64,000 nt of DNA. It comes from a virus. Shown piece after piece: positions 1-64,000 of the stretch (position 1 is the stretch's first letter; each line of letters starts with the position of its first letter). The stretch is taken from the IMG/VR virus record IMGVR_UViG_3300042867_001113; one strand, 5' to 3'. The notes under the pieces are model-generated. The model was not told where the DNA came from and ran no database searches. It saw nothing but the letters and a program-made list of their open reading frames with translations. The position numbers were made by a program, and so were the translations under genes.

Positions 1-102
1 AAGAAAGGAACGGGTCTGGTCGGCGAGGCGCTTGAGGCTGGACATCGGAACTCCTGATGAGGGGGTCAAGACGAAAGACCGTACCCCAGCACTGAAATTC
101 TC

Positions 103-912
103 TCAAGATTCAAGGAGCGCTTTGGCCGTGTCTTTGGACTTATCGAGCGCTTTCAGAGCCTGCTTTCCAGCCTCCTCAATGATCGGCGCCAAGAAGTCAT
201 TGACGTCTTCGTTGGAGTGCTTGCAGTAGGCCAGCACCTTGTCGAGCGCCTTCTTGGTGTTGCGATTCATCTGCACATAGATGTGCTCTTGCTTGCCGAA
301 TGAGAACACCATGAAAGACAGGTTCACCGTGTCGCCGTGCTTGGCGAAGAGGTGCTGGAGGATGTTCGAGAGGTCTTCGACCGTCTTGGCTTCTTTGGCC
401 TTGTCGTCGAACTCGTCCTGCAGCTCTTTCGGAAGCGACTTCTTCAGCCCGCGCTTCACGTCGCCGACGATCTTCTGGAAGCCCTTCGTGTCGGCGTAGC
501 CCATCAGCTGCTGGAGAGCGTCGGCCCCGTACTTTTCCGCCATCTCACCGTAGAGCTTGGCGAATTTCTCGGGATCCAGTTTTCCCTTCAACACGTTCAA
601 TCGAACGGTAACGAACTTCTGAAGGTCTTCGTCTTGCCACTTGGAGTCTGAGAGAACAGCGCAAGGCAGTTCGTCGAGACCGATGATTTTCGCCGCTTGC
701 CAACGGTGCTCACCACCGATGATGCGATAGGTGCCGTCGTCCATTGGCACAACCTCAAGCGGGTCGAGGAAGCCTACATCGCGAATCTCATCGACGAGCC
801 GCTGGAAGGTGATCTCGTCCTGTCCTTGCGGGTTCCAAGAGTTCGGGTGGATGAGGTCGATCGGGATGTGGCGAAGTTCGATGCGACCGGGCTTGACGTC
901 AGGGTGGCTCAA
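103..912 (-). CDS. ParB/Sulfiredoxin-like N-terminal domain protein
   Basis: IPIDLIHPNSWNP...LVDEIRDVGFLDPLEV...YRIIGGEHRWQAA is the ParB-N signature; TTG start. Confidence 0.85.
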   Translation of the reverse strand: MSHPDVKPGRIELRHIPIDLIHPNSWNPQGQDEITFQRLVDEIRDVGFLDPLEVVPMDDGTYRIIGGEHRWQAAKIIGLDELPCAVLSDSKWQDEDLQKFVTVRLNVLKGKLDPEKFAKLYGEMAEKYGADALQQLMGYADTKGFQKIVGDVKRGLKKSLPKELQDEFDDKAKEAKTVEDLSNILQHLFAKHGDTVNLSFMVFSFGKQEHIYVQMNRNTKKALDKVLAYCKHSNEDVNDFLAPIIEEAGKQALKALDKSKDTAKALLES

Positions 913-920
913 AGGATGTC

Positions 921-1142
921 CTACTGGATGACTTCGACGAGGGTGGCGCTCTTGGAGGCAACCACCTTCATCTCGTTGGTGAACTGATGAAAAACTTGAT
1001 CCCGCTCAACTTCTTGGGAGGAATCTAGCTCCTGCAACCACGCCTCATCAGCGAAGCGCGCGCGCCACCGTTCAACGATGGCGTGGAGAAGATCCAACTC
1101 TCCCGACAGCAGTTCAGCAGTGATTGGCCACGGGTTGTTCAA
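921..1142 (-). CDS. hypothetical protein
   Basis: Fills the gap in the leftward operon; overlaps the upstream stop. Confidence 0.55.
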   Translation of the reverse strand: MNNPWPITAELLSGELDLLHAIVERWRARFADEAWLQELDSSQEVERDQVFHQFTNEMKVVASKSATLVEVIQ

Positions 1143-2200
1143 GCAGACTCCGGTTCGTCAGTGCTGGAGGCAGCGGCTTTGGCGGCAGCCGCAAGGGCCC
1201 CAAGTCCGTACACCACCTCGTCGTCATCGTCGACCACCACCAAGCGAAGGCCGACAGACTTCTCGATCTTGGAGAGGAAGCGAAGGCGCTGCTCGACAGA
1301 CGCGCCGCTCCAGTCCGCTCCTGAGAGGAAGTCGAGACAGATGAGCGAGATAAGGGTGGATGGTGCCTTTGTTTCGCGACCAACCAACTCCTGCGCACGC
1401 TTGAGGGCGAGGTTCACCGTCTCGGCTTGCTCGGACTCCAACTGGAAGACCTTGCTGACCCACTTCCGGTCCACGAACGCTTCGCTGGCGGTGTCCGCGT
1501 AGTCGCCGGTCGGGCGGGCTTTCGGCACTGCTGGAGGAACCGAGTGCGGAATAAGTGTTGGTTTATAGGGCTCTGCGCTGGAAATCTCAGGTACATTCTC
1601 AGCCTGAAGAAGACCCTCAGGCACCTCATTGGAGGCTGCGATGGGATCCGGCTGACGAGCAATGTCCGCCTGAATCTGGCGGGCCTGTTCCATCGCGACG
1701 GTGCGCTTGATGATCTCAACCAGCGTCGTGTAGTTCACCGTCTCAGCACGGTCGATCCACTCCACCATGTTCGCCTTCGTGAGGACGCGGACCAGCTCGC
1801 GAGCTTTTGACCATCCCAGCCGAATGAATCGCTTCTTCAGCTCCGGGTTCTGCCCGAGGCCGTCCAGCTCCACCTCGACACGGTAGAAAATGCGGACCAG
1901 ACGCTGCGCCTTCTTGTAGTGAAGGGACAGCTCCTTCTCGGCGAATTCACCGATGTTGTTGTAGCCCCACTTCGCGAGCACGGAGCCGTTCTTGGGGTCG
2001 CCGTCCACCGGGGCGTCGTAGATGCGGTAGAGGATCTCCCCGAGTTCGAGGTAGCCCGTCTCGACCTGCTCGGCGAGCACGCGGGCTCGGTGCCGGATGC
2101 GACCGGCCCACGACTTTGACCCGACGTCCACGTCGACACGGTAGTTCTTGGGCTCCTCGTCAGGAGTCGGAAGCAGGGTCAGAGCGGTTGGGTTCGTCAA
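1139..2200 (-). CDS. hypothetical protein, possibly DNA-binding (DUF3102-like N-terminal half)
   Basis: 353 aa; ELGEILY...WGY...FAEKEL...LGWSKAREL pattern; GGAG SD before TTG. Confidence 0.6.
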   Translation of the reverse strand: MTNPTALTLLPTPDEEPKNYRVDVDVGSKSWAGRIRHRARVLAEQVETGYLELGEILYRIYDAPVDGDPKNGSVLAKWGYNNIGEFAEKELSLHYKKAQRLVRIFYRVEVELDGLGQNPELKKRFIRLGWSKARELVRVLTKANMVEWIDRAETVNYTTLVEIIKRTVAMEQARQIQADIARQPDPIAASNEVPEGLLQAENVPEISSAEPYKPTLIPHSVPPAVPKARPTGDYADTASEAFVDRKWVSKVFQLESEQAETVNLALKRAQELVGRETKAPSTLISLICLDFLSGADWSGASVEQRLRFLSKIEKSVGLRLVVVDDDDEVVYGLGALAAAAKAAASSTDEPESA

Positions 2201-2528
2201 GCGTTACTCCTCGGATTGGCTGCGGCGGGCCGAAGAAGGACAGCTCCCATGCTCGAATCTCAGTTGCACGTCCAGCGGGGGAGTCGCGGTTCATCAGCTC
2301 GCCTTCGACGAGGACGTAACACCCTTTCTCCAGTTTTCCGCGACAGGCCTCAACGAGCCCGTCGATGTAGACGTTGACTTTGACGCACACCGTCAAGCTT
2401 CCTCGGTTTGTGGGACGCTCGGACTCGACGAAGAACGTGCAGACGTTCGCGCCTTGGACGTGGGTTTTGGAGAAGGTGATGCGATCGGTGATGTGTCCAG
2501 CAATGAAGACTCGGTTGAGGCCGCGCAT
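2160..2528 (-). CDS. ssb: single-stranded DNA-binding protein (bacterial type)
   Basis: MRGLNRVFIAGHI...LEKGCYVLVEGEL...TEIRAWELSF OB-fold pattern. Confidence 0.85.
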   Translation of the reverse strand: MRGLNRVFIAGHITDRITFSKTHVQGANVCTFFVESERPTNRGSLTVCVKVNVYIDGLVEACRGKLEKGCYVLVEGELMNRDSPAGRATEIRAWELSFFGPPQPIRGVTLDEPNRSDPASDS

Positions 2529-3136
2529 TCAACCATCCTTCGCAGAAGCAAGACCTCCGCACTATCGCGGCAAGCGACCACAGCCGCAAGCGCATCGTAA
2601 GGGTGTTCGAGCTGGGTGGCTGGGATGCCAGCGTTCGTCATCAGGCCGTTGGGCCCAACGAGGTCGGCGCGGAAAAGAAGGTTCAGCGACGCTTGTACCT
2701 CCTCCTTGGAGGCAGACTTGTCTTGGCACATGGTCTTCTTGATCTCTTGCGGGGACGCCTGCGTCACCGGGATCCTCTTCAGCGCCGAGAAGGCCGCAAT
2801 CACTCCCCAGCACATCGCCATCTTCGCCGCGACGGAGGAGCTTCGAGGGAACGACATCGTCTCCGCACAGATGATCTTGATGTCGTAGGACGACACCACG
2901 GAGTTCAGCCACGAAGCAATCTCTTTAGCCCGCTCCAAGTTGTCGTCGGAGGCGCGGACCTTCCGCTTTGCTGATGCCTTCGACGTGCGGAACACGGTCA
3001 TCTTCACCGGGCGGTCATCCTGCGGGTTCGGTCCAACGGCGTAAACGCAGAGGCCGATCGACGCGAAGCCCGGGTCGAGGCCCAGCACGTAGAGAGGTCG
3101 AAAAGAGCCAAGCGGGGCAAGAGGAAATTCGTTCAT
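2393..3136 (-). CDS. ruvC: RuvC Holliday junction resolvase
   Basis: VLGLDPG...ICAE...SPQEIKK...ASKEEVQ...HPYDALAA; 3' end overlaps ssb by 136 nt. Confidence 0.85.
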   Translation of the reverse strand: MNEFPLAPLGSFRPLYVLGLDPGFASIGLCVYAVGPNPQDDRPVKMTVFRTSKASAKRKVRASDDNLERAKEIASWLNSVVSSYDIKIICAETMSFPRSSSVAAKMAMCWGVIAAFSALKRIPVTQASPQEIKKTMCQDKSASKEEVQASLNLLFRADLVGPNGLMTNAGIPATQLEHPYDALAAVVACRDSAEVLLLRRMVECAASTESSLLDTSPIASPSPKPTSKARTSARSSSSPSVPQTEEA

Positions 3137-3477
3137 CGACGACTCGGTGGGATGCGAGCGGCGGTGCGCTCGGTGAGGATGATCACGCCGAGGACATCGT
3201 CGGCGTCTTTGGGTGGCAGCCGTCCATCAGTGAAGACGAAACGTCTCTCAGAGTTTCGTTCAATTGAAGCGATGGTTGATGGGACAACTGGACTTTGAGA
3301 TTTCCCCCAAGCGCTCTCGTAAAGAACGCACGCGCCGCAAATGAACAGCGGCGACTGCCTACCAAGCGTGATGCCCCAGCGAGCCTGCGGCTTGTCGCAC
3401 TTGGAGCAGTGGGCGCCCCACAGCTTCTGAGGCAGGGGGTTGATGTAGGTCAGAGAGGCAAGCGGGTCTTCGCGCAT
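3133..3477 (-). CDS. hypothetical protein with two CxxC motifs
   Basis: ATG at 3477 coupled to the upstream stop (TGATG); CSKC...CGAC. Confidence 0.6.
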   Translation of the reverse strand: MREDPLASLTYINPLPQKLWGAHCSKCDKPQARWGITLGRQSPLFICGACVLYESAWGKSQSPVVPSTIASIERNSERRFVFTDGRLPPKDADDVLGVIILTERTAARIPPSRR

Positions 3478-4316
3478 CAGGGTCCGCCAAAGCAGGTTTT
3501 GGAAACCGGGCACGCCTTGGCGCGAGCGCAGGAGTCGTTGCCGCAGATGCGGTCGGGCAGGGTCTTCGACTCCATGCCGGACCATACGGACCTGATGAGG
3601 TTGCGGACGAGGTCGATGGTGTCCTCGTCGCGGTCGATGTGGTGCTCCACGAGGCTGCCCAGCCCACTCTCGGCCTTCTGCCAGTAGAGGATCTTCCCCC
3701 ACTTGAACCCGGTGAACATCATGTAGATGTGGGTCTGCACCATGTGCGCGATCTGAGGCACTTGCTTGATCTCCCGCCCACCACGCTCCCCGATGCTCTT
3801 GACCTCAAGGATGCCCATTCCTTGGAGGCCGGGAAGCACGAGGAACCCATCGCTGTGTCCCGTCAGACGCAAAGCGTGATCAACGAACTTGTGCTCAATG
3901 AAACGGAACGCGTGGCTCTCGCACTTCAAACACACCTTCGGCATTGGTCGAGACCAATCCTCTGGGCGTGCGCCGTCGATGTACTCGCCGTACCGCTTCA
4001 AACATCCCAAGCACTCCCACGTCCCGTAAAGCACTCCCGACGGGCCGAGCAGCTCGTTCTGGACAGCCCAATGGAGAGCGGTGCCGTGCAAGAAGGTCAG
4101 GTTGAGACCGACGTCAACGGTATCTCTGCGGACGATCTTGTTGAGGGTGCAGAGCACCTCCTCGCGAGCACAGAGCGATGGAATTCCAGACGCACGGAGG
4201 TAGCTGGCGACGGGATCGAGCGGAGGCTTCGGCTCATCCCGAACAAAAGTCTCAGAGATAATCCTGAGGAGCGACCCGTGGCCGGTCTCTCCCCGCAGTA
4301 CGTTGGCAAGGCTCAT
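3477..4316 (-). CDS. PD-(D/E)XK exonuclease, Cas4/RecB-like
   Basis: GTALH, GHSDG, ILEVKS, Q..IYM and C-terminal C..C..CP...C Fe-S-type cysteines. Confidence 0.8.
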   Translation of the reverse strand: MSLANVLRGETGHGSLLRIISETFVRDEPKPPLDPVASYLRASGIPSLCAREEVLCTLNKIVRRDTVDVGLNLTFLHGTALHWAVQNELLGPSGVLYGTWECLGCLKRYGEYIDGARPEDWSRPMPKVCLKCESHAFRFIEHKFVDHALRLTGHSDGFLVLPGLQGMGILEVKSIGERGGREIKQVPQIAHMVQTHIYMMFTGFKWGKILYWQKAESGLGSLVEHHIDRDEDTIDLVRNLIRSVWSGMESKTLPDRICGNDSCARAKACPVSKTCFGGP

Positions 4317-4335
4317 GTCCAGAGGCGTAACAGGC

Positions 4336-4776
4336 TCAAGCCTTGGTTCCCCAGAGGTCGTCCATCAGACGTCGGCGTGCCGATGCCGCTTCTTTCGTGG
4401 ATTTCCAGCGATGCCCGTCGGGCTCGACGTAGGTCTCCTCGGTGACGTTGCACTCGCACTCTGCGCGATGTTCCGGTTCGACCGTGAGGAAGAGGTGTCG
4501 AGCGCGCCCCGGTTCATGGTTGTCCTCCTCGGCATCCTGCATCGAGAAAGTCTTCCGCACGAACGCGAGGTCTTTGTCGCTCACAACAGACTGGAGGCGA
4601 GATACACTGACGTGCCAAGTCGGCACGTCGGCTTCCTTGTCAACCGGAGACCGCATCTGGTCGATGGCGCTGATCACCAGTAGCCCGCCGCACTTCCACG
4701 AGCGAGCCTTCGTCTCCAGAACCGGGGGAGTCTTGATGGGCTTCCACATGGGAGAGGATGGATTCTTGGGAGTCAC
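4336..4776 (-). CDS. phage hypothetical protein
   Basis: WHVSVS...EEDNHEPGRARHLF; in operon. Confidence 0.6.
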   Translation of the reverse strand: MTPKNPSSPMWKPIKTPPVLETKARSWKCGGLLVISAIDQMRSPVDKEADVPTWHVSVSRLQSVVSDKDLAFVRKTFSMQDAEEDNHEPGRARHLFLTVEPEHRAECECNVTEETYVEPDGHRWKSTKEAASARRRLMDDLWGTKA

Positions 4777-4788
4777 AACGGGGCCTCG

Positions 4789-5238
4789 TCAGTCGCCTGA
4801 AGCAAGTTTTCTCATCCGCTCAAAAACCTCAAGCGGAATAACCACGAGGTCGATGGGTTTTGACGATGGGCTGTGGTGCTTCTCAAAGGTAATGAACAGC
4901 GCGGGGTCTTGGCCTGCAGCTCGGGCGCCGTCGACCACCTGCGTCCACCACTCTCGCTTGATGGACATAGTCGCCGTCTCGGTGCGCTTGTGCTCGACCC
5001 AGAAGTCCCCGATCGTGAGGTCGCCTCGAAGGGTGATGGTCTCGGGTCGTGCGCCGCCTGTGTCGGCTCGAATGGCGTGCTTGGAGAGGCGCTTGGCCCC
5101 TGACTGCGGGAGGCGCTTTCCGCCCAGCTTGGCGGCGAGACGCGTCTCGTGCTTTTGTGAACGCTTGTAGCGGTCGTAGTTCGGTTCTAACCACTTTGGG
5201 CGAGCCTGCTTCTCCGGAGGAGGGTCTTCATCACTCAT
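4789..5238 (-). CDS. Hjc-type PD-(D/E)XK resolvase/endonuclease
   Basis: HE.RLA..LGG...PQSGA...GD...VEHK pattern. Confidence 0.7.
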   Translation of the reverse strand: MSDEDPPPEKQARPKWLEPNYDRYKRSQKHETRLAAKLGGKRLPQSGAKRLSKHAIRADTGGARPETITLRGDLTIGDFWVEHKRTETATMSIKREWWTQVVDGARAAGQDPALFITFEKHHSPSSKPIDLVVIPLEVFERMRKLASGD

Positions 5239-5494
5239 CGATGCGCTCCCAAGTGTGTTCGCAGATCCGGCAGGTGCAGACGACCTTGATGGGGAAGGTC
5301 AGCCCAGCACCTTGCTCGATGGTCACGAACGACATGGCGCACTTCGGGCACTCGTCGACTTCAGGGATTGGCTCGACGGTGTCGGACTGCAGCGCAGCGA
5401 TGACGGCGTCGGTGGCACTCCGGTCAACGACCGGCGGCATGAGGACAGCCCGCAGGAAGTCCTCCAGAGGGTCGTCGTCCGAGTCGTCCGTCAA
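5231..5494 (-). CDS. small zinc-ribbon protein
   Basis: TTG start overlapping the recA stop; CPKC...CRICEHTW. Confidence 0.55.
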   Translation of the reverse strand: MTDDSDDDPLEDFLRAVLMPPVVDRSATDAVIAALQSDTVEPIPEVDECPKCAMSFVTIEQGAGLTFPIKVVCTCRICEHTWERIDE

Positions 5495-6729
5495 GCCCCC
5501 TGCTGGACCGACTTCAACAAGACGTCCGTCACCATCCGCTTGAAGATCGGATCCGCCACCAGCCGCTTCTCGATCTCCGACTTCTTGCCGAAGGACTCCC
5601 CGAGAATCTTCCATGACGTTCCTCCTCCAGAAACAAGCCCAAGCCGTTCAGCGTGGTCGAGAATAAAGTCCTCGAAGTAGAAGTCGCCCAGAGACTTGCT
5701 CTCCGATTCCGACAACATCATGCGGAAGTCGTAACCGACCTTCGCGGTACTTGACTTTGACTTGTCGAGAGAAAAGCCAAAATCCGCGTAGAGAGGGCGC
5801 TCGCCAAGGTCGTCCATCTTGAACTTGCCGGTCTTCATCTTCATCTCGGTCCACGACATGAACCCGGGGGCCAGCCCGCCGGGAGTCGTCTCTGGGTTGC
5901 CGAACATGACGCCGAGCTTCATGCGGATCTGGTTTGTGAAGAACAGCGTTGGTCGCTTCCCTGTGTCGGTCATGACCGAGTTGAGAGCAGCGGTGAACTT
6001 CCGCACGCCCTTGCCAAGAACACGCGCCTGCACACCCATCAAGTCTTTCTCGATGGCTTCCTCGATCTCCTTGGCAGGAGTGAGGAATGCGATGGAGTCG
6101 ATCATCAAGATGTCGCACTTGCCAGACCGCAAGAGCGCCTCGCCAATCGAGAGCGTCTGCTCCGCGTACTCGGGCACGCTGATGAGCACCTTGTCGAGGT
6201 CACAGAAGCGGCTGGCCCATGCTGCGTCGAGCGCGCCTTCGACGTCGATGTAAGCGATAACTGGCTCTCGGGGTCGCTTGCAGATGCAGCGGTCCATGTA
6301 CAGCCAACACTCAGCGCACAGCTTCTGTGCCTCACCGATGGTCGCGTAGAGAACAGTGGTCTTGCAGGAGGACTTGTGACCAATCAGCGTATGGACACCG
6401 CCTTGGGCCCATCCACCCTCCAGTGCAAAGTCGATCGGGAAGACTCCCGTCGGGATGCGCCGGACCTTCCGAGCTTTGATCTCGGACCCTTGGATGAGCG
6501 ACTTCTTCCCGTAGGTCTTCATCGTCGCCGCGATTATTTCCGACGACAGCAGAGCCCCCAGTTGTGACCTTGAGTCGTAACCGGGTTTGATGCGGGACGA
6601 GAGGACATCTGCCGTCGTTTCGGGAACCGCATCGTCGACTGCGGCTGAGATGGTCTGGGCCACCTCGGACGCCTCGGCAGAGGTATCGGTGGAAGTATCT
6701 TCAACGGGGATCTTCTTCTTGGATGCCAT
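5491..6729 (-). CDS. recA: RecA-family recombinase
   Basis: IPTG...ID.ALEGG, Walker A GHKSSCKTT, YIDVEGALD, IDSIAFL, NQIRMKLGVMFGNPETTPGG; start at MASKK. Confidence 0.95.
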   Translation of the reverse strand: MASKKKIPVEDTSTDTSAEASEVAQTISAAVDDAVPETTADVLSSRIKPGYDSRSQLGALLSSEIIAATMKTYGKKSLIQGSEIKARKVRRIPTGVFPIDFALEGGWAQGGVHTLIGHKSSCKTTVLYATIGEAQKLCAECWLYMDRCICKRPREPVIAYIDVEGALDAAWASRFCDLDKVLISVPEYAEQTLSIGEALLRSGKCDILMIDSIAFLTPAKEIEEAIEKDLMGVQARVLGKGVRKFTAALNSVMTDTGKRPTLFFTNQIRMKLGVMFGNPETTPGGLAPGFMSWTEMKMKTGKFKMDDLGERPLYADFGFSLDKSKSSTAKVGYDFRMMLSESESKSLGDFYFEDFILDHAERLGLVSGGGTSWKILGESFGKKSEIEKRLVADPIFKRMVTDVLLKSVQQGA

Positions 6730-6740
6730 GGAGCCTCTTC

Positions 6741-7427
6741 TCAGAACGGTGTGGTGGACTTGGTCCCAGACGCGATCTGGCGGATCGCCTTGACCTCGGT
6801 CTGGATGCGATCTTCGGTCCACTTCTTTGCGAAGGAGAAGGCGTCGTCCGTCTCCTCGCGGTAGCAGGGAAGGGAGATGCGGACGTCGATGCGTGCGCTC
6901 TCATAATTCCCGATGTTGAGGGTCAGCCCATAGCCGATCTCCACCATCGCCGGGTTGGTGATGAATGTTCGGACTGCGATCTCTTCGTCCTTAGTTTCAG
7001 GGACGCCGATCTTCCCGTAGACCTTGGTGACAGTCGCCGTTGTGGATTTCACGGTCTCCTTGATGACCGGAGGGGCCTGCGTCCCTGCAACAACCGGCTG
7101 CAGCATCGGCTGCTGGGAGGCTTCCGCCACGGTGGCGATGTCCTTGGCAGCCTTCTTGGTTTTGCGCGCTTCAGGCTTGAGCCGAGGGCGACCCGTCGGT
7201 GTCAGGAGCGGCACGCCATTCTCAAACAGGTGGGTCTCAGGAGAGACAAGGACGCCGTTGACAGTGACGGACTCAGGAGGGTTCGGCGCTTCGGGCTCGG
7301 CTGGGGACGTCGCCTGCTGGATAGCAGCTTCAGCGGCTGCCACCTGTGCGTTGACGGCAGCGATGGCAGCGTCAACGGCGCTGTCGAGGGCAGCGGGAAC
7401 AGCGATGGGGGAAGAGGCTGGGACCAT
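6741..7427 (-). CDS. hypothetical protein
   Basis: ATG at 7427 after GGAG; C-terminal LTLNIGNYESARIDV motif seen in phage proteins. Confidence 0.65.
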   Translation of the reverse strand: MVPASSPIAVPAALDSAVDAAIAAVNAQVAAAEAAIQQATSPAEPEAPNPPESVTVNGVLVSPETHLFENGVPLLTPTGRPRLKPEARKTKKAAKDIATVAEASQQPMLQPVVAGTQAPPVIKETVKSTTATVTKVYGKIGVPETKDEEIAVRTFITNPAMVEIGYGLTLNIGNYESARIDVRISLPCYREETDDAFSFAKKWTEDRIQTEVKAIRQIASGTKSTTPF

Positions 7428-7482
7428 ATGGGACTCCGAGTGATCGTTGTGCTTCCACCGACGTAACAGGACTCCCGAAGGC

Positions 7483-8838
7483 TCACTCCCACCCTTTCGT
7501 TTTGTAGAGGCGATCCCGGTAACCCGCCGACTTGACGCACAAGCTGACCTTCGGGTCGATGATGTCGACCACGATGGGGTCTTTCTTCCCTTCAATAGGG
7601 CGAAGAATGCGGCCCACAGCCTGCTCAACGTCCGAGAACGGTGTGGTCAGGAAGATGGAGTCCAACATCGGGATGTCCAAGCCCTCTTCGGCAAACTGGC
7701 GAGTCGCGAAAATGACCTGCGCTTCCGCAGCGGTTTCCAGCTCCTCCTCCTTCAGGCCGCCAACGTAGAAGCCAGTCGTCGGAACGGGTGTCGACTGCCC
7801 CGTCTTCCACAGTTGCTTGAACAGCGCCTCAAGCGTGTCGAGGTGGTTGAGGCGTTCTGAGAGGACGATGGGCTTCCGGCCCGCGACCACCGCGAGGACG
7901 ATCTGCTCGGCGATCATCTTGTTGCGCGCCGCGTTGCTGCACATGAACTTGAGGAGGACGTTCTTCGAGATGACCTCAGGGTTGAGGGTCGGGGTCTGGA
8001 TGAGCTTGAAGTCCGTCCACACGCGACGCACCTTCGGCTTCATGCGCTGCTCGGCGGAGGTGAAGATCACTGGACCAATCTGCTTCAGGAAGACCTCTTC
8101 AGCCCCGTCCTTGCGGCGAGGGGTCGCGCTCACGCCCAAGCGCCAACGGGCGCGGAACCGGGTGTGCGCTCGGGACCAAGACTCCGCCGCCGTCCGGTGG
8201 CACTCGTCGGTGATGACCAGCCCCGGCCAGTCCCAGAAGTCCTCGCCGTAGTCGCGGTCGCCAACCAAGCTGTGAACCATCGCGATGGCGACGGAGTAGC
8301 CCTTGAACTCGCTGCGGTCCTGCTGAACGATTCCGATCTTCGCTCCGGGAAGAAACTGCGCGATGCGGTCGCGCCACTGGTTCAGCAGGAACTCTTTGTG
8401 AACGATCACCAGAGTTGGGCAGTTCATTCGAGCCATCGCTGCGCACGCGAAAACGGTCTTCCCCCACCCAGTGGTCGCTCGGATGATGCCTCCACCAAAG
8501 CCGTTCCCAAAGGCAGCGGACATCTTGTCGATCGCCTCCTGTTGAGTCGGTCGAAGAGAACCGGCAAACGTGAAGGGGCCGTCCCACAAGTCCTGACGCC
8601 CCGTCGTCGTCATGTCAACGATCTCATGGTGCTCCTTTCGGTTCTCCATGAAGTACGAGCGAGGGATCCCAATGAAGTCGGGCTTCTCAACGTAGAGCGG
8701 AATGGGTGATGGAGGAGGTCCGGGGTACCCCGGAAATGAACGAGGAGTGACCGTGAGCGTCGCCTTGAGAGCGCTTTTCTGCATGTGCGTCAGCTCTGCC
8801 AACGGAATCCATGCGTGCGTGTCCACGACGATCTTCAT
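7483..8838 (-). CDS. superfamily 2 DEAD/H helicase
   Basis: LRPTQ, TTGWGKT, ITDECH, SATPRRKDG, EGLDIP, QAVGRILR. Confidence 0.92.
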   Translation of the reverse strand: MKIVVDTHAWIPLAELTHMQKSALKATLTVTPRSFPGYPGPPPSPIPLYVEKPDFIGIPRSYFMENRKEHHEIVDMTTTGRQDLWDGPFTFAGSLRPTQQEAIDKMSAAFGNGFGGGIIRATTGWGKTVFACAAMARMNCPTLVIVHKEFLLNQWRDRIAQFLPGAKIGIVQQDRSEFKGYSVAIAMVHSLVGDRDYGEDFWDWPGLVITDECHRTAAESWSRAHTRFRARWRLGVSATPRRKDGAEEVFLKQIGPVIFTSAEQRMKPKVRRVWTDFKLIQTPTLNPEVISKNVLLKFMCSNAARNKMIAEQIVLAVVAGRKPIVLSERLNHLDTLEALFKQLWKTGQSTPVPTTGFYVGGLKEEELETAAEAQVIFATRQFAEEGLDIPMLDSIFLTTPFSDVEQAVGRILRPIEGKKDPIVVDIIDPKVSLCVKSAGYRDRLYKTKGWE

Positions 8839-9074
8839 TTGAGGCGTCCTGCCTGAAAGTTGTGCAACGCCCGCAAGGAATGCTGGGCAGATGAGGTCCG
8901 TGCATTGTGTAACTCGCACTCGCGACGGACAGTTGCGTACCAATCAGCCGGAGGAAGGTCGGTCGGTAAGCGGGTCATCCACGAGATGGGGATGCGCAAG
9001 TAGCCTTCAGAAAACTCAACGAGGACGTCCATCTTGTTCAGCCCACGATGGAGGCGGACAGCGAGAACACGCAT
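8835..9074 (-). CDS. hypothetical protein
   Basis: Stop overlaps the helicase ATG (ATGA). Confidence 0.45.
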   Translation of the reverse strand: MRVLAVRLHRGLNKMDVLVEFSEGYLRIPISWMTRLPTDLPPADWYATVRRECELHNARTSSAQHSLRALHNFQAGRLK

Positions 9075-9088
9075 GGCATCATCCTGTG

Positions 9089-9127
9089 AAAAAGCCCGTG
9101 TGCGGCAGAGGGTTGCCGCACACGAGC
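9089..9127 (-). terminator. intrinsic terminator after the phage-type SSB gene
   Basis: Stem CGTGTGCGGCA/TGCCGCACACG followed by a T5 tract on the minus strand. Confidence 0.65.
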
Positions 9128-9146
9128 CGTACTCTGACGCGCTGCG

Positions 9147-9962
9147 TCAGAAAGGGATCTCGTCGTCGACAGCTGCCGTCGAACCACCGCTGCTTCCCTT
9201 GTTGTCGTAGTCGCGGGTGTTCTCCGAGGCGTCGAAGCCACCCAAGAGTTCCTTGACCTCTTTCGCGGTCTTCGGCGCGTAGATCGCGTCGTAGCGGAAG
9301 GGGACAAGCTTCCGCACAATTTTCCCATCAGCGCCCTTGCTGATGGCGAACACGCGGGAGAGCTTGGCGTATGCTTCGGCGCTCTCGTCCGCAGCCGTGT
9401 ACAGGTCGGCCAGCTTCTTTCCCTTGTAGACCACAAGGTCGAACAGCTTGGTCATGTCGACGTCGCGGGTGTACTCGTAGTCGTCACCGACCGCAGGGCT
9501 CTTGTCGGTTTCGCGAGTGACCCTGTAGAGCCGCCCGACGATTGACTTCCCGTCCTTCGCCAAATCGGTCATCTTACGATCGAGCTTCTGCGAGGTCTTG
9601 AACTTCGCGGGCAGCACCTTGATCTCGTACTGGCGAGCGTTGCCCTTCTTGTCAGTCCACTTCGACGTGTCGACGATCGTCATCATCGAGACGCGGTAGC
9701 GCGAGTCCTTGCCAGCGATCTGGCAGCAGTTGGGCTCGCCGTCCTCGGTCACCGGCGCAAGGCAGGTGATCCAGTTCTTCCAGTTGCCGTTCAGCTTCAG
9801 GTTGTGTTCGTCAAAGGTGAACGGAGCGTCGTCGACGAAGACGAAGTCACGGGACTCCTTCGCAGGCATCCAGACCCGGTCTGGCTCCCACGTGAGCATG
9901 TCGCTCTTGCCTCCGCCGCTGTCCTTCGAGAACCCTGTGGAGTACCAGCTCTTTCCAGTCAT
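9147..9962 (-). CDS. phage-type single-stranded DNA-binding protein (gp32-like)
   Basis: EH...C...CC zinc-like motif, YRVTR, acidic tail ending DDEIPF; located between helicase and primase. Confidence 0.7.
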   Translation of the reverse strand: MTGKSWYSTGFSKDSGGGKSDMLTWEPDRVWMPAKESRDFVFVDDAPFTFDEHNLKLNGNWKNWITCLAPVTEDGEPNCCQIAGKDSRYRVSMMTIVDTSKWTDKKGNARQYEIKVLPAKFKTSQKLDRKMTDLAKDGKSIVGRLYRVTRETDKSPAVGDDYEYTRDVDMTKLFDLVVYKGKKLADLYTAADESAEAYAKLSRVFAISKGADGKIVRKLVPFRYDAIYAPKTAKEVKELLGGFDASENTRDYDNKGSSGGSTAAVDDEIPF

Positions 9963-10057
9963 GATTTTCCTTCGGCTTCCGTCTGGGAAGCTCTTGCCAC
10001 TGTCCCTTGGTTGAAGTGCTCGTCGGGACATCCGAGCACCCTGTCAGTAACAGGCTC

Positions 10058-11116
10058 TCAGTGAATTCCCATTGCGTTTGGTGATCCAAGAGTCTCAGCC
10101 AACTCCAAAGCAGACAGCTCGTCCGGGTCGCGGTTCATCGGAATCTTCGCGATGCGCGTGGGGATGCGCGTGAGCAGGACGTCCTTCATCCGGTCTGCGG
10201 CCTCCATCCCGGGGGTGTCACCGTCAGGGAGAATCACAATGTTCTTGAAGAAGCGAACGAGCTTCTCGATCTGGATACGGCTGATGTGCGTGCCCATGAT
10301 GGCGACGCCTTGGTAGCCGTGCTGCCAGAGGTGAATCGCGTCGAAGAAGCCCTCGACAATGACGCCGGTTCCCTCGCCGCCCTCCTTGAGGCGGACCTCC
10401 CCGTAGAGGTAGCGGTCACGCTGGAAGCCAAGAGAGTGTAAAAACTTTCGTTTGCTCTCCCCTTCAAGTGAACGACCGGAGATGCCTACAAGTCTTTTTT
10501 TGCAGTCTCGTATGGGGATGGCAATTCGTCGAGCTTGCCGATGCCAGCGGAACTCCCAATCGGCGATGGACTTCTCATCCAGCCCGCGCCCCTTGAGGTA
10601 GTCAAAGGATTCACCATCGAGAGGATCGAACGCCTGCAGGTCACCATCCGCCAAGACCGTCTCCGGCACGTCGTAGGCGTAGCCAAGCGCCGCCTGCGCG
10701 GTCTTCGCAGAGAGCCGGATGCCACCCACTTCCATCGGACCCGTTGGGCGCTTCTCGGCGCGCTCCAGCGCAGCCTTCAGCAGGTCGGTCGAGGACAGAG
10801 AGTCCCGGTCCTTTGCCAGAACCCACTGGAAAATGTCGGAGAACGCTGTGGTGTCATGGCCTCCCGCCACCATCAGGGCTCGCAGCCGGGTCAGCAGCTC
10901 AATGACGGACCCTTTCGCATTGCAGGTGAAGCAGCGGTAGTGGCTGGGTCCGTCGTCGATGCGAATGCCAAAAGACGAACTCTTGTCCTCGCGCGTCTTG
11001 TGCAGCTTCGTGAAAGGGGCGAACGGGCAAGAGGCGTTCACCCAGCCAGACATATTCTGTCGGATGCGATTGCACCCAATCTTGTCCAATAGGTCGGTGA
11101 TGTCCTCGGCTTGCAT
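10058..11116 (-). CDS. dnaG: DNA primase (CHC2-like zinc finger + TOPRIM)
   Basis: CPF..H...CFTC; IVEGFFDAI; PDGDTPG; DPDE. Confidence 0.9.
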   Translation of the reverse strand: MQAEDITDLLDKIGCNRIRQNMSGWVNASCPFAPFTKLHKTREDKSSSFGIRIDDGPSHYRCFTCNAKGSVIELLTRLRALMVAGGHDTTAFSDIFQWVLAKDRDSLSSTDLLKAALERAEKRPTGPMEVGGIRLSAKTAQAALGYAYDVPETVLADGDLQAFDPLDGESFDYLKGRGLDEKSIADWEFRWHRQARRIAIPIRDCKKRLVGISGRSLEGESKRKFLHSLGFQRDRYLYGEVRLKEGGEGTGVIVEGFFDAIHLWQHGYQGVAIMGTHISRIQIEKLVRFFKNIVILPDGDTPGMEAADRMKDVLLTRIPTRIAKIPMNRDPDELSALELAETLGSPNAMGIH

Positions 11117-11136
11117 GGAGGCCTCTGTAACACCGA

Positions 11137-11532
11137 TCAGGTGATGTCGATGACCGACTTGTTGACGCGCTTTCGTTCCTCAACAAGCAGCTGAACGTAG
11201 AATTTGTCGAACCGCTTAGTTTTCGTGGGCCCGCCCGGTTCCCGGCGGTGAACGGAGTCCCGCTCCCGCCCGTAAGACGTGAGCGATATGGCTTCTCGGC
11301 TGCTCGACTCGGAGACCATACGGTACTTCTTGAGTTGAGCGAGGGCGATGTCCATCGCAGCGTTGAACTTGGTGGGGTCGAAGTTGTCTGTGTTCGGAGA
11401 AGACTTCACCGGAACCTTGTTCCTGCTGTTCGCAGGACGAGCGCGGGGTAGGTCCGCGTTCAAGAAGATGGCGAGCACCATGTGCCGAAAAAGTAAGGGG
11501 TAGTTTGGAACCTCAAAGCCGTCGTCAGCCAT
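11137..11532 (-). CDS. hypothetical protein
   Basis: GAGG SD; lies between dnaB and primase. Confidence 0.6.
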   Translation of the reverse strand: MADDGFEVPNYPLLFRHMVLAIFLNADLPRARPANSRNKVPVKSSPNTDNFDPTKFNAAMDIALAQLKKYRMVSESSSREAISLTSYGRERDSVHRREPGGPTKTKRFDKFYVQLLVEERKRVNKSVIDIT

Positions 11533-11541
11533 CGTGTCCTC

Positions 11542-12840
11542 CTAGAACAAGTCGCCGATGGGATCGTCGGCAGCCGCGTCGGGACCGCTCGGCACACCAG
11601 ACGGAGCGAACGCGGGGGCTCCGCCGAAGTTCGCCTTCGGAATCTCAGAGAAGTCCATACGCTCGAAGTCCCAGTTGCACTCGATCTCTTCGCTCTCGCC
11701 TTCCCGCACCTTGAGAGGCTTGAAGGCCATGCGGCGGTTCTTCTTCATCTCCTCGGTCTGGATGAGACCGAAGATGAGGTCGGCGTTCCAGCCAGCGACG
11801 TCGGTCATGGCGATGCTGTCCGCCTGCACCGTCTTGGCTTGGTTGACCTTCACCTCGCGGTTGAACTGCATGGTCGCCACGACTGCGGCTTTGCTGCGCT
11901 TGGCGATACGCTTCAGCTCGTCAAAGACGTTGGCGGCTCGCTCGGTCCGGGTGAGCCCGTGGACCTTCAGCAGGTACGCACCGTCGACGATCACGAGGTC
12001 CGGCTTCTCGTCCATCACAATGCCTGCGAACGAGTCCATGCTGAAGTCGAAGTCGCCGCCAACGATGTTCAGGTTGGGGCTGTTCTCAATCGCCTTGATA
12101 CCGTCACGAATGCGCTTCTCCGTGAACGAGTCGAGCTTGCCACGTCTGAAGTCGCCGTAGGGAATCCTGAACTTCGTGGCGAGGTAGCGCATCGCCATCG
12201 TCTCCTTCGACATTTCTGTCGTCGCGATGAGCACCTTCTTCCCCTGTTCCCAAGCCGTACCAGCGAGGAGGATCGCCGACCACGTCTTGCCGATACCCAT
12301 GCGGGCCACGAACAGGACGAGGTCTTCCGGCCAGAGCCCCAGCGTCGAGTCGTTGATGGTCGGCCACGGAGTCTGGATACCGCGTTCGCCACGCTTGATC
12401 TTCTCGTAGTATTCAATGACCTTCCCGCCCAAGCCGGGAATGCTCTCGACGAGAGCTGTCCGAGTGTCGAGCTTCCGCAGCGTGCGCAGCAGGTCTTCGA
12501 CAGCAGCCTGACCCTTCGCAGGTTCGCCCAGATCGAGGATGCCGATGAGGTTCTTCACGCCCGCGTGAAGCATCCCGTGAAGCTTGCGGTCGTAGGCTGC
12601 GTTGATGAGGTACGGCAGCGGGTCCGTCGGAGGGGGGACGATTACTCCGGTCTCGCGTTCAACGATCGAGAGCGACGGGAGGTCGTTGTAGGTCTTGTTG
12701 AAGTCGACCGTGAAGTCGAAGACGACCTTCCCGTCGCCTTCGAGGAGGTCAGCTCGGAAGCCGGTCTCCGCGAGGTGACGGAGGCTGGCCTTGCCACCAG
12801 CAAGAACTGCGGAGGCTAGCGACAAGTCAAGATCGGCCAC
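11542..12840 (-). CDS. dnaB: replicative DnaB-like helicase
   Basis: ARMGIGKT, TEMS, VIVDGAYL, ELKRIAK, MQFNRE, ADLI, KVREG. Confidence 0.92.
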   Translation of the reverse strand: MADLDLSLASAVLAGGKASLRHLAETGFRADLLEGDGKVVFDFTVDFNKTYNDLPSLSIVERETGVIVPPPTDPLPYLINAAYDRKLHGMLHAGVKNLIGILDLGEPAKGQAAVEDLLRTLRKLDTRTALVESIPGLGGKVIEYYEKIKRGERGIQTPWPTINDSTLGLWPEDLVLFVARMGIGKTWSAILLAGTAWEQGKKVLIATTEMSKETMAMRYLATKFRIPYGDFRRGKLDSFTEKRIRDGIKAIENSPNLNIVGGDFDFSMDSFAGIVMDEKPDLVIVDGAYLLKVHGLTRTERAANVFDELKRIAKRSKAAVVATMQFNREVKVNQAKTVQADSIAMTDVAGWNADLIFGLIQTEEMKKNRRMAFKPLKVREGESEEIECNWDFERMDFSEIPKANFGGAPAFAPSGVPSGPDAAADDPIGDLF

Positions 12841-13467
12841 TCAGCCCCCAAGGTCTTTTCGGAGTTGCAACGACGCTTCATCTTGCCGCTCGGTCCCCGC
12901 ACAGGAGACCGCGTGGAAAGTCCCGCGCATAGAATGAAGGATCGACGGATAGTCGACGGAGAAGTCTTCAGGCCCCAGCCTAGTGGAAAGCACCGTGGTC
13001 TTCCCACGCGTCGACCGGCTCTTGAGCAGGTGCTCCACGTCGCTGATGCCGAACGTGAAATTGCGAAAGTCGTCCGCTGCAAGGTCGTCGATGACGAGGA
13101 TGTCGACCGCGCGCACGCGAGACATGATCGATTCCGACGAGTCGAAGTCTTCGTTCTCCTTGAGGGACTGCCGCAGCTCTTTCACCGTCGTGTAGTAACC
13201 GACGTGTCCGTGCTCCCACCCCGCTTTGAGGATCACGACGCCACCGCAGGTCTTGCCTGAGCCTGCAGGCCCGAAGAGCCAGAAGCCCACTCCCCGGCGA
13301 AGCATCGAATGGATGCTGGCGACGTAGCGATGGATCGGACGCTTCAACTCCAGCGTCAGCTTCGGGTAGGTAGATTCCCACAGGCGCTCAGGAACGTTCA
13401 TGCGACGCAAAGCCCACTCGTCGCACACCATCAGCGGAGGCTGGGGAGGTGCTGGGGGTGCCATCAT
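12841..13467 (-). CDS. DnaC/IstB-like AAA+ helicase loader
   Basis: GPAGSGKT Walker A, LVIDDL Walker B; between initiator and DnaB. Confidence 0.85.
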   Translation of the reverse strand: MMAPPAPPQPPLMVCDEWALRRMNVPERLWESTYPKLTLELKRPIHRYVASIHSMLRRGVGFWLFGPAGSGKTCGGVVILKAGWEHGHVGYYTTVKELRQSLKENEDFDSSESIMSRVRAVDILVIDDLAADDFRNFTFGISDVEHLLKSRSTRGKTTVLSTRLGPEDFSVDYPSILHSMRGTFHAVSCAGTERQDEASLQLRKDLGG

Positions 13468-15521
13468 TTCTTGGCACCCGACTTCGTCGCTCGATGGGCC
13501 GCGAGTAGCTCAGGAGGGGGCACCGCGAACGGATCGTGTTTGACCGATTCCAGCCATTCCGCGTACTCGGTCTTGTTCATCGGGGTCTTGATGAGGCGCC
13601 GCAGCTCGGCGAAGACCGAGGCGTGGCAGGCGTAGAGCAAGCCGATGGTCGGGACGCCGTCGCGAGTCTTTGTCAGGAGCGGGCCGAACTTGTCCCAATG
13701 GAGCACGAACCCGCGCACGAGATGTTCGACCGTGGCCTCGTCGCCGCCGTAGCCTTCGAGGAGGTCCGTGATCAGCTTCCCCTCCTTGCGGGCGAGGAGC
13801 TTCCCTCCCTCGCGCTTGAACCAAGCGATCTGAGGCACGTCCGGGAAGGCGGTGCCCATCTCCTCGCGCCATGCCAGCTCGATACGTTGCGCCCCGGGCT
13901 TCTGACTCCGGTACGAGGCATCGCTGGTCAGGTTGGCCTTCTTGCGCTCCTTGGTGCGCTGCTTCTGAAATTTTGCCTCCACCGCAGCCCGACTTCGCTG
14001 TTTGGCCTGTTCCACCACCGCCAGCACCGCAGAGAGGTCTGGGGGAACCGCCGGGAGGGCCTCCCCAGCCCCGGGAACGGCCTCCTGAGCCTCGATCGGG
14101 GGTTCGGGTGGGGTTCGGGTAGGGTCGGGGGGTCTGGTGCGGCTGGGAGGCGTCACGCGGGGTTCCTCGCTTCGAGATGGGTCCGCCGAACCAGTAACCG
14201 ATGTTTTCACGTTTCCCGACCGCAAGCCGCCGACGGGGGAAAGGGGGGCGGGCGGCGCAGGGGGTTTGGGGGTCGGCTCCGGGTCCGGGTCCGGAAACGA
14301 GTTCAACAACGAGTTCGAGTTCAGCAGCGAGTTCGTGTTGAGCGGCGAAGCTACGAAGCCTGAATCGAGATCGCGACCGAGGCAGACGAAGGCTGCCGAA
14401 GGTTCGCTGCCTGCACCGAAGGGAGAAAGGATCAAATACGTAGTATTTGAGCCTTTCCCCGTAGGGGAAGGCATTCTATGTCCATTATGTATGTACGGAT
14501 TTTCAGCCGTCGTAACTCCCTGAAAACTCGGCTGAAACTCGATGTCGTACCCCGTTTCTGATGTTCTCTCAGGGGACATCTGATGTCCCCTCAGGGGACA
14601 TCGCAGCTCGCTCTCGGCGCTTTCTGACTCGCCACAATTCAGGGACTTAGCTGAAGCACTTTCGGCGATTTCGGCGAATCCACGTCCGATGAGCACATCG
14701 CGCGCTTGGGGACAGCTGATGTCACCGGAAAAATTCCAGACTGCCGAGTTTTCAAGGGGTTGCAGCAGATTGAGTTGGATGGCGTCGGTCTTCCAGAGGA
14801 CATCGCCTGCTTCGACGGCAGTCAGAGGCGGATGGAACCAAGAGGGGACATCGAACCCCTCGGCGATGGGGAGGACGCTCTTGAAGGGGATGCGCGAGGG
14901 CTGAGGCGAGGGCTGAGGCTTCGACTGCTTCAGCTTGGGTCCAGCGGTCGGCTTGAGGTGGACGACCGGCATTGTGTACCCAGCGGGGAGGGCTCCTGCC
15001 TTGCTCAAGACCTCGGCTGATGTCGCGTGCTGGTTGGTTGGGGAGAGCTTGCGGTAGGACGTTCCCCAGCAAGCCTTGGCGCGCTCGTCGGCCTTCTCGT
15101 ACCAGTCTTGCTGCACTGCGTCAGCGTAGACGGCTTCCACCCACGTCGACCCTTGCGGACGTCGGATGCCAAGCTCGTAGATTTTGTCGCGCCCGGTCCG
15201 CCCACCCATCACGATCCAGCCGAGGTCGGCAAGTTTTCGGAGCTGCTTGTTCACGCGGGGGCGAGAGACGCCGGAGACTTCCGCGAGCTGAGACTGGCTG
15301 ACCTTGGCTGAGAGGAAGCCGAGCACGGTCCGCTCGCAGAGGTCTTCGGGACCATATGTTTCCTGTCGCCAGACAAAGGTACGTAGCGCGTCGTAGACGG
15401 CGAGAGCCTGCAGACCCATCAGGGATGGGAGGTGGAGTCGGTGGCGGAGGTGGAGAACTTGGTCGAAGCCGGTCGGGACTACTGCGCTGCTGGAAGTCTG
15501 TGCGCGCGCCTGCTTCGCCAT
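13464..15521 (-). CDS. putative replication initiator (N-terminal winged HTH, Pro-rich linker)
   Basis: SQSQLAEVSGVSRPRVNKQLRKLADLGWI HTH; position upstream of loader and helicase. Confidence 0.7.
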   Translation of the reverse strand: MAKQARAQTSSSAVVPTGFDQVLHLRHRLHLPSLMGLQALAVYDALRTFVWRQETYGPEDLCERTVLGFLSAKVSQSQLAEVSGVSRPRVNKQLRKLADLGWIVMGGRTGRDKIYELGIRRPQGSTWVEAVYADAVQQDWYEKADERAKACWGTSYRKLSPTNQHATSAEVLSKAGALPAGYTMPVVHLKPTAGPKLKQSKPQPSPQPSRIPFKSVLPIAEGFDVPSWFHPPLTAVEAGDVLWKTDAIQLNLLQPLENSAVWNFSGDISCPQARDVLIGRGFAEIAESASAKSLNCGESESAESELRCPLRGHQMSPERTSETGYDIEFQPSFQGVTTAENPYIHNGHRMPSPTGKGSNTTYLILSPFGAGSEPSAAFVCLGRDLDSGFVASPLNTNSLLNSNSLLNSFPDPDPEPTPKPPAPPAPLSPVGGLRSGNVKTSVTGSADPSRSEEPRVTPPSRTRPPDPTRTPPEPPIEAQEAVPGAGEALPAVPPDLSAVLAVVEQAKQRSRAAVEAKFQKQRTKERKKANLTSDASYRSQKPGAQRIELAWREEMGTAFPDVPQIAWFKREGGKLLARKEGKLITDLLEGYGGDEATVEHLVRGFVLHWDKFGPLLTKTRDGVPTIGLLYACHASVFAELRRLIKTPMNKTEYAEWLESVKHDPFAVPPPELLAAHRATKSGAKK
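14432..14852. repeat. iteron-like GGGGACATC repeats plus AT-rich patch (putative origin)
   Basis: AGGGGACATC at 14571, inverted at 14582, direct at 14593 and 14843; inverted repeat TCAAATAC/GTATTTGA at 14432-14450. Confidence 0.55.
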
Positions 15522-15618
15522 GAGTGCTCCAGAGTGATCCCGCCTCGGTCAGCGGGGGCCAATTCCTGCCGGATGTCCCGAAGGCACGCAAACAGATTCG
15601 GCATGCTTCGCTGTTGAC

Positions 15619-15649
15619 AAAAACGGCGCTCCGAAGAGCGCCGTTTTTT
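15619..15649. terminator. bidirectional intrinsic terminator
   Basis: AAAAACGGCGCTC-CGAA-GAGCGCCGTTTTT. Confidence 0.8.
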
Positions 15650-15670
15650 CGTTATCTTGCGGGCAGATCC

Positions 15671-17896
15671 TCAACCACCTTTGAGGTGGTTGGAGAACGA
15701 GGTGGAGACCAGATCCACCAGTGTTTTCGTCAAGGACTCAAATTTTACACCCTGCTTGACACGCTTCCATCGGCGGCGGTTGCCGAACATCTGCAGGCAG
15801 GCAGCATCCTTGATGCCGTCTCCGATCACGAGCGTCGTGGTCTCGACTTTCAGCTTCGCCGCGCGCATCAGCTCTCTTTGGACGGCACCGTAAGAGGTCT
15901 TACCGTCGAGGACGTCGGAGTGGTTGGGATCCCCGTCGGTCAAGAGGATGAGGTGCTTCTTCTCGTACCCCGTGCTCAACCAGTTCAGTGCGACTCGGAT
16001 TGCCGTTGCCATCGGCGTTGTACCGATGGCAGGCATCTCGCTGCTGTCTGCGACGTCGAGGTTGGGGGCGATGCGTGAGAGGTGAACCGAGTCGCCGCTG
16101 CCGTGGAATCCCCACGAGTGCATCTCGACGTTCTGGATCTTCAACGCCCCTCGCAGGATGCGTGCTGCGCGCTCGACCGCATCTGATGGGAGCCCCTGCA
16201 TCGAGGAGGATCGGTCAGTGAGGATCAGCACCTTGAACCCGCGCCCAGACACGTCGGTGCGGAACACCGGGCCAACCTGACCGGACACCCTCTGTGCAAT
16301 CAGAGCCTGTACGTCGATCTCAACTCCGTCGTCGGTGAGCGCCTTTGCGTTTCGATTTTTCACGCGGTGGAAGGTGTCCTTCATGCGCGCCACCGTGCGT
16401 TGGTCGTCGGGCTTGAGGGGTGGCACCTTGTAGGAGGCTTCGGTGATGTCCCTGAAGACCACTCGGGAGCCCACGTTGCGTGTGTTCCATTCTCGCTCTG
16501 TCGGTTCAGCCACCTGCTCAAGGGCTTCTTGGATGGTGTCCATCACCTTGACCATGTCTCCCTCGGACTTATCGAGGAAGGCATCGAGGGCGTCCTTGTT
16601 GGAGACGTCGGTCGCATATGCGTCAGCGACGAGCTTCCGAGCGCTGGCCGAGAGGCTGTGGTCTTTTGACGCCGACGGCTTGTCGTTGTTCACCCGGTCG
16701 AGGGCAGCCTGCATGGGAGACTTTGCTGCCTGCCCCATCGTTCGCGCAGCTTCGAGGAGCTTCTTGAAGGCGTCGATCCGCTCTTCCGGAGTGGCGTCCA
16801 CCTTGGGTGGTTCCCAATCCGCACCTCCACCTTGAGCGCCACCTTGCCCGTCGCCTTTGTCAGCCGACGGTTGAGGCTGCGTTGAGAACTGCGCGGAGTC
16901 GTCAGGTTGAGTCCCCTTGCCGCCGCCTTTGGCGTCGTCACCGGCCTTCTGCTTGCTCTTGGCAGGAGGCGCACCATCGAGTCCCGGGGCGCCTCCGTCG
17001 TCACCCGCGTCACCGTCACCGTTGCTGCCATCTGCATCATCGGCACCGCCATCGCTGTCGTCGTTGCCAGCGTCTCCCCCGAAGGCATCACCCATGTCGT
17101 CGAGGTCGGTCTTCATGGTCGACTTGCCTGCCTTGGGAGGAGGCGGGAGCTTCTTGGTGATGCGGATCATCTCGGAGACGATCTGGGTCATCAGCCACTT
17201 GCCGATCACGAACGTGGACCCCGGGCCCTTGCGCTCGACCTTCTTCAGCGAAGCGACCATCGCGGGCTCGAAGCGGTCGAACACACCGGGAGGGATCTTC
17301 GCGTTGTAGGCCACGCAGAGGAAGTAGCCGATGATGTCGTCGTGCGCGGTTGCTTTCTTCTTCTCGACGATGGACCGGCTGTGCTCTTCGAGGCGCTTGT
17401 AGCTGCCGGGGTAGAGCATGGCCCAGAGGCTGTTGACGCGATGGTCCTCGATGATGTTCAGGATCGTGCCGACCATGTTCGTCAGATAGTTGCGGTCGTC
17501 TGGCGACATCACCGTACCGAAGGCGGCGAGGGCCTTCGACACCTGCAGGACGTACTGCTCGCAGAAGTTCTTCTTCGCCTCGAAGTTCGACTTGAACAGG
17601 TTGTGCGAGATCTCGTGCTCAACAAATTCGTAGAAGTAGGGGTGGTCGACAGGCGCCCCGATGTTGAAACCGTCGGTGTACGCGAACTTCGCCGGGATCA
17701 GCTGAAGCTTGCGACCCAAGAGGCGGCTGAAGGTCGACACTGTTTTCGTCGCTGCGACCAACCGGCCCTGTTGAAGATGCTCCTGCGACTCCTGCGCGAG
17801 CAGCTGCCCGTAGCGTTCGAGGCTGGCAAGGTCATTGACCTGTGCGAGGACGGAATCGAGGGTGATGTTCTTGACGGCGTTCTGGTTCATGCTCAC
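15671..17896 (-). CDS. von Willebrand A domain protein (MoxR partner, CobT-like layout)
   Basis: HEISH and NIIEDHRVN at the N-terminus, acidic Gly/Asp linker, MIDAS DRSSSM...T...LLTDG. Confidence 0.85.
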   Translation of the reverse strand: MSMNQNAVKNITLDSVLAQVNDLASLERYGQLLAQESQEHLQQGRLVAATKTVSTFSRLLGRKLQLIPAKFAYTDGFNIGAPVDHPYFYEFVEHEISHNLFKSNFEAKKNFCEQYVLQVSKALAAFGTVMSPDDRNYLTNMVGTILNIIEDHRVNSLWAMLYPGSYKRLEEHSRSIVEKKKATAHDDIIGYFLCVAYNAKIPPGVFDRFEPAMVASLKKVERKGPGSTFVIGKWLMTQIVSEMIRITKKLPPPPKAGKSTMKTDLDDMGDAFGGDAGNDDSDGGADDADGSNGDGDAGDDGGAPGLDGAPPAKSKQKAGDDAKGGGKGTQPDDSAQFSTQPQPSADKGDGQGGAQGGGADWEPPKVDATPEERIDAFKKLLEAARTMGQAAKSPMQAALDRVNNDKPSASKDHSLSASARKLVADAYATDVSNKDALDAFLDKSEGDMVKVMDTIQEALEQVAEPTEREWNTRNVGSRVVFRDITEASYKVPPLKPDDQRTVARMKDTFHRVKNRNAKALTDDGVEIDVQALIAQRVSGQVGPVFRTDVSGRGFKVLILTDRSSSMQGLPSDAVERAARILRGALKIQNVEMHSWGFHGSGDSVHLSRIAPNLDVADSSEMPAIGTTPMATAIRVALNWLSTGYEKKHLILLTDGDPNHSDVLDGKTSYGAVQRELMRAAKLKVETTTLVIGDGIKDAACLQMFGNRRRWKRVKQGVKFESLTKTLVDLVSTSFSNHLKGG

Positions 17897-18735
17897 ACCT
17901 TCTCGGTCAGGGTGTAACCGAAGATCGAGGACACTCGCGCCTTGACCATCGTCTGGTCTTCGCCCTCGAACTTGCCGAGGACAATCCGAAGCGCGCGCTC
18001 CATCCCGACCGTGGCGCTATCCTCAAGCACCTGAACAACGTCGCGGGGGCTGAGCGCGTATTCAAGGGACTTCTGTCGGGTCTCCTGCGCGAGCAGCATG
18101 ACCTTCTTCATGCTGACCGGGTCGACCTTGCCAGCGAAGTGCGCGGCGATGATCTTGGCCTCTTCCTCGGGCTGGGGGTAGCCGAGCGAGAGCATGCGGA
18201 AGCGGCTCTTGAGGTCTTCGTTCAGTGCGTACACGCCCCCGTAAGCAGAGGTGTTCATCGTGCCGACCACCCAGAGCTTCGCGTCCTTCTTCAGCTCGAA
18301 GACCCGGTTGCACTCAGGCACCTCCATGCGTCGTCGGAAGTCGGCGATCGGGTTGAGCACCTTCTGCATCTGGGGCGAGAGCCCGTTGATCTCTTCGAGG
18401 ACAAGGATGCAGGATCCGACCTCGTTGGCGACCTCAAAAGCCGTCGTGATGGGGCCGAGGATGAAGGGGGTCTCATTCCCCTTCAGGACGTACATGCCGA
18501 GGAGGTTGGCGCGGCGAACGTCCTCGCTGCAGTCGAAGGTGACGATCGGCGTCTTCGCCTTCGCAGCGTAGCTCTGGAAGGACATCGTCTTGCCGATGCC
18601 CTTGGGTCCGACGAGGATGAGGTTTGACCGGAAGGCGAGTCCATCAAAGAGCCCGTGGAGGCCCCAGACGTCGGCGTAGGGAAGGTTGTCACGCGCGGCG
18701 TAAGTCGTGGACGGGAGGCGTTCGATTGAGGTCAT
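17893..18735 (-). CDS. MoxR/CbbQ-like AAA+ ATPase
   Basis: GPKGIGKT, LVLEEIN, GTMN, LNEDLKSRF, SPRD. Confidence 0.88.
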   Translation of the reverse strand: MTSIERLPSTTYAARDNLPYADVWGLHGLFDGLAFRSNLILVGPKGIGKTMSFQSYAAKAKTPIVTFDCSEDVRRANLLGMYVLKGNETPFILGPITTAFEVANEVGSCILVLEEINGLSPQMQKVLNPIADFRRRMEVPECNRVFELKKDAKLWVVGTMNTSAYGGVYALNEDLKSRFRMLSLGYPQPEEEAKIIAAHFAGKVDPVSMKKVMLLAQETRQKSLEYALSPRDVVQVLEDSATVGMERALRIVLGKFEGEDQTMVKARVSSIFGYTLTEKV

Positions 18736-18783
18736 GGTTTGCTCCTGAACAAGATGTAACTGGTTGGAAGGTGGTTCAAAGGA

Positions 18784-19317
18784 TCAGCGCCGCGTTTTCT
18801 TTGCGGGGATCACTCCAGAAGGGACGCTGCTTTCGAGCAGGCTCTCCAGCTCGCCTGATGGCTTGACCACGAGCGCCCACGTCACTTTGTAGAGGGCCTT
18901 TGCTTCAGCCTCGGTCAGCTGCCCATTCTCGACGAGGAGCGCGACTTTGCTGGGGTTCGCGACGTGGACGTGGACCTTGTCGAACGCCTTGGTGATGTCG
19001 AGGTTCTTCGATTCAAGAAGCGCCATCAGCGCTTTCTCGTCGGGGGCTGACGCGACCCGCTTCTCTTTGATCACCGTGTGATTATTGACGGTGAGCCGGA
19101 AGCCCCCCTTCTCAGTCACGTCGCCTTTGTCGGCTTCAACAAGAAGGTTCTCGCGGATGACTTCGCGTCGACCCTTCGAGACCTCTTCGATGAAGTGGAC
19201 GGCAGCGTAGGCTTCGACTTGCTCTGCGAGCGAGAGTGCAGCCGTAGGTGTCTCGAACTCACCGCGATGCGTGAGAACGTGGACGATGGCGGCGATGCTG
19301 GGGATCTTCTCGGTCAT
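18784..19317 (-). CDS. hypothetical protein
   Basis: ATG after GGAGG, with leader hairpin and GTTAC upstream. Confidence 0.65.
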   Translation of the reverse strand: MTEKIPSIAAIVHVLTHRGEFETPTAALSLAEQVEAYAAVHFIEEVSKGRREVIRENLLVEADKGDVTEKGGFRLTVNNHTVIKEKRVASAPDEKALMALLESKNLDITKAFDKVHVHVANPSKVALLVENGQLTEAEAKALYKVTWALVVKPSGELESLLESSVPSGVIPAKKTRR

Positions 19318-19524
19318 GTTGCCTCCGTGCGGGAACCATCCCGCGTGCTGGAGGAGTAACACCGATTTCCACGGCTTCACCGTGCGGTTTTTGACGACGT
19401 CAACCCAGAGAAGAGGGGTTGAACGCTCACTCCGGCAGCCGCGTGGTCAGGGCTGGCTTCGGCCACCGTGTAGTTTTCTGCTCATCAGTATGGTGAGGGT
19501 TGAGATGCCCTCACCATGCCTTCA

Positions 19525-19959
19525 TCAAACGCCTGAAAAACCGCGCGCTCGGGGGGCAAACAGCGGGCAGTCCGCAGCGCCCGATGACGAGAAGTAGCAG
19601 GGACGCCCGTGCTGATGAGACGACGTGCAGACCATCGGAGGTCCACCGTCTTGGCGAACCATGTGCGCGAAGTGCTGGCAGACATGGTTGGTGGGTTGGC
19701 GCACCCCGATCTCGACGAGCTTGAGCGGCGGGGGAGGAGATGGAGGCGGAACGGGTCGGTCCGACAGGTCGCGCTTGCGGTCGCTCACGTCCAGTTGACG
19801 GAACGCTTCGTCCATCACAGCGGGAGCAGCACGGAGGTCGCCTCGAAGGCGCTTGCGAGCCCATTCTGCCAACGAGATTCCTTCGGCCTTGGCTGCCAGA
19901 GAGAACTCATCGAACTCAACCTGAGAGACCGGAACCGTGATTGCTTTTTTCTTTGTCAT
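19525..19959 (-). CDS. ribbon-helix-helix-like protein with C-terminal Cys/His cluster
   Basis: AITVPVSQVEFDEFSLAAKAEGISLAEWARKRL. Confidence 0.55.
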   Translation of the reverse strand: MTKKKAITVPVSQVEFDEFSLAAKAEGISLAEWARKRLRGDLRAAPAVMDEAFRQLDVSDRKRDLSDRPVPPPSPPPPLKLVEIGVRQPTNHVCQHFAHMVRQDGGPPMVCTSSHQHGRPCYFSSSGAADCPLFAPRARGFSGV

Positions 19960-20177
19960 CCATCGTCCTTCGGAGAGCCATCGCCAAGCGGCGGCAAGCC
20001 AACCTTGGCGCGGAGGTGATTCTTGAGCACTTCGCACGAGTCGTAGTTGCTGCACTCTCCGCACCCCGACACCCCGCGCCGGTACTGGCACTCAAGGATG
20101 TGTTGATCTTCAGCCTCCGTATCCGGAGACTTCTTTTCCCGAAACTCGACCGTCGAGAGGATCTCACGGAACGTCAT
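19956..20177 (-). CDS. small Cys-rich protein
   Basis: C...CGEC....C; GGAGG SD. Confidence 0.55.
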   Translation of the reverse strand: MTFREILSTVEFREKKSPDTEAEDQHILECQYRRGVSGCGECSNYDSCEVLKNHLRAKVGLPPLGDGSPKDDG

Positions 20178-20213
20178 GTCTCCCCTCCCGTAACAGGGTT
20201 GCGGAAAACTTGC

Positions 20214-21041
20214 TCAGAAGGGCACCGACCCCCGCCAACCGGGCAAAACCAAGTAGAGGTGCTTCTCAAGGTCTTGAAGACGTTCTTGGACCATCTTCTG
20301 CTGCTCCAGCTGTGTCCGACTCAGGCGCTTCCCGTGCAGATCCCACTCCTCGAACAGCTCATAGGTCCGAGGCCAGTGCTGCTTCACGATCTCGGCGACA
20401 GCGTTGGCATAGACCCGGATCTCCTGCTGGGCGTTCGGCGCCATCCGCAGGCTGAGGAAGTGCAACCAGTTTCGCAGGTTCCCCTTCACGCGCATCTGTG
20501 TGTAGCGCGAGACCGGCGTGTTCACGCGTGCGACTTCGCGCACAAGTCCGAGTTCAAGTGAGTTCTCGTATCGATCGTATATCTCCTCTTGCTCGTTGCG
20601 GAATCCGCTCTGCAGCGCCCCGGCGATGTGGGGGTCGAGGGGTTCCAGCGCGGAGCCCTGCTTGTTCGTGTCCGACTGCCTGACCATGCGCTCCAGCGGG
20701 GGCACGTAGTGGAGGTTCGGCATCTGGGTGTAGCGCGCGGACAGCTCGTTGTAGGAGAGGGTCCGGTGCCTCATCCACTCACGCGCCACGAAGATCGGCA
20801 GCCGCACCTCGATGAGCAGATCGCACATCTCGAACGGGGTGTGGTGCCCTTCGCGATAGAGGTAGGTCAAGAGGCCGAGGTCGCCCTTGGGGTGGTCCGG
20901 GTAGGGCTCCCACGAGACGAAGCCCCCGCTCGTCGACATACGAGCGGCCTCGATGATGGACTCTTCGGCTCCCATCCAGTCAATCAGTTGAACGTAGCCA
21001 GCATCGAGGACAGCAGTCCGGTCATTTATCTGCAAAGGCAC
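20214..21041 (-). CDS. thyX: flavin-dependent thymidylate synthase
   Basis: H.TPFE, REWMRHRTLSYNELSARY, NLRNWLHFLSLR, AQQEIR. Confidence 0.95.
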   Translation of the reverse strand: MPLQINDRTAVLDAGYVQLIDWMGAEESIIEAARMSTSGGFVSWEPYPDHPKGDLGLLTYLYREGHHTPFEMCDLLIEVRLPIFVAREWMRHRTLSYNELSARYTQMPNLHYVPPLERMVRQSDTNKQGSALEPLDPHIAGALQSGFRNEQEEIYDRYENSLELGLVREVARVNTPVSRYTQMRVKGNLRNWLHFLSLRMAPNAQQEIRVYANAVAEIVKQHWPRTYELFEEWDLHGKRLSRTQLEQQKMVQERLQDLEKHLYLVLPGWRGSVPF

Positions 21042-21102
21042 CTCTCAAGGCACCTGAGCATGACCTCTCTTGAGGAGCAAGGCTCTTCAAGAGAGCCCCG
21101 TC

Positions 21103-21360
21103 TCACCGAGGTGCTGCCTTTGACGCTGTCACGGTCCCCGAGATCAGAGGCTTTCCCCTCGCCGCTGCAGCGAGCGACGCGGCTTTGTCGAGGTTGACTG
21201 CCAGCGTGTTGAGGACGGCCCCCGTCGCTGCAAGCTTCGGAGAGATTTCGCGTCCCTCAAGCTGCCGGTGTCGGATGGTGGTGTTGAAGAGACTTGCCGC
21301 CATCGACAGCAGCGGGACCAAAGCTCCTGCAAGAGCGAGAACGTGTTCCAGACTTTGCAT
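21103..21360 (-). CDS. small membrane protein (holin-like)
   Basis: N-terminal hydrophobic helix; GGAGG SD. Confidence 0.4.
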   Translation of the reverse strand: MQSLEHVLALAGALVPLLSMAASLFNTTIRHRQLEGREISPKLAATGAVLNTLAVNLDKAASLAAAARGKPLISGTVTASKAAPR

Positions 21361-21408
21361 GATAGACCTCCCCCGCGATGCTGTCATGGTGGGGGGAGGT
21401 TGACCATT

Positions 21409-21714
21409 TCAGATAGTGCTGGAGGTCTTCCCGCGCTCTGCGAGCGTGATGGCGATGAAGTTGCGCTGCAGCTTGATGCCCTTCAGGGTGTCCGTGTACG
21501 GACCCTTTGCTTGGGCGAGACGCTCCTTCAGGTCGATCACAACCTTATCTTCCTCCAGAGCCTCCTCGGTGTCCGTCTCGTGGGAAGCAAGCCGCGTGAG
21601 GCGGTCTTCCAGCTCTTGCACAGAGCTGCTCAAGATAGCGTCGACGACGACGTCGGTTACCTTCTTGCGAAGCTTCTTCTCGATCTTGACCTTGCGGGTG
21701 TCGGTGCTTGTCAT
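21409..21714 (-). CDS. coiled-coil hypothetical protein
   Basis: AGGAG SD; GTTAC upstream. Confidence 0.65.
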   Translation of the reverse strand: MTSTDTRKVKIEKKLRKKVTDVVVDAILSSSVQELEDRLTRLASHETDTEEALEEDKVVIDLKERLAQAKGPYTDTLKGIKLQRNFIAITLAERGKTSSTI

Positions 21715-21782
21715 GCGATCTCCTGTTGAGGCGGATGTAACACGACTTCTGAAGCTTCAACGCCACTTCGATTGAACTGCTC

Positions 21783-21813
21783 AAAAGAAAGAAGGCCCCA
21801 TGAGGGGCCTTCT
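21783..21813 (-). terminator. intrinsic terminator after tail-like gene
   Basis: AGAAGGCCCC-TCAT-GGGGCCTTCT followed by TTCTTTT on the minus strand. Confidence 0.75.
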
Positions 21814-21833
21814 TCGAGCAGGACTTCAGAGCC

Positions 21834-24086
21834 TCAGAGCGTGATGGGCTCGCCAACCTGCACGAGAACCTTCGGGCTCCCGCTACCATCCACGAGGATG
21901 CCGACCCGCTGAACGACGTCGCCGGAGGCGGTCGGAGCGGTGAGCGTGATCTGGCCTGCCGAGACCGACATGAACACGCGCTTGCCGACATCGGTAACAG
22001 CAGGAGCAGGAACGTCGAAGCGGCCTACGGCCACAGCAGCCACGCCTGCGATGCGGACGGTCACCGCATCACCGTTGGCAGCCGCAGCAGCCAAGGTGAA
22101 TCCGACTGGTCCTTGACGAGACGTGACGTTGGAGTCGACCTTCTGGACCCGAGGGGTGCCGACATCATCTACCCAGCCGACGAGGTCGTTGATCGCCAAC
22201 GGCTCGAAAGCTGTGGTGGCGATGTCGACGAAGGACGCGCTCGCGGGCGCGGACCACGTCATCGCTCCCGCGCCGCTGTTCGTCAGCACCTGACCAGCAC
22301 TGCCTAGAGCAGTCGGCCACGTCAGCGAGTGGGTGTTGATGTTGATCGTCCACGCCGGGGCCGTCAGCAGCGCAGCGCTGAACGCCGTGAGAGAGACATT
22401 GGTTGCCGCACTCACGATGAAGCTGCCACCCTCCGAGATGGTGGTGGTGAGGTCGCCATCCACGTCGATTGTCGAGTTGGCACCTGAGTTGATGTCGAAG
22501 CCGAGGGTCGGGGTAGCCGTCAACACGCCAGACGTCAGGATGTCGATGCCAGCAGATCCTGCATCGATGTCGATGCCGCCCGCTGCGTTGCTCGCCACGA
22601 TCCGCACCGCGTCGACCGCTGCCTCACCGCCGTCAAGGATGAGTGACGCTGCCTGCGCGTCGAGCGTCAAGTCACCCGCTGTGGTTGCCAGCGTGGAGGC
22701 TGCGCCGCCCGTCAGGGACACCGTGCCCACAGTCACCGTGAGGCTGCCGACCAAGGCGAGCGTGTCCGTGCCGGAGTTGTAGGTCAGCTGGGTGTCACCA
22801 GCGATGGCGCTGCTGGTCGACCAGAACGCGACTTGGTTCGCGGTGCCTGAGCCCGTGACCATCGCAGGAGCGTTCTCGTAAGACCAAGCTGCGACGACAT
22901 CGCTGTCGGTGCTTCCGAAGGCAACGATCGAGAGGTAGCCAACGTCACCTGCCGCAAGTGAAGAAGGACCAGTGGCCTCAGATCCCAACCACGTCCAACC
23001 CGCAGGCCAAGTGAGCGTGCGAGTCGTTCCGTCACACTGGACTCGAACCGAAGCACCTCGACCGTTCCCTAGACCGGTCGGTGAGGTCGAGAAGGTTGCG
23101 TTGCCGTTGAGAGTGACCGAGTTGTAGATGGGCTTGATCGGGTCGGTGTCGATGGTGATTGCACCGCCCGCCGCCAGCGTGTTGAACCGATCGAGCGTCA
23201 GGTTGTAGCTCTGGCCCAAGTCGTCTTGGAAGTATGGCCGAGCGTTCGCTGCCGAGTTCGCCCACAGTTTGCCAAAGGCGGGGGTCGACGGCGAAGGCGC
23301 CGAGCCTTCACCGATGGAGATGACGCCTGAGACCGTCAGCTTCTCGTTCGGGGAGTTGCCGCCAACGTGCAGCTGGTTCGTGCCGTCATCGAAGAACAGC
23401 TGCGCGGCCACACCACCGAAGACGCCGCCGTTGTTGTACTGCACTGCGCCATCGGTGCCGCCCGGTAGAACCACAGCCGCGTCGACGTAAGCCTTCGTGG
23501 CTCCGTCTTGGGGGAGTGTCGGGTCGGCGAGGTTCCGCAGGCGCGAGTTCTCCGTCCGGATGTCGTAGACGCTGGTGTTGTCGATACCGGGCAGTGTCCA
23601 TGGCGTCGCAGTCGTCAGCACCGTGGGGGTGTTCGACGCGATGACGCGTGACTGGCCGACGCCGGTACCCGCCGTGATCTGTACGACGTTGCCAGCGAAG
23701 GCGTTGACGCCGAAAGACGCACCGGAGTCGGTGAGAGTGCTCGCGCCACCTGACGTTGCAGTTCCCGTAGCCGCCGACACACCGTCCATCACGATGTCGG
23801 AGACGATGGTCGAAACGAGCGTGACGGTGTCGGGGCCATCAACACCAACGACACCGAAGGTCACGTCGCCTTGAAAGGTCGCATTCGTCTGGAAGGTCGT
23901 GCCGGGGACCGTCGAGATGCCGCCGTCCAAAGCCACCGGACCGGGGAACGAGGTCGTGATACCGATGCCGCCGACGGTGAGGGTTGACCCCGCCGGAACG
24001 ATCCCCGCACCGACTTGGAGGGTGTCAGTCGAGATAATTCGGCGCTGTGTTCCGCCATCGATAATGAGAGCAGTCTGATTTGGCAT
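21834..24086 (-). CDS. tail fibre / virion structural protein
   Basis: 750 aa, Gly/Thr/Ala-rich; LADPT.PQD.ATKAYVD, PGGTDGAVQYNNGG and RTLTWP motifs typical of fibres. Confidence 0.7.
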   Translation of the reverse strand: MPNQTALIIDGGTQRRIISTDTLQVGAGIVPAGSTLTVGGIGITTSFPGPVALDGGISTVPGTTFQTNATFQGDVTFGVVGVDGPDTVTLVSTIVSDIVMDGVSAATGTATSGGASTLTDSGASFGVNAFAGNVVQITAGTGVGQSRVIASNTPTVLTTATPWTLPGIDNTSVYDIRTENSRLRNLADPTLPQDGATKAYVDAAVVLPGGTDGAVQYNNGGVFGGVAAQLFFDDGTNQLHVGGNSPNEKLTVSGVISIGEGSAPSPSTPAFGKLWANSAANARPYFQDDLGQSYNLTLDRFNTLAAGGAITIDTDPIKPIYNSVTLNGNATFSTSPTGLGNGRGASVRVQCDGTTRTLTWPAGWTWLGSEATGPSSLAAGDVGYLSIVAFGSTDSDVVAAWSYENAPAMVTGSGTANQVAFWSTSSAIAGDTQLTYNSGTDTLALVGSLTVTVGTVSLTGGAASTLATTAGDLTLDAQAASLILDGGEAAVDAVRIVASNAAGGIDIDAGSAGIDILTSGVLTATPTLGFDINSGANSTIDVDGDLTTTISEGGSFIVSAATNVSLTAFSAALLTAPAWTININTHSLTWPTALGSAGQVLTNSGAGAMTWSAPASASFVDIATTAFEPLAINDLVGWVDDVGTPRVQKVDSNVTSRQGPVGFTLAAAAANGDAVTVRIAGVAAVAVGRFDVPAPAVTDVGKRVFMSVSAGQITLTAPTASGDVVQRVGILVDGSGSPKVLVQVGEPITL

Positions 24087-24123
24087 GTGAAGAGCCTACT
24101 TTCAGTTGGAGGATGGACTGTAG

Positions 24124-24396
24124 ATGAAGCGGACGGTGCTAGACGCGCTCGAAGCGAGGGTCTGCGTCGAGGAGCAGAAGAGACAGCCCATCGACAAAGT
24201 CGAAAGGAACCTGTTCACCGATCGGGAACCCCGTAGGGCTCTCCAAGATGGTCGGAATCCCGTCCATCTTCGGGATGCAGAACTTCTTCGTCGGGCCGTA
24301 GCTCTCGACAAGACTGGGACGAGGAGGTTCACCGAGGTACTTGAAAAAAGCCACGCAGACTCCAAGTGTGAAGACACAGGCATCGTAGAGCAGTAG
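24124..24396 (+). CDS. hypothetical protein
   Basis: Divergent ORF with upstream GGA; no recognised motif. Confidence 0.4.
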   Translation: MKRTVLDALEARVCVEEQKRQPIDKVERNLFTDREPRRALQDGRNPVHLRDAELLRRAVALDKTGTRRFTEVLEKSHADSKCEDTGIVEQ

Positions 24397-24436
24397 AAAG
24401 AAAACACACACACCCTTGCGCGGTTGACAAAGACGA

Positions 24437-24682
24437 GTGCGGCGAGATGTGAAAGGCAAAGTGACCTACCTGAAGGCCGTCTGTTCAACTTGTCTTGGTG
24501 TGGACTTCCTTCACCCGCCTCCGCATGAGGATCGCGACTCAGTCGTATGCCCTGACTGCACGCGAGTCATTCCCTTGAAGCAGTCTGTCCGGGTGGAGCG
24601 CCACTCCGCGACGCGAGGCATGTCTCCCCCAGAGTTGATCCCAACGCCCCGTCACAAGCGGGATGGAGTTTTCCGTGGCTAA
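24437..24682 (+). CDS. small zinc-ribbon protein
   Basis: CSTC...CPDC; start uncertain. Confidence 0.5.
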   Translation: MRRDVKGKVTYLKAVCSTCLGVDFLHPPPHEDRDSVVCPDCTRVIPLKQSVRVERHSATRGMSPPELIPTPRHKRDGVFRG

Positions 24683-25100
24683 GAAACCCGCCCCCGCCCC
24701 CGTCCCTGCACCTGCACCTGCAGCCTCCCCGCCGACCGGGCACACCCTGTTCGAGTACGTCGCCAAGGTGGTGCGAGTTCTTGATGGCGACACGGTCGAG
24801 GTCGACATCCAGAAGGACGTGGGTTTCGGTATCCATCTGGAGATCCGAAAGCAGGTGCGGATGCTCGGCATCAACGCGCCGGAATCTTCTGGGGCGACTG
24901 CGAAGGATGGTCTGGCCAGCAAGGCTCTGCTCTCGACGCTCCTCGCCCCCGGAACGGCCATCCTGATGAAGACGGCGAAGCCAGACCCCAAGGACAAGTA
25001 CGGTCGGTTCCTCGCCACCCTCTGGCTCGACGGTCTGAACCTCAACGAGCACATGATCGTGGCCGGTGCCGCTGTCGCCTACGACGGTGGAAAACGCTGA
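24663..25100 (+). CDS. thermonuclease (SNase family)
   Basis: VVRVLDGDTV, VRMLGINAPE, DKYGRFLA, YDGGKR; true start may be GTG at 24675. Confidence 0.92.
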   Translation: MEFSVAKKPAPAPVPAPAPAASPPTGHTLFEYVAKVVRVLDGDTVEVDIQKDVGFGIHLEIRKQVRMLGINAPESSGATAKDGLASKALLSTLLAPGTAILMKTAKPDPKDKYGRFLATLWLDGLNLNEHMIVAGAAVAYDGGKR

Positions 25101-25122
25101 CACCTGTGTTACCGGAGTCGTT

Positions 25123-25497
25123 GTGATCAGCCCCGACGAGTTCAAAAAAGTAGAACTAGAAAAAAGTCGTCTTCGAGCTGAGGTTGTTCGATTGAACAAC
25201 ATTGTGTCTTCCATGACATCTGACATGCAGTCTATGAAGGATCGCTCCGCAGAGTGGGAGAAGTTCTTCTACGAGCACAAAGCCTCTCGGGACGAAGGCT
25301 ACGAGGCTGCCCGCGCTCGGTACTGGCCCAAAGTTGAGGCTGCCAGAGCCGACGTAGACCTGTTGAGAACCGCTCTCCGTAAGCTCCTCGACGCGGCGCG
25401 TGAAGTGCCTCCGACCGCTGCGCTGGGGTCGATGATCGTGAACGGGGACTTCGTCCTTGAGCGCATCGATCAAAAGACTTCGATCCCCAAGACCTGA
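25123..25497 (+). CDS. coiled-coil hypothetical protein
   Basis: GTG located 10 nt after GTTAC. Confidence 0.5.
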   Translation: MISPDEFKKVELEKSRLRAEVVRLNNIVSSMTSDMQSMKDRSAEWEKFFYEHKASRDEGYEAARARYWPKVEAARADVDLLRTALRKLLDAAREVPPTAALGSMIVNGDFVLERIDQKTSIPKT

Positions 25498-25511
25498 TCG
25501 ACAAGGACCAT

Positions 25512-25835
25512 ATGGACTTCTCAACGTACCAACGAGCTGCCAGCCGGACCTCTTCTGGGCCCGGAGAGAAGCTGTCAATCGCACTCAGCGCAATGGGGCT
25601 GGCCGGAGAGGCTGGTGAAGTTGTCGACCTCCTGAAGAAAGAGATCGGCCACGGCCATGACGCTGACCCAGTGAAGCTCTCCGAGGAGCTGGGCGATCTG
25701 CTCTGGTATCTGTCCGACCTCGCCACGCTGCACAATCTGTCGCTGGACGACATCGCGCAGGCGAACGTACTGAAGCTCTTGAAGCGGTACCCCACTGGCT
25801 TTTCTTCAGAAGCCAGTCGGAACCGCTCGGAATGA
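25512..25835 (+). CDS. MazG-like NTP pyrophosphohydrolase
   Basis: YQ..A..T, GLAGEAGEV...KK, EELGDLLWY, N..KL..RYP. Confidence 0.9.
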   Translation: MDFSTYQRAASRTSSGPGEKLSIALSAMGLAGEAGEVVDLLKKEIGHGHDADPVKLSEELGDLLWYLSDLATLHNLSLDDIAQANVLKLLKRYPTGFSSEASRNRSE

Positions 25836-26714
25836 CTGACACACAGTCCGCTCTGGAAGAGCTTCACGGTCGGGCAAAGTTGCTGCTCAAGCAGTCCAAG
25901 AAGGACCAGCTTTTCCGGCTCAAGCAAGCCGAGGCGAAGAAGCAAGCTGCTGCAGGGAGCTTGTTCATCGAGCTTGCAGAGGCGGTCTCGGACCTCGAAG
26001 ACCAGAAAGACCATCTCACGACCGCAGCCTCCTGCTTCGCTCGGGCGAAGCGGCTGTGCCGGGACGTGATCCGCCAGAAACCGGAGCCCACATGTCCAAC
26101 CGAGTGACCTCGTTCGTCGTGACCCTCAAACATGACCTGAAGGAAGAGGACGCTCGCAAGTTTGCCGAGGCGATCTCCCTCTTCGACGGGGTGCTGAGCG
26201 TCGAGCCAGTGGAGGCCGACTTCTTCACCGAGCAAGCGACAATCGCCCGCGTGCGTGGGCGGGTCTACGAGGCGCTGGCCGAGGCTTTCGACCCGAAGAA
26301 GTCCCAGAAGAACGGCTGATTGGCCTGTTACACCCCGAAGAACCCGACGAATCGGGCTCTGAAAGACGGTGCATCATGGGCATTGAAGACGACATCCGCG
26401 AGTTGCGGTCGAAAGTCGAAGAGCTGGCCTTCCTGTTCTTGTCGACGTTGAGCGACCAGCAGATCGCCACAAGCGGAATGAGCACCGAGCGTCTGAAAGA
26501 CGTCATCTCGGATCGTGCGGGGACCAGCTCTTTCCGGCTGGATCCTCAGTGGTCCGAGCACGGCACCTTCTTGGTGGCATCCGGCGTTCGCGGCTGGGGT
26601 AAGGGCCAATCCACCGATGTGCGCCCCGTGCCTCAGTCGGTGGTCGACTACTGCGCGAAGCTGGAAGCCTTCGGATTGAAGATCAAGATCGAGAACCCGG
26701 AGCCTCCAAAGTGA
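25832..26714 (+). other. three small hypothetical CDSs (25832-26107, 26092-26319, 26376-26714)
   Basis: Closely packed co-oriented ORFs. Confidence 0.55.
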
Positions 26715-27406
26715 CCAGACCTTCGTGGGACCAATACTTCATGAGCATCGCGCACACCGTCGCAACGCGCTCACCGTGTGTGAAGCGACAGGTGGGCGCG
26801 GTGCTCGTCTCCGAGGACAAAGCGCTGCTCGCCACGGGCTACAACGGACCGCCTCGTGGTGCGCCTCACAGGGACGACAAGACCTGCGTCCGCATCGGCA
26901 TCCCCAGCGGAACACAAGCCGACGTTGTCTGCTGCGCTCACGCGGAGAGCAACGCCATCGCCCAAGCTGCCCGCCACGGCGTGCCTGTGAAGGGGAGCAC
27001 CCTTTACGTCACCACGAGTCCGTGCGCGTGGTGCGCGAGAGGAATCGTCAACGCTGGCGTGGTCCGTGTGGTGCGCGAGGGCGCGTACAACGACTCCATC
27101 GCCGCAGGGGTGTTCGCTGAGAGCGGTGTTCCTGTTGAGGAGCTTCCTGCTGTGCCGGTGTCGCCTGAGCTTCAAAAGCTCGCCGCCTGCATGAGTCTTC
27201 CAGCGGGTTCGGGGATGGCTGAGATCAGTGTTGAGATTCAGCGCCTGCAGCGCTGCTCCCAAGCGATCGACGCGGTCGTCGAATCACGACCGGAAGCATG
27301 CGGCAGGCACTGCGGAAAGTCTTCATGTGAAGACCCGTGCGTCTTGCCTCGCGGCCACACGGGTTGGTGTACGTGCCGAACCTCAGTGGATCCTTTCGAT
27401 GCTTAG
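26711..27406 (+). CDS. dCMP deaminase with Cys-rich C-terminal extension
   Basis: RPSWDQYFM, ATRS.C..RQVGA, GYNG, HAESNAI, PCAWC. Confidence 0.92.
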   Translation: MTRPSWDQYFMSIAHTVATRSPCVKRQVGAVLVSEDKALLATGYNGPPRGAPHRDDKTCVRIGIPSGTQADVVCCAHAESNAIAQAARHGVPVKGSTLYVTTSPCAWCARGIVNAGVVRVVREGAYNDSIAAGVFAESGVPVEELPAVPVSPELQKLAACMSLPAGSGMAEISVEIQRLQRCSQAIDAVVESRPEACGRHCGKSSCEDPCVLPRGHTGWCTCRTSVDPFDA

Positions 27407-27632
27407 GAAAGCGAAAGTCGACAAGGATACTTGGGAGGACTTCATCGTGGACGTCACCTCGCGGGCGGGGACTTGGCCCTGCTGCGGGTTGTGTGGGAAC
27501 ACGGGGGTGCTCGCCATCAGCGGGAGGCTCACCCCGGCAGGTATCAGCGTTCCTCCTGTCAGAGGTCACTGCATCTGCCCCAACGGTCGCGCGACCAAGT
27601 TCATCGATGACAAGCTCAAGAAGGATCCATGA
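27399..27632 (+). CDS. small zinc-binding protein
   Basis: CGLCGNTG...CICPNG. Confidence 0.55.
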   Translation: MLRKAKVDKDTWEDFIVDVTSRAGTWPCCGLCGNTGVLAISGRLTPAGISVPPVRGHCICPNGRATKFIDDKLKKDP

Positions 27633-28030
27633 CTCTCCTCGTCTACATCGCAGGCCCGTACCGCGCTCCCACGACGTGGGAGATTCAAAAGAACATCCAC
27701 AACGCGCGTCTGTGGGGCGTCATCGTCGCGAAGGCTGGGGCCTACCCGATGATCCCGCACAGCAACACCGCGCACTTCGACGGGGCGGTTGAAGGGGACG
27801 CCTTCTGGCTGAACGGGACGCTGGAGATGATGCGTCGGTGCGACGGGGTCGTCCTCATCGAAGGGTGGGATCGGTCGACCGGCGCCATCGAAGAGCGTCG
27901 GCAGGCGGAGCAGCTGGGAATCCCCTGTCTCGAAGTAGACTGGTGGTCGAACCGAGGAGGATCAGCCATCCATGACGACGTCTCGGACTGGATCAAGACC
28001 CTGAAGCCGAGGTCCACCCATGCCGTCTGA
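27629..28030 (+). CDS. DUF4406/DUF1937-like protein (nucleoside deoxyribosyltransferase-like fold)
   Basis: VYIAGPY...PH.N...CDGV...GW..S.GA..E...A. Confidence 0.8.
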   Translation: MTLLVYIAGPYRAPTTWEIQKNIHNARLWGVIVAKAGAYPMIPHSNTAHFDGAVEGDAFWLNGTLEMMRRCDGVVLIEGWDRSTGAIEERRQAEQLGIPCLEVDWWSNRGGSAIHDDVSDWIKTLKPRSTHAV

Positions 28031-29547
28031 AAAAGAACTTGAAGAGCGGGATATCCTCGAACGGAACATCGACAACATCAAGTTTAGCCTCAGCGAGATC
28101 GATCACCACACAAACGACCTCGACGGCACGGTGTTCACCGTCCAGTCCTCGAAGGGTGCCACGACTCGCGCGGCTTTGATCCAGAGGGAGTCCAACAACA
28201 TCCTCCAAACCTTGGGGAAAATCTGGGGAAACGCCACGTCGAGCAGCAAGCCGGAGACACCGAGCGAGGAAGCCCTCAAGAAAGCCCTCAAGCTCGCGCG
28301 GGAGTGGCTCACCGAGTACGCGCCGACCGAGCATGACCTCCGGTGCCAGCGTCTGAGGGACGCGAACACCCTTGAATGTCGCTGCACAATCGACGCCTAC
28401 CGCGACGACGTGAAGGTCATCGACGCGGCTCTGGGTTGGAAGGGAGAGGAGTCTTGACAACACAAGCCGACCGACTCGCCGCAGCAGGCTTCTACCTCCG
28501 GACACACACTGGCGCGATCCAGAGCTGGATCGACAGCAGCGTCGACGAAGAGGACCGGGTGGACGAGGACATCAAAGCCCTATCGGTCTTGCTGGCCGAG
28601 GTCCGGGCATCCGGGGCGGCGGCGGAGCGAAAACTACACCCGAAGCCCGAAGCTGCGGTCGTCACACTCATCGAGACGATCGACGACCTACACAAGAAAC
28701 TGATCGTAGCGCAGGAAGAGATCACCGCTCTGAAGCTCGTTCCAGTTACTTCCCAGTCATGACCAAGAAGCTCTACATCGTGACGGTTAGCTACGAGTAT
28801 GCCTGTTTGGCAGAAGACGAGTATGAAGCTGCTGACTTCAGGGAAGAGGCCCTCCACGACGAGGGAGACCCGACCACGCACGCGAGGTTGGCAGTCACGG
28901 GCCCGGTTCCCTATCGCCCTCGTGGATGGACCAACGACACGCTCATCTACGGGGCAGACAGCGATCTCCGTCTGGACGACGCCATCGCAGCGGAGAAGAC
29001 CCGGGTTGAACAAGAAAACCGCGATGCGGAATTATCGAAACGCCAACTGTGGTTGTCTGTAGACACCTCCAAAGACGAAGACCTGAAATGATCAACCAGA
29101 AGTACCGCTTCCGAGTTCGTCTTTTTGAGAGGTGCGGGCGCCCTGAGAAGTGCGGTCTGTGCGGCTTGCTCGTCACACCCGACAGTCCGGTCGGGCTTCT
29201 TCCCGTCGCATTGGACGAGGATGACGCTCGTATTGCACGAGCGCAGGTCGCTCATTGGGAGTGCATCGTGAACCCCAAGAACGCAGACCTGCTGGAGAGG
29301 CTGGAGGTTGAAATTGTCCTCGACTGAGATTGAGATATTGAAGAAGCACTTCGACGACTGTCAGAGGGACTTCGACGCTTTGAGTGTTGAGTTGGAACGC
29401 CGCAACGATGCGCTGCGCGCCATCGCCGCTCATCTCAGTCTCGCCGACGACACGCCGATGCAGGTTCTTGTTGATACTGCCCTGAAGATGATCGAGCTGG
29501 GCCTGCAGAAACACTTGGACGACAACTCGCCGCCCGACCGTGGCTGA
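28020..29547 (+). other. five small hypothetical CDSs (28020-28457, 28454-28762, 28759-29091, 29088-29327, 29308-29547)
   Basis: Translationally coupled overlaps (ATGA/TTGA). Confidence 0.55.
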
Positions 29548-29750
29548 CGGAGCCTCTGTGACGTACCCCTACCCATCAATGGCGACCGAACCACCCAGCT
29601 CATCGGCAAGCGCCTTTGCAGGGTGCCCCCGAACGACAAAGAGAGAGGCTGCCCTCTCCCTTGTCATCGCTCTCAGCCGAGCCGGGATCATCGCCGGGAT
29701 GGTTTTCGGACACGTAGCCGGTCGTGAGGCCAGCTACGCTTCCGAACCAA

Positions 29751-30545
29751 CTATCCGAGCTGCCCCTTGAGGTGAGCCTTCTTGATGGCCGCGCGCCCCT
29801 CCAGAAGCATCTCACGGACTTCCTTCTCGCCCATACCGAGGTTGAGACCGTCCGCCTTGGTGTCGAGCATGATGACCTTGGCCCAGTTGGCGTCCTCGAT
29901 GTGCTCGCGGTCTTGCGCTGCCAGCATGTTGCTGATGGTGCCCTCTGCGCGATCGATCTTCGTGAACGGCGGCTTGCGCGGCTTCGCTTCGTTGGGGCTG
30001 CGGACCTTGAGGCCCAACACGGGAACATCGTCGTAGGGATTTGCCCAGCCCTCGTAGTCAAGCGCAAAGTTCATGCGGACGCCGCCATCCTCGTAGAGGT
30101 CGCCGTCGATCTCAGCCATGTCGAAGATCGGGAGACACATGCTCGCGAACAGCCGGATGGGGAGGTCGCCCGACGTCCAGACCTTCGACTCCCCCTTCGT
30201 CCAGTTTGTTGTGACGATGTGCAGCTTTGAGTGACCGTCTTCGACTTTCGGGTGGAGGTGCTTCTTGAAGACCTTGAGCAGCCCTTCCTTCGTGTAGAGC
30301 CCCGCCTGACCTCCGAACGGAAACCAGTTCTTCGTAAGGAACGTGCTGGGGAGGAGGGTCAGCGCCAGCGACTCCAGCTCCGCGCTGGTCTTGAACTTCG
30401 CTGCAGCAGCAGCTGTGATCGCGCCACCTGACGCCCCGACCATCTCGGGGAACGTGAACCCCAAGTCCAGCAACTCGCAGACCGCGCCGATCTGAACCGG
30501 GTACCGCGTTCCAGACCCTGACAAGACGAGCTTGAGACGCTTCAC
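29751..30545 (-). CDS. patatin-like phospholipase
   Basis: LVLSGSGTR oxyanion loop, GASGG nucleophile elbow, EDGG; GTG start after GGAGG. Confidence 0.9.
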   Translation of the reverse strand: MKRLKLVLSGSGTRYPVQIGAVCELLDLGFTFPEMVGASGGAITAAAAAKFKTSAELESLALTLLPSTFLTKNWFPFGGQAGLYTKEGLLKVFKKHLHPKVEDGHSKLHIVTTNWTKGESKVWTSGDLPIRLFASMCLPIFDMAEIDGDLYEDGGVRMNFALDYEGWANPYDDVPVLGLKVRSPNEAKPRKPPFTKIDRAEGTISNMLAAQDREHIEDANWAKVIMLDTKADGLNLGMGEKEVREMLLEGRAAIKKAHLKGQLG

Positions 30546-30648
30546 TTGAACCTCCGTTGAAAGACAAGGCACCTTATGTGCCCTGCCGAAAGTTGGCGAG
30601 AGGCTTTGGTTTTCGTGTTACGTCCCGCCCGGAGTAGGGAATCCGCAC

Positions 30649-31647
30649 ATGCTTGAGGTCTGGAATCATATAGTTGAGTGGTGGTGGCTGCGGAAGACGT
30701 CGCGCTGCGCTCGGTGCAAGTACGACGCGCCGCGCCGCATACTTGAGCGCAGGGACAGCTTTGTCGTCGACTGTATGGGCTGCGACATCTCCGGATGCCT
30801 TGGAGTCACGCCCGCAGATGCGGTCCAGAAGTGGAACACTGAGAATCGAGGCCCTCGATGAGCGGCGGAAGCTGGGGCTACCTTTACCGGAACATCAACG
30901 ATGCGGCCTTTGCGCTGCAAAGAGGCGCGGCGACCGAACGAGACTACGCGCTCGATCTGAACGATGAGCAGCGCGAGAAGCGCCGGAAGCTGGGTGAGCT
31001 TCTGGAGAAGGTCGCGCACGCTCTCCACGAGATTGAGTGGGTCGACAGCTGCGACTCTTCGTTCCCATCCGACACGCAGGCCATCGACGCCGTGTTCGCG
31101 AGCCTTGGGCGCGTTCCCAAGATAGAACTGCGGCATGACGATAAAGGTCTTCTGGACGAGGTGGTTGCCCACGAGGCGACGATTCACATGGAGGACATGG
31201 GTTCCTCGTGGTCGATCCTCATTGACGCGGGCGAAGATCACCTCAGTCTGTCGTTCGGAGGTCGCCTCAAAAGACCCCTTGTCATCGATCAGTCAGGATC
31301 TGTGATTTCCACTCACCCCAAACGCTAGCCCCGAGAACTGCATGTCTGTTCAGAACGCTGTCATCACCCTCGCCCACGAAGCCATCGACAAGCTCGTGGC
31401 CCAGCTACAAGCCGACGCGCATCAGCACAGTTTTCAGCTGGATGCCCTCCAGATTATGAACCGCGAACTCACCGCCATGAACGAGAAGCTGCGCATGGCC
31501 AATGCCGAGCTGCAAGCAGAGTCGGCTCGACTGCAAGCAGAGATCGAGACGCGTGCTGCCACCACTGATCCAGCCGTCAAGGCCCCGCGAAAGCAGAGAG
31601 CGCCCAAGGCGCCCCCGGATCCCGTAGTCGACGCTGACCAGCCCTGA
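30649..31647 (+). other. three small hypothetical CDSs (30649-30861 with Lar-like CxxC motifs, 30858-31328, 31342-31647)
   Basis: Co-oriented, downstream of GTTAC at 30617; MSGGSWGYLY start is common in phage proteins. Confidence 0.55.
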
Positions 31648-31648
31648 G

Positions 31649-31858
31649 TCAGCGCGAGCGCAGGAGCTTGATCGCCGTCAGCACCTCGTCGAGGGTGACG
31701 TGCGACGAGCCCAGCAGGCTCTCGTCTCCGAGCCAGAAGTCGACCTCGACGTCCTTCGGCGACGAAGCTTCGAGGTTGACGGATTCGGTGACCCGACTGC
31801 CGCTGCTCAAGCGCTGGAAGGTGACAGTGAGATCGGGGTCGGTCTTTTCAGTGGTCAT
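31649..31858 (-). CDS. hypothetical protein
   Basis: ATG overlaps the end of the upstream gene. Confidence 0.5.
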   Translation of the reverse strand: MTTEKTDPDLTVTFQRLSSGSRVTESVNLEASSPKDVEVDFWLGDESLLGSSHVTLDEVLTAIKLLRSR

Positions 31859-32234
31859 TGAGGACTCGTTTCTTGGTGGTGGTGGTGCGAGCGAGCTTCT
31901 GTTCAGCGCCGAACATGACGCTCCAGATCTCGCCGTAGAGGTGAGCACGATCGTAGCCCTGCACCTTGCCAACCATCGTCTTGAAGTTCGAGTAGTCGAC
32001 GTCTTCGGACATCAGCGCAGCGACCTTCGCCCACTGCTTCTTCCCGACGAAGATGCGGTAGGGGTAGTCGGAGTGTTTCTCGATAACGACGTCGGGCATG
32101 TCTGGGAAGTAGAGCTGGTGCAGGCTCTCGAAGTCAGCGAGGACGCGGGTCCGGACACACACCTCGCCGACGCCTCGGCCTTGGGACTTTTTATCGACGA
32201 CGCTGAAGAATCCTGCACGGGTGAAGAGCCACAT
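31848..32234 (-). CDS. conserved phage hypothetical protein
   Basis: MWLFT..GF.SVV...DYPYR...VDYSNFK family pattern. Confidence 0.7.
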   Translation of the reverse strand: MWLFTRAGFFSVVDKKSQGRGVGEVCVRTRVLADFESLHQLYFPDMPDVVIEKHSDYPYRIFVGKKQWAKVAALMSEDVDYSNFKTMVGKVQGYDRAHLYGEIWSVMFGAEQKLARTTTTKKRVLNDH

Positions 32235-32344
32235 TTCTCGATCCTGCCTTCTGCCTCTCGGCGGTACCGCAAGCGTGCGGTAGACGAGATGTAACTCACG
32301 TTTTGGAAGTTTCAGATCCGCTCAATTGAACTCAGAGGTCTGAC

Positions 32345-32572
32345 TTGCTTGAACTGCGCGCGGTGGCTTTTCTGGATGGCGGCGAGGTTGCGTTTGTCGA
32401 AGAGACCGACGCGGATGCATTTGGGCTCTACCTCGTCGAGGGTGATGCGCTTGGATGGATCGCGGATTTTGCGGACTACGGCTGGGCTCTAAAGTTTTCC
32501 GCACAGTATGCAGAGGAGTTGAACATCGACTTGGTTGACCGCGTGCGGGCCCTGATCTCCCAGCTGGTGTGA
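32345..32572 (+). CDS. hypothetical protein
   Basis: GAGG SD before TTG; FGLY...WIADF pattern. Confidence 0.5.
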   Translation: MLELRAVAFLDGGEVAFVEETDADAFGLYLVEGDALGWIADFADYGWALKFSAQYAEELNIDLVDRVRALISQLV

Positions 32573-32711
32573 TCGCTCGAAAGTGATCAGACGGGACCAT
32601 ACGGTCCTGAAAAAAGGTCGCAGATCTGCCCGTTTTCGAGAGAAGCCGGATCCGGTTTTGTGGCTTCGTAAAGCCGTTTTTTCACGGTCACCATGGCACT
32701 GAACGCAAGTG

Positions 32712-32739
32712 TTGACTCCGGCTCGGATCGCGTTATGAT
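32712..32739 (+). promoter_or_regulatory. sigma70-type promoter upstream of the sigma-factor gene
   Basis: TTGACT-N16-TATGAT. Confidence 0.75.
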
Positions 32740-32793
32740 GGGCGAAGAAAGTCCGGGCACCCGATGGATCGGGTCCACGCGACGGAGGCAGCC

Positions 32794-33441
32794 ATGACGA
32801 CCCAGAAGACCCGCGCCGAACACCAGACCCCCAAGTTCGGCATCACCTACAACGACGCGATGAAAGAGGCGATGACGATCGCTGCCCGCGCCGCGCGTCG
32901 CCACCACAAGTGGGTGTCCTGCGGGAGCGACAAGGACGACCTGCTCGCAGCCGCCTACGAGGGAATCCTCCTCGCTTGGAAGGCGTGGAAGGGCCCCGAA
33001 GTGGTCTCGTGGTCGTTTGCCGCGTGGACCTATGCGGAGCTGTACGCTCGCCGCGAGGGGAACCGCCGCAAGTCCGTCGTGAGCACGGGCAGCGGCAGCT
33101 ACTCGCTGCACAAGGGCCGTCAGGCGGTCCGTGACGACGCCCTGCTGATGCAGAACGAGGACGGGGCTTGGGTCGACGCTGACCTCAAGGACGAACGCCC
33201 GCTTCCCTCCCAGCAAGTCGAGATGATGGAGACCCTCCGAGTGATCGGGGTCGCCCTCCGCGAAGCGATCCCCACTTGCGCGGGAGAGCAAGTCGCCCTC
33301 GCCCAAGACGTGATCACCCAACGTATTCTGATCGACGTTGCCCAGAGCGCGGCCAGCATCGCTGACAAGCACGGGGTGAGCAGTGCGACGGTCTACAAGG
33401 TTGAGACCGCGCTGCGCGGGGCCTTGCAGGCTGCTCTCTGA
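32794..33441 (+). CDS. phage-encoded sigma70-family factor
   Basis: Region 2-like DDLLAAAYEGILLA...W and region 4 HTH SAASIADKHGVSSATVYKVE; GGAGG SD. Confidence 0.7.
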   Translation: MTTQKTRAEHQTPKFGITYNDAMKEAMTIAARAARRHHKWVSCGSDKDDLLAAAYEGILLAWKAWKGPEVVSWSFAAWTYAELYARREGNRRKSVVSTGSGSYSLHKGRQAVRDDALLMQNEDGAWVDADLKDERPLPSQQVEMMETLRVIGVALREAIPTCAGEQVALAQDVITQRILIDVAQSAASIADKHGVSSATVYKVETALRGALQAAL

Positions 33442-33526
33442 ACGACAGCGGATCCGGGTGAAAAACCCGGATCCGAGTTACTCAACCCTCAGAGCGGGAT
33501 GGTTCCCGCCTACACAGGAGACGCAG

Positions 33527-33814
33527 ATGAACAAGAACAATACCGTCCGTCGCACCCTCATCCAGAACGTCGTCGCCCCCTCGATTCATGGCGCACTTGC
33601 TGCGGTCCCCGGGCTCGACCTCAACCGCGAAGAGGATCGACGCCGCACGATGCGCGCGACGGTCCACACCGTCGCCGGTCTCCTGCTGGAGAAGGGAGCC
33701 AACCCCAACGAGCTTCTGCAAGCCTGCATCGAGGCGATCTCGAAGGAGATGGAATCGCTGCAGGCGCAGCACGAGGGTGACGGCACCTTCCCACAGGCTG
33801 GAGCCAACGCCTGA
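33527..33814 (+). CDS. hypothetical protein
   Basis: AGGAG SD, leader hairpin and GTTAC upstream. Confidence 0.65.
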   Translation: MNKNNTVRRTLIQNVVAPSIHGALAAVPGLDLNREEDRRRTMRATVHTVAGLLLEKGANPNELLQACIEAISKEMESLQAQHEGDGTFPQAGANA

Positions 33815-33946
33815 GCCGCACCTCCGTTGACCTTGAAGGACGGGGGTGACAGCCTGCTTCCGTGCAGCCCAAGCAACTGCTCGTGAACCCCGCACCTGCG
33901 ATTCTGTAGGGGCGGGGTTCGGCCTTTGTGGGGAACGCCGCAAATG

Positions 33947-33980
33947 AAAGACCCCGGACCATACGGTGCCGGGGTCTTTT
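33947..33980. terminator. terminator between convergent genes, containing a GGACCATACGG box
   Basis: AAAGACCCCGG...CCGGGGTCTTTT. Confidence 0.7.
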
Positions 33981-34011
33981 CAATTCCGCGCAGCTCGGGG
34001 CTTTAGAAAAC

Positions 34012-34956
34012 TCAGCCACCCAAGGGAGGAACAACCACCGCAGGCACGCCGGGGCAGAGGATCATCGTGACCTCCACCTTCGGGTCGCACTGACGGAGTC
34101 CCAGCGTGTCGTCGTAGGCGTAGCCGTAGGCCGTGCTGTGACAGCCTGCGTGAACCGCCTTGACGTACTTGGTCTGCACCACGGGACCGGCGCTGCACTG
34201 AGCTGGAGAGACCGGAGGAGTCGGGCAGCAGTAGGGGGCAGGAGCGTCCGCAGACGGAGGCTGCTGGCCCTTGCCACCGAAGGTCGGGTACGTGAGCGCC
34301 GCGCACGGCGAGAAGCAGGCCCCGGCTTCCCCAGCGACGCGAAGGTCGACAGCTGAAAACTCAGGGTGCTGCTGCGCGAGGCCCTGCGAGAGGTTTTCTG
34401 ATGTCGGACATTGGTTCAAGTCGAGGCCAGAGCAATCCACATCCATGCATCCGTTGGACTCGGTAGACGCTTCGATCCGGAACGGCAAAGTGAAGCCGTC
34501 GACAGCAGACGCGTTCCAGAAGGTGTTGGCGACTGGGTTCCCCTGAGCGGTCACCGCGCACTTCGTCTTGTCCTCAAGAGAGCAACCCCAGGTCGCTTCC
34601 AGTTTGGAGTCGACCGGCGGCGCGCATCCTGCGGGTGGGCACGGGGGAGACGACTGACCGACCTTGCAGTTGTTGCCGATGTCATCGCAGCCGGTCTTGG
34701 GCCAGTAGCGCACGGAGGGAAGACCCGCGTCTGGGATTGGGAACGTCGCCGTGTCGCCCTTGATGAGCTTCGTCACGTCAGGCGAGCCCGTGTGGCCCTG
34801 CTGCTGCACCCACACCGTGTCGGCGCACTGGTTGAGGATCTTGAGAGAGCGGCCCTCGGCCAGCTTCGGACCTGCGTCCGGAGCTGCGGGTGCCGGAGGT
34901 GTCGGGCACCCCGTGAAAAAGGCCGCGACCACGAGCACCGCATAGAAAATCTTCAT
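34012..34956 (-). CDS. thaumatin-like (PR-5 / GH152-type) lipoprotein
   Basis: Lipobox-type signal (AAFFTG-C); NQC.DTVW, RYWPKTGC, SAVDGFTLP, CFSPC, YCC, AYGYAYDD, LCP. Confidence 0.85.
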   Translation of the reverse strand: MKIFYAVLVVAAFFTGCPTPPAPAAPDAGPKLAEGRSLKILNQCADTVWVQQQGHTGSPDVTKLIKGDTATFPIPDAGLPSVRYWPKTGCDDIGNNCKVGQSSPPCPPAGCAPPVDSKLEATWGCSLEDKTKCAVTAQGNPVANTFWNASAVDGFTLPFRIEASTESNGCMDVDCSGLDLNQCPTSENLSQGLAQQHPEFSAVDLRVAGEAGACFSPCAALTYPTFGGKGQQPPSADAPAPYCCPTPPVSPAQCSAGPVVQTKYVKAVHAGCHSTAYGYAYDDTLGLRQCDPKVEVTMILCPGVPAVVVPPLGG

Positions 34957-34994
34957 GGAAAACTCCGCACCTCGGAAATCGAGGTCGGCGGACC

Positions 34995-35213
34995 TTACCC
35001 TACGATCACGTCCGGGCGAAGGGCCTCGACGTCCACAGGTGGCTTCCCACAGACACCGCACTTCGCGGGCGCTTGGCGGCAGTTGATGCTGACCCGATTG
35101 CAGCACCGAGCGGCCCACACGACCTCTTCCTTCTGCTCAAGGAAGAGTGGCAGCAGCAACAGTCGGACGATCGGGTCGTCGCGCAGAGGAACGGGTGTCT
35201 CCGAGTCGCTCAT
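34995..35213 (-). CDS. small zinc-binding hypothetical protein
   Basis: CC...CGVCG. Confidence 0.45.
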   Translation of the reverse strand: MSDSETPVPLRDDPIVRLLLLPLFLEQKEEVVWAARCCNRVSINCRQAPAKCGVCGKPPVDVEALRPDVIVG

Positions 35214-35443
35214 CAGACCACCTCCGGAATTGGAATAACGTCGACGATGTCAGGCGGGCAGATGACCGACAGCGTGCGCCCGTTGTCCCAGCGGATTCCA
35301 AGTTGCCATTCCTTGGAGACCCCAGATGGGCTCCGCTCAAAGACCGTGACGGTGTGGACGGTCCCCTCAGTCCCGACAGGGATCGGGTCAGGGTCGTCAG
35401 GCATGTGGACGAGGCGGACGCGGTCACCTTTTTTCACGTTCAA
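35213..35443 (-). CDS. DUF4314-like protein
   Basis: GDRVRLVHM.DDP.P.P.GTEGTV...WDNGR.L. Confidence 0.75.
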   Translation of the reverse strand: MNVKKGDRVRLVHMPDDPDPIPVGTEGTVHTVTVFERSPSGVSKEWQLGIRWDNGRTLSVICPPDIVDVIPIPEVV

Positions 35444-35451
35444 GTGGCACC

Positions 35452-36624
35452 TCAGAAGGGGAGGACGGTTGGCTTCTCGGGGACGTAGGGGGCGGGTGCT
35501 TTCGGCAGGTTTATGACCGGGGTGTGCGAGGTGATCATCGTCTGCTTCACCGCCGCCGCCTTTATAGCCGCCTTCGATGCCGCCGCTGCGTCAGCGAGAG
35601 CTTGCGCGTTGTCGACATGCTTCATCACGCTCGCCATGTCTGCGCTGATGGCCGCGACGTCGATGTAGGTCGGGGTCTTCTTGTAGACCTGCGTGATCAG
35701 GTCTGTGACCTGAGGAAGGTAGCTCGCGTCGCACATCCACGCCTTCGTTGCGGCGTCCCAGCTTCGATCCTTGTAGGGGATCATGTTCTTGAACCCCGCG
35801 ATGAATGTCGCGTCGTAGGGCGTGTTGATCTTCAGGCTGTTCCCGTTCTTCTCGATTCGGCAGGTGGACACGGGGCCTCCGGGTGCTGGGGTTGCCTGCA
35901 CTGTAACAGGCGTCAGCGTCGGCTTCAGTACCGCCGAGGTTGCGAGGAAGGCTTCCACCTCGACACGAGCATCCGCCAGTCCGACGGACATTGGGTAGTG
36001 CGTCTGGACGATGGTGGCGAAGGCATCGAGGTGCTTCGGGTCAACACCGAACATCCGACGACCCGGTTTCGGAGAGGGGAAATTCACCGCGCCAAGACTG
36101 TGGAGCTTATGACGTGCTGCTGGGCAGCGGGGACCGTCGACGAAGATTCGAGGGCCCTTTGATGTGAGGGGGTCGAAACGGACCACGGCATCCCCAGTAG
36201 CTGCCTCGCCGTTCCAGAGAGCCGCGACACCGAGGTACCCGAGCCATCGAGCGACTTCAGAGCAGGCTTTCAGCACCTTCCAGCGGGTGCTGTCGTAGCT
36301 CAGGATCTTCTCGATCTTGCGGATCGCGATGCGCCAGTCTGTCCCGTCGAGGTTCAGCGTGAGCATGCCGAGCAGGTCGGCATACGTTGCTTGCGCGTCG
36401 GGGGTGATGCTGGTGTCGGGGTTGATTGTCAGGAGCGCCATGAGCGCCTCTGGAGGGTTCGCTGGGATGCTGTTCGCGAGGAGCTTGTTGTCCTGCTTCC
36501 GGCAGATAGGACCGATGCCCGCCTCGATGGAGGCCATGTCCGTCAGGTCTTTCCGACACCGGCAGCACGATCGGCCTGTGTGCGACTTGAACTGCGGGGC
36601 GACATTGCTTGTGTTGATGTCCAT
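35452..36624 (-). CDS. DUF6011-like zinc domain + HARP-like domain protein
   Basis: C.RC.K.LTD..S...GIGPIC at the N-terminus; PYD..FI..FK..IP...R.WD...KAW near the C-terminus. Confidence 0.7.
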   Translation of the reverse strand: MDINTSNVAPQFKSHTGRSCCRCRKDLTDMASIEAGIGPICRKQDNKLLANSIPANPPEALMALLTINPDTSITPDAQATYADLLGMLTLNLDGTDWRIAIRKIEKILSYDSTRWKVLKACSEVARWLGYLGVAALWNGEAATGDAVVRFDPLTSKGPRIFVDGPRCPAARHKLHSLGAVNFPSPKPGRRMFGVDPKHLDAFATIVQTHYPMSVGLADARVEVEAFLATSAVLKPTLTPVTVQATPAPGGPVSTCRIEKNGNSLKINTPYDATFIAGFKNMIPYKDRSWDAATKAWMCDASYLPQVTDLITQVYKKTPTYIDVAAISADMASVMKHVDNAQALADAAAASKAAIKAAAVKQTMITSHTPVINLPKAPAPYVPEKPTVLPF

Positions 36625-36813
36625 CGGGTGCTCCTCCGAAAACCGTTCCGGTGATGCTGATGTAACTCGTGATCGTCAGATCCGTTTTCTGCGCTCGTAT
36701 GAACAACAGCCGTGCTGGACCGTAGAAAACTCATGTTTCCGCGAACCTTGAGGTGATTCCCGCTGAAGACTGGGGCCGCAGATCATGCCCCGAGGGGCAG
36801 GGGGTTCGGACAT

Positions 36814-36855
36814 TCCACGAGCGGGTTTGCCCACTCCACGAGCGGGTTTGCCCAC
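36814..36855. repeat. perfect 21-bp tandem duplication
   Basis: TCCACGAGCGGGTTTGCCCAC x2. Confidence 0.9.
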
Positions 36856-37027
36856 ATACAGCCCCGATCCCCGTACATCGCGTCCGGAAGCCATTTTCAC
36901 GGGTGATCACCAGATCTGGGATCGAGCAATATCTTTTTTTGAATTTATTTTCGCGCAGATCACCGCGTTCGGAAGCCGTTTTCCGCGCAGATCCGCAGAT
37001 CAGTTCATTTGAACTCGGACGTGACTG

Positions 37028-37055
37028 TTGACTTCAACGCGGCTGGTGTTATGAT
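37028..37055 (+). promoter_or_regulatory. sigma70-type promoter
   Basis: TTGACT-N16-TATGAT with extended TG. Confidence 0.75.
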
Positions 37056-37093
37056 GATCTCACGGCACGGATGCCGCACCGAAGGAGCCCGCC

Positions 37094-37294
37094 ATGATCG
37101 CCATCGCTACTGTCCTCGCCACTGTCCCCAGCAGCAGCAACCCCGAGGTGGTCTACACGATCAAGCGCGGGGCCGACGGCAACGTCTACTGCAGCTGCCC
37201 CGCGTGGAAGTTTCAGAAGCTCAACCCCGCGCAGCGCACCTGCAAGCACCTCCGCAACCTCGCCGCCAGCATGAAGCAGCACGCCGCGAAGTGA
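37094..37294 (+). CDS. SWIM zinc-finger protein
   Basis: PSSS....Y.I......CSCPAW...CKHL. Confidence 0.8.
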   Translation: MIAIATVLATVPSSSNPEVVYTIKRGADGNVYCSCPAWKFQKLNPAQRTCKHLRNLAASMKQHAAK

Positions 37295-37380
37295 GCTGCA
37301 GCTGCCCCGCGCAACGCAGCCTCCCCCGGTCAGCCCGGGGTTCAGGCGTAGCGGCACGGTTGCCGCGCAAGGAGCAAAAC

Positions 37381-38132
37381 ATGCGAACCCCCAAGACCAC
37401 CAAGCTTCAAATTGTCGAACGCGCCACGGGCGTGGTGCTCGACGCAGACGCTGCCCCCACAGCGTTTCTCTGCGCCAAGGGTGGACCCGCCGTCAAGCGT
37501 GATGGGTGCTGGTTCGAGACTCGCTACGAGGGGTTCGAGGTGCGCGACGGCGAGCAGATCTACGACGTCCGGGTCCGCGCCACTCGCGGTTGAACTGAAG
37601 TTACTTCCCTCCCACAACCCGGCACGAATGCCGACTTGGAGAATGTCATGAAAGCCGTCATCGGAAACACCTTCCCCGTGAAGGAGCAGATCAAAGCCCT
37701 CGGCGGTCGATGGGACGGCATGAAAAAGTGCTGGAACGTCCCTGACGAGAAGTTCGATGCCGCGATGGCGCTCGTCACAGGAGCGGGCCCGAAGGGCAGC
37801 TACGTCGCCTCGACAGGCTCGGTGCGCGCCGCTCCCCGCCCATCGAAGGGGTGGCGACCCTGCGGCTACCCGGGCTGCAACAGAGCGCACTGCGATGAGT
37901 GCGATGGAGCCGGGTTCTACGGATGACGCTCGATTGGATTGCCTGCAATGTCTGCGAAGACGACGGGTTCGTTTGGATCCCGTGCGTCCGCTACAGCACC
38001 GCGCACTGGCGCCGGAAGGGCGAATCGGAGTTTTCCATTGTGAAACACCGCGAGCGCTTCCGCTACCCGTGCGAATGCGCGCGCGGTTCGGCTTGGATCG
38101 AGGACCAAAGACGAGGCAAGGATCCTGACTGA
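37381..38132 (+). other. three small CDSs (37381-37593, 37648-37926 DUF5710-like, 37923-38132)
   Basis: SD motifs; GNTFPVKEQIKALGGRWD...W in the second ORF. Confidence 0.6.
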
Positions 38133-38134
38133 GG

Positions 38135-38617
38135 TCAGCCGGATTTCGATGATCGAACGCCGCGCTTCTTCCAGTTCTCCAGCACCTTCACGCGCTTCTG
38201 CAAGTTCGCCAGCACGGCTTGGTTGTCCGCACACGCACAAGGAGCCCCTGCCTGCACCACAGGGGCGTCAGGAGCGGCCTCCGACGAATCCTCGTTTGAG
38301 GGAGGAGCACTCATCAGCTCGCCCTCCAGCGACACCTTCAGTTCGGAGACAGCCTGTGGGTCCACGTCCTTCGCCAGCGCAATCGCCTTCATGCGCTCAT
38401 CGTGGCCAGCCTGCAGGACCATCTGCAGCTTCTTGCCGATGCCTGCCACGAGGACTGCGAACGCCATAAGCGCTCCGAGCAGACCGGACCCTTCCATTGT
38501 GGACGGCGACGTGGCTGGAGCCTGCGAGGGGTCAACAGCGATACTCGCGAGGTCATCGGGAGTCAGCCCCTCCGTCGGCGCGTCGTTCACGAGGGCCGCT
38601 TCTTCTTCTGGGTTCAT
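38135..38617 (-). CDS. hypothetical membrane protein
   Basis: Single hydrophobic helix GLLGALMAFAVLVAGIG; GAGG SD. Confidence 0.6.
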   Translation of the reverse strand: MNPEEEAALVNDAPTEGLTPDDLASIAVDPSQAPATSPSTMEGSGLLGALMAFAVLVAGIGKKLQMVLQAGHDERMKAIALAKDVDPQAVSELKVSLEGELMSAPPSNEDSSEAAPDAPVVQAGAPCACADNQAVLANLQKRVKVLENWKKRGVRSSKSG

Positions 38618-38752
38618 GGATGCCTCGGGTCAAGTTTTCAACTGACCCTGAGCATAACCCACATTGAAACGAGCTGAAAGCCGAGCCCGTAAGCCAGTCC
38701 ATGCGGTGTTACTCTCCGCAGACCCCTCCACAAGACGCTCGTAAGGACACCC

Positions 38753-39004
38753 ATGTCACGCAAGAATTCCACCGAAAACCCGAAGTTCATCGCCTCCCGG
38801 CCTCTCGTCGGCGAGATGCGGTCCGTTATCAAGCGGTCGATCGACCTGTGCCCCGAGGCCGATCCTGAGATGCTCATGGCCGAGCTGTTTCAGCGGTTCG
38901 TTGACGATGGGCTCATCGAGCAGGCTGACTGGGCGGAAGACCTCGTCCTCTCGATGGCCATCGCGGAAGTCGACGCCATGTGGGCGAGAGCGGAGGTCGT
39001 GTGA
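38753..39004 (+). CDS. hypothetical protein
   Basis: AAGGA SD; GTTAC upstream. Confidence 0.6.
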   Translation: MSRKNSTENPKFIASRPLVGEMRSVIKRSIDLCPEADPEMLMAELFQRFVDDGLIEQADWAEDLVLSMAIAEVDAMWARAEVV

Positions 39005-39168
39005 AGCAGCCCAAGCTCAGGACGCGTTCCTACGTCGCTCGACAGGCGTGGGACCGGGGAGGTGCTGGTCCGCATCGGGATCAGAAGGCTCATGCGAAGC
39101 GGCGGGCCTGCAGGGGCCGCGTCACAGCCGACGATTGAGGACCATACGGGCCTGTTACTGGACTGGGT

Positions 39169-40332
39169 ATGAAGCATCCGAAGTACCCTCTGTATATGGA
39201 AGGCGACCCGTCTCCGGTGATGCCTGACGGCGCGACACTCTGGACGAAGCCGGAGGTGACGGACAAGCCAGCGATGTCCTACGAGCGGGTCGACGGGTCG
39301 AGGCTCATCAGGACGATCGGCGACCTCTACCGCTACACGCAGCATCTGATCGGGGAAGGGTTCAAGGGGAACCCCCGTCCCGGCGTTCTGGACATGGACC
39401 GGAACGAGATCCTGCTGACGCTCGGCTCCATCAGCGCGCACAGGAACGCGAAGGACTTCGGCATCGACGACATGGCGTTGACTCCACGAGAGGAGATCGC
39501 CCGAGACTCGTCCATCCTGCACCACTGGCAGCATCATCGCTGGGATGCCAACGGGCGCTTCATCTACGACCTCACCGTCGAAATCGCCCAAGCCTTCCTC
39601 GATACAGACCTCACCGTCGTCCCTGAAGACATCGCTCTCCCTGAGAGCACCTGCTACATCGCGGTCCCCGCAAGCCTTGGCTTGAAGGTGTGGCACGCAG
39701 CCACCGGCTTCCACGACCTCGATGGCTTCTACGTCACGCTCTCCGACGAGATCTTCACCATCGTCGCTTGTGGCTTCGCTCAACCGGGTCGCCCCAGCTA
39801 CGACAACGCCCTCGCATCCTTTACCTTCGCCAGCTTGGGGAAACAGACCGTCGCTGAGTGGATTGCAAAGGAAGAACTCGATCCAGTCTCGACGAAGATC
39901 ATGGGGCCGAACGCAGCCCAAGTTCCCATCTGGACTCGGCTCGTCGTCAACGCCCTGCTCTACATCAGCAACGTCCGCGAAGACGTTCGCCACGACGTGG
40001 ACTACGGTGTGCCCTCCAAGAAGATAGAGCACGCGAAACGAATCCAAGGGCGTCGCGTTCGTGAGAAGTACCTGAGCGAGTGGCGGGTGCGCTGCCGCTA
40101 CCACATCCTCGGCGAAGCGGTGCAGAAGGCTCTTGGTTCCTCCACAGGCGGGACCAGCGTCGAGGGCACATCCCCGCAGGTGCGCTTCTCTGTGCGGGGA
40201 CACTGGCGTCAGCAGCCTCATGGCCCTCAGAACTCCCTGCGGAAGCTGCTGTGGATCCAACCTTTCTGGAAGGGTGCAGACAAGGAACCATCAGACACAC
40301 CACGGATAACCCATATCGTGAAAGTGGTCTGA
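39169..40332 (+). CDS. conserved phage hypothetical protein
   Basis: C-terminal VRGHWR.Q..G.....RK..WI.PFWKG motif. Confidence 0.75.
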   Translation: MKHPKYPLYMEGDPSPVMPDGATLWTKPEVTDKPAMSYERVDGSRLIRTIGDLYRYTQHLIGEGFKGNPRPGVLDMDRNEILLTLGSISAHRNAKDFGIDDMALTPREEIARDSSILHHWQHHRWDANGRFIYDLTVEIAQAFLDTDLTVVPEDIALPESTCYIAVPASLGLKVWHAATGFHDLDGFYVTLSDEIFTIVACGFAQPGRPSYDNALASFTFASLGKQTVAEWIAKEELDPVSTKIMGPNAAQVPIWTRLVVNALLYISNVREDVRHDVDYGVPSKKIEHAKRIQGRRVREKYLSEWRVRCRYHILGEAVQKALGSSTGGTSVEGTSPQVRFSVRGHWRQQPHGPQNSLRKLLWIQPFWKGADKEPSDTPRITHIVKVV

Positions 40333-40376
40333 GCCCTGCTAGGGTCTTCAAGTCCGCTTCGGACATTGAGGTTCAT

Positions 40377-40973
40377 ATGAGCATGGTTCCAGTGAAATAC
40401 TGGCAGGGTGGAAAGCCGTGGGGCACCGAACAGATTTTCACCGGCGTCTCGATGGGAGGAAGCGGCTGCGTCATCAGCTCCGCCGCCATCGTCCTCTCGA
40501 TGCTGCTGGGGAAGGTCATAACGCCGATGGACGTGCTGACCATGTGTCGCAAGACGCCCGGTTCCCTCGTCAACAGCCGAGGGAAGTCCCCCGGCAGCTT
40601 GATGGTCTGGCCGGTGGTCTGCAAAGCCTTCGGCGTGCTCTGCGATGAGTCGGTGGCTGGGGTGCCGGGGCTCAAAGGCATCCACGACTTTGGAAAACTG
40701 AAAGTCGACGACAACGCGGACCTCGCTGGGACATTGGCAGAGGCGATGACGCACGGGCTGGCCGCAGTGCGCGTGGACATCGACGGCGACGGGAAGGGTG
40801 ACCACACCATTGCGTGCGTCGGTCGTGACGGTGACGGCTTCCTGTGCAGCGATCCTGCCCTTGGCAAGACGATCACCCTCGACGCGAACTTGGAGAAGCC
40901 CGACGTGTTCTGGGGCCCAAAGCAGAAGCTCTATCGGGCTGTCGCTGTCCGAGCGGTCTACCTCACGAAGTGA
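40377..40973 (+). CDS. C39-like (papain-fold) peptidase
   Basis: Q...W...SGC..SSAA...DHTI...SDP (Cys-His-Asp). Confidence 0.65.
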   Translation: MSMVPVKYWQGGKPWGTEQIFTGVSMGGSGCVISSAAIVLSMLLGKVITPMDVLTMCRKTPGSLVNSRGKSPGSLMVWPVVCKAFGVLCDESVAGVPGLKGIHDFGKLKVDDNADLAGTLAEAMTHGLAAVRVDIDGDGKGDHTIACVGRDGDGFLCSDPALGKTITLDANLEKPDVFWGPKQKLYRAVAVRAVYLTK

Positions 40974-41213
40974 TCAAAAGCTCCCTTTCAAGAACGCCAT
41001 GAAGGTTCCGGTCTTTCGGTCATGCGTGATCGAAAACTGGACCTTCGCGTCTATGCACGCGCGCTCCAGCATGAAGTCCAGCCTGCCCTGAACGAAATCC
41101 TGCACCAGCGCCTCAGCAATCTTCGTCGTTGATGCGTCCATGAACGGGCTTCGGATGATGCTAGCTGCCTCGGCGTTTATCGAGTCGAGCGCCTGTTGTG
41201 GGGTGAACTTCAT
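40974..41213 (-). CDS. hypothetical protein
   Basis: ATGA coupling to the upstream ORF. Confidence 0.5.
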   Translation of the reverse strand: MKFTPQQALDSINAEAASIIRSPFMDASTTKIAEALVQDFVQGRLDFMLERACIDAKVQFSITHDRKTGTFMAFLKGSF

Positions 41214-41515
41214 GGCAGCACTCTGATGGTCCCGACTGGGTCGGAAAGAAGTGACAGTCGACCCTTTGGCTCCGGAACGCTTGAAAGTTGGGCCGATATG
41301 GTCCCCGGCTGCCCATCGATGCACTCGTAGAAGCGTCCCGTTGGAGGACCGACGAGCATCGAGGCACCTTGCGTCACTGGGTAGACGTTCAGATCCTGCG
41401 GCTGCTCGTAGGATGGAACATCGCACGAGCTTGGATCTTCAGTCGGCCCACCCAAAGTCACGGGGTAGACGTTGAGTGGTTGAGGCTGCTCCCAAGACGG
41501 TTTCTCGCACGGCAT
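41210..41515 (-). CDS. small protein with internal duplication
   Basis: C..PS(W/Y)EQPQ.LNVYPVT x2; GAGG SD. Confidence 0.55.
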   Translation of the reverse strand: MPCEKPSWEQPQPLNVYPVTLGGPTEDPSSCDVPSYEQPQDLNVYPVTQGASMLVGPPTGRFYECIDGQPGTISAQLSSVPEPKGRLSLLSDPVGTIRVLP

Positions 41516-41529
41516 GGAGACCTCAGGTG

Positions 41530-42054
41530 TCAGCTGTTGAGCGTGATGACGTCTTCGAGGCTGACATCAGGGTCGGATGCTGCCAACGATGCGAGGTCCA
41601 CAGCAACTGCGTTGACCGCTGCGCTGTCAGAGGCAGCAAGGATCTCGTCTCGCTTGAGGTAGTAGTGCTGGAGGACGGACTTGATCCAGTCGATCGCCGT
41701 CTGAATCAGATCCCGGCGATTGGTGTACCCGAGCACTTGGGCCTCTTGGTAGAGCATCATCAGGGAACGCTGCTGGGCATCGGAGTAACGCGCCTCAATA
41801 ACATGCTGCGTCACGTCGACCTTCAGTTTATGAATGGCTCGTTCTTTGGTGCGAGCCAGTCTTTCTGCGGCCACAGAGAGCGCCACAGCTGACGAAAACT
41901 CAGCGTGTAACTCTTCAAGCGCGACATCGTCCATCTCGATGCGATTGGGCGGGCAGACATCACCTGCTCTGAGGAGCAGCGAACTGTCGACACTCCCTAC
42001 AGGTCGTCCACGTGGGTCATCCGGACCTACAAGCAAAACAGCGTACAAAGTCAT
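41530..42054 (-). CDS. tail-fibre-associated protein (DUF4376-like)
   Basis: Follows the fibre gene; ends ...I.AA.....V.AV. Confidence 0.55.
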   Translation of the reverse strand: MTLYAVLLVGPDDPRGRPVGSVDSSLLLRAGDVCPPNRIEMDDVALEELHAEFSSAVALSVAAERLARTKERAIHKLKVDVTQHVIEARYSDAQQRSLMMLYQEAQVLGYTNRRDLIQTAIDWIKSVLQHYYLKRDEILAASDSAAVNAVAVDLASLAASDPDVSLEDVITLNS

Positions 42055-42062
42055 GAGTCACC

Positions 42063-44774
42063 TCACCGCTCAGTGTTGAAGTAGCAGTGTCCATAAACGA
42101 AGTCGACGAACGCGGTGCGTGCAGTGGTGCCGACGAGCTTGAATAGCTGAAGCTGGATACCGAACAGGTCGGCACTGGTCGGTACTGGTGCGCCGGTCTG
42201 GGTCTGCACGAGGACATCATCGATGTAGTACGCAACGGAGGAGGCAGTGCGGTCCCACTCGATACGAAGAACGTACCAAGTGTTCGCAGCAATCGCCGAC
42301 TCCTGTGAGGATGTGTTTACGCCGTCGTTGCCGGTCACTGTGAACCAGACATTTGTACCGAGCGCGGCGCGCTGGTACTCGAACATCGCGTAGTCGGTCC
42401 CTGCGGTCTGACCAGCGGTGTTTGAGAACCCGAAGCGGAACACATACTCCTGCAAAGCTGTGGAAAGAATCGAGAACTGAACGCGCGCACTGCACACCAG
42501 TTTGCCGTTATTGGGCCGGGTCAGATCGGTTGTGCCGAAAACGTACTGGATTCCTGAGGTGGCAGCGACGCCTGTGTTCATCGACGAGATACCGAAGCTG
42601 TTGTTCGTGAGCCCCGCGACCGGCGCCGACGTTTGACCTGCGACAGCTCCCGTCGAGACCTCTGCCCACCGACTGTCGCTTGATATCGGTTGCCCGCTTG
42701 TCCGAACCATGTCGTCGATGAACTCGAACGAATGAAGCGCGCGTTTTGGTTCTTCGACACCGCCGCCGAGGTGGGTGGTATCTGACTGCACCCATAAGGC
42801 GAAAGAATTCGTGATGGTGGCGTTCGTACCTGCGATCGGAGCGCCTGCTACATAGAGAGTCGCAGCTTCCGATATGGTGGACGCAGCGGTGAACGAGTAG
42901 GTTCGGTTTCCGACGAGGGTCGTGGCCTGTAAACCGATGCTCCCCGAGTTGTACTGGATGGATGCTGTTGGGATGGTAGGTCCAAGAATGACGTCAAAGA
43001 CGGGAGTGCCTGCTGTCTGTCCCGTCAGCGTCTGTCCCGACGCGAACAGCGCAGCAAACTTTCCTTCCGTCGTGTCAGCGGATGTTGCTGACGAAATTAA
43101 GACCGGCCCCGTGAGTCGCCCTGCATAGTTCTGCGAGGCTCCCGTGGGAGGCGCTACAAGAATGCCATACGCAGTGGTAACGAACGTCCCTCCGGGGTTC
43201 ACGTTCGTTGTGGGTACTCGGATGCCTGCGGCGGACAAGATCGTTGTGTTGGTCCCTGCCTTTGGAAGAGACACCTCCAGCCCGACCGCGTTCGAGATCG
43301 TGGATGCGCCGACAAAACTATAGGTCTGACTTTCAAGACGACTGCTTCTCTGTAGGGCAAGCGCTCCAGTGTTGAACTGGATGGTCCCGCTGCTCAGAGC
43401 GAAGTCGCTGATCTCAGTGCTGGCAGGTTGAGCCGTCAGGCCGAGTGGGACAAGCCCCAAACTGGTCACGCCGTTGGAAGACCTGTCGCTGGCCACGAGA
43501 ACCGGAGAGTAGCTGAGAACACCCGAGTCCCATCCCGTGCCCACCTGAATGCCGACGGCTGCACCACCTCCCGTACCGGGCGTCACGTTGGCGATTTCAA
43601 TTCCCGCCAACCCTACGGATGTGCGCGTACCCGTACCACTCGCAGTGATACGAAGACCAGTGGCGACACCGTAGTCGCCGCCGAACGTACCGATGTTGAC
43701 CTCCACACCGCGTGCGTTCAGCGTCCCGCCTACAGCTGCCTTGGTGACATTCGGCATGACGACACGGTTGCCGTACCACGTCAGTGTGTTGGTGGACGTG
43801 TGCGTGAGCCCTCCGAGGGACGCGTCAAGCAAAACACCGTGATATGTGGACGGAGACACACCAGCTGACTTGGTGATCACAGGACTGTCGAGTTCCAGCA
43901 TTGCGAAGTCAGCTGCGTTCGTTCCCACGTAGTTGGTTGCCCAGTCAATCTCGATTCCCTTGGTCGGGTTTCCAGATGCACTGAGGTACTGGCGCAGCCC
44001 CGTGGTGCCGGTGCTGCGAACGTCCATGTCCAGAAGACGGCCTGTGCTTGAACTTGCACTGGAAAGCGTCAGTGCGGTGGCTCCTGCGCTCGATCCCGGC
44101 TGGATCGTGGTGTGACCGCTTTTGCCAATGGAAACGCGTGTGGTGCCGCTATCACGGGCTCGGAAGATGTCATCAGAAACTGTGATGTTGTTGACATCCA
44201 GTGTTGATCCCGGCGTCGCGGAACCAACGCCCAAGCGGTCGTTGGTGTTGTCCCAGAACAGGTTGGTGTTGTCCTGCGTGTACACGCCGGACGCCCCTGC
44301 AAACACGACGGAGCCCGCCGTGAAAGCCGTCGCAGTGCCCGTGCCCCCGTTCACGACACCAACCGTTCCGCTCAGGCCGATGGTGATCGACCCTGCGGCG
44401 TTGACGATGCCAATGTTCGTGCCCGTTGTGAGTGTAGCCTTGTCGAAGTGGCCATTCGCCGTGTCCCCGATGAGGACTTGGCCGTTCGTCGGCGCGCTTC
44501 CAGCATAGGTGTGGATGCGACCGCCAGCCCCGACGGCGAAGTTGCTGAGAACCTCAAACGGATGCGCCACAGGAACCACGCCGATGCCGACTCGCGAGTT
44601 GATCGTGTCGACGTCGAGCACTGTGACGGTGCCAAGGGCGTTCTGCACTCGGAACGCAGTGGTGCTGTTCGTCTTCGCGAGCACGGCACCGCCGATCTCC
44701 AGCGAGTCTCCCGCGACGGAAGGAAACTGGGCCGTGGTACCGCTGCCGATGACGAGAGGCTTCTGTGTGGCCAT
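42063..44774 (-). CDS. tail fibre / receptor-binding protein
   Basis: 903 aa, Gly/Thr/Ser-rich; GGTG, LFWDNTNDRLGVG repeats; lectin-like C-terminus (WY.LRIE...YYID). Confidence 0.75.
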   Translation of the reverse strand: MATQKPLVIGSGTTAQFPSVAGDSLEIGGAVLAKTNSTTAFRVQNALGTVTVLDVDTINSRVGIGVVPVAHPFEVLSNFAVGAGGRIHTYAGSAPTNGQVLIGDTANGHFDKATLTTGTNIGIVNAAGSITIGLSGTVGVVNGGTGTATAFTAGSVVFAGASGVYTQDNTNLFWDNTNDRLGVGSATPGSTLDVNNITVSDDIFRARDSGTTRVSIGKSGHTTIQPGSSAGATALTLSSASSSTGRLLDMDVRSTGTTGLRQYLSASGNPTKGIEIDWATNYVGTNAADFAMLELDSPVITKSAGVSPSTYHGVLLDASLGGLTHTSTNTLTWYGNRVVMPNVTKAAVGGTLNARGVEVNIGTFGGDYGVATGLRITASGTGTRTSVGLAGIEIANVTPGTGGGAAVGIQVGTGWDSGVLSYSPVLVASDRSSNGVTSLGLVPLGLTAQPASTEISDFALSSGTIQFNTGALALQRSSRLESQTYSFVGASTISNAVGLEVSLPKAGTNTTILSAAGIRVPTTNVNPGGTFVTTAYGILVAPPTGASQNYAGRLTGPVLISSATSADTTEGKFAALFASGQTLTGQTAGTPVFDVILGPTIPTASIQYNSGSIGLQATTLVGNRTYSFTAASTISEAATLYVAGAPIAGTNATITNSFALWVQSDTTHLGGGVEEPKRALHSFEFIDDMVRTSGQPISSDSRWAEVSTGAVAGQTSAPVAGLTNNSFGISSMNTGVAATSGIQYVFGTTDLTRPNNGKLVCSARVQFSILSTALQEYVFRFGFSNTAGQTAGTDYAMFEYQRAALGTNVWFTVTGNDGVNTSSQESAIAANTWYVLRIEWDRTASSVAYYIDDVLVQTQTGAPVPTSADLFGIQLQLFKLVGTTARTAFVDFVYGHCYFNTER

Positions 44775-44960
44775 GTGGTTTTATCCTGGGCAAAAGCGGT
44801 GTCCCTATCGATACCACGGCGTCAGAGCGCGGTCATCCTCCTGCGGAGGCTTCAGAGCGGGCTGTGAACCGTGTTACACCCCGTAAATGCAACGGACTTT
44901 TGTCATCGGATGGGAGGAAAGACTACCGTTGTCGGTGTGACGCCTGTAGACTATGCAGCC

Positions 44961-45554
44961 ATGATGACTACCAAAGAAAAGCAGGCAGCCGGGATGCGGA
45001 ACTACTGGTCCGAGCTGAAAGCAGGGAACCGACCCACACGAAGGTTCACGCCAAGAAAGCCTGCTCCTTTCTGGTCGCGGGTCAAGAAAAGCGCCGGAAG
45101 AAACAGCTGCTGGCTGTGGGTCGGAGCCTTGAGCGGGGACGGTTACGGCAGTGTGCGGACGCAGGGCTGCACGCGCGGCGCGCATCGGGTTGCGTGGGAA
45201 GAAGCTCATGGCCCCGTTCCTAGAGGTTGCTCAGTGCTACATAAATGCGACGTCCCTCAGTGTGTGAGGCTCAGTCATCTATTCCTTGGAACACAGACCG
45301 ACAACATGGCGGACGCATCTCGAAAGGGTCGCTTGGCAGGTAGGAAGTCAGCCTCCGGCGAACATCACGGATCGCACACACACCCCGAAAGTGTTCGCCG
45401 TGGGGCGCGAAACGGAGCTGCAGTGTTGACTGAACAGCAAGTGGCCGCAATCCGCGCGGCCTATCCGATGAAAACGCAAAAGAAGCTGGCGCAAGAGTAT
45501 AGCGTTGACCAAGTCACGATCTCACGAATCGTTAGAAGGGTGACTTACAAATGA
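44961..45554 (+). CDS. HNH homing endonuclease
   Basis: FWSRV...CWLW.GA...GYG...AHRVAW...LHKCD...C....HL..GT..DN; C-terminal HTH; start uncertain. Confidence 0.9.
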   Translation: MMTTKEKQAAGMRNYWSELKAGNRPTRRFTPRKPAPFWSRVKKSAGRNSCWLWVGALSGDGYGSVRTQGCTRGAHRVAWEEAHGPVPRGCSVLHKCDVPQCVRLSHLFLGTQTDNMADASRKGRLAGRKSASGEHHGSHTHPESVRRGARNGAAVLTEQQVAAIRAAYPMKTQKKLAQEYSVDQVTISRIVRRVTYK

Positions 45555-46354
45555 CGTCAGGCAGAACGCTAGTGTGTGGCGATGTCCACGGATGTCTCCA
45601 AGAACTGAAGATGCTACTCTCGCGTGCAGGCTTCAGGCAGGGCTCCGATCGGCTGGTTCTGGTCGGCGACTTGGTTGACCGAGGTGACGACTCTGTTGGA
45701 GTGGTCCGCTTCGCCATGGAGACCGGCGCGGACTGCGTGCTGGGGAACCACGAGGAGAAGCACCTTCGGTACCGCAGGCACGCGTTGAAGGCGTCTTTCG
45801 ACAAGACCTACAAGAACCCGATGCAGATGCCGCACCCCGAGGTCCATAAGACGATCACAGGCGCCGAGTGGGCTTGGATGGGTGCCCTCCCCCTCACGAT
45901 CTGGCTCCGGCCCGACCTCGTGGTCGTTCACGGAGGCTTCTCAACGGACTCTCCTCCGGAAGCCCCGCATCTGAATTCTTGTCGCATCCGGTACGTCGAG
46001 AAGGACACCGGGGAGTCGAAGGGATCTGCGGACGGCATGTCCCAGCCCCCACAAACCGTTTTCTGGCCCGAACGGTACACGGGCGGAGCAACGGGGCGGG
46101 TCTCGGTCCTTTACGGACACCAGCCGTTCAGAGCCGTCCGGCACGACCGAGGGTTGGGACCATACGGTGCCGCCCGAACGATCGGCCTCGACACCAGCTG
46201 CTGCTACGGTGGCGTGCTGACCGGGTACTGGGTTGAGGAGGAGCGCTTCGTTCAATCGAAGTCGCTCCAGCGGTTCTGGTCAGCAGGCGTGGACTCTTCC
46301 CGGGAGGACTGGATGTCCGCGTGGACGGCCCGCCCCTCGAAGACGGTTCAGTAG
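45551..46354 (+). CDS. metallophosphoesterase (ApaH/PrpE-like)
   Basis: GDVHG, GDLVDRG, GNHE, VHGG, GH, LDT. Confidence 0.92.
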   Translation: MTSGRTLVCGDVHGCLQELKMLLSRAGFRQGSDRLVLVGDLVDRGDDSVGVVRFAMETGADCVLGNHEEKHLRYRRHALKASFDKTYKNPMQMPHPEVHKTITGAEWAWMGALPLTIWLRPDLVVVHGGFSTDSPPEAPHLNSCRIRYVEKDTGESKGSADGMSQPPQTVFWPERYTGGATGRVSVLYGHQPFRAVRHDRGLGPYGAARTIGLDTSCCYGGVLTGYWVEEERFVQSKSLQRFWSAGVDSSREDWMSAWTARPSKTVQ

Positions 46355-46569
46355 CCGTCCTTCGCCCAGCCCTTGCCCTTCAGGACGAACGACGTTGACG
46401 TCGAGAGCACCTGCTCGTAGCGACCTTCACACTGTCGGCCCCCGATGGGCTCTCGGTTCTCGTCGAGCACGATGTAGAAGCCCATGCACTGCTTCGGAGG
46501 GGACTCCTTCGGAGAGAAAACTTCGATGCGCGTCTTGCACCCGGTGCATTCATAGTCGTGGATCGGCAC
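46348..46569 (-). CDS. FmdB-family zinc-ribbon protein
   Basis: MPIHDYEC..C...F.LKGKGW..DGY. Confidence 0.8.
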   Translation of the reverse strand: MPIHDYECTGCKTRIEVFSPKESPPKQCMGFYIVLDENREPIGGRQCEGRYEQVLSTSTSFVLKGKGWAKDGY

Positions 46570-46572
46570 AGG

Positions 46573-47130
46573 TCACTCCTTCGAGGAAACGTCCATAGCC
46601 CACAGCAGCACATCCACCTGATTGTGGAGGTCCGCGATGGAGCCGTTGTTCACGAGTTCACGGTCCACGACGTAGTCGTCCATGCTCGTCTCAGAGGCGT
46701 GCAGGTCTGTGCGCTCCCCGAGGGCAGGTCGGACGACGCGCCAGATCTCGCCACCCAAGGCTTTGACGACATCCGCCTCGTTGGGGAAGCGGACGTCGGT
46801 GATGACGAAGGAGAACGGCCCGCCCGGTCCCGTCTGGAAGCTCTCAAGCCTGCGCTGGAGTGACTTCACCCAGATGTTCTGGTCAAGTTGACGACCTATC
46901 TCGGTCCCGAAGGTCTGGAGCACAGCCCGGGGCGTGGTCTGCCAGTACGGGTCGACGACCTCCTTCAAACTACCATCGAGGTGCTCGTGGCCCCAGCCGT
47001 AGATGTAGCGCACAGCCTCCTTGAGAGGCTTGGCGAAGCTCTCTTGCGCGAAGTCGTGCTTCATCCGCAGGTACGCGCCGACGGTGTCTTTGCCGCTGCG
47101 CTTCCGCCCCGTCATTCCGATCAGCCGCAT
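46573..47130 (-). CDS. deoxynucleoside monophosphate kinase
   Basis: IG.TG.KRSGKDT, FA.PLK, R..LQ..GTE..R, ITDVRFPNE, H.SE. Confidence 0.92.
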   Translation of the reverse strand: MRLIGMTGRKRSGKDTVGAYLRMKHDFAQESFAKPLKEAVRYIYGWGHEHLDGSLKEVVDPYWQTTPRAVLQTFGTEIGRQLDQNIWVKSLQRRLESFQTGPGGPFSFVITDVRFPNEADVVKALGGEIWRVVRPALGERTDLHASETSMDDYVVDRELVNNGSIADLHNQVDVLLWAMDVSSKE

Positions 47131-48279
47131 CCGTGCCTCGTCATTGAAGTTTGATCATGCATCTTCTCAGTGTCGCGGAGCCGCGTGGTGAGGTCCAAGA
47201 CTTCAGATTCCAGCGCAGCATTTTTAGCGTTCAAACGATCGACCTCATTGGCGAGGTCCGTGTACGCCGTTGGCGAGTCGGATGGGAACACAATCCGTGC
47301 TCGTCGGTCGACTTGGATGACGTGGTTGTGGGTCAAACGGTCTCCCCACCAGCCGCAAGCTCACCCAGCATGTCGAGCATGCGCCCGGTCATCGCGGTCC
47401 CCGGGAGACGCTCGAACGGGCCGACCTTGCGGGTGCCCAGACCCCCTTCGACGCCAATCATTGCTGACACGACCATCGGAGGCTTCCCGCGCCGTTCGAT
47501 GGACACGATGAGCGCTTCCTGCCGCAGCACACCAGACGTTCGCATGAGGGTGATCTCTTCGTCGGTGGGGATCCTCTTGCCCGCAGGGAGGACCGTCAGC
47601 CACGCCTCGTGGATGAACACGCTGGTGTGTGCCTTCATGGCGGCGGCGATGCGCTGGATGCCCGCGACGAACATGTCCTTCTCTTCGTCGTCTTTGTACT
47701 GACCCGCGACCGGGCAGACGTCGTTGTCGCCAACGAGGAGCACGATGGGGGCGTGCTCACGTTCCGCAGCGATCTTGAGAGCGGTCGCGAGCACCTTGTT
47801 CTTCCCACCGATCGTCACTTCAGCGTCGATGATGGCAGCGATGTCGTTGACGGTCATGTCGCAGTCCTATTGGAACGGAGGTAGTCGATGGTTTCGTCGC
47901 AGCTGTCTCGTCCGGAGACGACCTTCACAGCCTGTCGAATCTCTTTCTCGGTGTAACAGGGCCCCGGAGACGTTCCTGCATCCGCCAGAGCGCGCTTCGC
48001 CTGAGCCGTTGCCTGTTCGCAGCCCAGCGATGGGTCTTCGCTGTTGGGCCAAGCCAGCATCGCCTCCAACGCAGCGCACAGCTGCTCGTGCGTGCGAGGA
48101 CCGTTCGTGAGGGCACCCAGCGCGTCGGTCCGTTCCTTTTGGAGCGAGTCGATGACGCCGCCGAGGGTGTCGATGATGTGGAGGTAGCTAATCACGCGGT
48201 CATGAACGACGCCAGAACGGTCCGACAGCGTTTCAGTGACCCATCGGCGCTCCGACTGCGTGTTGAGAATCGCGCTCAT
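47121..48279 (-). other. three hypothetical CDSs (47121-47336, 47333-47857, 47854-48279)
   Basis: Coupled overlaps; GTTAC 9 nt before 48279. Confidence 0.55.
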
Positions 48280-48408
48280 GGACCGACAGTAACATAGCGC
48301 GCACCGTTTTTTGTCAACTCCGTTGCTGAGAACCCCTCAGTGTTCAGGGGCTGCAGGGGGCCTCCTCATGTAGGGCCGATCGCCGAAGCGGAGAAGCAGA
48401 AAACTAAG

Positions 48409-48473
48409 GACGTGTTCACGCCATGAACACGTCCGACCGACGTGTTCATTTCAGAGTGGTTTTTGCACACGTC
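48409..48473. repeat. alternating GACGTGTTCA repeats
   Basis: Copies at 48409 (+), 48424 (-), 48439 (+) and a one-mismatch copy at 48464 (-). Confidence 0.75.
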
Positions 48474-48499
48474 ATGACGCAGGCGCCGGAAGGATCATC

Positions 48500-49150
48500 T
48501 CACTTAGGAACCTTGATCGAGAGCACTCCGGCGCGGAACGTGCCTTCACAGTCGTCGAGGCTGCCGCCGGAGCGGATCTTGGCGATGTTGCATTGGATGA
48601 TGCCTGCCGCCCGCTCCAGCTCAGGGAGGTCGAGTGCAGGCGATGGTGGCGATGGGGCTGGTGCCTCTCCTGCCGGAACCAGCGAAACGAACTTCTTCGC
48701 ACTGTCGACGACGGCGCGAGGCATCACGAACTCATCGGTACAGACTTTCAGTTCGACTGAACGCTGCGCATCCGCGATCTTCCGAGCCAAGTCAGTAGAG
48801 GTCATGACCTTCAGGTACTCAATCACATATCCCCTGCCGATGGTGCCGTCGTGCTCGAACTCAGGCAGGGCAACCGGCGCCCCGTCGATCAGCATCGAGA
48901 CATTGGAACACTTCAGATACTCCCAGCTGTCAGAGACAAACGACAACGACAGCAGCATGCGCTGTGCCGTGCCGTCTTTCTTCAAGACGGTGAGGAACGT
49001 GATCGAGGGCCTGCTTGAGCGTTTGGCCTTGCCGAACTCCTCCTCCAAGAAGACGCTCGTCTTACCACTGAATCGGTCTTCAGTGCGTTCGACGGACGCC
49101 GACGCAGACAAGCTGAAAGCTGACAGAAAAAAAGCAATAACGGTCTTCAT
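48500..49150 (-). CDS. secreted/periplasmic hypothetical protein
   Basis: Signal peptide MKTVIAFFLSAFSLSASA; GGAGG SD. Confidence 0.7.
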   Translation of the reverse strand: MKTVIAFFLSAFSLSASASVERTEDRFSGKTSVFLEEEFGKAKRSSRPSITFLTVLKKDGTAQRMLLSLSFVSDSWEYLKCSNVSMLIDGAPVALPEFEHDGTIGRGYVIEYLKVMTSTDLARKIADAQRSVELKVCTDEFVMPRAVVDSAKKFVSLVPAGEAPAPSPPSPALDLPELERAAGIIQCNIAKIRSGGSLDDCEGTFRAGVLSIKVPK

Positions 49151-49171
49151 ATAACCTCCGGTACGTTGTCA

Positions 49172-49483
49172 TCATCTGTCTTGATAGCGTGAGCCGCAGC
49201 TGGTCGTGTTCCGCGAACGGGCGTGTCGAGCCAAGACGTCTTTGGCGTAGCTGTTGAGCGGTTGCTGGGCGCGTAGCTGTTCGGCCAGTGCGTCAGCGAG
49301 GATGCGTTCCGGCAACACCTGCTCCTCGACTTGGTCCATCAGCCAAGCGTTGAGGAAGCCCGCAGCGTGGCTGACAAGGCCATCCCACTCCTTGTCTTCC
49401 ATCTGCTCACGCAGACTGCCGAAGCCATCAGGGTCGCTGTCGGCGAGACGGTTGAGGACTTCCTTGAGGTCTTTTGACTTCAC
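49172..49483 (-). CDS. hypothetical protein
   Basis: GTGA coupling. Confidence 0.5.
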   Translation of the reverse strand: MKSKDLKEVLNRLADSDPDGFGSLREQMEDKEWDGLVSHAAGFLNAWLMDQVEEQVLPERILADALAEQLRAQQPLNSYAKDVLARHARSRNTTSCGSRYQDR

Positions 49484-49803
49484 ACAGCCACCTTTTCAAA
49501 GACGAGGGGGCCCCCGCAGTCAGGGCACTTGTGGTCCGCCGGAATTGCGTATGGCTCCATGTGCGAGTTCCAGCGGCAGCGGTCCTTGCGGACAGCGTTG
49601 ATGTGCTTGCAGTAGTTCTTGCCGCCGTTCTTGACGTAGGCGGGGCATGTGCAGGAGTAGTCCCGCTGCACTCCTCGCGGATTGAACGTCTCTCCGTACT
49701 CGACCCGGTAGGTAGTTCCGGGGAGGGAGTCGGACGGGACCATACGGACCCACTCGCGGACCGATTGGCAGGTAGGGGCAGTCAGGACCGTGAAGTCGGG
49801 CAT
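49480..49803 (-). CDS. SWIM zinc-finger protein with additional zinc ribbon
   Basis: PS.S..G..Y.V...CTCP.Y...CKHI...CPDCG. Confidence 0.75.
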   Translation of the reverse strand: MPDFTVLTAPTCQSVREWVRMVPSDSLPGTTYRVEYGETFNPRGVQRDYSCTCPAYVKNGGKNYCKHINAVRKDRCRWNSHMEPYAIPADHKCPDCGGPLVFEKVAV

Positions 49804-49819
49804 GTCTGGGGAGTAACCG

Positions 49820-52800
49820 CTACCGAAGCTGGATCTTTATGTCTGAGTCCACCGGATCAACGTCAGGACTGAACGCGCGGAGCTGAAGCCACTGCGTGTA
49901 TCGCTGGTCGTCAGACATCTGGGGATACGGAAACATTATTGCCGACGGGGCCCATGCTTTTGCCACAGGGAGCCAGAAGGACGTCGCCGGTGAGTGTTCA
50001 GTGCTGTTGGCCTCTACCTTCGTTCCCGCAGCAGCCCGAGCCCCTACCCGGGCGATGCCGAGCGCCGTCAGACCGGGCCAATCGAAGTGGTTGGAAAACT
50101 TGGCCCCTTCCTTCCGGCGACCCCAGAAGGCTTGGGCGATCGGCTTGTTCCGGTCGTCATCTTTGAAGTTCAGCCAGCAGAGACGGCACTCCTCGGCAGG
50201 ACGCCAGAGCGGGCCCTTGCAGGACGCACAAAGGGGGCGGGTGGTGATCGGCACAACCATCAAGCACCAGTCTTCTTGCCGTCCGGGGCAGGCTTCAGCG
50301 CCTTCAGCGCTTTCGATCGCCGATAAGCCCCCTTGTCAAAGAATTTCGTCTCCAACGTGCGCCCCGAGCAGAGCTTACAAGGGCGAAGGTCTTCGTCGAC
50401 ACAAGGTGACCCAGCGTCGGCTCCGCAGTCTTCACAGCGGGCGTAGGCACTGACTGGCGTTCGAGGGACAGGAACGCGGACGGGGTCCGCCTTTGTCTTG
50501 GCGCTGTGGTGGAGTCTCATGACTCCCCCTCCGCCTTCTCCGCACGGGCCTTCAACTCGGCACACTCGCGCAGCACGCGGGTGAAGTCGTCGCCGAGAGC
50601 ACGGGCAGCGGCGTCGGACGTCTCTGCGCGGGCAATGGCGGCGTCACGCTGGGCGTGCATCTGGGCACAAGCCGCCTCCGACTGGCGCCACAGAATCCGA
50701 GCGGCTGCGGCGTCGTCGACGTACATCTCGACCATGCCTGCGGACTTGTCGAGTTCCTGCCCGTAGTTGTCTCGCTCGTTTGTCCGCTCCCTCGCCAGCG
50801 CCTCCGCTGCGTCTCGCTGGATGGTGAGGGAGGCGATGGCGGCGTCACGCTCGTCAAGGGCCGCGTTCAACTGGCGCGACGTCTCGGACCTGATCTCTTC
50901 GAGTCCCTGAAAGTCGGCTGCGCTCCTCCACCTCCCCCGCTCGGCGATGACGTCGGGGCGGGAGAGGATGGCGCGGGCGTTGTCGGCGGCATCAAGGAGA
51001 AACGGCGGCGCCGTCTCGCCGACGTCGCTACACCCATGACGGACCGCGTCGATCAGATCGGCCAACGCCTCCCCCATCGCCGCCACGGTGCGGCTGAGGT
51101 CGTCGGTGCGGGTCTCAATGGCGACGAGCCGCCATGCCTCGGCGACTGCAGCGTCGCGTTCCGCCTTGAGCCCACCACTCGGAAGGAGGGGGCTGTCGGG
51201 AAAACTCCACCTCCGAGCGGTGGTAGGTCGTCCCATGTCTCTATCGGGGTCGACGTTCTCCACCAGAGACGAATCAGGGAACGCGCGCGGGCTTTGGAGG
51301 CGAGCGGCTTCCTGATCTGCCTCTGACAATGTCTCGAAGATGGCGTCGGCCTCCTCAAGGAGGACGCGGTCCTCTTCGGGCCTCCATCCCGGTCTTGCCC
51401 GTTGCTCCCTGAGCTTGTCCAAGAGGCGGCTGTAGTCGGTCATGGTCATGAGGCGCTCCTTCCCTAGTTCGTCAGCCACTGAACGCGCTGACACTTGATG
51501 CACACGATCATGGTTCACCTCCACGTCTGCAGCGTGCGGAGAAGTTCCTCGACGGAGACTTTGGAGAGTTGGAGCAACGCCGCGCGCCGGATTTCAGCTG
51601 CGGTGAACGTCTCTTCGGACGCCGTCGTCTTGGGAGAGACGCCCGCCTTGGTGATGGTGACCTCGTCGTCGAGGCCGGGGTTCGTCTTGTTGCGAACGAA
51701 CTTGATCAGCTCGTCGCGGTCGTCGCACGAGATCAAGATTCGCGGTTCGCCTTCAGGCTCGTCGCGCAGGGCAATGTCACCGACCGCTAGGATTCTCATG
51801 CTCCCTCCGTAACAGGGTCCGTATGGTCCTCTTCGTTCCAGACCAGCTCCCCTGCGGCATTGGTTCCGATCCCCGCTCCTCGCCAAGCATCGAGCCCGGT
51901 CGGGAAGACGCGGATCAGCATACCGAAGTTCGGGGTCCGCACGAGCACGAGCGGCTCCCAATGGGAAGTCGCCCGGGTCTCCAGCACGGAGTTGCAGTGG
52001 TCCAGAAAACTCGGGTCTTCCCGAAGGTGGTCGAGGGCCATCCAGTGCTCCACCGCGTTGATGCTCTCGCCCTCCGCGTCGTACCCTCGATCTTCGTCGT
52101 CGGACCACCGGACTTGCTGGGAGGTCATACCGACCAAGTCGCAGATGGTGCAGCGAGGATCGCTGAACTCGGCGGTCACGTTGTGCGGTCTGTTGAGCGA
52201 CAGCACGCCTCGCTCAGGCATCCTGCAGACAGGGCAAAGGGTCCGATTGCTCATAGGGTCACCGCTTTCAAGGCGTCGTCTTCTTCACGACGATGGCGAC
52301 GTCCGGTGCATTGTTCAGTTCGATGTGGTCGATCGCTCTCGACACGATCCACTTGCTGGACCTCACCCCACAGAGGAAGGCGCTGCTCAAAGCCGGGAGC
52401 ATGGCCCTCGCAGTGGGCTCGTCGACATCCTTCAAAGGGGTGCCGACCTCCTCACCGTTCTTCCGCCGGATGACCACCCGGAAGGAGGGGTTGTTGAGAA
52501 AACTTGACTGCGGGTCCGGTTCGACATGGATCTTGTGCTTCACGTGTTCCTCACTTTGACCGCGCCAGCAGACACAGCAACCGGATATCCTGCGGATGCG
52601 CTTCCGAGGCGGTCACGATTGGACTCGTGCCTTCCTGAGAGCGGCGCGGGCATTGGCGGTCACGAGTTCACCGGCAGTGACAGACTCCAAGGCGATGCAA
52701 AGTTCCTCCAGCGCCTTCACCAAGTCAGGCGCAGCGGCCATGACAGCGGCGTTGGCTTCGGCCTCTTCAGCGGAGCACGTTCGGGGGTCGGCTTCGACGC

Positions 52801-53483
52801 GAACGTAGAAGTGGTTCACGCCCCTGTCAGACAGCGTGTAGACGGTGCGCCCCTCTCGGAGCCACGGACCAGAGGTGTGTTTCAGCGGCATTCCAGATCC
52901 TGTGCTTTCGTGATGGCGTTCTCGACAAGGGCGATGGACCGGGTCCACTCCTCGTCTCCCCACGCTGCGGTGGTGAGCGAGTGAGGCAGAAGTGGCCTGA
53001 TGGTCAGGAGAGCCTCCAGCATCAGGTCGAACGCCTCTTGCTTGGCAAGACGCTGCGTTGCGTCAAAGTCTCGGCGGCTCTCCCAATCGCTCATGGTTGC
53101 TCCTTCGGCTTCTCAGGCATCAGGAGCGTAACCGGGGCGTCGCCGTTCTTCTCGGCGAGGGCCGTCAACCCCGCCCGCTGGATGGTCGCCGTCGCAACGA
53201 GGGCCTGAACCCTGTGCCCAGTGAGGTGCGCTGCGAGCGTAGCGCTGAGCAGGGTGGGGTCACCCGCAGGCACCACTTCCAAGACGTCTTTGGCTTCCAC
53301 CATTCCGTGGACGGTGCAGTAGACCTTGCCGCTCGGGCCGAAGGGCTGGAAGAGGTGCGCCTGCTCCTCCGTACTCGCCCAGTCGTCGTGCGCGTTCTCC
53401 ACCGTCACGACCGTGAGCACAGGGGCAATGTGCGGGCGGGTTTCCCGCAGGTAGTGGATAAAGTCTCCGAGCTTCGCGTGCAT
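49820..53483 (-). other. run of hypothetical CDSs (49820-50263, 50260-50520, 50517-51449, 51515-51799, 51796-52254, 52268-52543, 52613-52891, 52882-53094, 53091-53483)
   Basis: Co-oriented, mostly coupled; 52613-52891 carries the common phage HT.GPW...ANA..MAAAPDL motif. Confidence 0.55.
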
Positions 53484-53856
53484 GGGTCGCTCCGGGGGGT
53501 TCGTGTTCTCACGGAAGTAACTCACCCCACGGATTTCTTTTTTCTGAAAACCGCTTTGTCAACTCCACTGGAAAACTGGCCTCGGTGATCAGAGGGGGCA
53601 AAGGGGGGTCTGGTTTCCCGAAAAATCCTCGAAGCGGAGAAGAAAAAAAGTTTCGGCAAACTAGGGGCCCTCTTCCGTTCCCATGGTCCGCCGGGCGTCC
53701 ACCCCCCTCCCGGGGTCCGGGTCGGAAAATTAGACCGGGAGGGGGAAGTGGGGAGGCAGACAAACGGTGGGGAACTTTCCCTACGGGGTTCTGAAGAGTC
53801 TTTCTTCGGGTGATGACAAATCATGCGCTTCGACAGATTAGATCCATTTGAACAAG

Positions 53857-54443
53857 TCAGCGCAGTCCCCTCATGATGTCTTCGAGTCGGTCCTCCCCTA
53901 GAGCGAGGAGCTGTCTCTCGGCTGCGACTACAAGGACGGCGCGTTCTTGGTGAGCCCTCAATGGAAGGGTGCAGCTCAGGATGCTCACGATTGCCTGAGG
54001 AGACAGCTCGGCGATTCGTTCTGCGGCTTCCCTCATGAAGTCGAAGACCTCAGCCACCTCCGGCGTTTGGTGGGCCGACAAGCCTGCGTCCTTCCCGGCC
54101 TGCTCCCATGGCTTGGTGAAGATGGTCGTGGCTGCGTCCGCGCCTGCAGATGCCAGACGGACGTCGATCCACTCCAGCACCTCCCGGGCAGTGCGGCGAG
54201 GTGCATTGGACGAAGGCAGAGACGTCAGATGGTCGACGAAGGCTTTGGCGTTCACTTGGTCCCCTCGAAGGGTGGAACGTAGGCGCTGTCGCGCGAGCAC
54301 TCGCTGTCGGCCTCACAGCCAGCTTCCCCGCACTCCCAGCACATGCCGGGGGCCTGCACGTCGTCGCTCACTGCGATGTCGAAGCAGTCGCGGCACGCGC
54401 AGCTCGTGTACCCGCTGCCTCCGGTCTTGGTGGGCTTGCTCAT
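53857..54443 (-). other. two hypothetical CDSs (53857-54255; 54252-54443 Cys-rich)
   Basis: GTTAC 9 nt before 54443; C.C.DC...C.EC..AGC. Confidence 0.55.
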
Positions 54444-54630
54444 GTCAGGGATGTAACAGGCTGGCGACCTATCAGGTGGAGGTTGACTGCCGACTAGGGG
54501 AAAGCACTGAACAGAAAACTAGCACCCGGGGTTTCTCGGGAGGTTTTGAGAGGTTTCTAGTGGGTTTTCAGAGAGGTTTTCTTCAAGGACCACATGGTCC
54601 GTCTAATCCACGTTCACTTGAACGTAGTTG

Positions 54631-54658
54631 TTGACTTCTACGCGCATGGTGTTACCGT
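54631..54658 (+). promoter_or_regulatory. sigma70-type promoter
   Basis: TTGACT-N16-TACCGT with extended TG. Confidence 0.65.
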
Positions 54659-54696
54659 GGGATCACGGCATGGTTGCCGCCACCAAGGAGCGCCAG

Positions 54697-55117
54697 ATGA
54701 GCTACCGCAGCTACTACATCCCGACGGACCGCGAAGAGGACGCCATGCGCGCGAGCGACGAGCGCAACGAGGCCCGCCGCGAGCTGGAAGCGATCCACCC
54801 CGATGACCGCACCGACGAGGACTACCGCAACGCGGGGATCCGTCGGGGCTACAGCGCCCACCGAGAGGAGCGCTGAGATGCTCGCCATGCTCATCCCCTC
54901 GAAGATCGCAGTCGGCGACAAGCTGATGGTGGAAGGAACGCTCCACGAGGTGACCCGCATCGACGTGAAGCGCGACCCACGAACCTCCAAGCGGAAGAAC
55001 GGGTCGCCCCGACTCGGGACCGTGCGGAAGGTGACTCTCCACTTTGATGGCCGGAAGCGCACGCTGTCCCGCCTGCAACGGGTACTGGTTCAGCGAAGCG
55101 AACCTGCGCTCACTTGA
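54697..55117 (+). other. two small CDSs (54697-54876, 54878-55117)
   Basis: AAGGAG / GAGGAG SDs downstream of the promoter. Confidence 0.6.
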
Positions 55118-55559
55118 GCGTGTAGAGTTCGCGCATTGCTTCATCGAACTGTTTCTGGTCAGCGACGCTGGTGCTCAGGGCCACAGCGACGCGGCCCTCT
55201 CGCCATTGCTTGACAGCTTCCGAGAGCAGCTTGCTGTCGACCTTCGAGGTCAGGACGTGCGCGGGCTTCTCGATCACCCACCCGGCGTAGTTGGTGGCGT
55301 CTGGGTCTCGCAGGGTGATGTCCCCGCCTGCATGAACGAGCTGCAGGGCTGGCTGCCACGTAGGGCGGCGGTAAAGCGCGACGTAGGTGCTGCCGTTCCA
55401 GCGAGTCTCGTCGCTCTTCTCAGCCTCTTCAGCACCGGCCTTGCAGGACTCCCAGCCGATCTGCGTCCGCGTCTCCACGAGCTTCCAGTCGTCGGGATGA
55501 GCGGCGAGGCTCGCGATGATGTGCGCGCAGAACGGATCGGGCTTTGAGAACGGCCACAT
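55110..55559 (-). CDS. hypothetical protein
   Basis: GTTAC 10 nt before ATG. Confidence 0.55.
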   Translation of the reverse strand: MWPFSKPDPFCAHIIASLAAHPDDWKLVETRTQIGWESCKAGAEEAEKSDETRWNGSTYVALYRRPTWQPALQLVHAGGDITLRDPDATNYAGWVIEKPAHVLTSKVDSKLLSEAVKQWREGRVAVALSTSVADQKQFDEAMRELYTLK

Positions 55560-55992
55560 GACCCGGGCAGTAACAGAGCTTCAGAAAACTGGTCCTCAAA
55601 CGAAAAAAGCACCGGATTGCTCCAGTGCCTTCTTCCCGTTCTCTTCTGCCTGTCGCGAAACAGGCTTCATCGGACGAGCGCGTCGTTCCGCGCGGTCCCG
55701 ACCTTCCGCTGTCACCGCTCAGGCTTTCACCTGCGAGGCGCGGTCTCTGTCCTTGGCCCGGGTGAGGGGTTCAGGTCGGAGGCCGTTGTGGGGCTTGGTC
55801 GGAGCCCTGTGTCCCGGTCAGCGATTCGGCTGGCTTTCGGTGAGGACCAATCAGGCTTGCGCCGTCTCGAACCATGCCGTCGTCCAGTCCCAGCAGCGAC
55901 CCTCTTGCGAGGAAAACTACCGGGCGACGAGTGCTTTCTCTCATGGGTCCAAGAGAGCGTCAACACTTTTTTTCAGATGGGCCCGTGCTCCT

Positions 55993-56528
55993 TCAGCAGT
56001 TCGGGTCGCACTCGGCGCAGCCGTGGCCGTTGCACACGCCGCAGGGCTCGGGAAGGTTGACGCAGAAGAGCCAGCCCGCGTTCGGGACGAAGACGTAGTC
56101 GCCAAGGGTGAGGGCCTTCACGGCGCGAACCATATGGTCCGTCGCATGTGGCGGGCACAGCGCCTTGACAGTGGCGATCGTCTCGTCGAGGAGGTGTAGC
56201 TGCAGGCGCTTGCGCGGCGCTACCTTGTCGAGGTCGCCTGCGAAGTGGAAGCGCCGTGCGTTCGGGTTGTTCATGCCCAGCCCCCTTCGTGGGCGGCTTG
56301 GTAGCTGGCGCGTTCGGCTTCCCGTTCCATGTAGCGCTCCTCGCAGGCGTCGTGGTCGACGCAAGTGACGGCGAGCACCTCGCGCCGGTCGAGGTCGTAC
56401 TCCCAGAGCACGTCGTGCTTGCGGGTGCCGCAGCACATGCAGGGGTACTGGATGCCCTTGCACACTTCGGTGGCGATGCGCGGGTTGCGGACGATCTTGT
56501 GGGTGTTGCGGTCGAAGGGTGCGTTCAC
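55993..56528 (-). other. two small Cys-containing CDSs (55993-56274, 56271-56528)
   Basis: Downstream of the minus-strand promoter; ATGA coupling. Confidence 0.55.
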
Positions 56529-56585
56529 TTGAGGCTCCGTTGGGCATCCATGCCCGTTGGGTCTCGGCTCGGTTGCCGTGATCTG

Positions 56586-56614
56586 ACTGTAACACGGTTC
56601 ACGGACACTGTCAA
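56586..56614 (-). promoter_or_regulatory. sigma70-type promoter
   Basis: TTGACA-N17-TACAGT with extended TG. Confidence 0.75.
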
Positions 56615-56760
56615 CACAAGAGCACAGATCTAGTTCAATCGAACTAGATCTGCGGGCACGAGGATCTCGGCGGGGCCGCGTGGGCTGTCGGAAAACTGTG
56701 TCGGGCCCTCCAACGGAGCACGAGGCTCCGGGGTGAGGGAGGTTCGGAGGCAGGACTCGC

Positions 56761-57366
56761 TCAGTCGCTGCTGTCGACCTCGCTGTGGACCGTGGCGGTC
56801 AGGTCGCCGGGGTTGCCTGTGACGACGTGGACTTGGCCTCGGGGGTATGCCTTCAGCGCGGCGATGTCGTCTGCCGTCAGGGGGGCGTCGTCGCAGCGGA
56901 CCACCACGTCGGTGTAGACGTAGTAGCAGTTCCCGGCCTGCCCTCCCTTGCTCTGGATCGTTCGGAAGTTGCAGGCGACGTAGCGGCGGTCCTTCGGGTC
57001 GGTGATGCCCGTGGGGCGGGTCTCGATCACTTCGCCGAGGACGTAGGCGTGGGGTTCGCTCAGGGCGAGGGTCCGTCGCGCCTTGTAAGCCGCCCACGCT
57101 GCGTTCTTCCCCGTGATCTGCTTGGGGAGGGCCAGCATCGTTTGGATGCTCTGGAAGGAGGCGCTCCGCTGGTGCCGTTCCTCGGTCAGCTGGTAGGTAG
57201 CCGTCGTGCCGATCTGGGTCAGCGCGATCACGCGGCGGTCCATCAAGGCGTTCGGCGCCGAGAGCGAGACCGTGAAGGTCACCCGGTTTTCGCTCGCGTC
57301 CTTGTGGTGGACGTTGCGGACGGCGGGGGTCTTGAGGGCGGGGGTCTTGGCGGTGTGCGTGGTCAT
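56761..57366 (-). CDS. hypothetical protein
   Basis: GGAGG SD and conserved leader hairpin. Confidence 0.65.
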   Translation of the reverse strand: MTTHTAKTPALKTPAVRNVHHKDASENRVTFTVSLSAPNALMDRRVIALTQIGTTATYQLTEERHQRSASFQSIQTMLALPKQITGKNAAWAAYKARRTLALSEPHAYVLGEVIETRPTGITDPKDRRYVACNFRTIQSKGGQAGNCYYVYTDVVVRCDDAPLTADDIAALKAYPRGQVHVVTGNPGDLTATVHSEVDSSD

Positions 57367-57401
57367 GCGATCCTCCGGGGCGGCATCCGTGCCGTGATCA
57401 C

Positions 57402-57429
57402 AGCATAACACCGCTAGCGCGGCTGTCAA
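57402..57429 (-). promoter_or_regulatory. sigma70-type promoter
   Basis: TTGACA-N16-TATGCT with extended TG. Confidence 0.75.
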
Positions 57430-57570
57430 CAAGCAACCACGGATCTTGTTCATATGAGCGGATCTGGCCGGATCTGACCGTCCGGCAGGCGACTCGCCCA
57501 AGCGGCTTCCGGGCCGGTTTCGGAAAACTGGTCCCGGGCCCCCGGGCGAACCATATGGTCCTCGCCCCCA

Positions 57571-58909
57571 TCAGCTCGGGCGAGAGAGGCCCTTACAGGC
57601 AACGATGGTGCCTGCAGCGTCGCGCACGACTTCACCGGGAACGAGTAGGTCTTTCCGCTCAGGGAGCGCCTGCGCGACCATCAACGAGACGATGAGGAAG
57701 ACCCCGGGCTCTGCGGGAGGCATGTCGACGACGCCACCATAGATGACGCGGTCGACCGGGATGCCATCGACGATGGAGAACTGCATGCGGGTTGACGCTG
57801 TTCTCGGCGTCGGAAAGGTCGGCTCGATTGTCCGGATGGCCTCCTCACCCACGAGGATGCGGACGACGTGAGGGGTGCGGTTGACGAGGGTGGGCATTGG
57901 TCATCCTATCGGCGTGAAATCGAAGTACCGACGTGGCGAGTGAGTGAACATCATCACGCCCTTCACGCCGTCGGCCTTGCGGATGACCGAGACGAAGGGT
58001 GCGAGGAACCCTTGGACTGTGAAGTGCTCTTGCAGTTGCTGGGTGTCGTAGGACACATCCGCGTCAGCCAGCCGCTGCGTGGGGACGTCGCTGTCGATCA
58101 GGAAGCGGCGCGTGGTCTCGGTTGAGTCGGTCATGAGTTCTCCTTGAGTCCTGCGAGGGCCCGACGACACATCGTCGCCACCTCGTCCGTGTCTTTGTTC
58201 CCGCTGATGCCGTCCCGCTGCCACCAGTCGGCGACGGCCTGACACGCCTCCCGTAACGCCTCACGCTCGGCTTTCACCCGTTCGACGTAGGTCTTTCCCC
58301 GATCGAGGACGTCGAGCATGGCTTGGGCGTCAGGGGCGCTCCCGGCGCGGGCGATGGTCGAGAGACGCATCAGCAGGGAGGCGGTGACCTGCGCCCACTC
58401 CAGCTCGGGGAGAGTCTGGATGCGGGCCAGCTCGGCGCGGGCCTCGCGCAGCTCCGCAAGGGCTGCGTCGAGGGTGGTCGGCTCTGGTCGAGGACGCTGT
58501 TCGTCGATTCTCATGGGCTGTCCGCTGGGGTTTCGGGGTGGACTGTTTGTTCGGCCTTCGCCGCTTTCGCAGCGTCGGCGTCTTCGGTCCGGATGGCGCG
58601 CACCGCGCGTTCACGCATGAGCTTCGTGAGCTTCTTCGCGAACTGCGCGTCCGTGGTGTCGCTGACGTTGGTGCTCAAACCGACGTGGGCCCTCACCACC
58701 TCCGCGCTGATGTTGGTCGGGCCTGCGATCATCTCGTACTGGCGAAGTCGCACGATAAAGTCCTCGACATTCTTCGGGGTGATCCCGCCGAGGTCGAGAG
58801 CCATCGTCAGCCAGATGAGCGCGTCGGTGGCGACCCGGATCTCCCCTTCAGGCGTGAAGCACACCGTCTCGTTGTTTTTGACCTTGGTGAAGTCGAAGTG
58901 CAGGGCCAT
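57571..58909 (-). other. four hypothetical CDSs (57571-57897, 57901-58134, 58131-58514, 58511-58909)
   Basis: Coupled operon; N.TPH...IVS..VA and F.V.GF.APFV.V.RK.DG...F.HSPR.YF patterns seen in phage proteins. Confidence 0.6.
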
Positions 58910-59043
58910 GAGGACTCTCCGGGTTGTCGACAGCATCCGTGCTGCACCCCTCCCGTAACTGGCTTGCGCTCCGTTTCGCAGATCCGTTCAAGTGAACAAC
59001 ATTTTACGACTGATGGATCTGCGGATCGAGTTACTGCTGGGGC

Positions 59044-59556
59044 ATGAAGACCCTCGACCCGAACACCTACTCTCCCGAACAGCTTCGAGACATGCTGGCG
59101 AAGATGGAGGCGGTGACGGCTGCTTTTTATCCTGCCGCTGCCAGCACTGGAGTGCATACCTTCATCGAGTTCACGGGCCTGATGCACGAGTTCATCAAGA
59201 TCTGCAGACAGTCCGCAGCACAGGACGTCGACTTCGCGTCGGCGAGCACGCACACGGGAAAGCCTCTCGTGGTCTACTCCTACAACGCCGACTACATCGT
59301 CGAGAAGCTCGACTGCATCTTCGGGCCCGCCATCAAGTCCAGCCCTGAGGTCCGAGCGGCGTTCGCGAAGCTCCTCGGCGACCCCGAACAGGACCGCCTC
59401 GAACAAGAAGCCCTTGAGCTTCCCTTGCTCTTCCACAGCGGCGGTGCTTGGGACGAGGATAAGCGCACTCGTTGGAAGGCCATCACAGGCAGCGACGAGG
59501 CGACGACGAAGGCTATGTGTGACCACATCCGGAAGACGCTGGGGCGTGACTCTTGA
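59044..59556 (+). CDS. hypothetical protein
   Basis: GTTAC 9 nt before ATG; H.FIEF.GLM.E...Y..EKL.CI. Confidence 0.65.
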   Translation: MKTLDPNTYSPEQLRDMLAKMEAVTAAFYPAAASTGVHTFIEFTGLMHEFIKICRQSAAQDVDFASASTHTGKPLVVYSYNADYIVEKLDCIFGPAIKSSPEVRAAFAKLLGDPEQDRLEQEALELPLLFHSGGAWDEDKRTRWKAITGSDEATTKAMCDHIRKTLGRDS

Positions 59557-59571
59557 AGTACCCGCTCCCGA

Positions 59572-59961
59572 TCAGAGGCTGGCCTCTTTCACGAAGAGGG
59601 CGACGCGGGTGAGCCCCTTGTCCGTCATCCCCAGTTTTGCTGCCGACCCTTGCGATAGGTCGATGACTCGGTCTCCGGCGTAGGGCCCCCGGTCGTTGAT
59701 GACCACCTCGACCGACCGACCGCTGTCGAGGTCGTGTACCACCACGATGGTACCGAACGGCAGCGTCCGGTGGGCAGCCGTGGCTCCGGCGGCACGGAAA
59801 ACTGCTCCAGAGGCCGTCAGCCGCCCGTCGAAGCCCGGCCCGTACCAAGAGGCAACCCCGGTGGAGAACGGGACTGGGTCCGATGAGGCGACCGGGTCCA
59901 TATGGTCCGAGGCGAGAGGCGCCGCGAAAAGCAGCGCGAGCGAGGCAACGGTTTTTCGCAT
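59572..59961 (-). CDS. rlpA: RlpA-like lytic transglycosylase (DPBB domain)
   Basis: G.ASWYG..F.GR.TASG...TAAHRTLPFGT...V.INDRGP...RVIDLS..AA; N-terminal signal peptide. Confidence 0.9.
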   Translation of the reverse strand: MRKTVASLALLFAAPLASDHMDPVASSDPVPFSTGVASWYGPGFDGRLTASGAVFRAAGATAAHRTLPFGTIVVVHDLDSGRSVEVVINDRGPYAGDRVIDLSQGSAAKLGMTDKGLTRVALFVKEASL

Positions 59962-59991
59962 GGGCGGATCGTGCTCCGACGACGTCAGGAG

Positions 59992-60441
59992 TCAACACGG
60001 CTCGGCGTTGAAGTACTGGTCGGTGAGGTCTTCGCACTCCTTGCTGCAGTGATTCGCAGAATGGCTGGTGGGGAAACAAGGCTTCCCGCAGTCCATGCAC
60101 TTGCCGATCGGGATGCGGTCTTTCGTGGAGGCCGCGTTCAGGTCGACCTCTTTGTAGCGAGGCTTGGTGAGGCTGGAGGCGAACTGCTCTGCCGTCGGGT
60201 CGATGATGACCCCGTCAGGGGACACGCACCACCAGTGCTGGTCCTCGATGTCCCTACTCGGGATGGACCAGTGAACGAACCCACACGCTCGACGCAGCTC
60301 GGGGAAGTCGGCGATCATGAGGTCGACCGCCTGCTTGCACTTGCCGCGCACGAACCTGTGGGGTTGCGCGTGAACGTATCGCTCGATCCATGCGATCCAC
60401 TGGCTCGCCGACGAGGCTACCACCGAGGTGTGGCGGGTCAT
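59992..60441 (-). CDS. transglutaminase/papain-like fold protein with C-terminal Cys cluster
   Basis: GKC...HWW...IIDPTAEQF; CMDCG...CSKEC. Confidence 0.55.
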   Translation of the reverse strand: MTRHTSVVASSASQWIAWIERYVHAQPHRFVRGKCKQAVDLMIADFPELRRACGFVHWSIPSRDIEDQHWWCVSPDGVIIDPTAEQFASSLTKPRYKEVDLNAASTKDRIPIGKCMDCGKPCFPTSHSANHCSKECEDLTDQYFNAEPC

Positions 60442-61049
60442 TCGGCAGCGACCGCAGCCGGGGTGTCCGCCGCGATGATGCCGTCGCGCTTCAGTCCTTC
60501 GAGGATGTAGAGCGCCGCCTGTGCCGAGAGGCTCCGCAGGTTCCCCGTCGCTGCCTTCGCGAGCGCGGCCTTGAGCGGTACCTTCATCGACACCACCGCC
60601 GTCGTGCTGTTCGGCCCGCGCGAGGGTTGACCGGCCACCTCCTTGAGAGGCTTCAGCACCTTTGGAGGCTTCACCTTGGGAGGCTTCGGCTCCTTCGGCT
60701 TTCCGTGGTTCGGGTTCTTCGGAATCCACAAGCCGCTCTCAGGGTCGAGGTGGGGCGTGATCTCGACAGCAGGGCTCTTCGTGACGGCAGGGAGCGTAGC
60801 GATCTCCACGTTCGCGGCAGGCTCCGGCTTCTTGTCCTCCTTGAGTGCCTTCACTGCCTTCTTCTTCGGGCTGGCCACAGGGTCCGTCGTCAGGTTGTCC
60901 TTGACTACAAGCGTAGCCTTGGCGGCGACGTCTGCCTTCACGGTCGCGATGGCGTTGTTGATGGCGTCGTCGAGAGCGTCTGGAGCGTTCGAGGCTTCCG
61001 GGGTCGTCGTCGGAGGCGTGAATTCAGGGCTGCGGGTGTGCTTTGGCAT
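60438..61049 (-). CDS. Lys/Pro/Ala-rich protein with C-terminal Arc-like ribbon-helix-helix
   Basis: VVSMKVPLKAALAKAA..NLRSLSAQ; AAGGAG SD. Confidence 0.55.
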   Translation of the reverse strand: MPKHTRSPEFTPPTTTPEASNAPDALDDAINNAIATVKADVAAKATLVVKDNLTTDPVASPKKKAVKALKEDKKPEPAANVEIATLPAVTKSPAVEITPHLDPESGLWIPKNPNHGKPKEPKPPKVKPPKVLKPLKEVAGQPSRGPNSTTAVVSMKVPLKAALAKAATGNLRSLSAQAALYILEGLKRDGIIAADTPAAVAAE

Positions 61050-61088
61050 GTTGGTCTCCTTCCGAGGAAGTAACTGCACTTTTGCAGT

Positions 61089-61571
61089 TCAAACGAACGA
61101 GATCTGATGGTCGATGTTCGTCAACTTTCGCCAGATCTCTGCCTGTGTCTGCTGGAACCACTCTGGGTTGATGGGGCCGAACACGCGGGTCTGGCAGATC
61201 CCGACGCGGACCTCAGTGGGAGTGTATTCGCGGTGAGCGAGCACAACAGGGTTGCGATCGGGCGAGAGCGTGATGTCGCGGGTGACGCCATGCTCGTCCT
61301 TCAGCCAAGCGTGCTCGATGGGGAACGGGACGTGGTGCGTCGAGACAAACCCCTCGCAGTAGGTGAGGGGGACATCCTTCTGCTGAAGGACAAGTCGGAT
61401 GCAGTTCTCGAAGCACGCCTTCATCTTCGGGCGCATGTGCGCCTCTCGGATGGCGAGACGAATGTGCGGCGGGTGGTGCGCGTAGGGGACCGGAGCCCAG
61501 CCGTTCCGCATGTACTGCCGGATGCGGCGGTCTGTTTCGTCTTCGTCGGTGTGCAGCGGCTTCTTGGGCAT
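61089..61571 (-). CDS. papain-like fold phage protein
   Basis: K.CF.NC...YCEG...PIEHAW...D.T. Confidence 0.6.
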   Translation of the reverse strand: MPKKPLHTDEDETDRRIRQYMRNGWAPVPYAHHPPHIRLAIREAHMRPKMKACFENCIRLVLQQKDVPLTYCEGFVSTHHVPFPIEHAWLKDEHGVTRDITLSPDRNPVVLAHREYTPTEVRVGICQTRVFGPINPEWFQQTQAEIWRKLTNIDHQISFV

Positions 61572-61729
61572 GCCTCTGACAGTAACTCCGGATGAACGAT
61601 CTGCTCGTTCTCAGCGCCCAAACACCGACGCGGTGAACTTCTGGAGCAGCCATTGTCCTGCGACCACTGTGAAGGCGAGCCCGACCCAAGCCCCCAACAA
61701 GATTGCGGCCCGTAGAACCTTCAGCCGGG

Positions 61730-62110
61730 TCACAGCGGCCCCCGCGAGTAGTCGCTGGCCGACGGGATGGCCGTGAGGATTCCGGGGATGAAGTCGGACC
61801 GCTTGGCCCGGGAAACTACGATCTCCGGCATCTTGAAAGCCGCGTAGTAGTCATCCTTGCCCAGCCCGACGATGAAGGAGAGCAGATCCACCCGGTCTTC
61901 CCCGTCGAGAGGGAACACGACGTTGTGCTCCATCTCCCATTCGTTCACGACACGGTCCAGCTCCTGCATCTTGCGACGGAAGGTCCACCAGAGCCCTTCG
62001 GCTTGGAGTGGTTTCAGTATTACAAGTAGGGACGCTCTGACCGCAGCCCAATCAGGCGGAGTGGTCCACTTGATCCATGAAACGATCGACCAGAACTCGG
62101 CATCAGACAT
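61730..62110 (-). CDS. DUF4240-like protein
   Basis: MSDAEFWSIV...DL.S.IVG.GK..Y. Confidence 0.55.
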   Translation of the reverse strand: MSDAEFWSIVSWIKWTTPPDWAAVRASLLVILKPLQAEGLWWTFRRKMQELDRVVNEWEMEHNVVFPLDGEDRVDLLSFIVGLGKDDYYAAFKMPEIVVSRAKRSDFIPGILTAIPSASDYSRGPL

Positions 62111-62257
62111 GGAACGCCTCGTAGGTAGGTGTATGTCCGTCCGTCATTCCGGCGTGAGTCGTCCCGCCGATAGTACCCCGGCTTTCCAGAGAGCGCATCT
62201 GACGCCTCTGACGCATCTGACGACTTCAAAATAATACTAGATGACCCAGTAAAGCTG

Positions 62258-62719
62258 TCACCGAGAGCGGAAGCGCAACAGGGTCAGCGACGTCGGATCA
62301 TCCACGAAGGGATCGACCTTCGCTCGCCGAACCATCTTGAGCTTCCCGGGGCCTTCGACATTGGCCTGCAGCAGCGAGAGAATCTCAGCCTCGGCTTGTC
62401 GCTCGACGCCTGCCCACTCTTCAGCGGATGCCTTGCCGTCGTAGGTCACGACGAGAGGCACGACGTAGTCCACGGCATCCTTGCGGCGATGCACCAAGGG
62501 GCGCTTCGTCTTGGCGATGGACAGGGTGGCACCGCGAGGAGTCGAGAAGCCTCGGCCTCGCAGCGAGCGCAGCGCGGTCGAAGCTCTGGCGGCGAACGCC
62601 TGCTCCGGCGACCCGTCGTCAGCCTTGCTGAAAACTGGCTCCGCCGGGGCCCCCTCAGCCTCTTCGGCCATGGGAACTCCGAACAGATCGGCGACGTCGG
62701 AGAGGGGACCGCGCATCAT
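62258..62719 (-). CDS. hypothetical protein
   Basis: ATGA coupling. Confidence 0.55.
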   Translation of the reverse strand: MMRGPLSDVADLFGVPMAEEAEGAPAEPVFSKADDGSPEQAFAARASTALRSLRGRGFSTPRGATLSIAKTKRPLVHRRKDAVDYVVPLVVTYDGKASAEEWAGVERQAEAEILSLLQANVEGPGKLKMVRRAKVDPFVDDPTSLTLLRFRSR

Positions 62720-63747
62720 GGTGACCTGTAGGGATTGATCATCTTGCGGATGTACTCCCGCTCGGACTCTTTGTCGGACTCGTCCGCCAGCTCCTCAGCG
62801 TTGCTGCGGAAGATCCGCCAGTCCTGATCGTCTTTGAAGACTTTCAGGGACGTGAAAACCTTGGGGTACTTGAGCCCTGAAGGACGGCTGGAAGCCATTG
62901 TGCTGGCTTCCAAAGCGTTTTTCGGCAACTTGTTCATCCACTCGATCGCAGCCTTTGCCAGATCGGGGGTCGCGAAGTTGAACGTCGCCAGCATGGATCC
63001 GGAGTCGTCCAGACTCCGCACGTAGACCGGAACCGCTTTGGCAATAGGGGCAGATTCGACTGCCTTGAGCCATTTCGCGCGGATCTTCGGGTAGGCGTAG
63101 TGCCCGTCGCCTTTCGGCTTGGGGTAGATGCCCTTCTTGGCCAGCAGTGCGGCTTGCTTCTCAGCTGCTGCCTTCCCGATGTCGATGTAGTGCTGCGCAG
63201 GCTTCGACACCACAATCTTCCACCCGGCGCCCGTCTTCCCCTTCACGGCGGTGACGGTAACCTTCGGAGGGTTGGACTCGATGGCTTTGTTCATCGCCTC
63301 GTCGTCTGCCTGTGTGAGGGCCATGCCCCACTCGCCGTCGCCGAACATCTCCGGGCCATCGGCGTAGATTTCACCGTCGTTCGAGTCGAAGCCGAACATC
63401 GAGACACGCGAGACGCCATCAAGGCGTTTATTCGCGAGCTTCTCGATCTGCTGCTGGTTCAACTTCCCGTTGGGGTCGCGGATGAACGTCTCAGTGGAGG
63501 TTGGCTTGCGGAGCAGCAAACTCAGCGCCTCGCCGACGGCTTCGTCTGGCTGCATCTTGAGCGGGCTGTCGTTGCCCATGTCCACGAAGCCTTGCTTCAG
63601 ATGGTGGTTCGAGACCTCCTGTCCGACGTACTGCCCCTTCTTCTGCTTCGCGACGATATCGGAGAGGCCCTCGACAAGACCACGATCCCATGGAGCGAAG
63701 TCGCTGTGGTCGAGGCCAGAGAATCGGCGGAAGTCATCGAGGTTCAA
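62716..63747 (-). CDS. hypothetical protein (possible virion-internal protein)
   Basis: 343 aa, Lys-rich; AGGAG SD before TTG. Confidence 0.6.
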   Translation of the reverse strand: MNLDDFRRFSGLDHSDFAPWDRGLVEGLSDIVAKQKKGQYVGQEVSNHHLKQGFVDMGNDSPLKMQPDEAVGEALSLLLRKPTSTETFIRDPNGKLNQQQIEKLANKRLDGVSRVSMFGFDSNDGEIYADGPEMFGDGEWGMALTQADDEAMNKAIESNPPKVTVTAVKGKTGAGWKIVVSKPAQHYIDIGKAAAEKQAALLAKKGIYPKPKGDGHYAYPKIRAKWLKAVESAPIAKAVPVYVRSLDDSGSMLATFNFATPDLAKAAIEWMNKLPKNALEASTMASSRPSGLKYPKVFTSLKVFKDDQDWRIFRSNAEELADESDKESEREYIRKMINPYRSP

Positions 63748-63750
63748 GGG

Positions 63751-63978
63751 TCAGCTCCTGAAACGCAGTGCGGCGAGTTGCTCGTGTAATTTTGAGAGGA
63801 AGTCCGCCGCTGCGTTGAGTGCTTCCTTATCAGGGCCTTTGGCGGAATCCATGCGCTTCCAGTACCCTTCGATCTGATCGTTGACCTCCATCCGCAGCTT
63901 CTTCACGAAGTCGTTCACCTCGCGGTCGCTGAAGTCGGAAGACTCCGTGATGCGTCGCATACGCTCTTGAAGGGTCAT
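63751..63978 (-). CDS. hypothetical protein
   Basis: In operon with the adjacent genes. Confidence 0.55.
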   Translation of the reverse strand: MTLQERMRRITESSDFSDREVNDFVKKLRMEVNDQIEGYWKRMDSAKGPDKEALNAAADFLSKLHEQLAALRFRS

Positions 63979-64000
63979 GCGCCGTATCGCTTGTGGTGGC

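Follow-up and report, generated by a model that had tools for sequence, protein, structure and literature searches.

The DNA analyzed here is a 64,000-nt stretch (the window) of the 110-kb genome of an uncultured phage (IMG/VR virus record IMGVR_UViG_3300042867_001113), in which a short hairpin recurs in the 5′ leaders of a number of genes. Do these hairpins constitute a single family acting at the RNA level, and by what would such a family be read? The first-pass annotation had listed 12 copies and proposed an RNA-level regulon coupled to host CsrA or to a phage RNA-binding protein. An RNA-level element with compensatory stems and a fixed A-U pair, located in the 5′ leaders of early and middle genes including the probable sigma-factor gene, stood up to our analysis, whereas CsrA/RsmA as its common denominator did not.

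Repertoire and Architecture of the Leader Hairpins

All 12 listed hairpins were recovered exactly, in both coordinates and strand, and none occurs elsewhere in the window; a 13th copy, absent from that list, was identified at 37351 (GCGGCA-CGGT-TGCCGC, plus strand). Hairpin structure, conservation and strand, and the distances to promoter motifs and start codons, were determined directly from the sequences. Of the early and middle phage messages, 13 have the hairpin in the 5′ leader, the message for the probable sigma factor among them; it is always on the sense strand, with the start codon 11-30 nt and a strong Shine-Dalgarno sequence (SD) 0-15 nt downstream. The consensus architecture is a stem of 5-7 bp with a closing A-U pair and an NGNN tetraloop, which together give the hexaloop A-N-G-N-N-U. 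The individual copies are as follows.

19329..19344, minus strand: hairpin GCGGGA-UGGU-UCCCGC, 11 nt after GTTAC (19356-19360); followed by a gene for a 177-aa protein (18784-19317), ATG 11 nt past the hairpin end
26343..26356, plus strand: hairpin CCCGA-CGAA-UCGGG, 11 nt after GTTAC (26327-26331); followed by a gene for a 112-aa protein (26376-26714), ATG 19 nt past the hairpin end
32265..32282, minus strand: hairpin UACCGCA-CGCU-UGCGGUA, 8 nt after GTTAC (32291-32295); followed by a gene for a 128-aa protein (31848-32234), ATG 30 nt past the hairpin end
32759..32774, plus strand: hairpin ACCCGA-UGGA-UCGGGU, in the leader of the probable sigma-factor gene (32794-33441)
33494..33509, plus strand: hairpin GCGGGA-UGGU-UCCCGC, 12 nt after GAGTTAC (33477-33481); followed by a gene for a 95-aa protein (33527-33814), ATG 17 nt past the hairpin end
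36636..36651, minus strand: hairpin CCGGAA-CGGU-UUUCGG with one G.U pair, 10 nt after GAGTTAC (36662-36666); followed by a gene for a 390-aa DUF6011 protein (35452-36624), SD directly 3′ of the hairpin
37063..37076, plus strand: hairpin CGGCA-CGGA-UGCCG at predicted position +2; followed by a gene for a 66-aa SWIM zinc-finger protein (37094-37294), ATG 17 nt past the hairpin end
37351..37366, plus strand: hairpin GCGGCA-CGGU-UGCCGC; followed by a gene for a 70-aa protein (37381-37593), ATG 14 nt past the hairpin end
37620..37633, plus strand: hairpin CGGCA-CGAA-UGCCG, 15 nt after AGTTAC (37600-37604); followed by a gene for a 92-aa DUF5710 protein (37648-37926), ATG 14 nt past the hairpin end
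54666..54679, plus strand: hairpin CGGCA-UGGU-UGCCG at predicted position +2; followed by a 59-aa ORF (54697-54876), ATG 17 nt past the hairpin end
56542..56555, minus strand: hairpin GGGCA-UGGA-UGCCC; followed by a gene for an 85-aa Cys-rich protein (56271-56528), GTG start 13 nt past the hairpin end
57381..57394, minus strand: hairpin CGGCA-CGGA-UGCCG at predicted position +2; followed by a gene for a 201-aa protein (56761-57366), ATG 14 nt past the hairpin end
58930..58945, minus strand: hairpin GCAGCA-CGGA-UGCUGU with a G.U outer pair, 9-10 nt after AGTTAC (58955-58959); followed by a gene for a 132-aa protein, ATG 21 nt past the hairpin end at 58909, to which the start of this gene was corrected

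The SDs are GGAG or GGAGG at nearly all copies, that of the copy at 26343 being GACGG only.

In 164 predicted genes, the 73-nt leader was searched on the sense strand for A-NGNN-T loops on stems of at least 5 bp, with G.U pairs allowed. These leaders contain 17 such hairpins, compared with 2.7 ± 1.6 in dinucleotide shuffles (maximum 9, n = 500), and the hairpins are thus commoner in real leaders than at random; the antisense strand of the same leaders has four. We also scanned the genome and its relatives with covariance models, as had been suggested. The 13 best matches of model R1 are exactly the 13 sites (18-26 bits; next match 14.8), and a model built from the relatives only recovers the same sites (16.7-25.2 bits; next match 15.2). 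No match above 11.6 bits was found in the other 46 kb of the phage genome, which confines the family to the window, and at the gathering score the window has no match to any Rfam 15 family.

Covariation and Conservation in Related Phages

Including the copies from seven related metagenomic phages, the comparison set comprises 40 hairpins, 36 of them distinct. In the distinct copies 95% of the cells are paired, and both sides change in five of the six stem pairs. The covariation score is 0.61, compared with 0.14 in shuffles (none of 500 reaches 0.61), and it falls away once the partners are slid out of register. Six independent wobble events are all G.U or U.G on the sense strand, with no A.C. 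Strong covariation and the restriction of G.U wobbles to the sense strand therefore identify the hairpin as an RNA structure. Across the 36 distinct copies, three positions of stem-A-NGNN-U-stem are invariant, namely both bases of the closing A-U pair and the G at loop position 2; by a parsimony count over orthologous sites, loop positions 1, 3 and 4 have changed at least 20 times in total and A, G2 and U not once.

The compensatory stem change noted originally is borne out within the genome as well as between orthologous sites. For instance, the sigma-leader hairpin has two compensatory pairs in relatives G001-3 (C-G to U-A and A-U to G-C), and the 33494 hairpin reads GCGGCA-GGGU-UGCCGC in L034, with a G-C to C-G swap. 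The element is retained even where identity in the sigma protein has fallen to 48-53%, the stems in those relatives being altogether different. The loops of orthologues are UGGC and CGGU for the 19329 copy, one with a G.U pair, and CGUU, GGGU, UGGU and CGGU for the 32265 copy, with U.G wobbles present. Relatives of the 36636 copy have the loop CGGA and longer stems, L034 having AGGGCA-UGUC-UGCCCU. The G001 orthologues of the 26343 and 58930 copies have the loops CGGA and GGUU, respectively, while L038, the most distant relative, has CGGU at the 33494 site and AGGU in the sigma leader; the orthologue of the 37351 copy in G001 and G003 contains one G.U pair. The hairpin family is a real and new cis-regulatory RNA motif of an uncultured phage.

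Promoters and Predicted Transcript Starts

The promoters of the hairpin-bearing transcripts are of two types, TTGAC-N16/17-TAYNNT or GTTAC alone. The earlier statement that all five TTGAC promoters are accompanied by a hairpin holds; these promoters are the following.

32712..32739, plus strand: host-type promoter TTGACT-N16-TATGAT upstream of the sigma gene, 10 of 12 consensus matches
37028..37055, plus strand: host-type promoter TTGACT-N16-TATGAT with extended TG, -10 end 7 nt from the hairpin
54631..54658, plus strand: host-type promoter TTGACT-N16-TACCGT with extended TG, -10 end 7 nt from the hairpin
56586..56614, minus strand: host-type promoter TTGACA-N17-TACAGT with extended TG, upstream of the 56542 hairpin
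57402..57429, minus strand: host-type promoter TTGACA-N16-TATGCT with extended TG, -10 end 7 nt from the hairpin

A sigma-70 scan identified the TTGAC promoters of the 37063 and 57381 copies, in both of which the hairpin follows the -10 end at a distance of 7 nt; the 54631 promoter was read from the sequence and lies in a cassette common to 37028 and 57429. The sigma-gene promoter is kept in relatives. At 56542 the family member is the second hairpin of its leader, ~25 nt from the predicted transcript start; a separate hairpin, CGGC-AACCGA-GCCG, occupies +1 there.

In at least 12 genes, of which the majority lack an SD, GTTAC precedes the ATG by 9-10 nt, and from this leaderless GTTAC-N9/10-ATG class we therefore infer a transcript start ~10 nt after GTTAC. 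In nine copies the hairpin begins 8-12 nt after GTTAY. By promoter geometry, the hairpin is predicted to lie within 0-3 nt of the 5′ end in ~10 of the 13 transcripts. The three copies away from the predicted end are 37351, which has no promoter element just upstream and is therefore intercistronic, 56542 (~+25), and 32760 in the sigma leader (~+15), where the stem is longer in the predicted fold. A 5′ hairpin is missing from five further leaders of comparable length that are driven by GTTAC, so that leadered messages of this phage do not carry it as a rule.

A Putative Protective Stem-Loop at the 5′ End

The reading that we tentatively regard as the best is an RBS-adjacent 5′-terminal stem-loop that would protect or mark the message; the fallback offered in the first-pass annotation, a phage factor or a 5′-stabilizing role, is what the evidence favors. 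The hairpin would be the first structured element transcribed in the 13 early and middle messages. Such a stem-loop would leave no single-stranded end for pyrophosphate removal or for 5′-end-dependent RNases, and the protected 5′ end would stabilize the message, with the SD staying free; in predicted folds the hairpin is retained and the SD is unpaired. RppH requires at least two unpaired 5′ nucleotides, and 5′-terminal stem-loops are known to stabilize mRNA in Escherichia coli and Bacillus subtilis, where those of the ompA, papA and aprE leaders block 5′-end-dependent decay (review PMC3997798 and references 93-95 and 109 therein). A plain stabilizer needs no particular loop or closing pair, and the invariant A, G and U are therefore unexplained by stabilization alone; since these bases are fixed, we infer that the loop may also be read by one binding factor. 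Known stabilizer stem-loops, of which the T7 phi10 leader is another example, occur singly and share no loop or closing-pair signature, whereas the phage family comprises 13 copies per genome with an invariant A-NGNN-U, three of them off the predicted 5′ end, and its stabilizing effect is putative. As all 13 copies are RBS-adjacent and only ~10 are start-adjacent, translational control fits at least as well.

Alternative Readers and Roles

It is possible, though rather unlikely, that the hairpin serves a sequence-specific regulator other than CsrA, of phage or host origin, as its operator; this regulator would recognize the loop A-N-G-N-N-U beside the RBS and set the translation or decay of a 13-gene regulon including the sigma factor. 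Consistent with such an operator, A, G2 and U are kept while adjoining positions vary freely, the start codon is close by even in copies away from where transcripts are predicted to begin, and the hairpin is limited to some of the leadered genes; in addition, the early genes include several encoding small zinc-binding or Cys-rich proteins that could bind nucleic acid. However, comparison of 87 window proteins with Pfam and PHROGs found no known RNA-binding family, an arginine-rich N-like peptide was not found, and one fixed loop base beyond the closing pair carries little information for a specific protein. If such an operator exists, the phage would possess a dedicated post-transcriptional regulon with a small phage protein or a non-CsrA host protein as its reader, and this reader, acting on RNA, would determine when host-type expression gives way to phage-type expression.

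We consider it improbable that the loop and the GGA of the SD jointly form a binding site for host CsrA/RsmA through which translation of the early phage genes would be repressed or timed. Five of the window copies do match the high-affinity CsrA/RsmE site exactly, with an ANGGAX hexaloop on a stem, and the family resembles CsrA/RsmA/RsmE hairpins in geometry, in the A and first G, and in its position upstream of a GGA-containing SD (PMC4005645). Moreover, GGA loops occur at four of the five host-type early promoters, and nearly every SD contains GGA ~12-22 nt from the loop; the latter feature is uninformative, GGA being part of any strong SD. It had been stated that four copies match CANGGANG, which is true of those at 37063, 57381, 56542 and 58931, but linear CANGGANG is by itself unremarkable, with 67 matches compared with 48 ± 7 expected. 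Three of the GGA copies are not independent, because they stem from a single duplicated promoter cassette. Of the 13 window copies just 5 have the GGA loop, as do 14 of the full set of 40 (8 and 26, respectively, lack it), and GGA is gained or lost between orthologous sites (CGAA/CGGA, CGGT/CGGA, CGGA/GGTT, and the sigma-leader AGGU). Thus, unlike in CsrA/RsmA/RsmE hairpins, the GGA core is conserved neither across copies nor across orthologues; the truly invariant positions are A, the first G and the closing U, the last of which is irrelevant to CsrA. The search for a phage csrA gave no CsrA homologue (PF02599) in the five phage records searched, and the candidate RNA at 55.6-56.0 kb contains no CsrB-like multi-GGA sponge. 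The many leaderless genes speak against a typical gammaproteobacterial host; among pointers to the host, no known phage relative, tRNA gene or informative genome match was found. A CsrA/RsmA site as a property of the whole family is not supported by these sequences.

Similarly improbable is the absence of any function of their own, in which case the hairpins would be hitch-hikers in a duplicated mobile promoter-leader cassette or a DNA palindrome bound by a dimeric protein. The copies at 37063, 57381 and 54666 (partly also 56593) do share ~45 nt, GGTGTTAYnnTGnGATCACGGCA..., and G001 has the same 54666 cassette, with the loop GGGU, before a different gene. Both versions are largely refuted by covariation: stems differ between sites by double compensatory changes, transversions included, G.U wobbles are restricted to the sense strand, and the same genes keep the element at ~50% protein identity with new stems and the same A/G/U signature, while half-sites so different would be unacceptable to a sequence-specific DNA binder.

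In phage lambda, boxB has a 5-bp stem and a small loop, is transcribed soon after the early promoters and is read as RNA. The least probable proposal is that the nascent hairpin similarly recruits a factor to RNA polymerase after initiation and confers termination resistance, since, although the hairpins fall in the boxB size class, are transcribed right after early promoters and are repeated at the head of transcription units, their loops are NGNN tetraloops and not a GNRA-like pentaloop, boxA-like CGCTCTTA and TGCTCTTTA are absent from the window, an arginine-rich protein resembling N was not found, hairpin-led regions have no excess of intrinsic-terminator-like sites (7 compared with 6.4 and 2 compared with 4.4 expected), and 13 sites are far above the number in known nut systems.

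Comparison with Mycobacteriophage Repeats

The cluster K mycobacteriophages have a repeated motif, SAS/ESAS, which is confined to the non-structural genome half, lies immediately 5′ of start codons and is kept in relatives ahead of the same gene families (PMC3203893). The 13-nt SAS, GGGATAGGAGCCC, has no match in the window, also with a loosened pattern. Both systems are phage-specific repeats of the non-structural half that precede start codons and are kept at the same gene families. However, SAS is a fixed sequence overlapping the SD, and those who described ESAS saw little support for an RNA hairpin in it (PMC3203893), whereas in the phage hairpins the sequence varies and the RNA pairing is conserved.

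A strand-specific family of leader hairpins

The first-pass annotation had described 12 short 5'-leader hairpins, each with a tetraloop closed by an A-T pair; their positions and strands are correct, and each sequence occurs once except for the two pairs reported as identical. A census of perfect tetraloop hairpins added a 13th copy at 37351. Hairpins with an A-closed tetraloop number 13 in the intergenic 10.6% of the genome versus 24 in the coding 89.4%. Across 164 predicted genes, the leaders contain 17 A-NGNN-T hairpins on the sense strand, far above chance frequency (2.7 +/- 1.6 in dinucleotide shuffles, with a maximum of 9 in 500 shuffles), versus 4 on the antisense strand. The 13 best matches of a covariance model are exactly the 13 sites, followed by a score gap, and a second model trained only on the copies of other phages recovers the same sites. 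The remaining 46 kb of the phage genome holds zero copies. Thus, the hairpin family is real, strand-specific and limited to the non-structural region at 19.3-58.9 kb.

Phage genome and relatives

The window comprises bases 1353-65352 of a 109,966-bp IMG/VR virus record, which is ~84% complete and has 61% G+C. The recognised genes encode replication proteins (DnaB, primase, UvsX-like recombinase, and helicase) and nucleotide metabolism enzymes (ThyX, dCMP deaminase, dNMP kinase, and MazG), and the majority of small genes from 19 to 62 kb are orphans; no tRNA genes were found in the phage DNA. A 215-aa protein (gene at 32794-33441, plus strand), placed by its language-model neighbours among phage sigma-70 r2/r4 proteins, is a probable sigma factor. 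When 20 kb were compared by megablast with 50,697 deposited phages, no close relative emerged, and the sigma protein had zero tblastn matches. The DnaB protein shares only 29% identity with those of Pseudomonas PaMx31-like phages, and the sole match of a thaumatin-like protein to genome contigs in one scan was cyanobacterial (40%). The contigs that encode the sigma protein come from metagenomes.

Relatives were collected via the sigma and DUF6011 proteins and include four IMG/VR contigs with 79-86% nucleotide identity; three further metagenomic contigs, identified via a protein database, encode sigma proteins that are 82%, 53%, and 48% identical. An IMG/VR pattern scan for the promoter-hairpin cassette returned nothing beyond these relatives.

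Covariation of the stem

The hairpin is kept in the orthologous leaders of the relatives, and the compensatory stem change described at first within a single genome is also seen across genomes, at two pairs in the sigma leader. The stem CCGGAA/UUUCGG in the DUF6011 leader becomes AGGGCA/UGCCCU in a relative, and in the gene after sigma GCGGGA is replaced by GCGGCA with the opposite arm changed to match. In an alignment of 40 hairpin copies (36 distinct), 95% of cells are paired, five of the six pairs are changed on both sides, and covariation is 0.61 versus 0.14 when shuffled, with 0.61 reached by none of 500 shuffles; sliding the partners abolishes the signal. The wobbles, counted as six independent events, are all G.U or U.G on the sense strand, with zero A.C. 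The pairing, two-sided changes, covariation and sense-strand wobbles together establish that the stem is an RNA helix rather than a DNA palindrome, and a DNA-level element is unlikely.

This phage has a leaderless AcrVA2-like gene (39154-39171, GTTAC-N10-ATG), whereas in L034, the relative with 53% identity, the gene carries the hairpin leader GAGGCA-CGTT-TGCCTC followed by an SD (L034:16180-16240); therefore, the two leader types are interchangeable at one gene. The promoter-hairpin cassette at 54620-55120 precedes a 59-aa ORF here, whereas in another relative (G001, ~2460-2500) it lies directly before the MLAM(I/L)IPSKI gene, and thus it acts like a portable unit. At 54652-55062, the ORF on the minus strand is probably not a gene; the plus-strand ORF has a GC3 of 0.90, and plus-strand ORFs are preferred there.

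A fixed loop signature and the CsrA question

Three columns of the alignment are invariant: the two closing bases, A and U, and the second loop base, G2. Between orthologous sites, loop positions 1, 3, and 4 have changed at least 20 times and A, G2, and U not once, and the stem pair adjoining the closing A-U switches freely among C-G, G-C, and A-U. Since the closing pair never drifts to G-U or G-C, although the helix would survive, the aligned sequences point to selection on more than helix stability.

The first-pass annotation had proposed that several loops match the CsrA/RsmA site and connect the genes to host CsrA or a phage RNA-binding protein. CsrA/RsmE binds with high affinity to a stem capped by an ANGGAX hexaloop (PMC4005645). 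Five window copies fit this consensus exactly, and thus CsrA, if present in the host, would probably bind those five. The proposal does not extend to the whole family, which does not depend on GGA: the core is absent from 8 of 13 copies, and loops swap between orthologues (CGAA/CGGA, CGGT/CGGA, CGGA/GGTT). In the most distant genome the loop of the sigma leader is AGGU, versus UGGA or CGGA in the other seven. Moreover, one duplicated promoter cassette accounts for three GGA copies, the linear motif CANGGANG is frequent by chance, no CsrA is encoded in five phage records, and a candidate structured RNA at 55.6-56.0 kb is no CsrB-like GGA sponge.

Several other known signals were rejected. An RNase E site (RN|WUU) agrees at G2, W4, and U but not at A, and would fall in the tetraloop. 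AGNN (Rnt1p) loops were dropped because loop base 1 is mainly C or U, a TadA-type UACG loop because U is absent, and anticodon mimicry because the anticodons are not coherent. The spacing is wrong for a sigma-dependent pause element (A-N4-T) and for a sigma-54 promoter (GG-to-GC), and an N4-type hairpin promoter was dropped given the lack of a virion RNA polymerase and the fixed upstream distance of GTTAC.

Position relative to promoters and start codons

All 13 hairpins are found 11-30 nt before a start codon, with a largely C/A-rich spacer of 0-15 nt before a strong SD; in predicted folds the hairpin is retained (-4 to -10 kcal/mol) and the SD is unpaired. Five copies follow a host-type promoter TTGAC(A/T)-N16/17-TAYNNT, with an extended TG in four of the five, and exactly 7 nt separate the -10 hexamer end from the hairpin at 37063, 54666, and 57381. 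Seven further copies are preceded, at a distance of 8-15 nt, by a bare (T/A)GTTAC, and the copy at 37351 has no promoter motif and is thus intercistronic.

The same GTTAC element occurs exactly 9-10 nt 5' of the start codon in at least 12 genes, eight of them without an SD, which looks like a promoter class for leaderless mRNAs.

Window positions of GTTAC at 9-10 nt from the start codon
4331
11131
25108
28745
39154
48293
49817
51813
54457
55574
59030
61586

The GTTAC-to-ATG spacing in this class would place the transcription start ~10 nt past GTTAC. On that inference, with starts taken from promoter geometry, ~10 hairpins start between +1 and +4. Besides the intercistronic 37351, the exceptions are 32760, at ~+15 from the predicted start with an extended predicted stem, and 56542, at ~+25 behind another hairpin; the transcript from the 56614 promoter has a predicted +1 hairpin, CGGC-AACCGA-GCCG, at 56565-56585 (-), with the family hairpin 9 nt further. 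Another five leaders driven by GTTAC, similar in length, lack a 5' hairpin, and therefore the hairpin marks a gene subset. Leaderless sites mostly read TGTTAC and hairpin-led sites mostly (G)AGTTAC, which may reflect two variants of the promoter.

Possible roles

Given the predicted starts, the hairpin is most economically read as a protective stem-loop at the 5' end: such a structure would deny a single-stranded end to RppH-type enzymes and 5'-end-dependent RNases and so stabilise the message. That 5'-end structure blocks such attack is well established in principle (PMC3997798). The other messages of the phage appear leaderless, so neither message class would have a naked 5' tail, which fits this reading. 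However, stabilisation leaves the fixed loop signature unexplained and does not account for 13 of 13 copies lying near the RBS while only ~10 lie near the predicted start.

These two features give substantial weight to the alternative that the hairpin is an operator for a putative RNA-binding factor. Against it, no RNA-binding family from Pfam or PHROGs was found among the 87 window proteins, nor any arginine-rich N-like protein; an antitermination element is unlikely. Several of the hairpin-led early genes and their neighbours encode small proteins of a zinc-binding or Cys-rich type, which are candidate nucleic-acid binders.

Small zinc-binding or Cys-rich early proteins
37094-37294, 66-aa SWIM finger
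37648-37926, DUF5710 protein with a C-terminal zinc ribbon
54252-54443, 63-aa Cys-rich protein
56271-56528, 85-aa Cys-rich protein

No Rfam family matches the hairpin. Among phages, the closest precedent for a motif repeated near start codons is SAS/ESAS of cluster K mycobacteriophages, which is sequence-defined and without RNA covariation (PMC3203893); its consensus is absent from the window. The family is best described as a cis-acting 5'-leader hairpin, predicted with unusually good comparative support, and the covariation suffices to register it as a new cis-regulatory RNA motif. If the protective stem-loop reading holds, a single small RNA module provides a specific group of early and middle genes in this clade, the phage's sigma factor among them, with a 5' end that is protected or regulated, the remaining genes giving leaderless messages. 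The cassette would be compact and portable, already heading different genes in relatives, and would offer a clean natural system for studying how a phage programme is controlled jointly by the structure of 5' ends, by leaderless initiation and by a factor specific for the loop.

Other elements near the promoters

The top non-member in both covariance models (~15 bits) is the hairpin CCGGA-CGGTCAGA-TCCGG at 57465-57488 (-), which has an 8-nt loop and lies upstream of the 57429 promoter. Directly upstream of the sigma-gene promoter is a hairpin that resembles a terminator, with a T7 tail (32653-32677, plus strand), and is kept in relatives. GTTCA-NN-TGAAC palindromes, also present in relatives and often near GGATCTG, lie directly upstream of promoters at 37000-37020, 54610-54625, 56625-56650, 57440-57455, and 58985-59000, and look like putative operators of a DNA-binding regulator; one is part of an inverted repeat with a 14-bp stem (56623-56654). 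A dispersed palindrome, GGACCATAYGG, is found at 39135-39150, 51825-51840, and 57545-57560, beside GTTAC promoters or gene ends.
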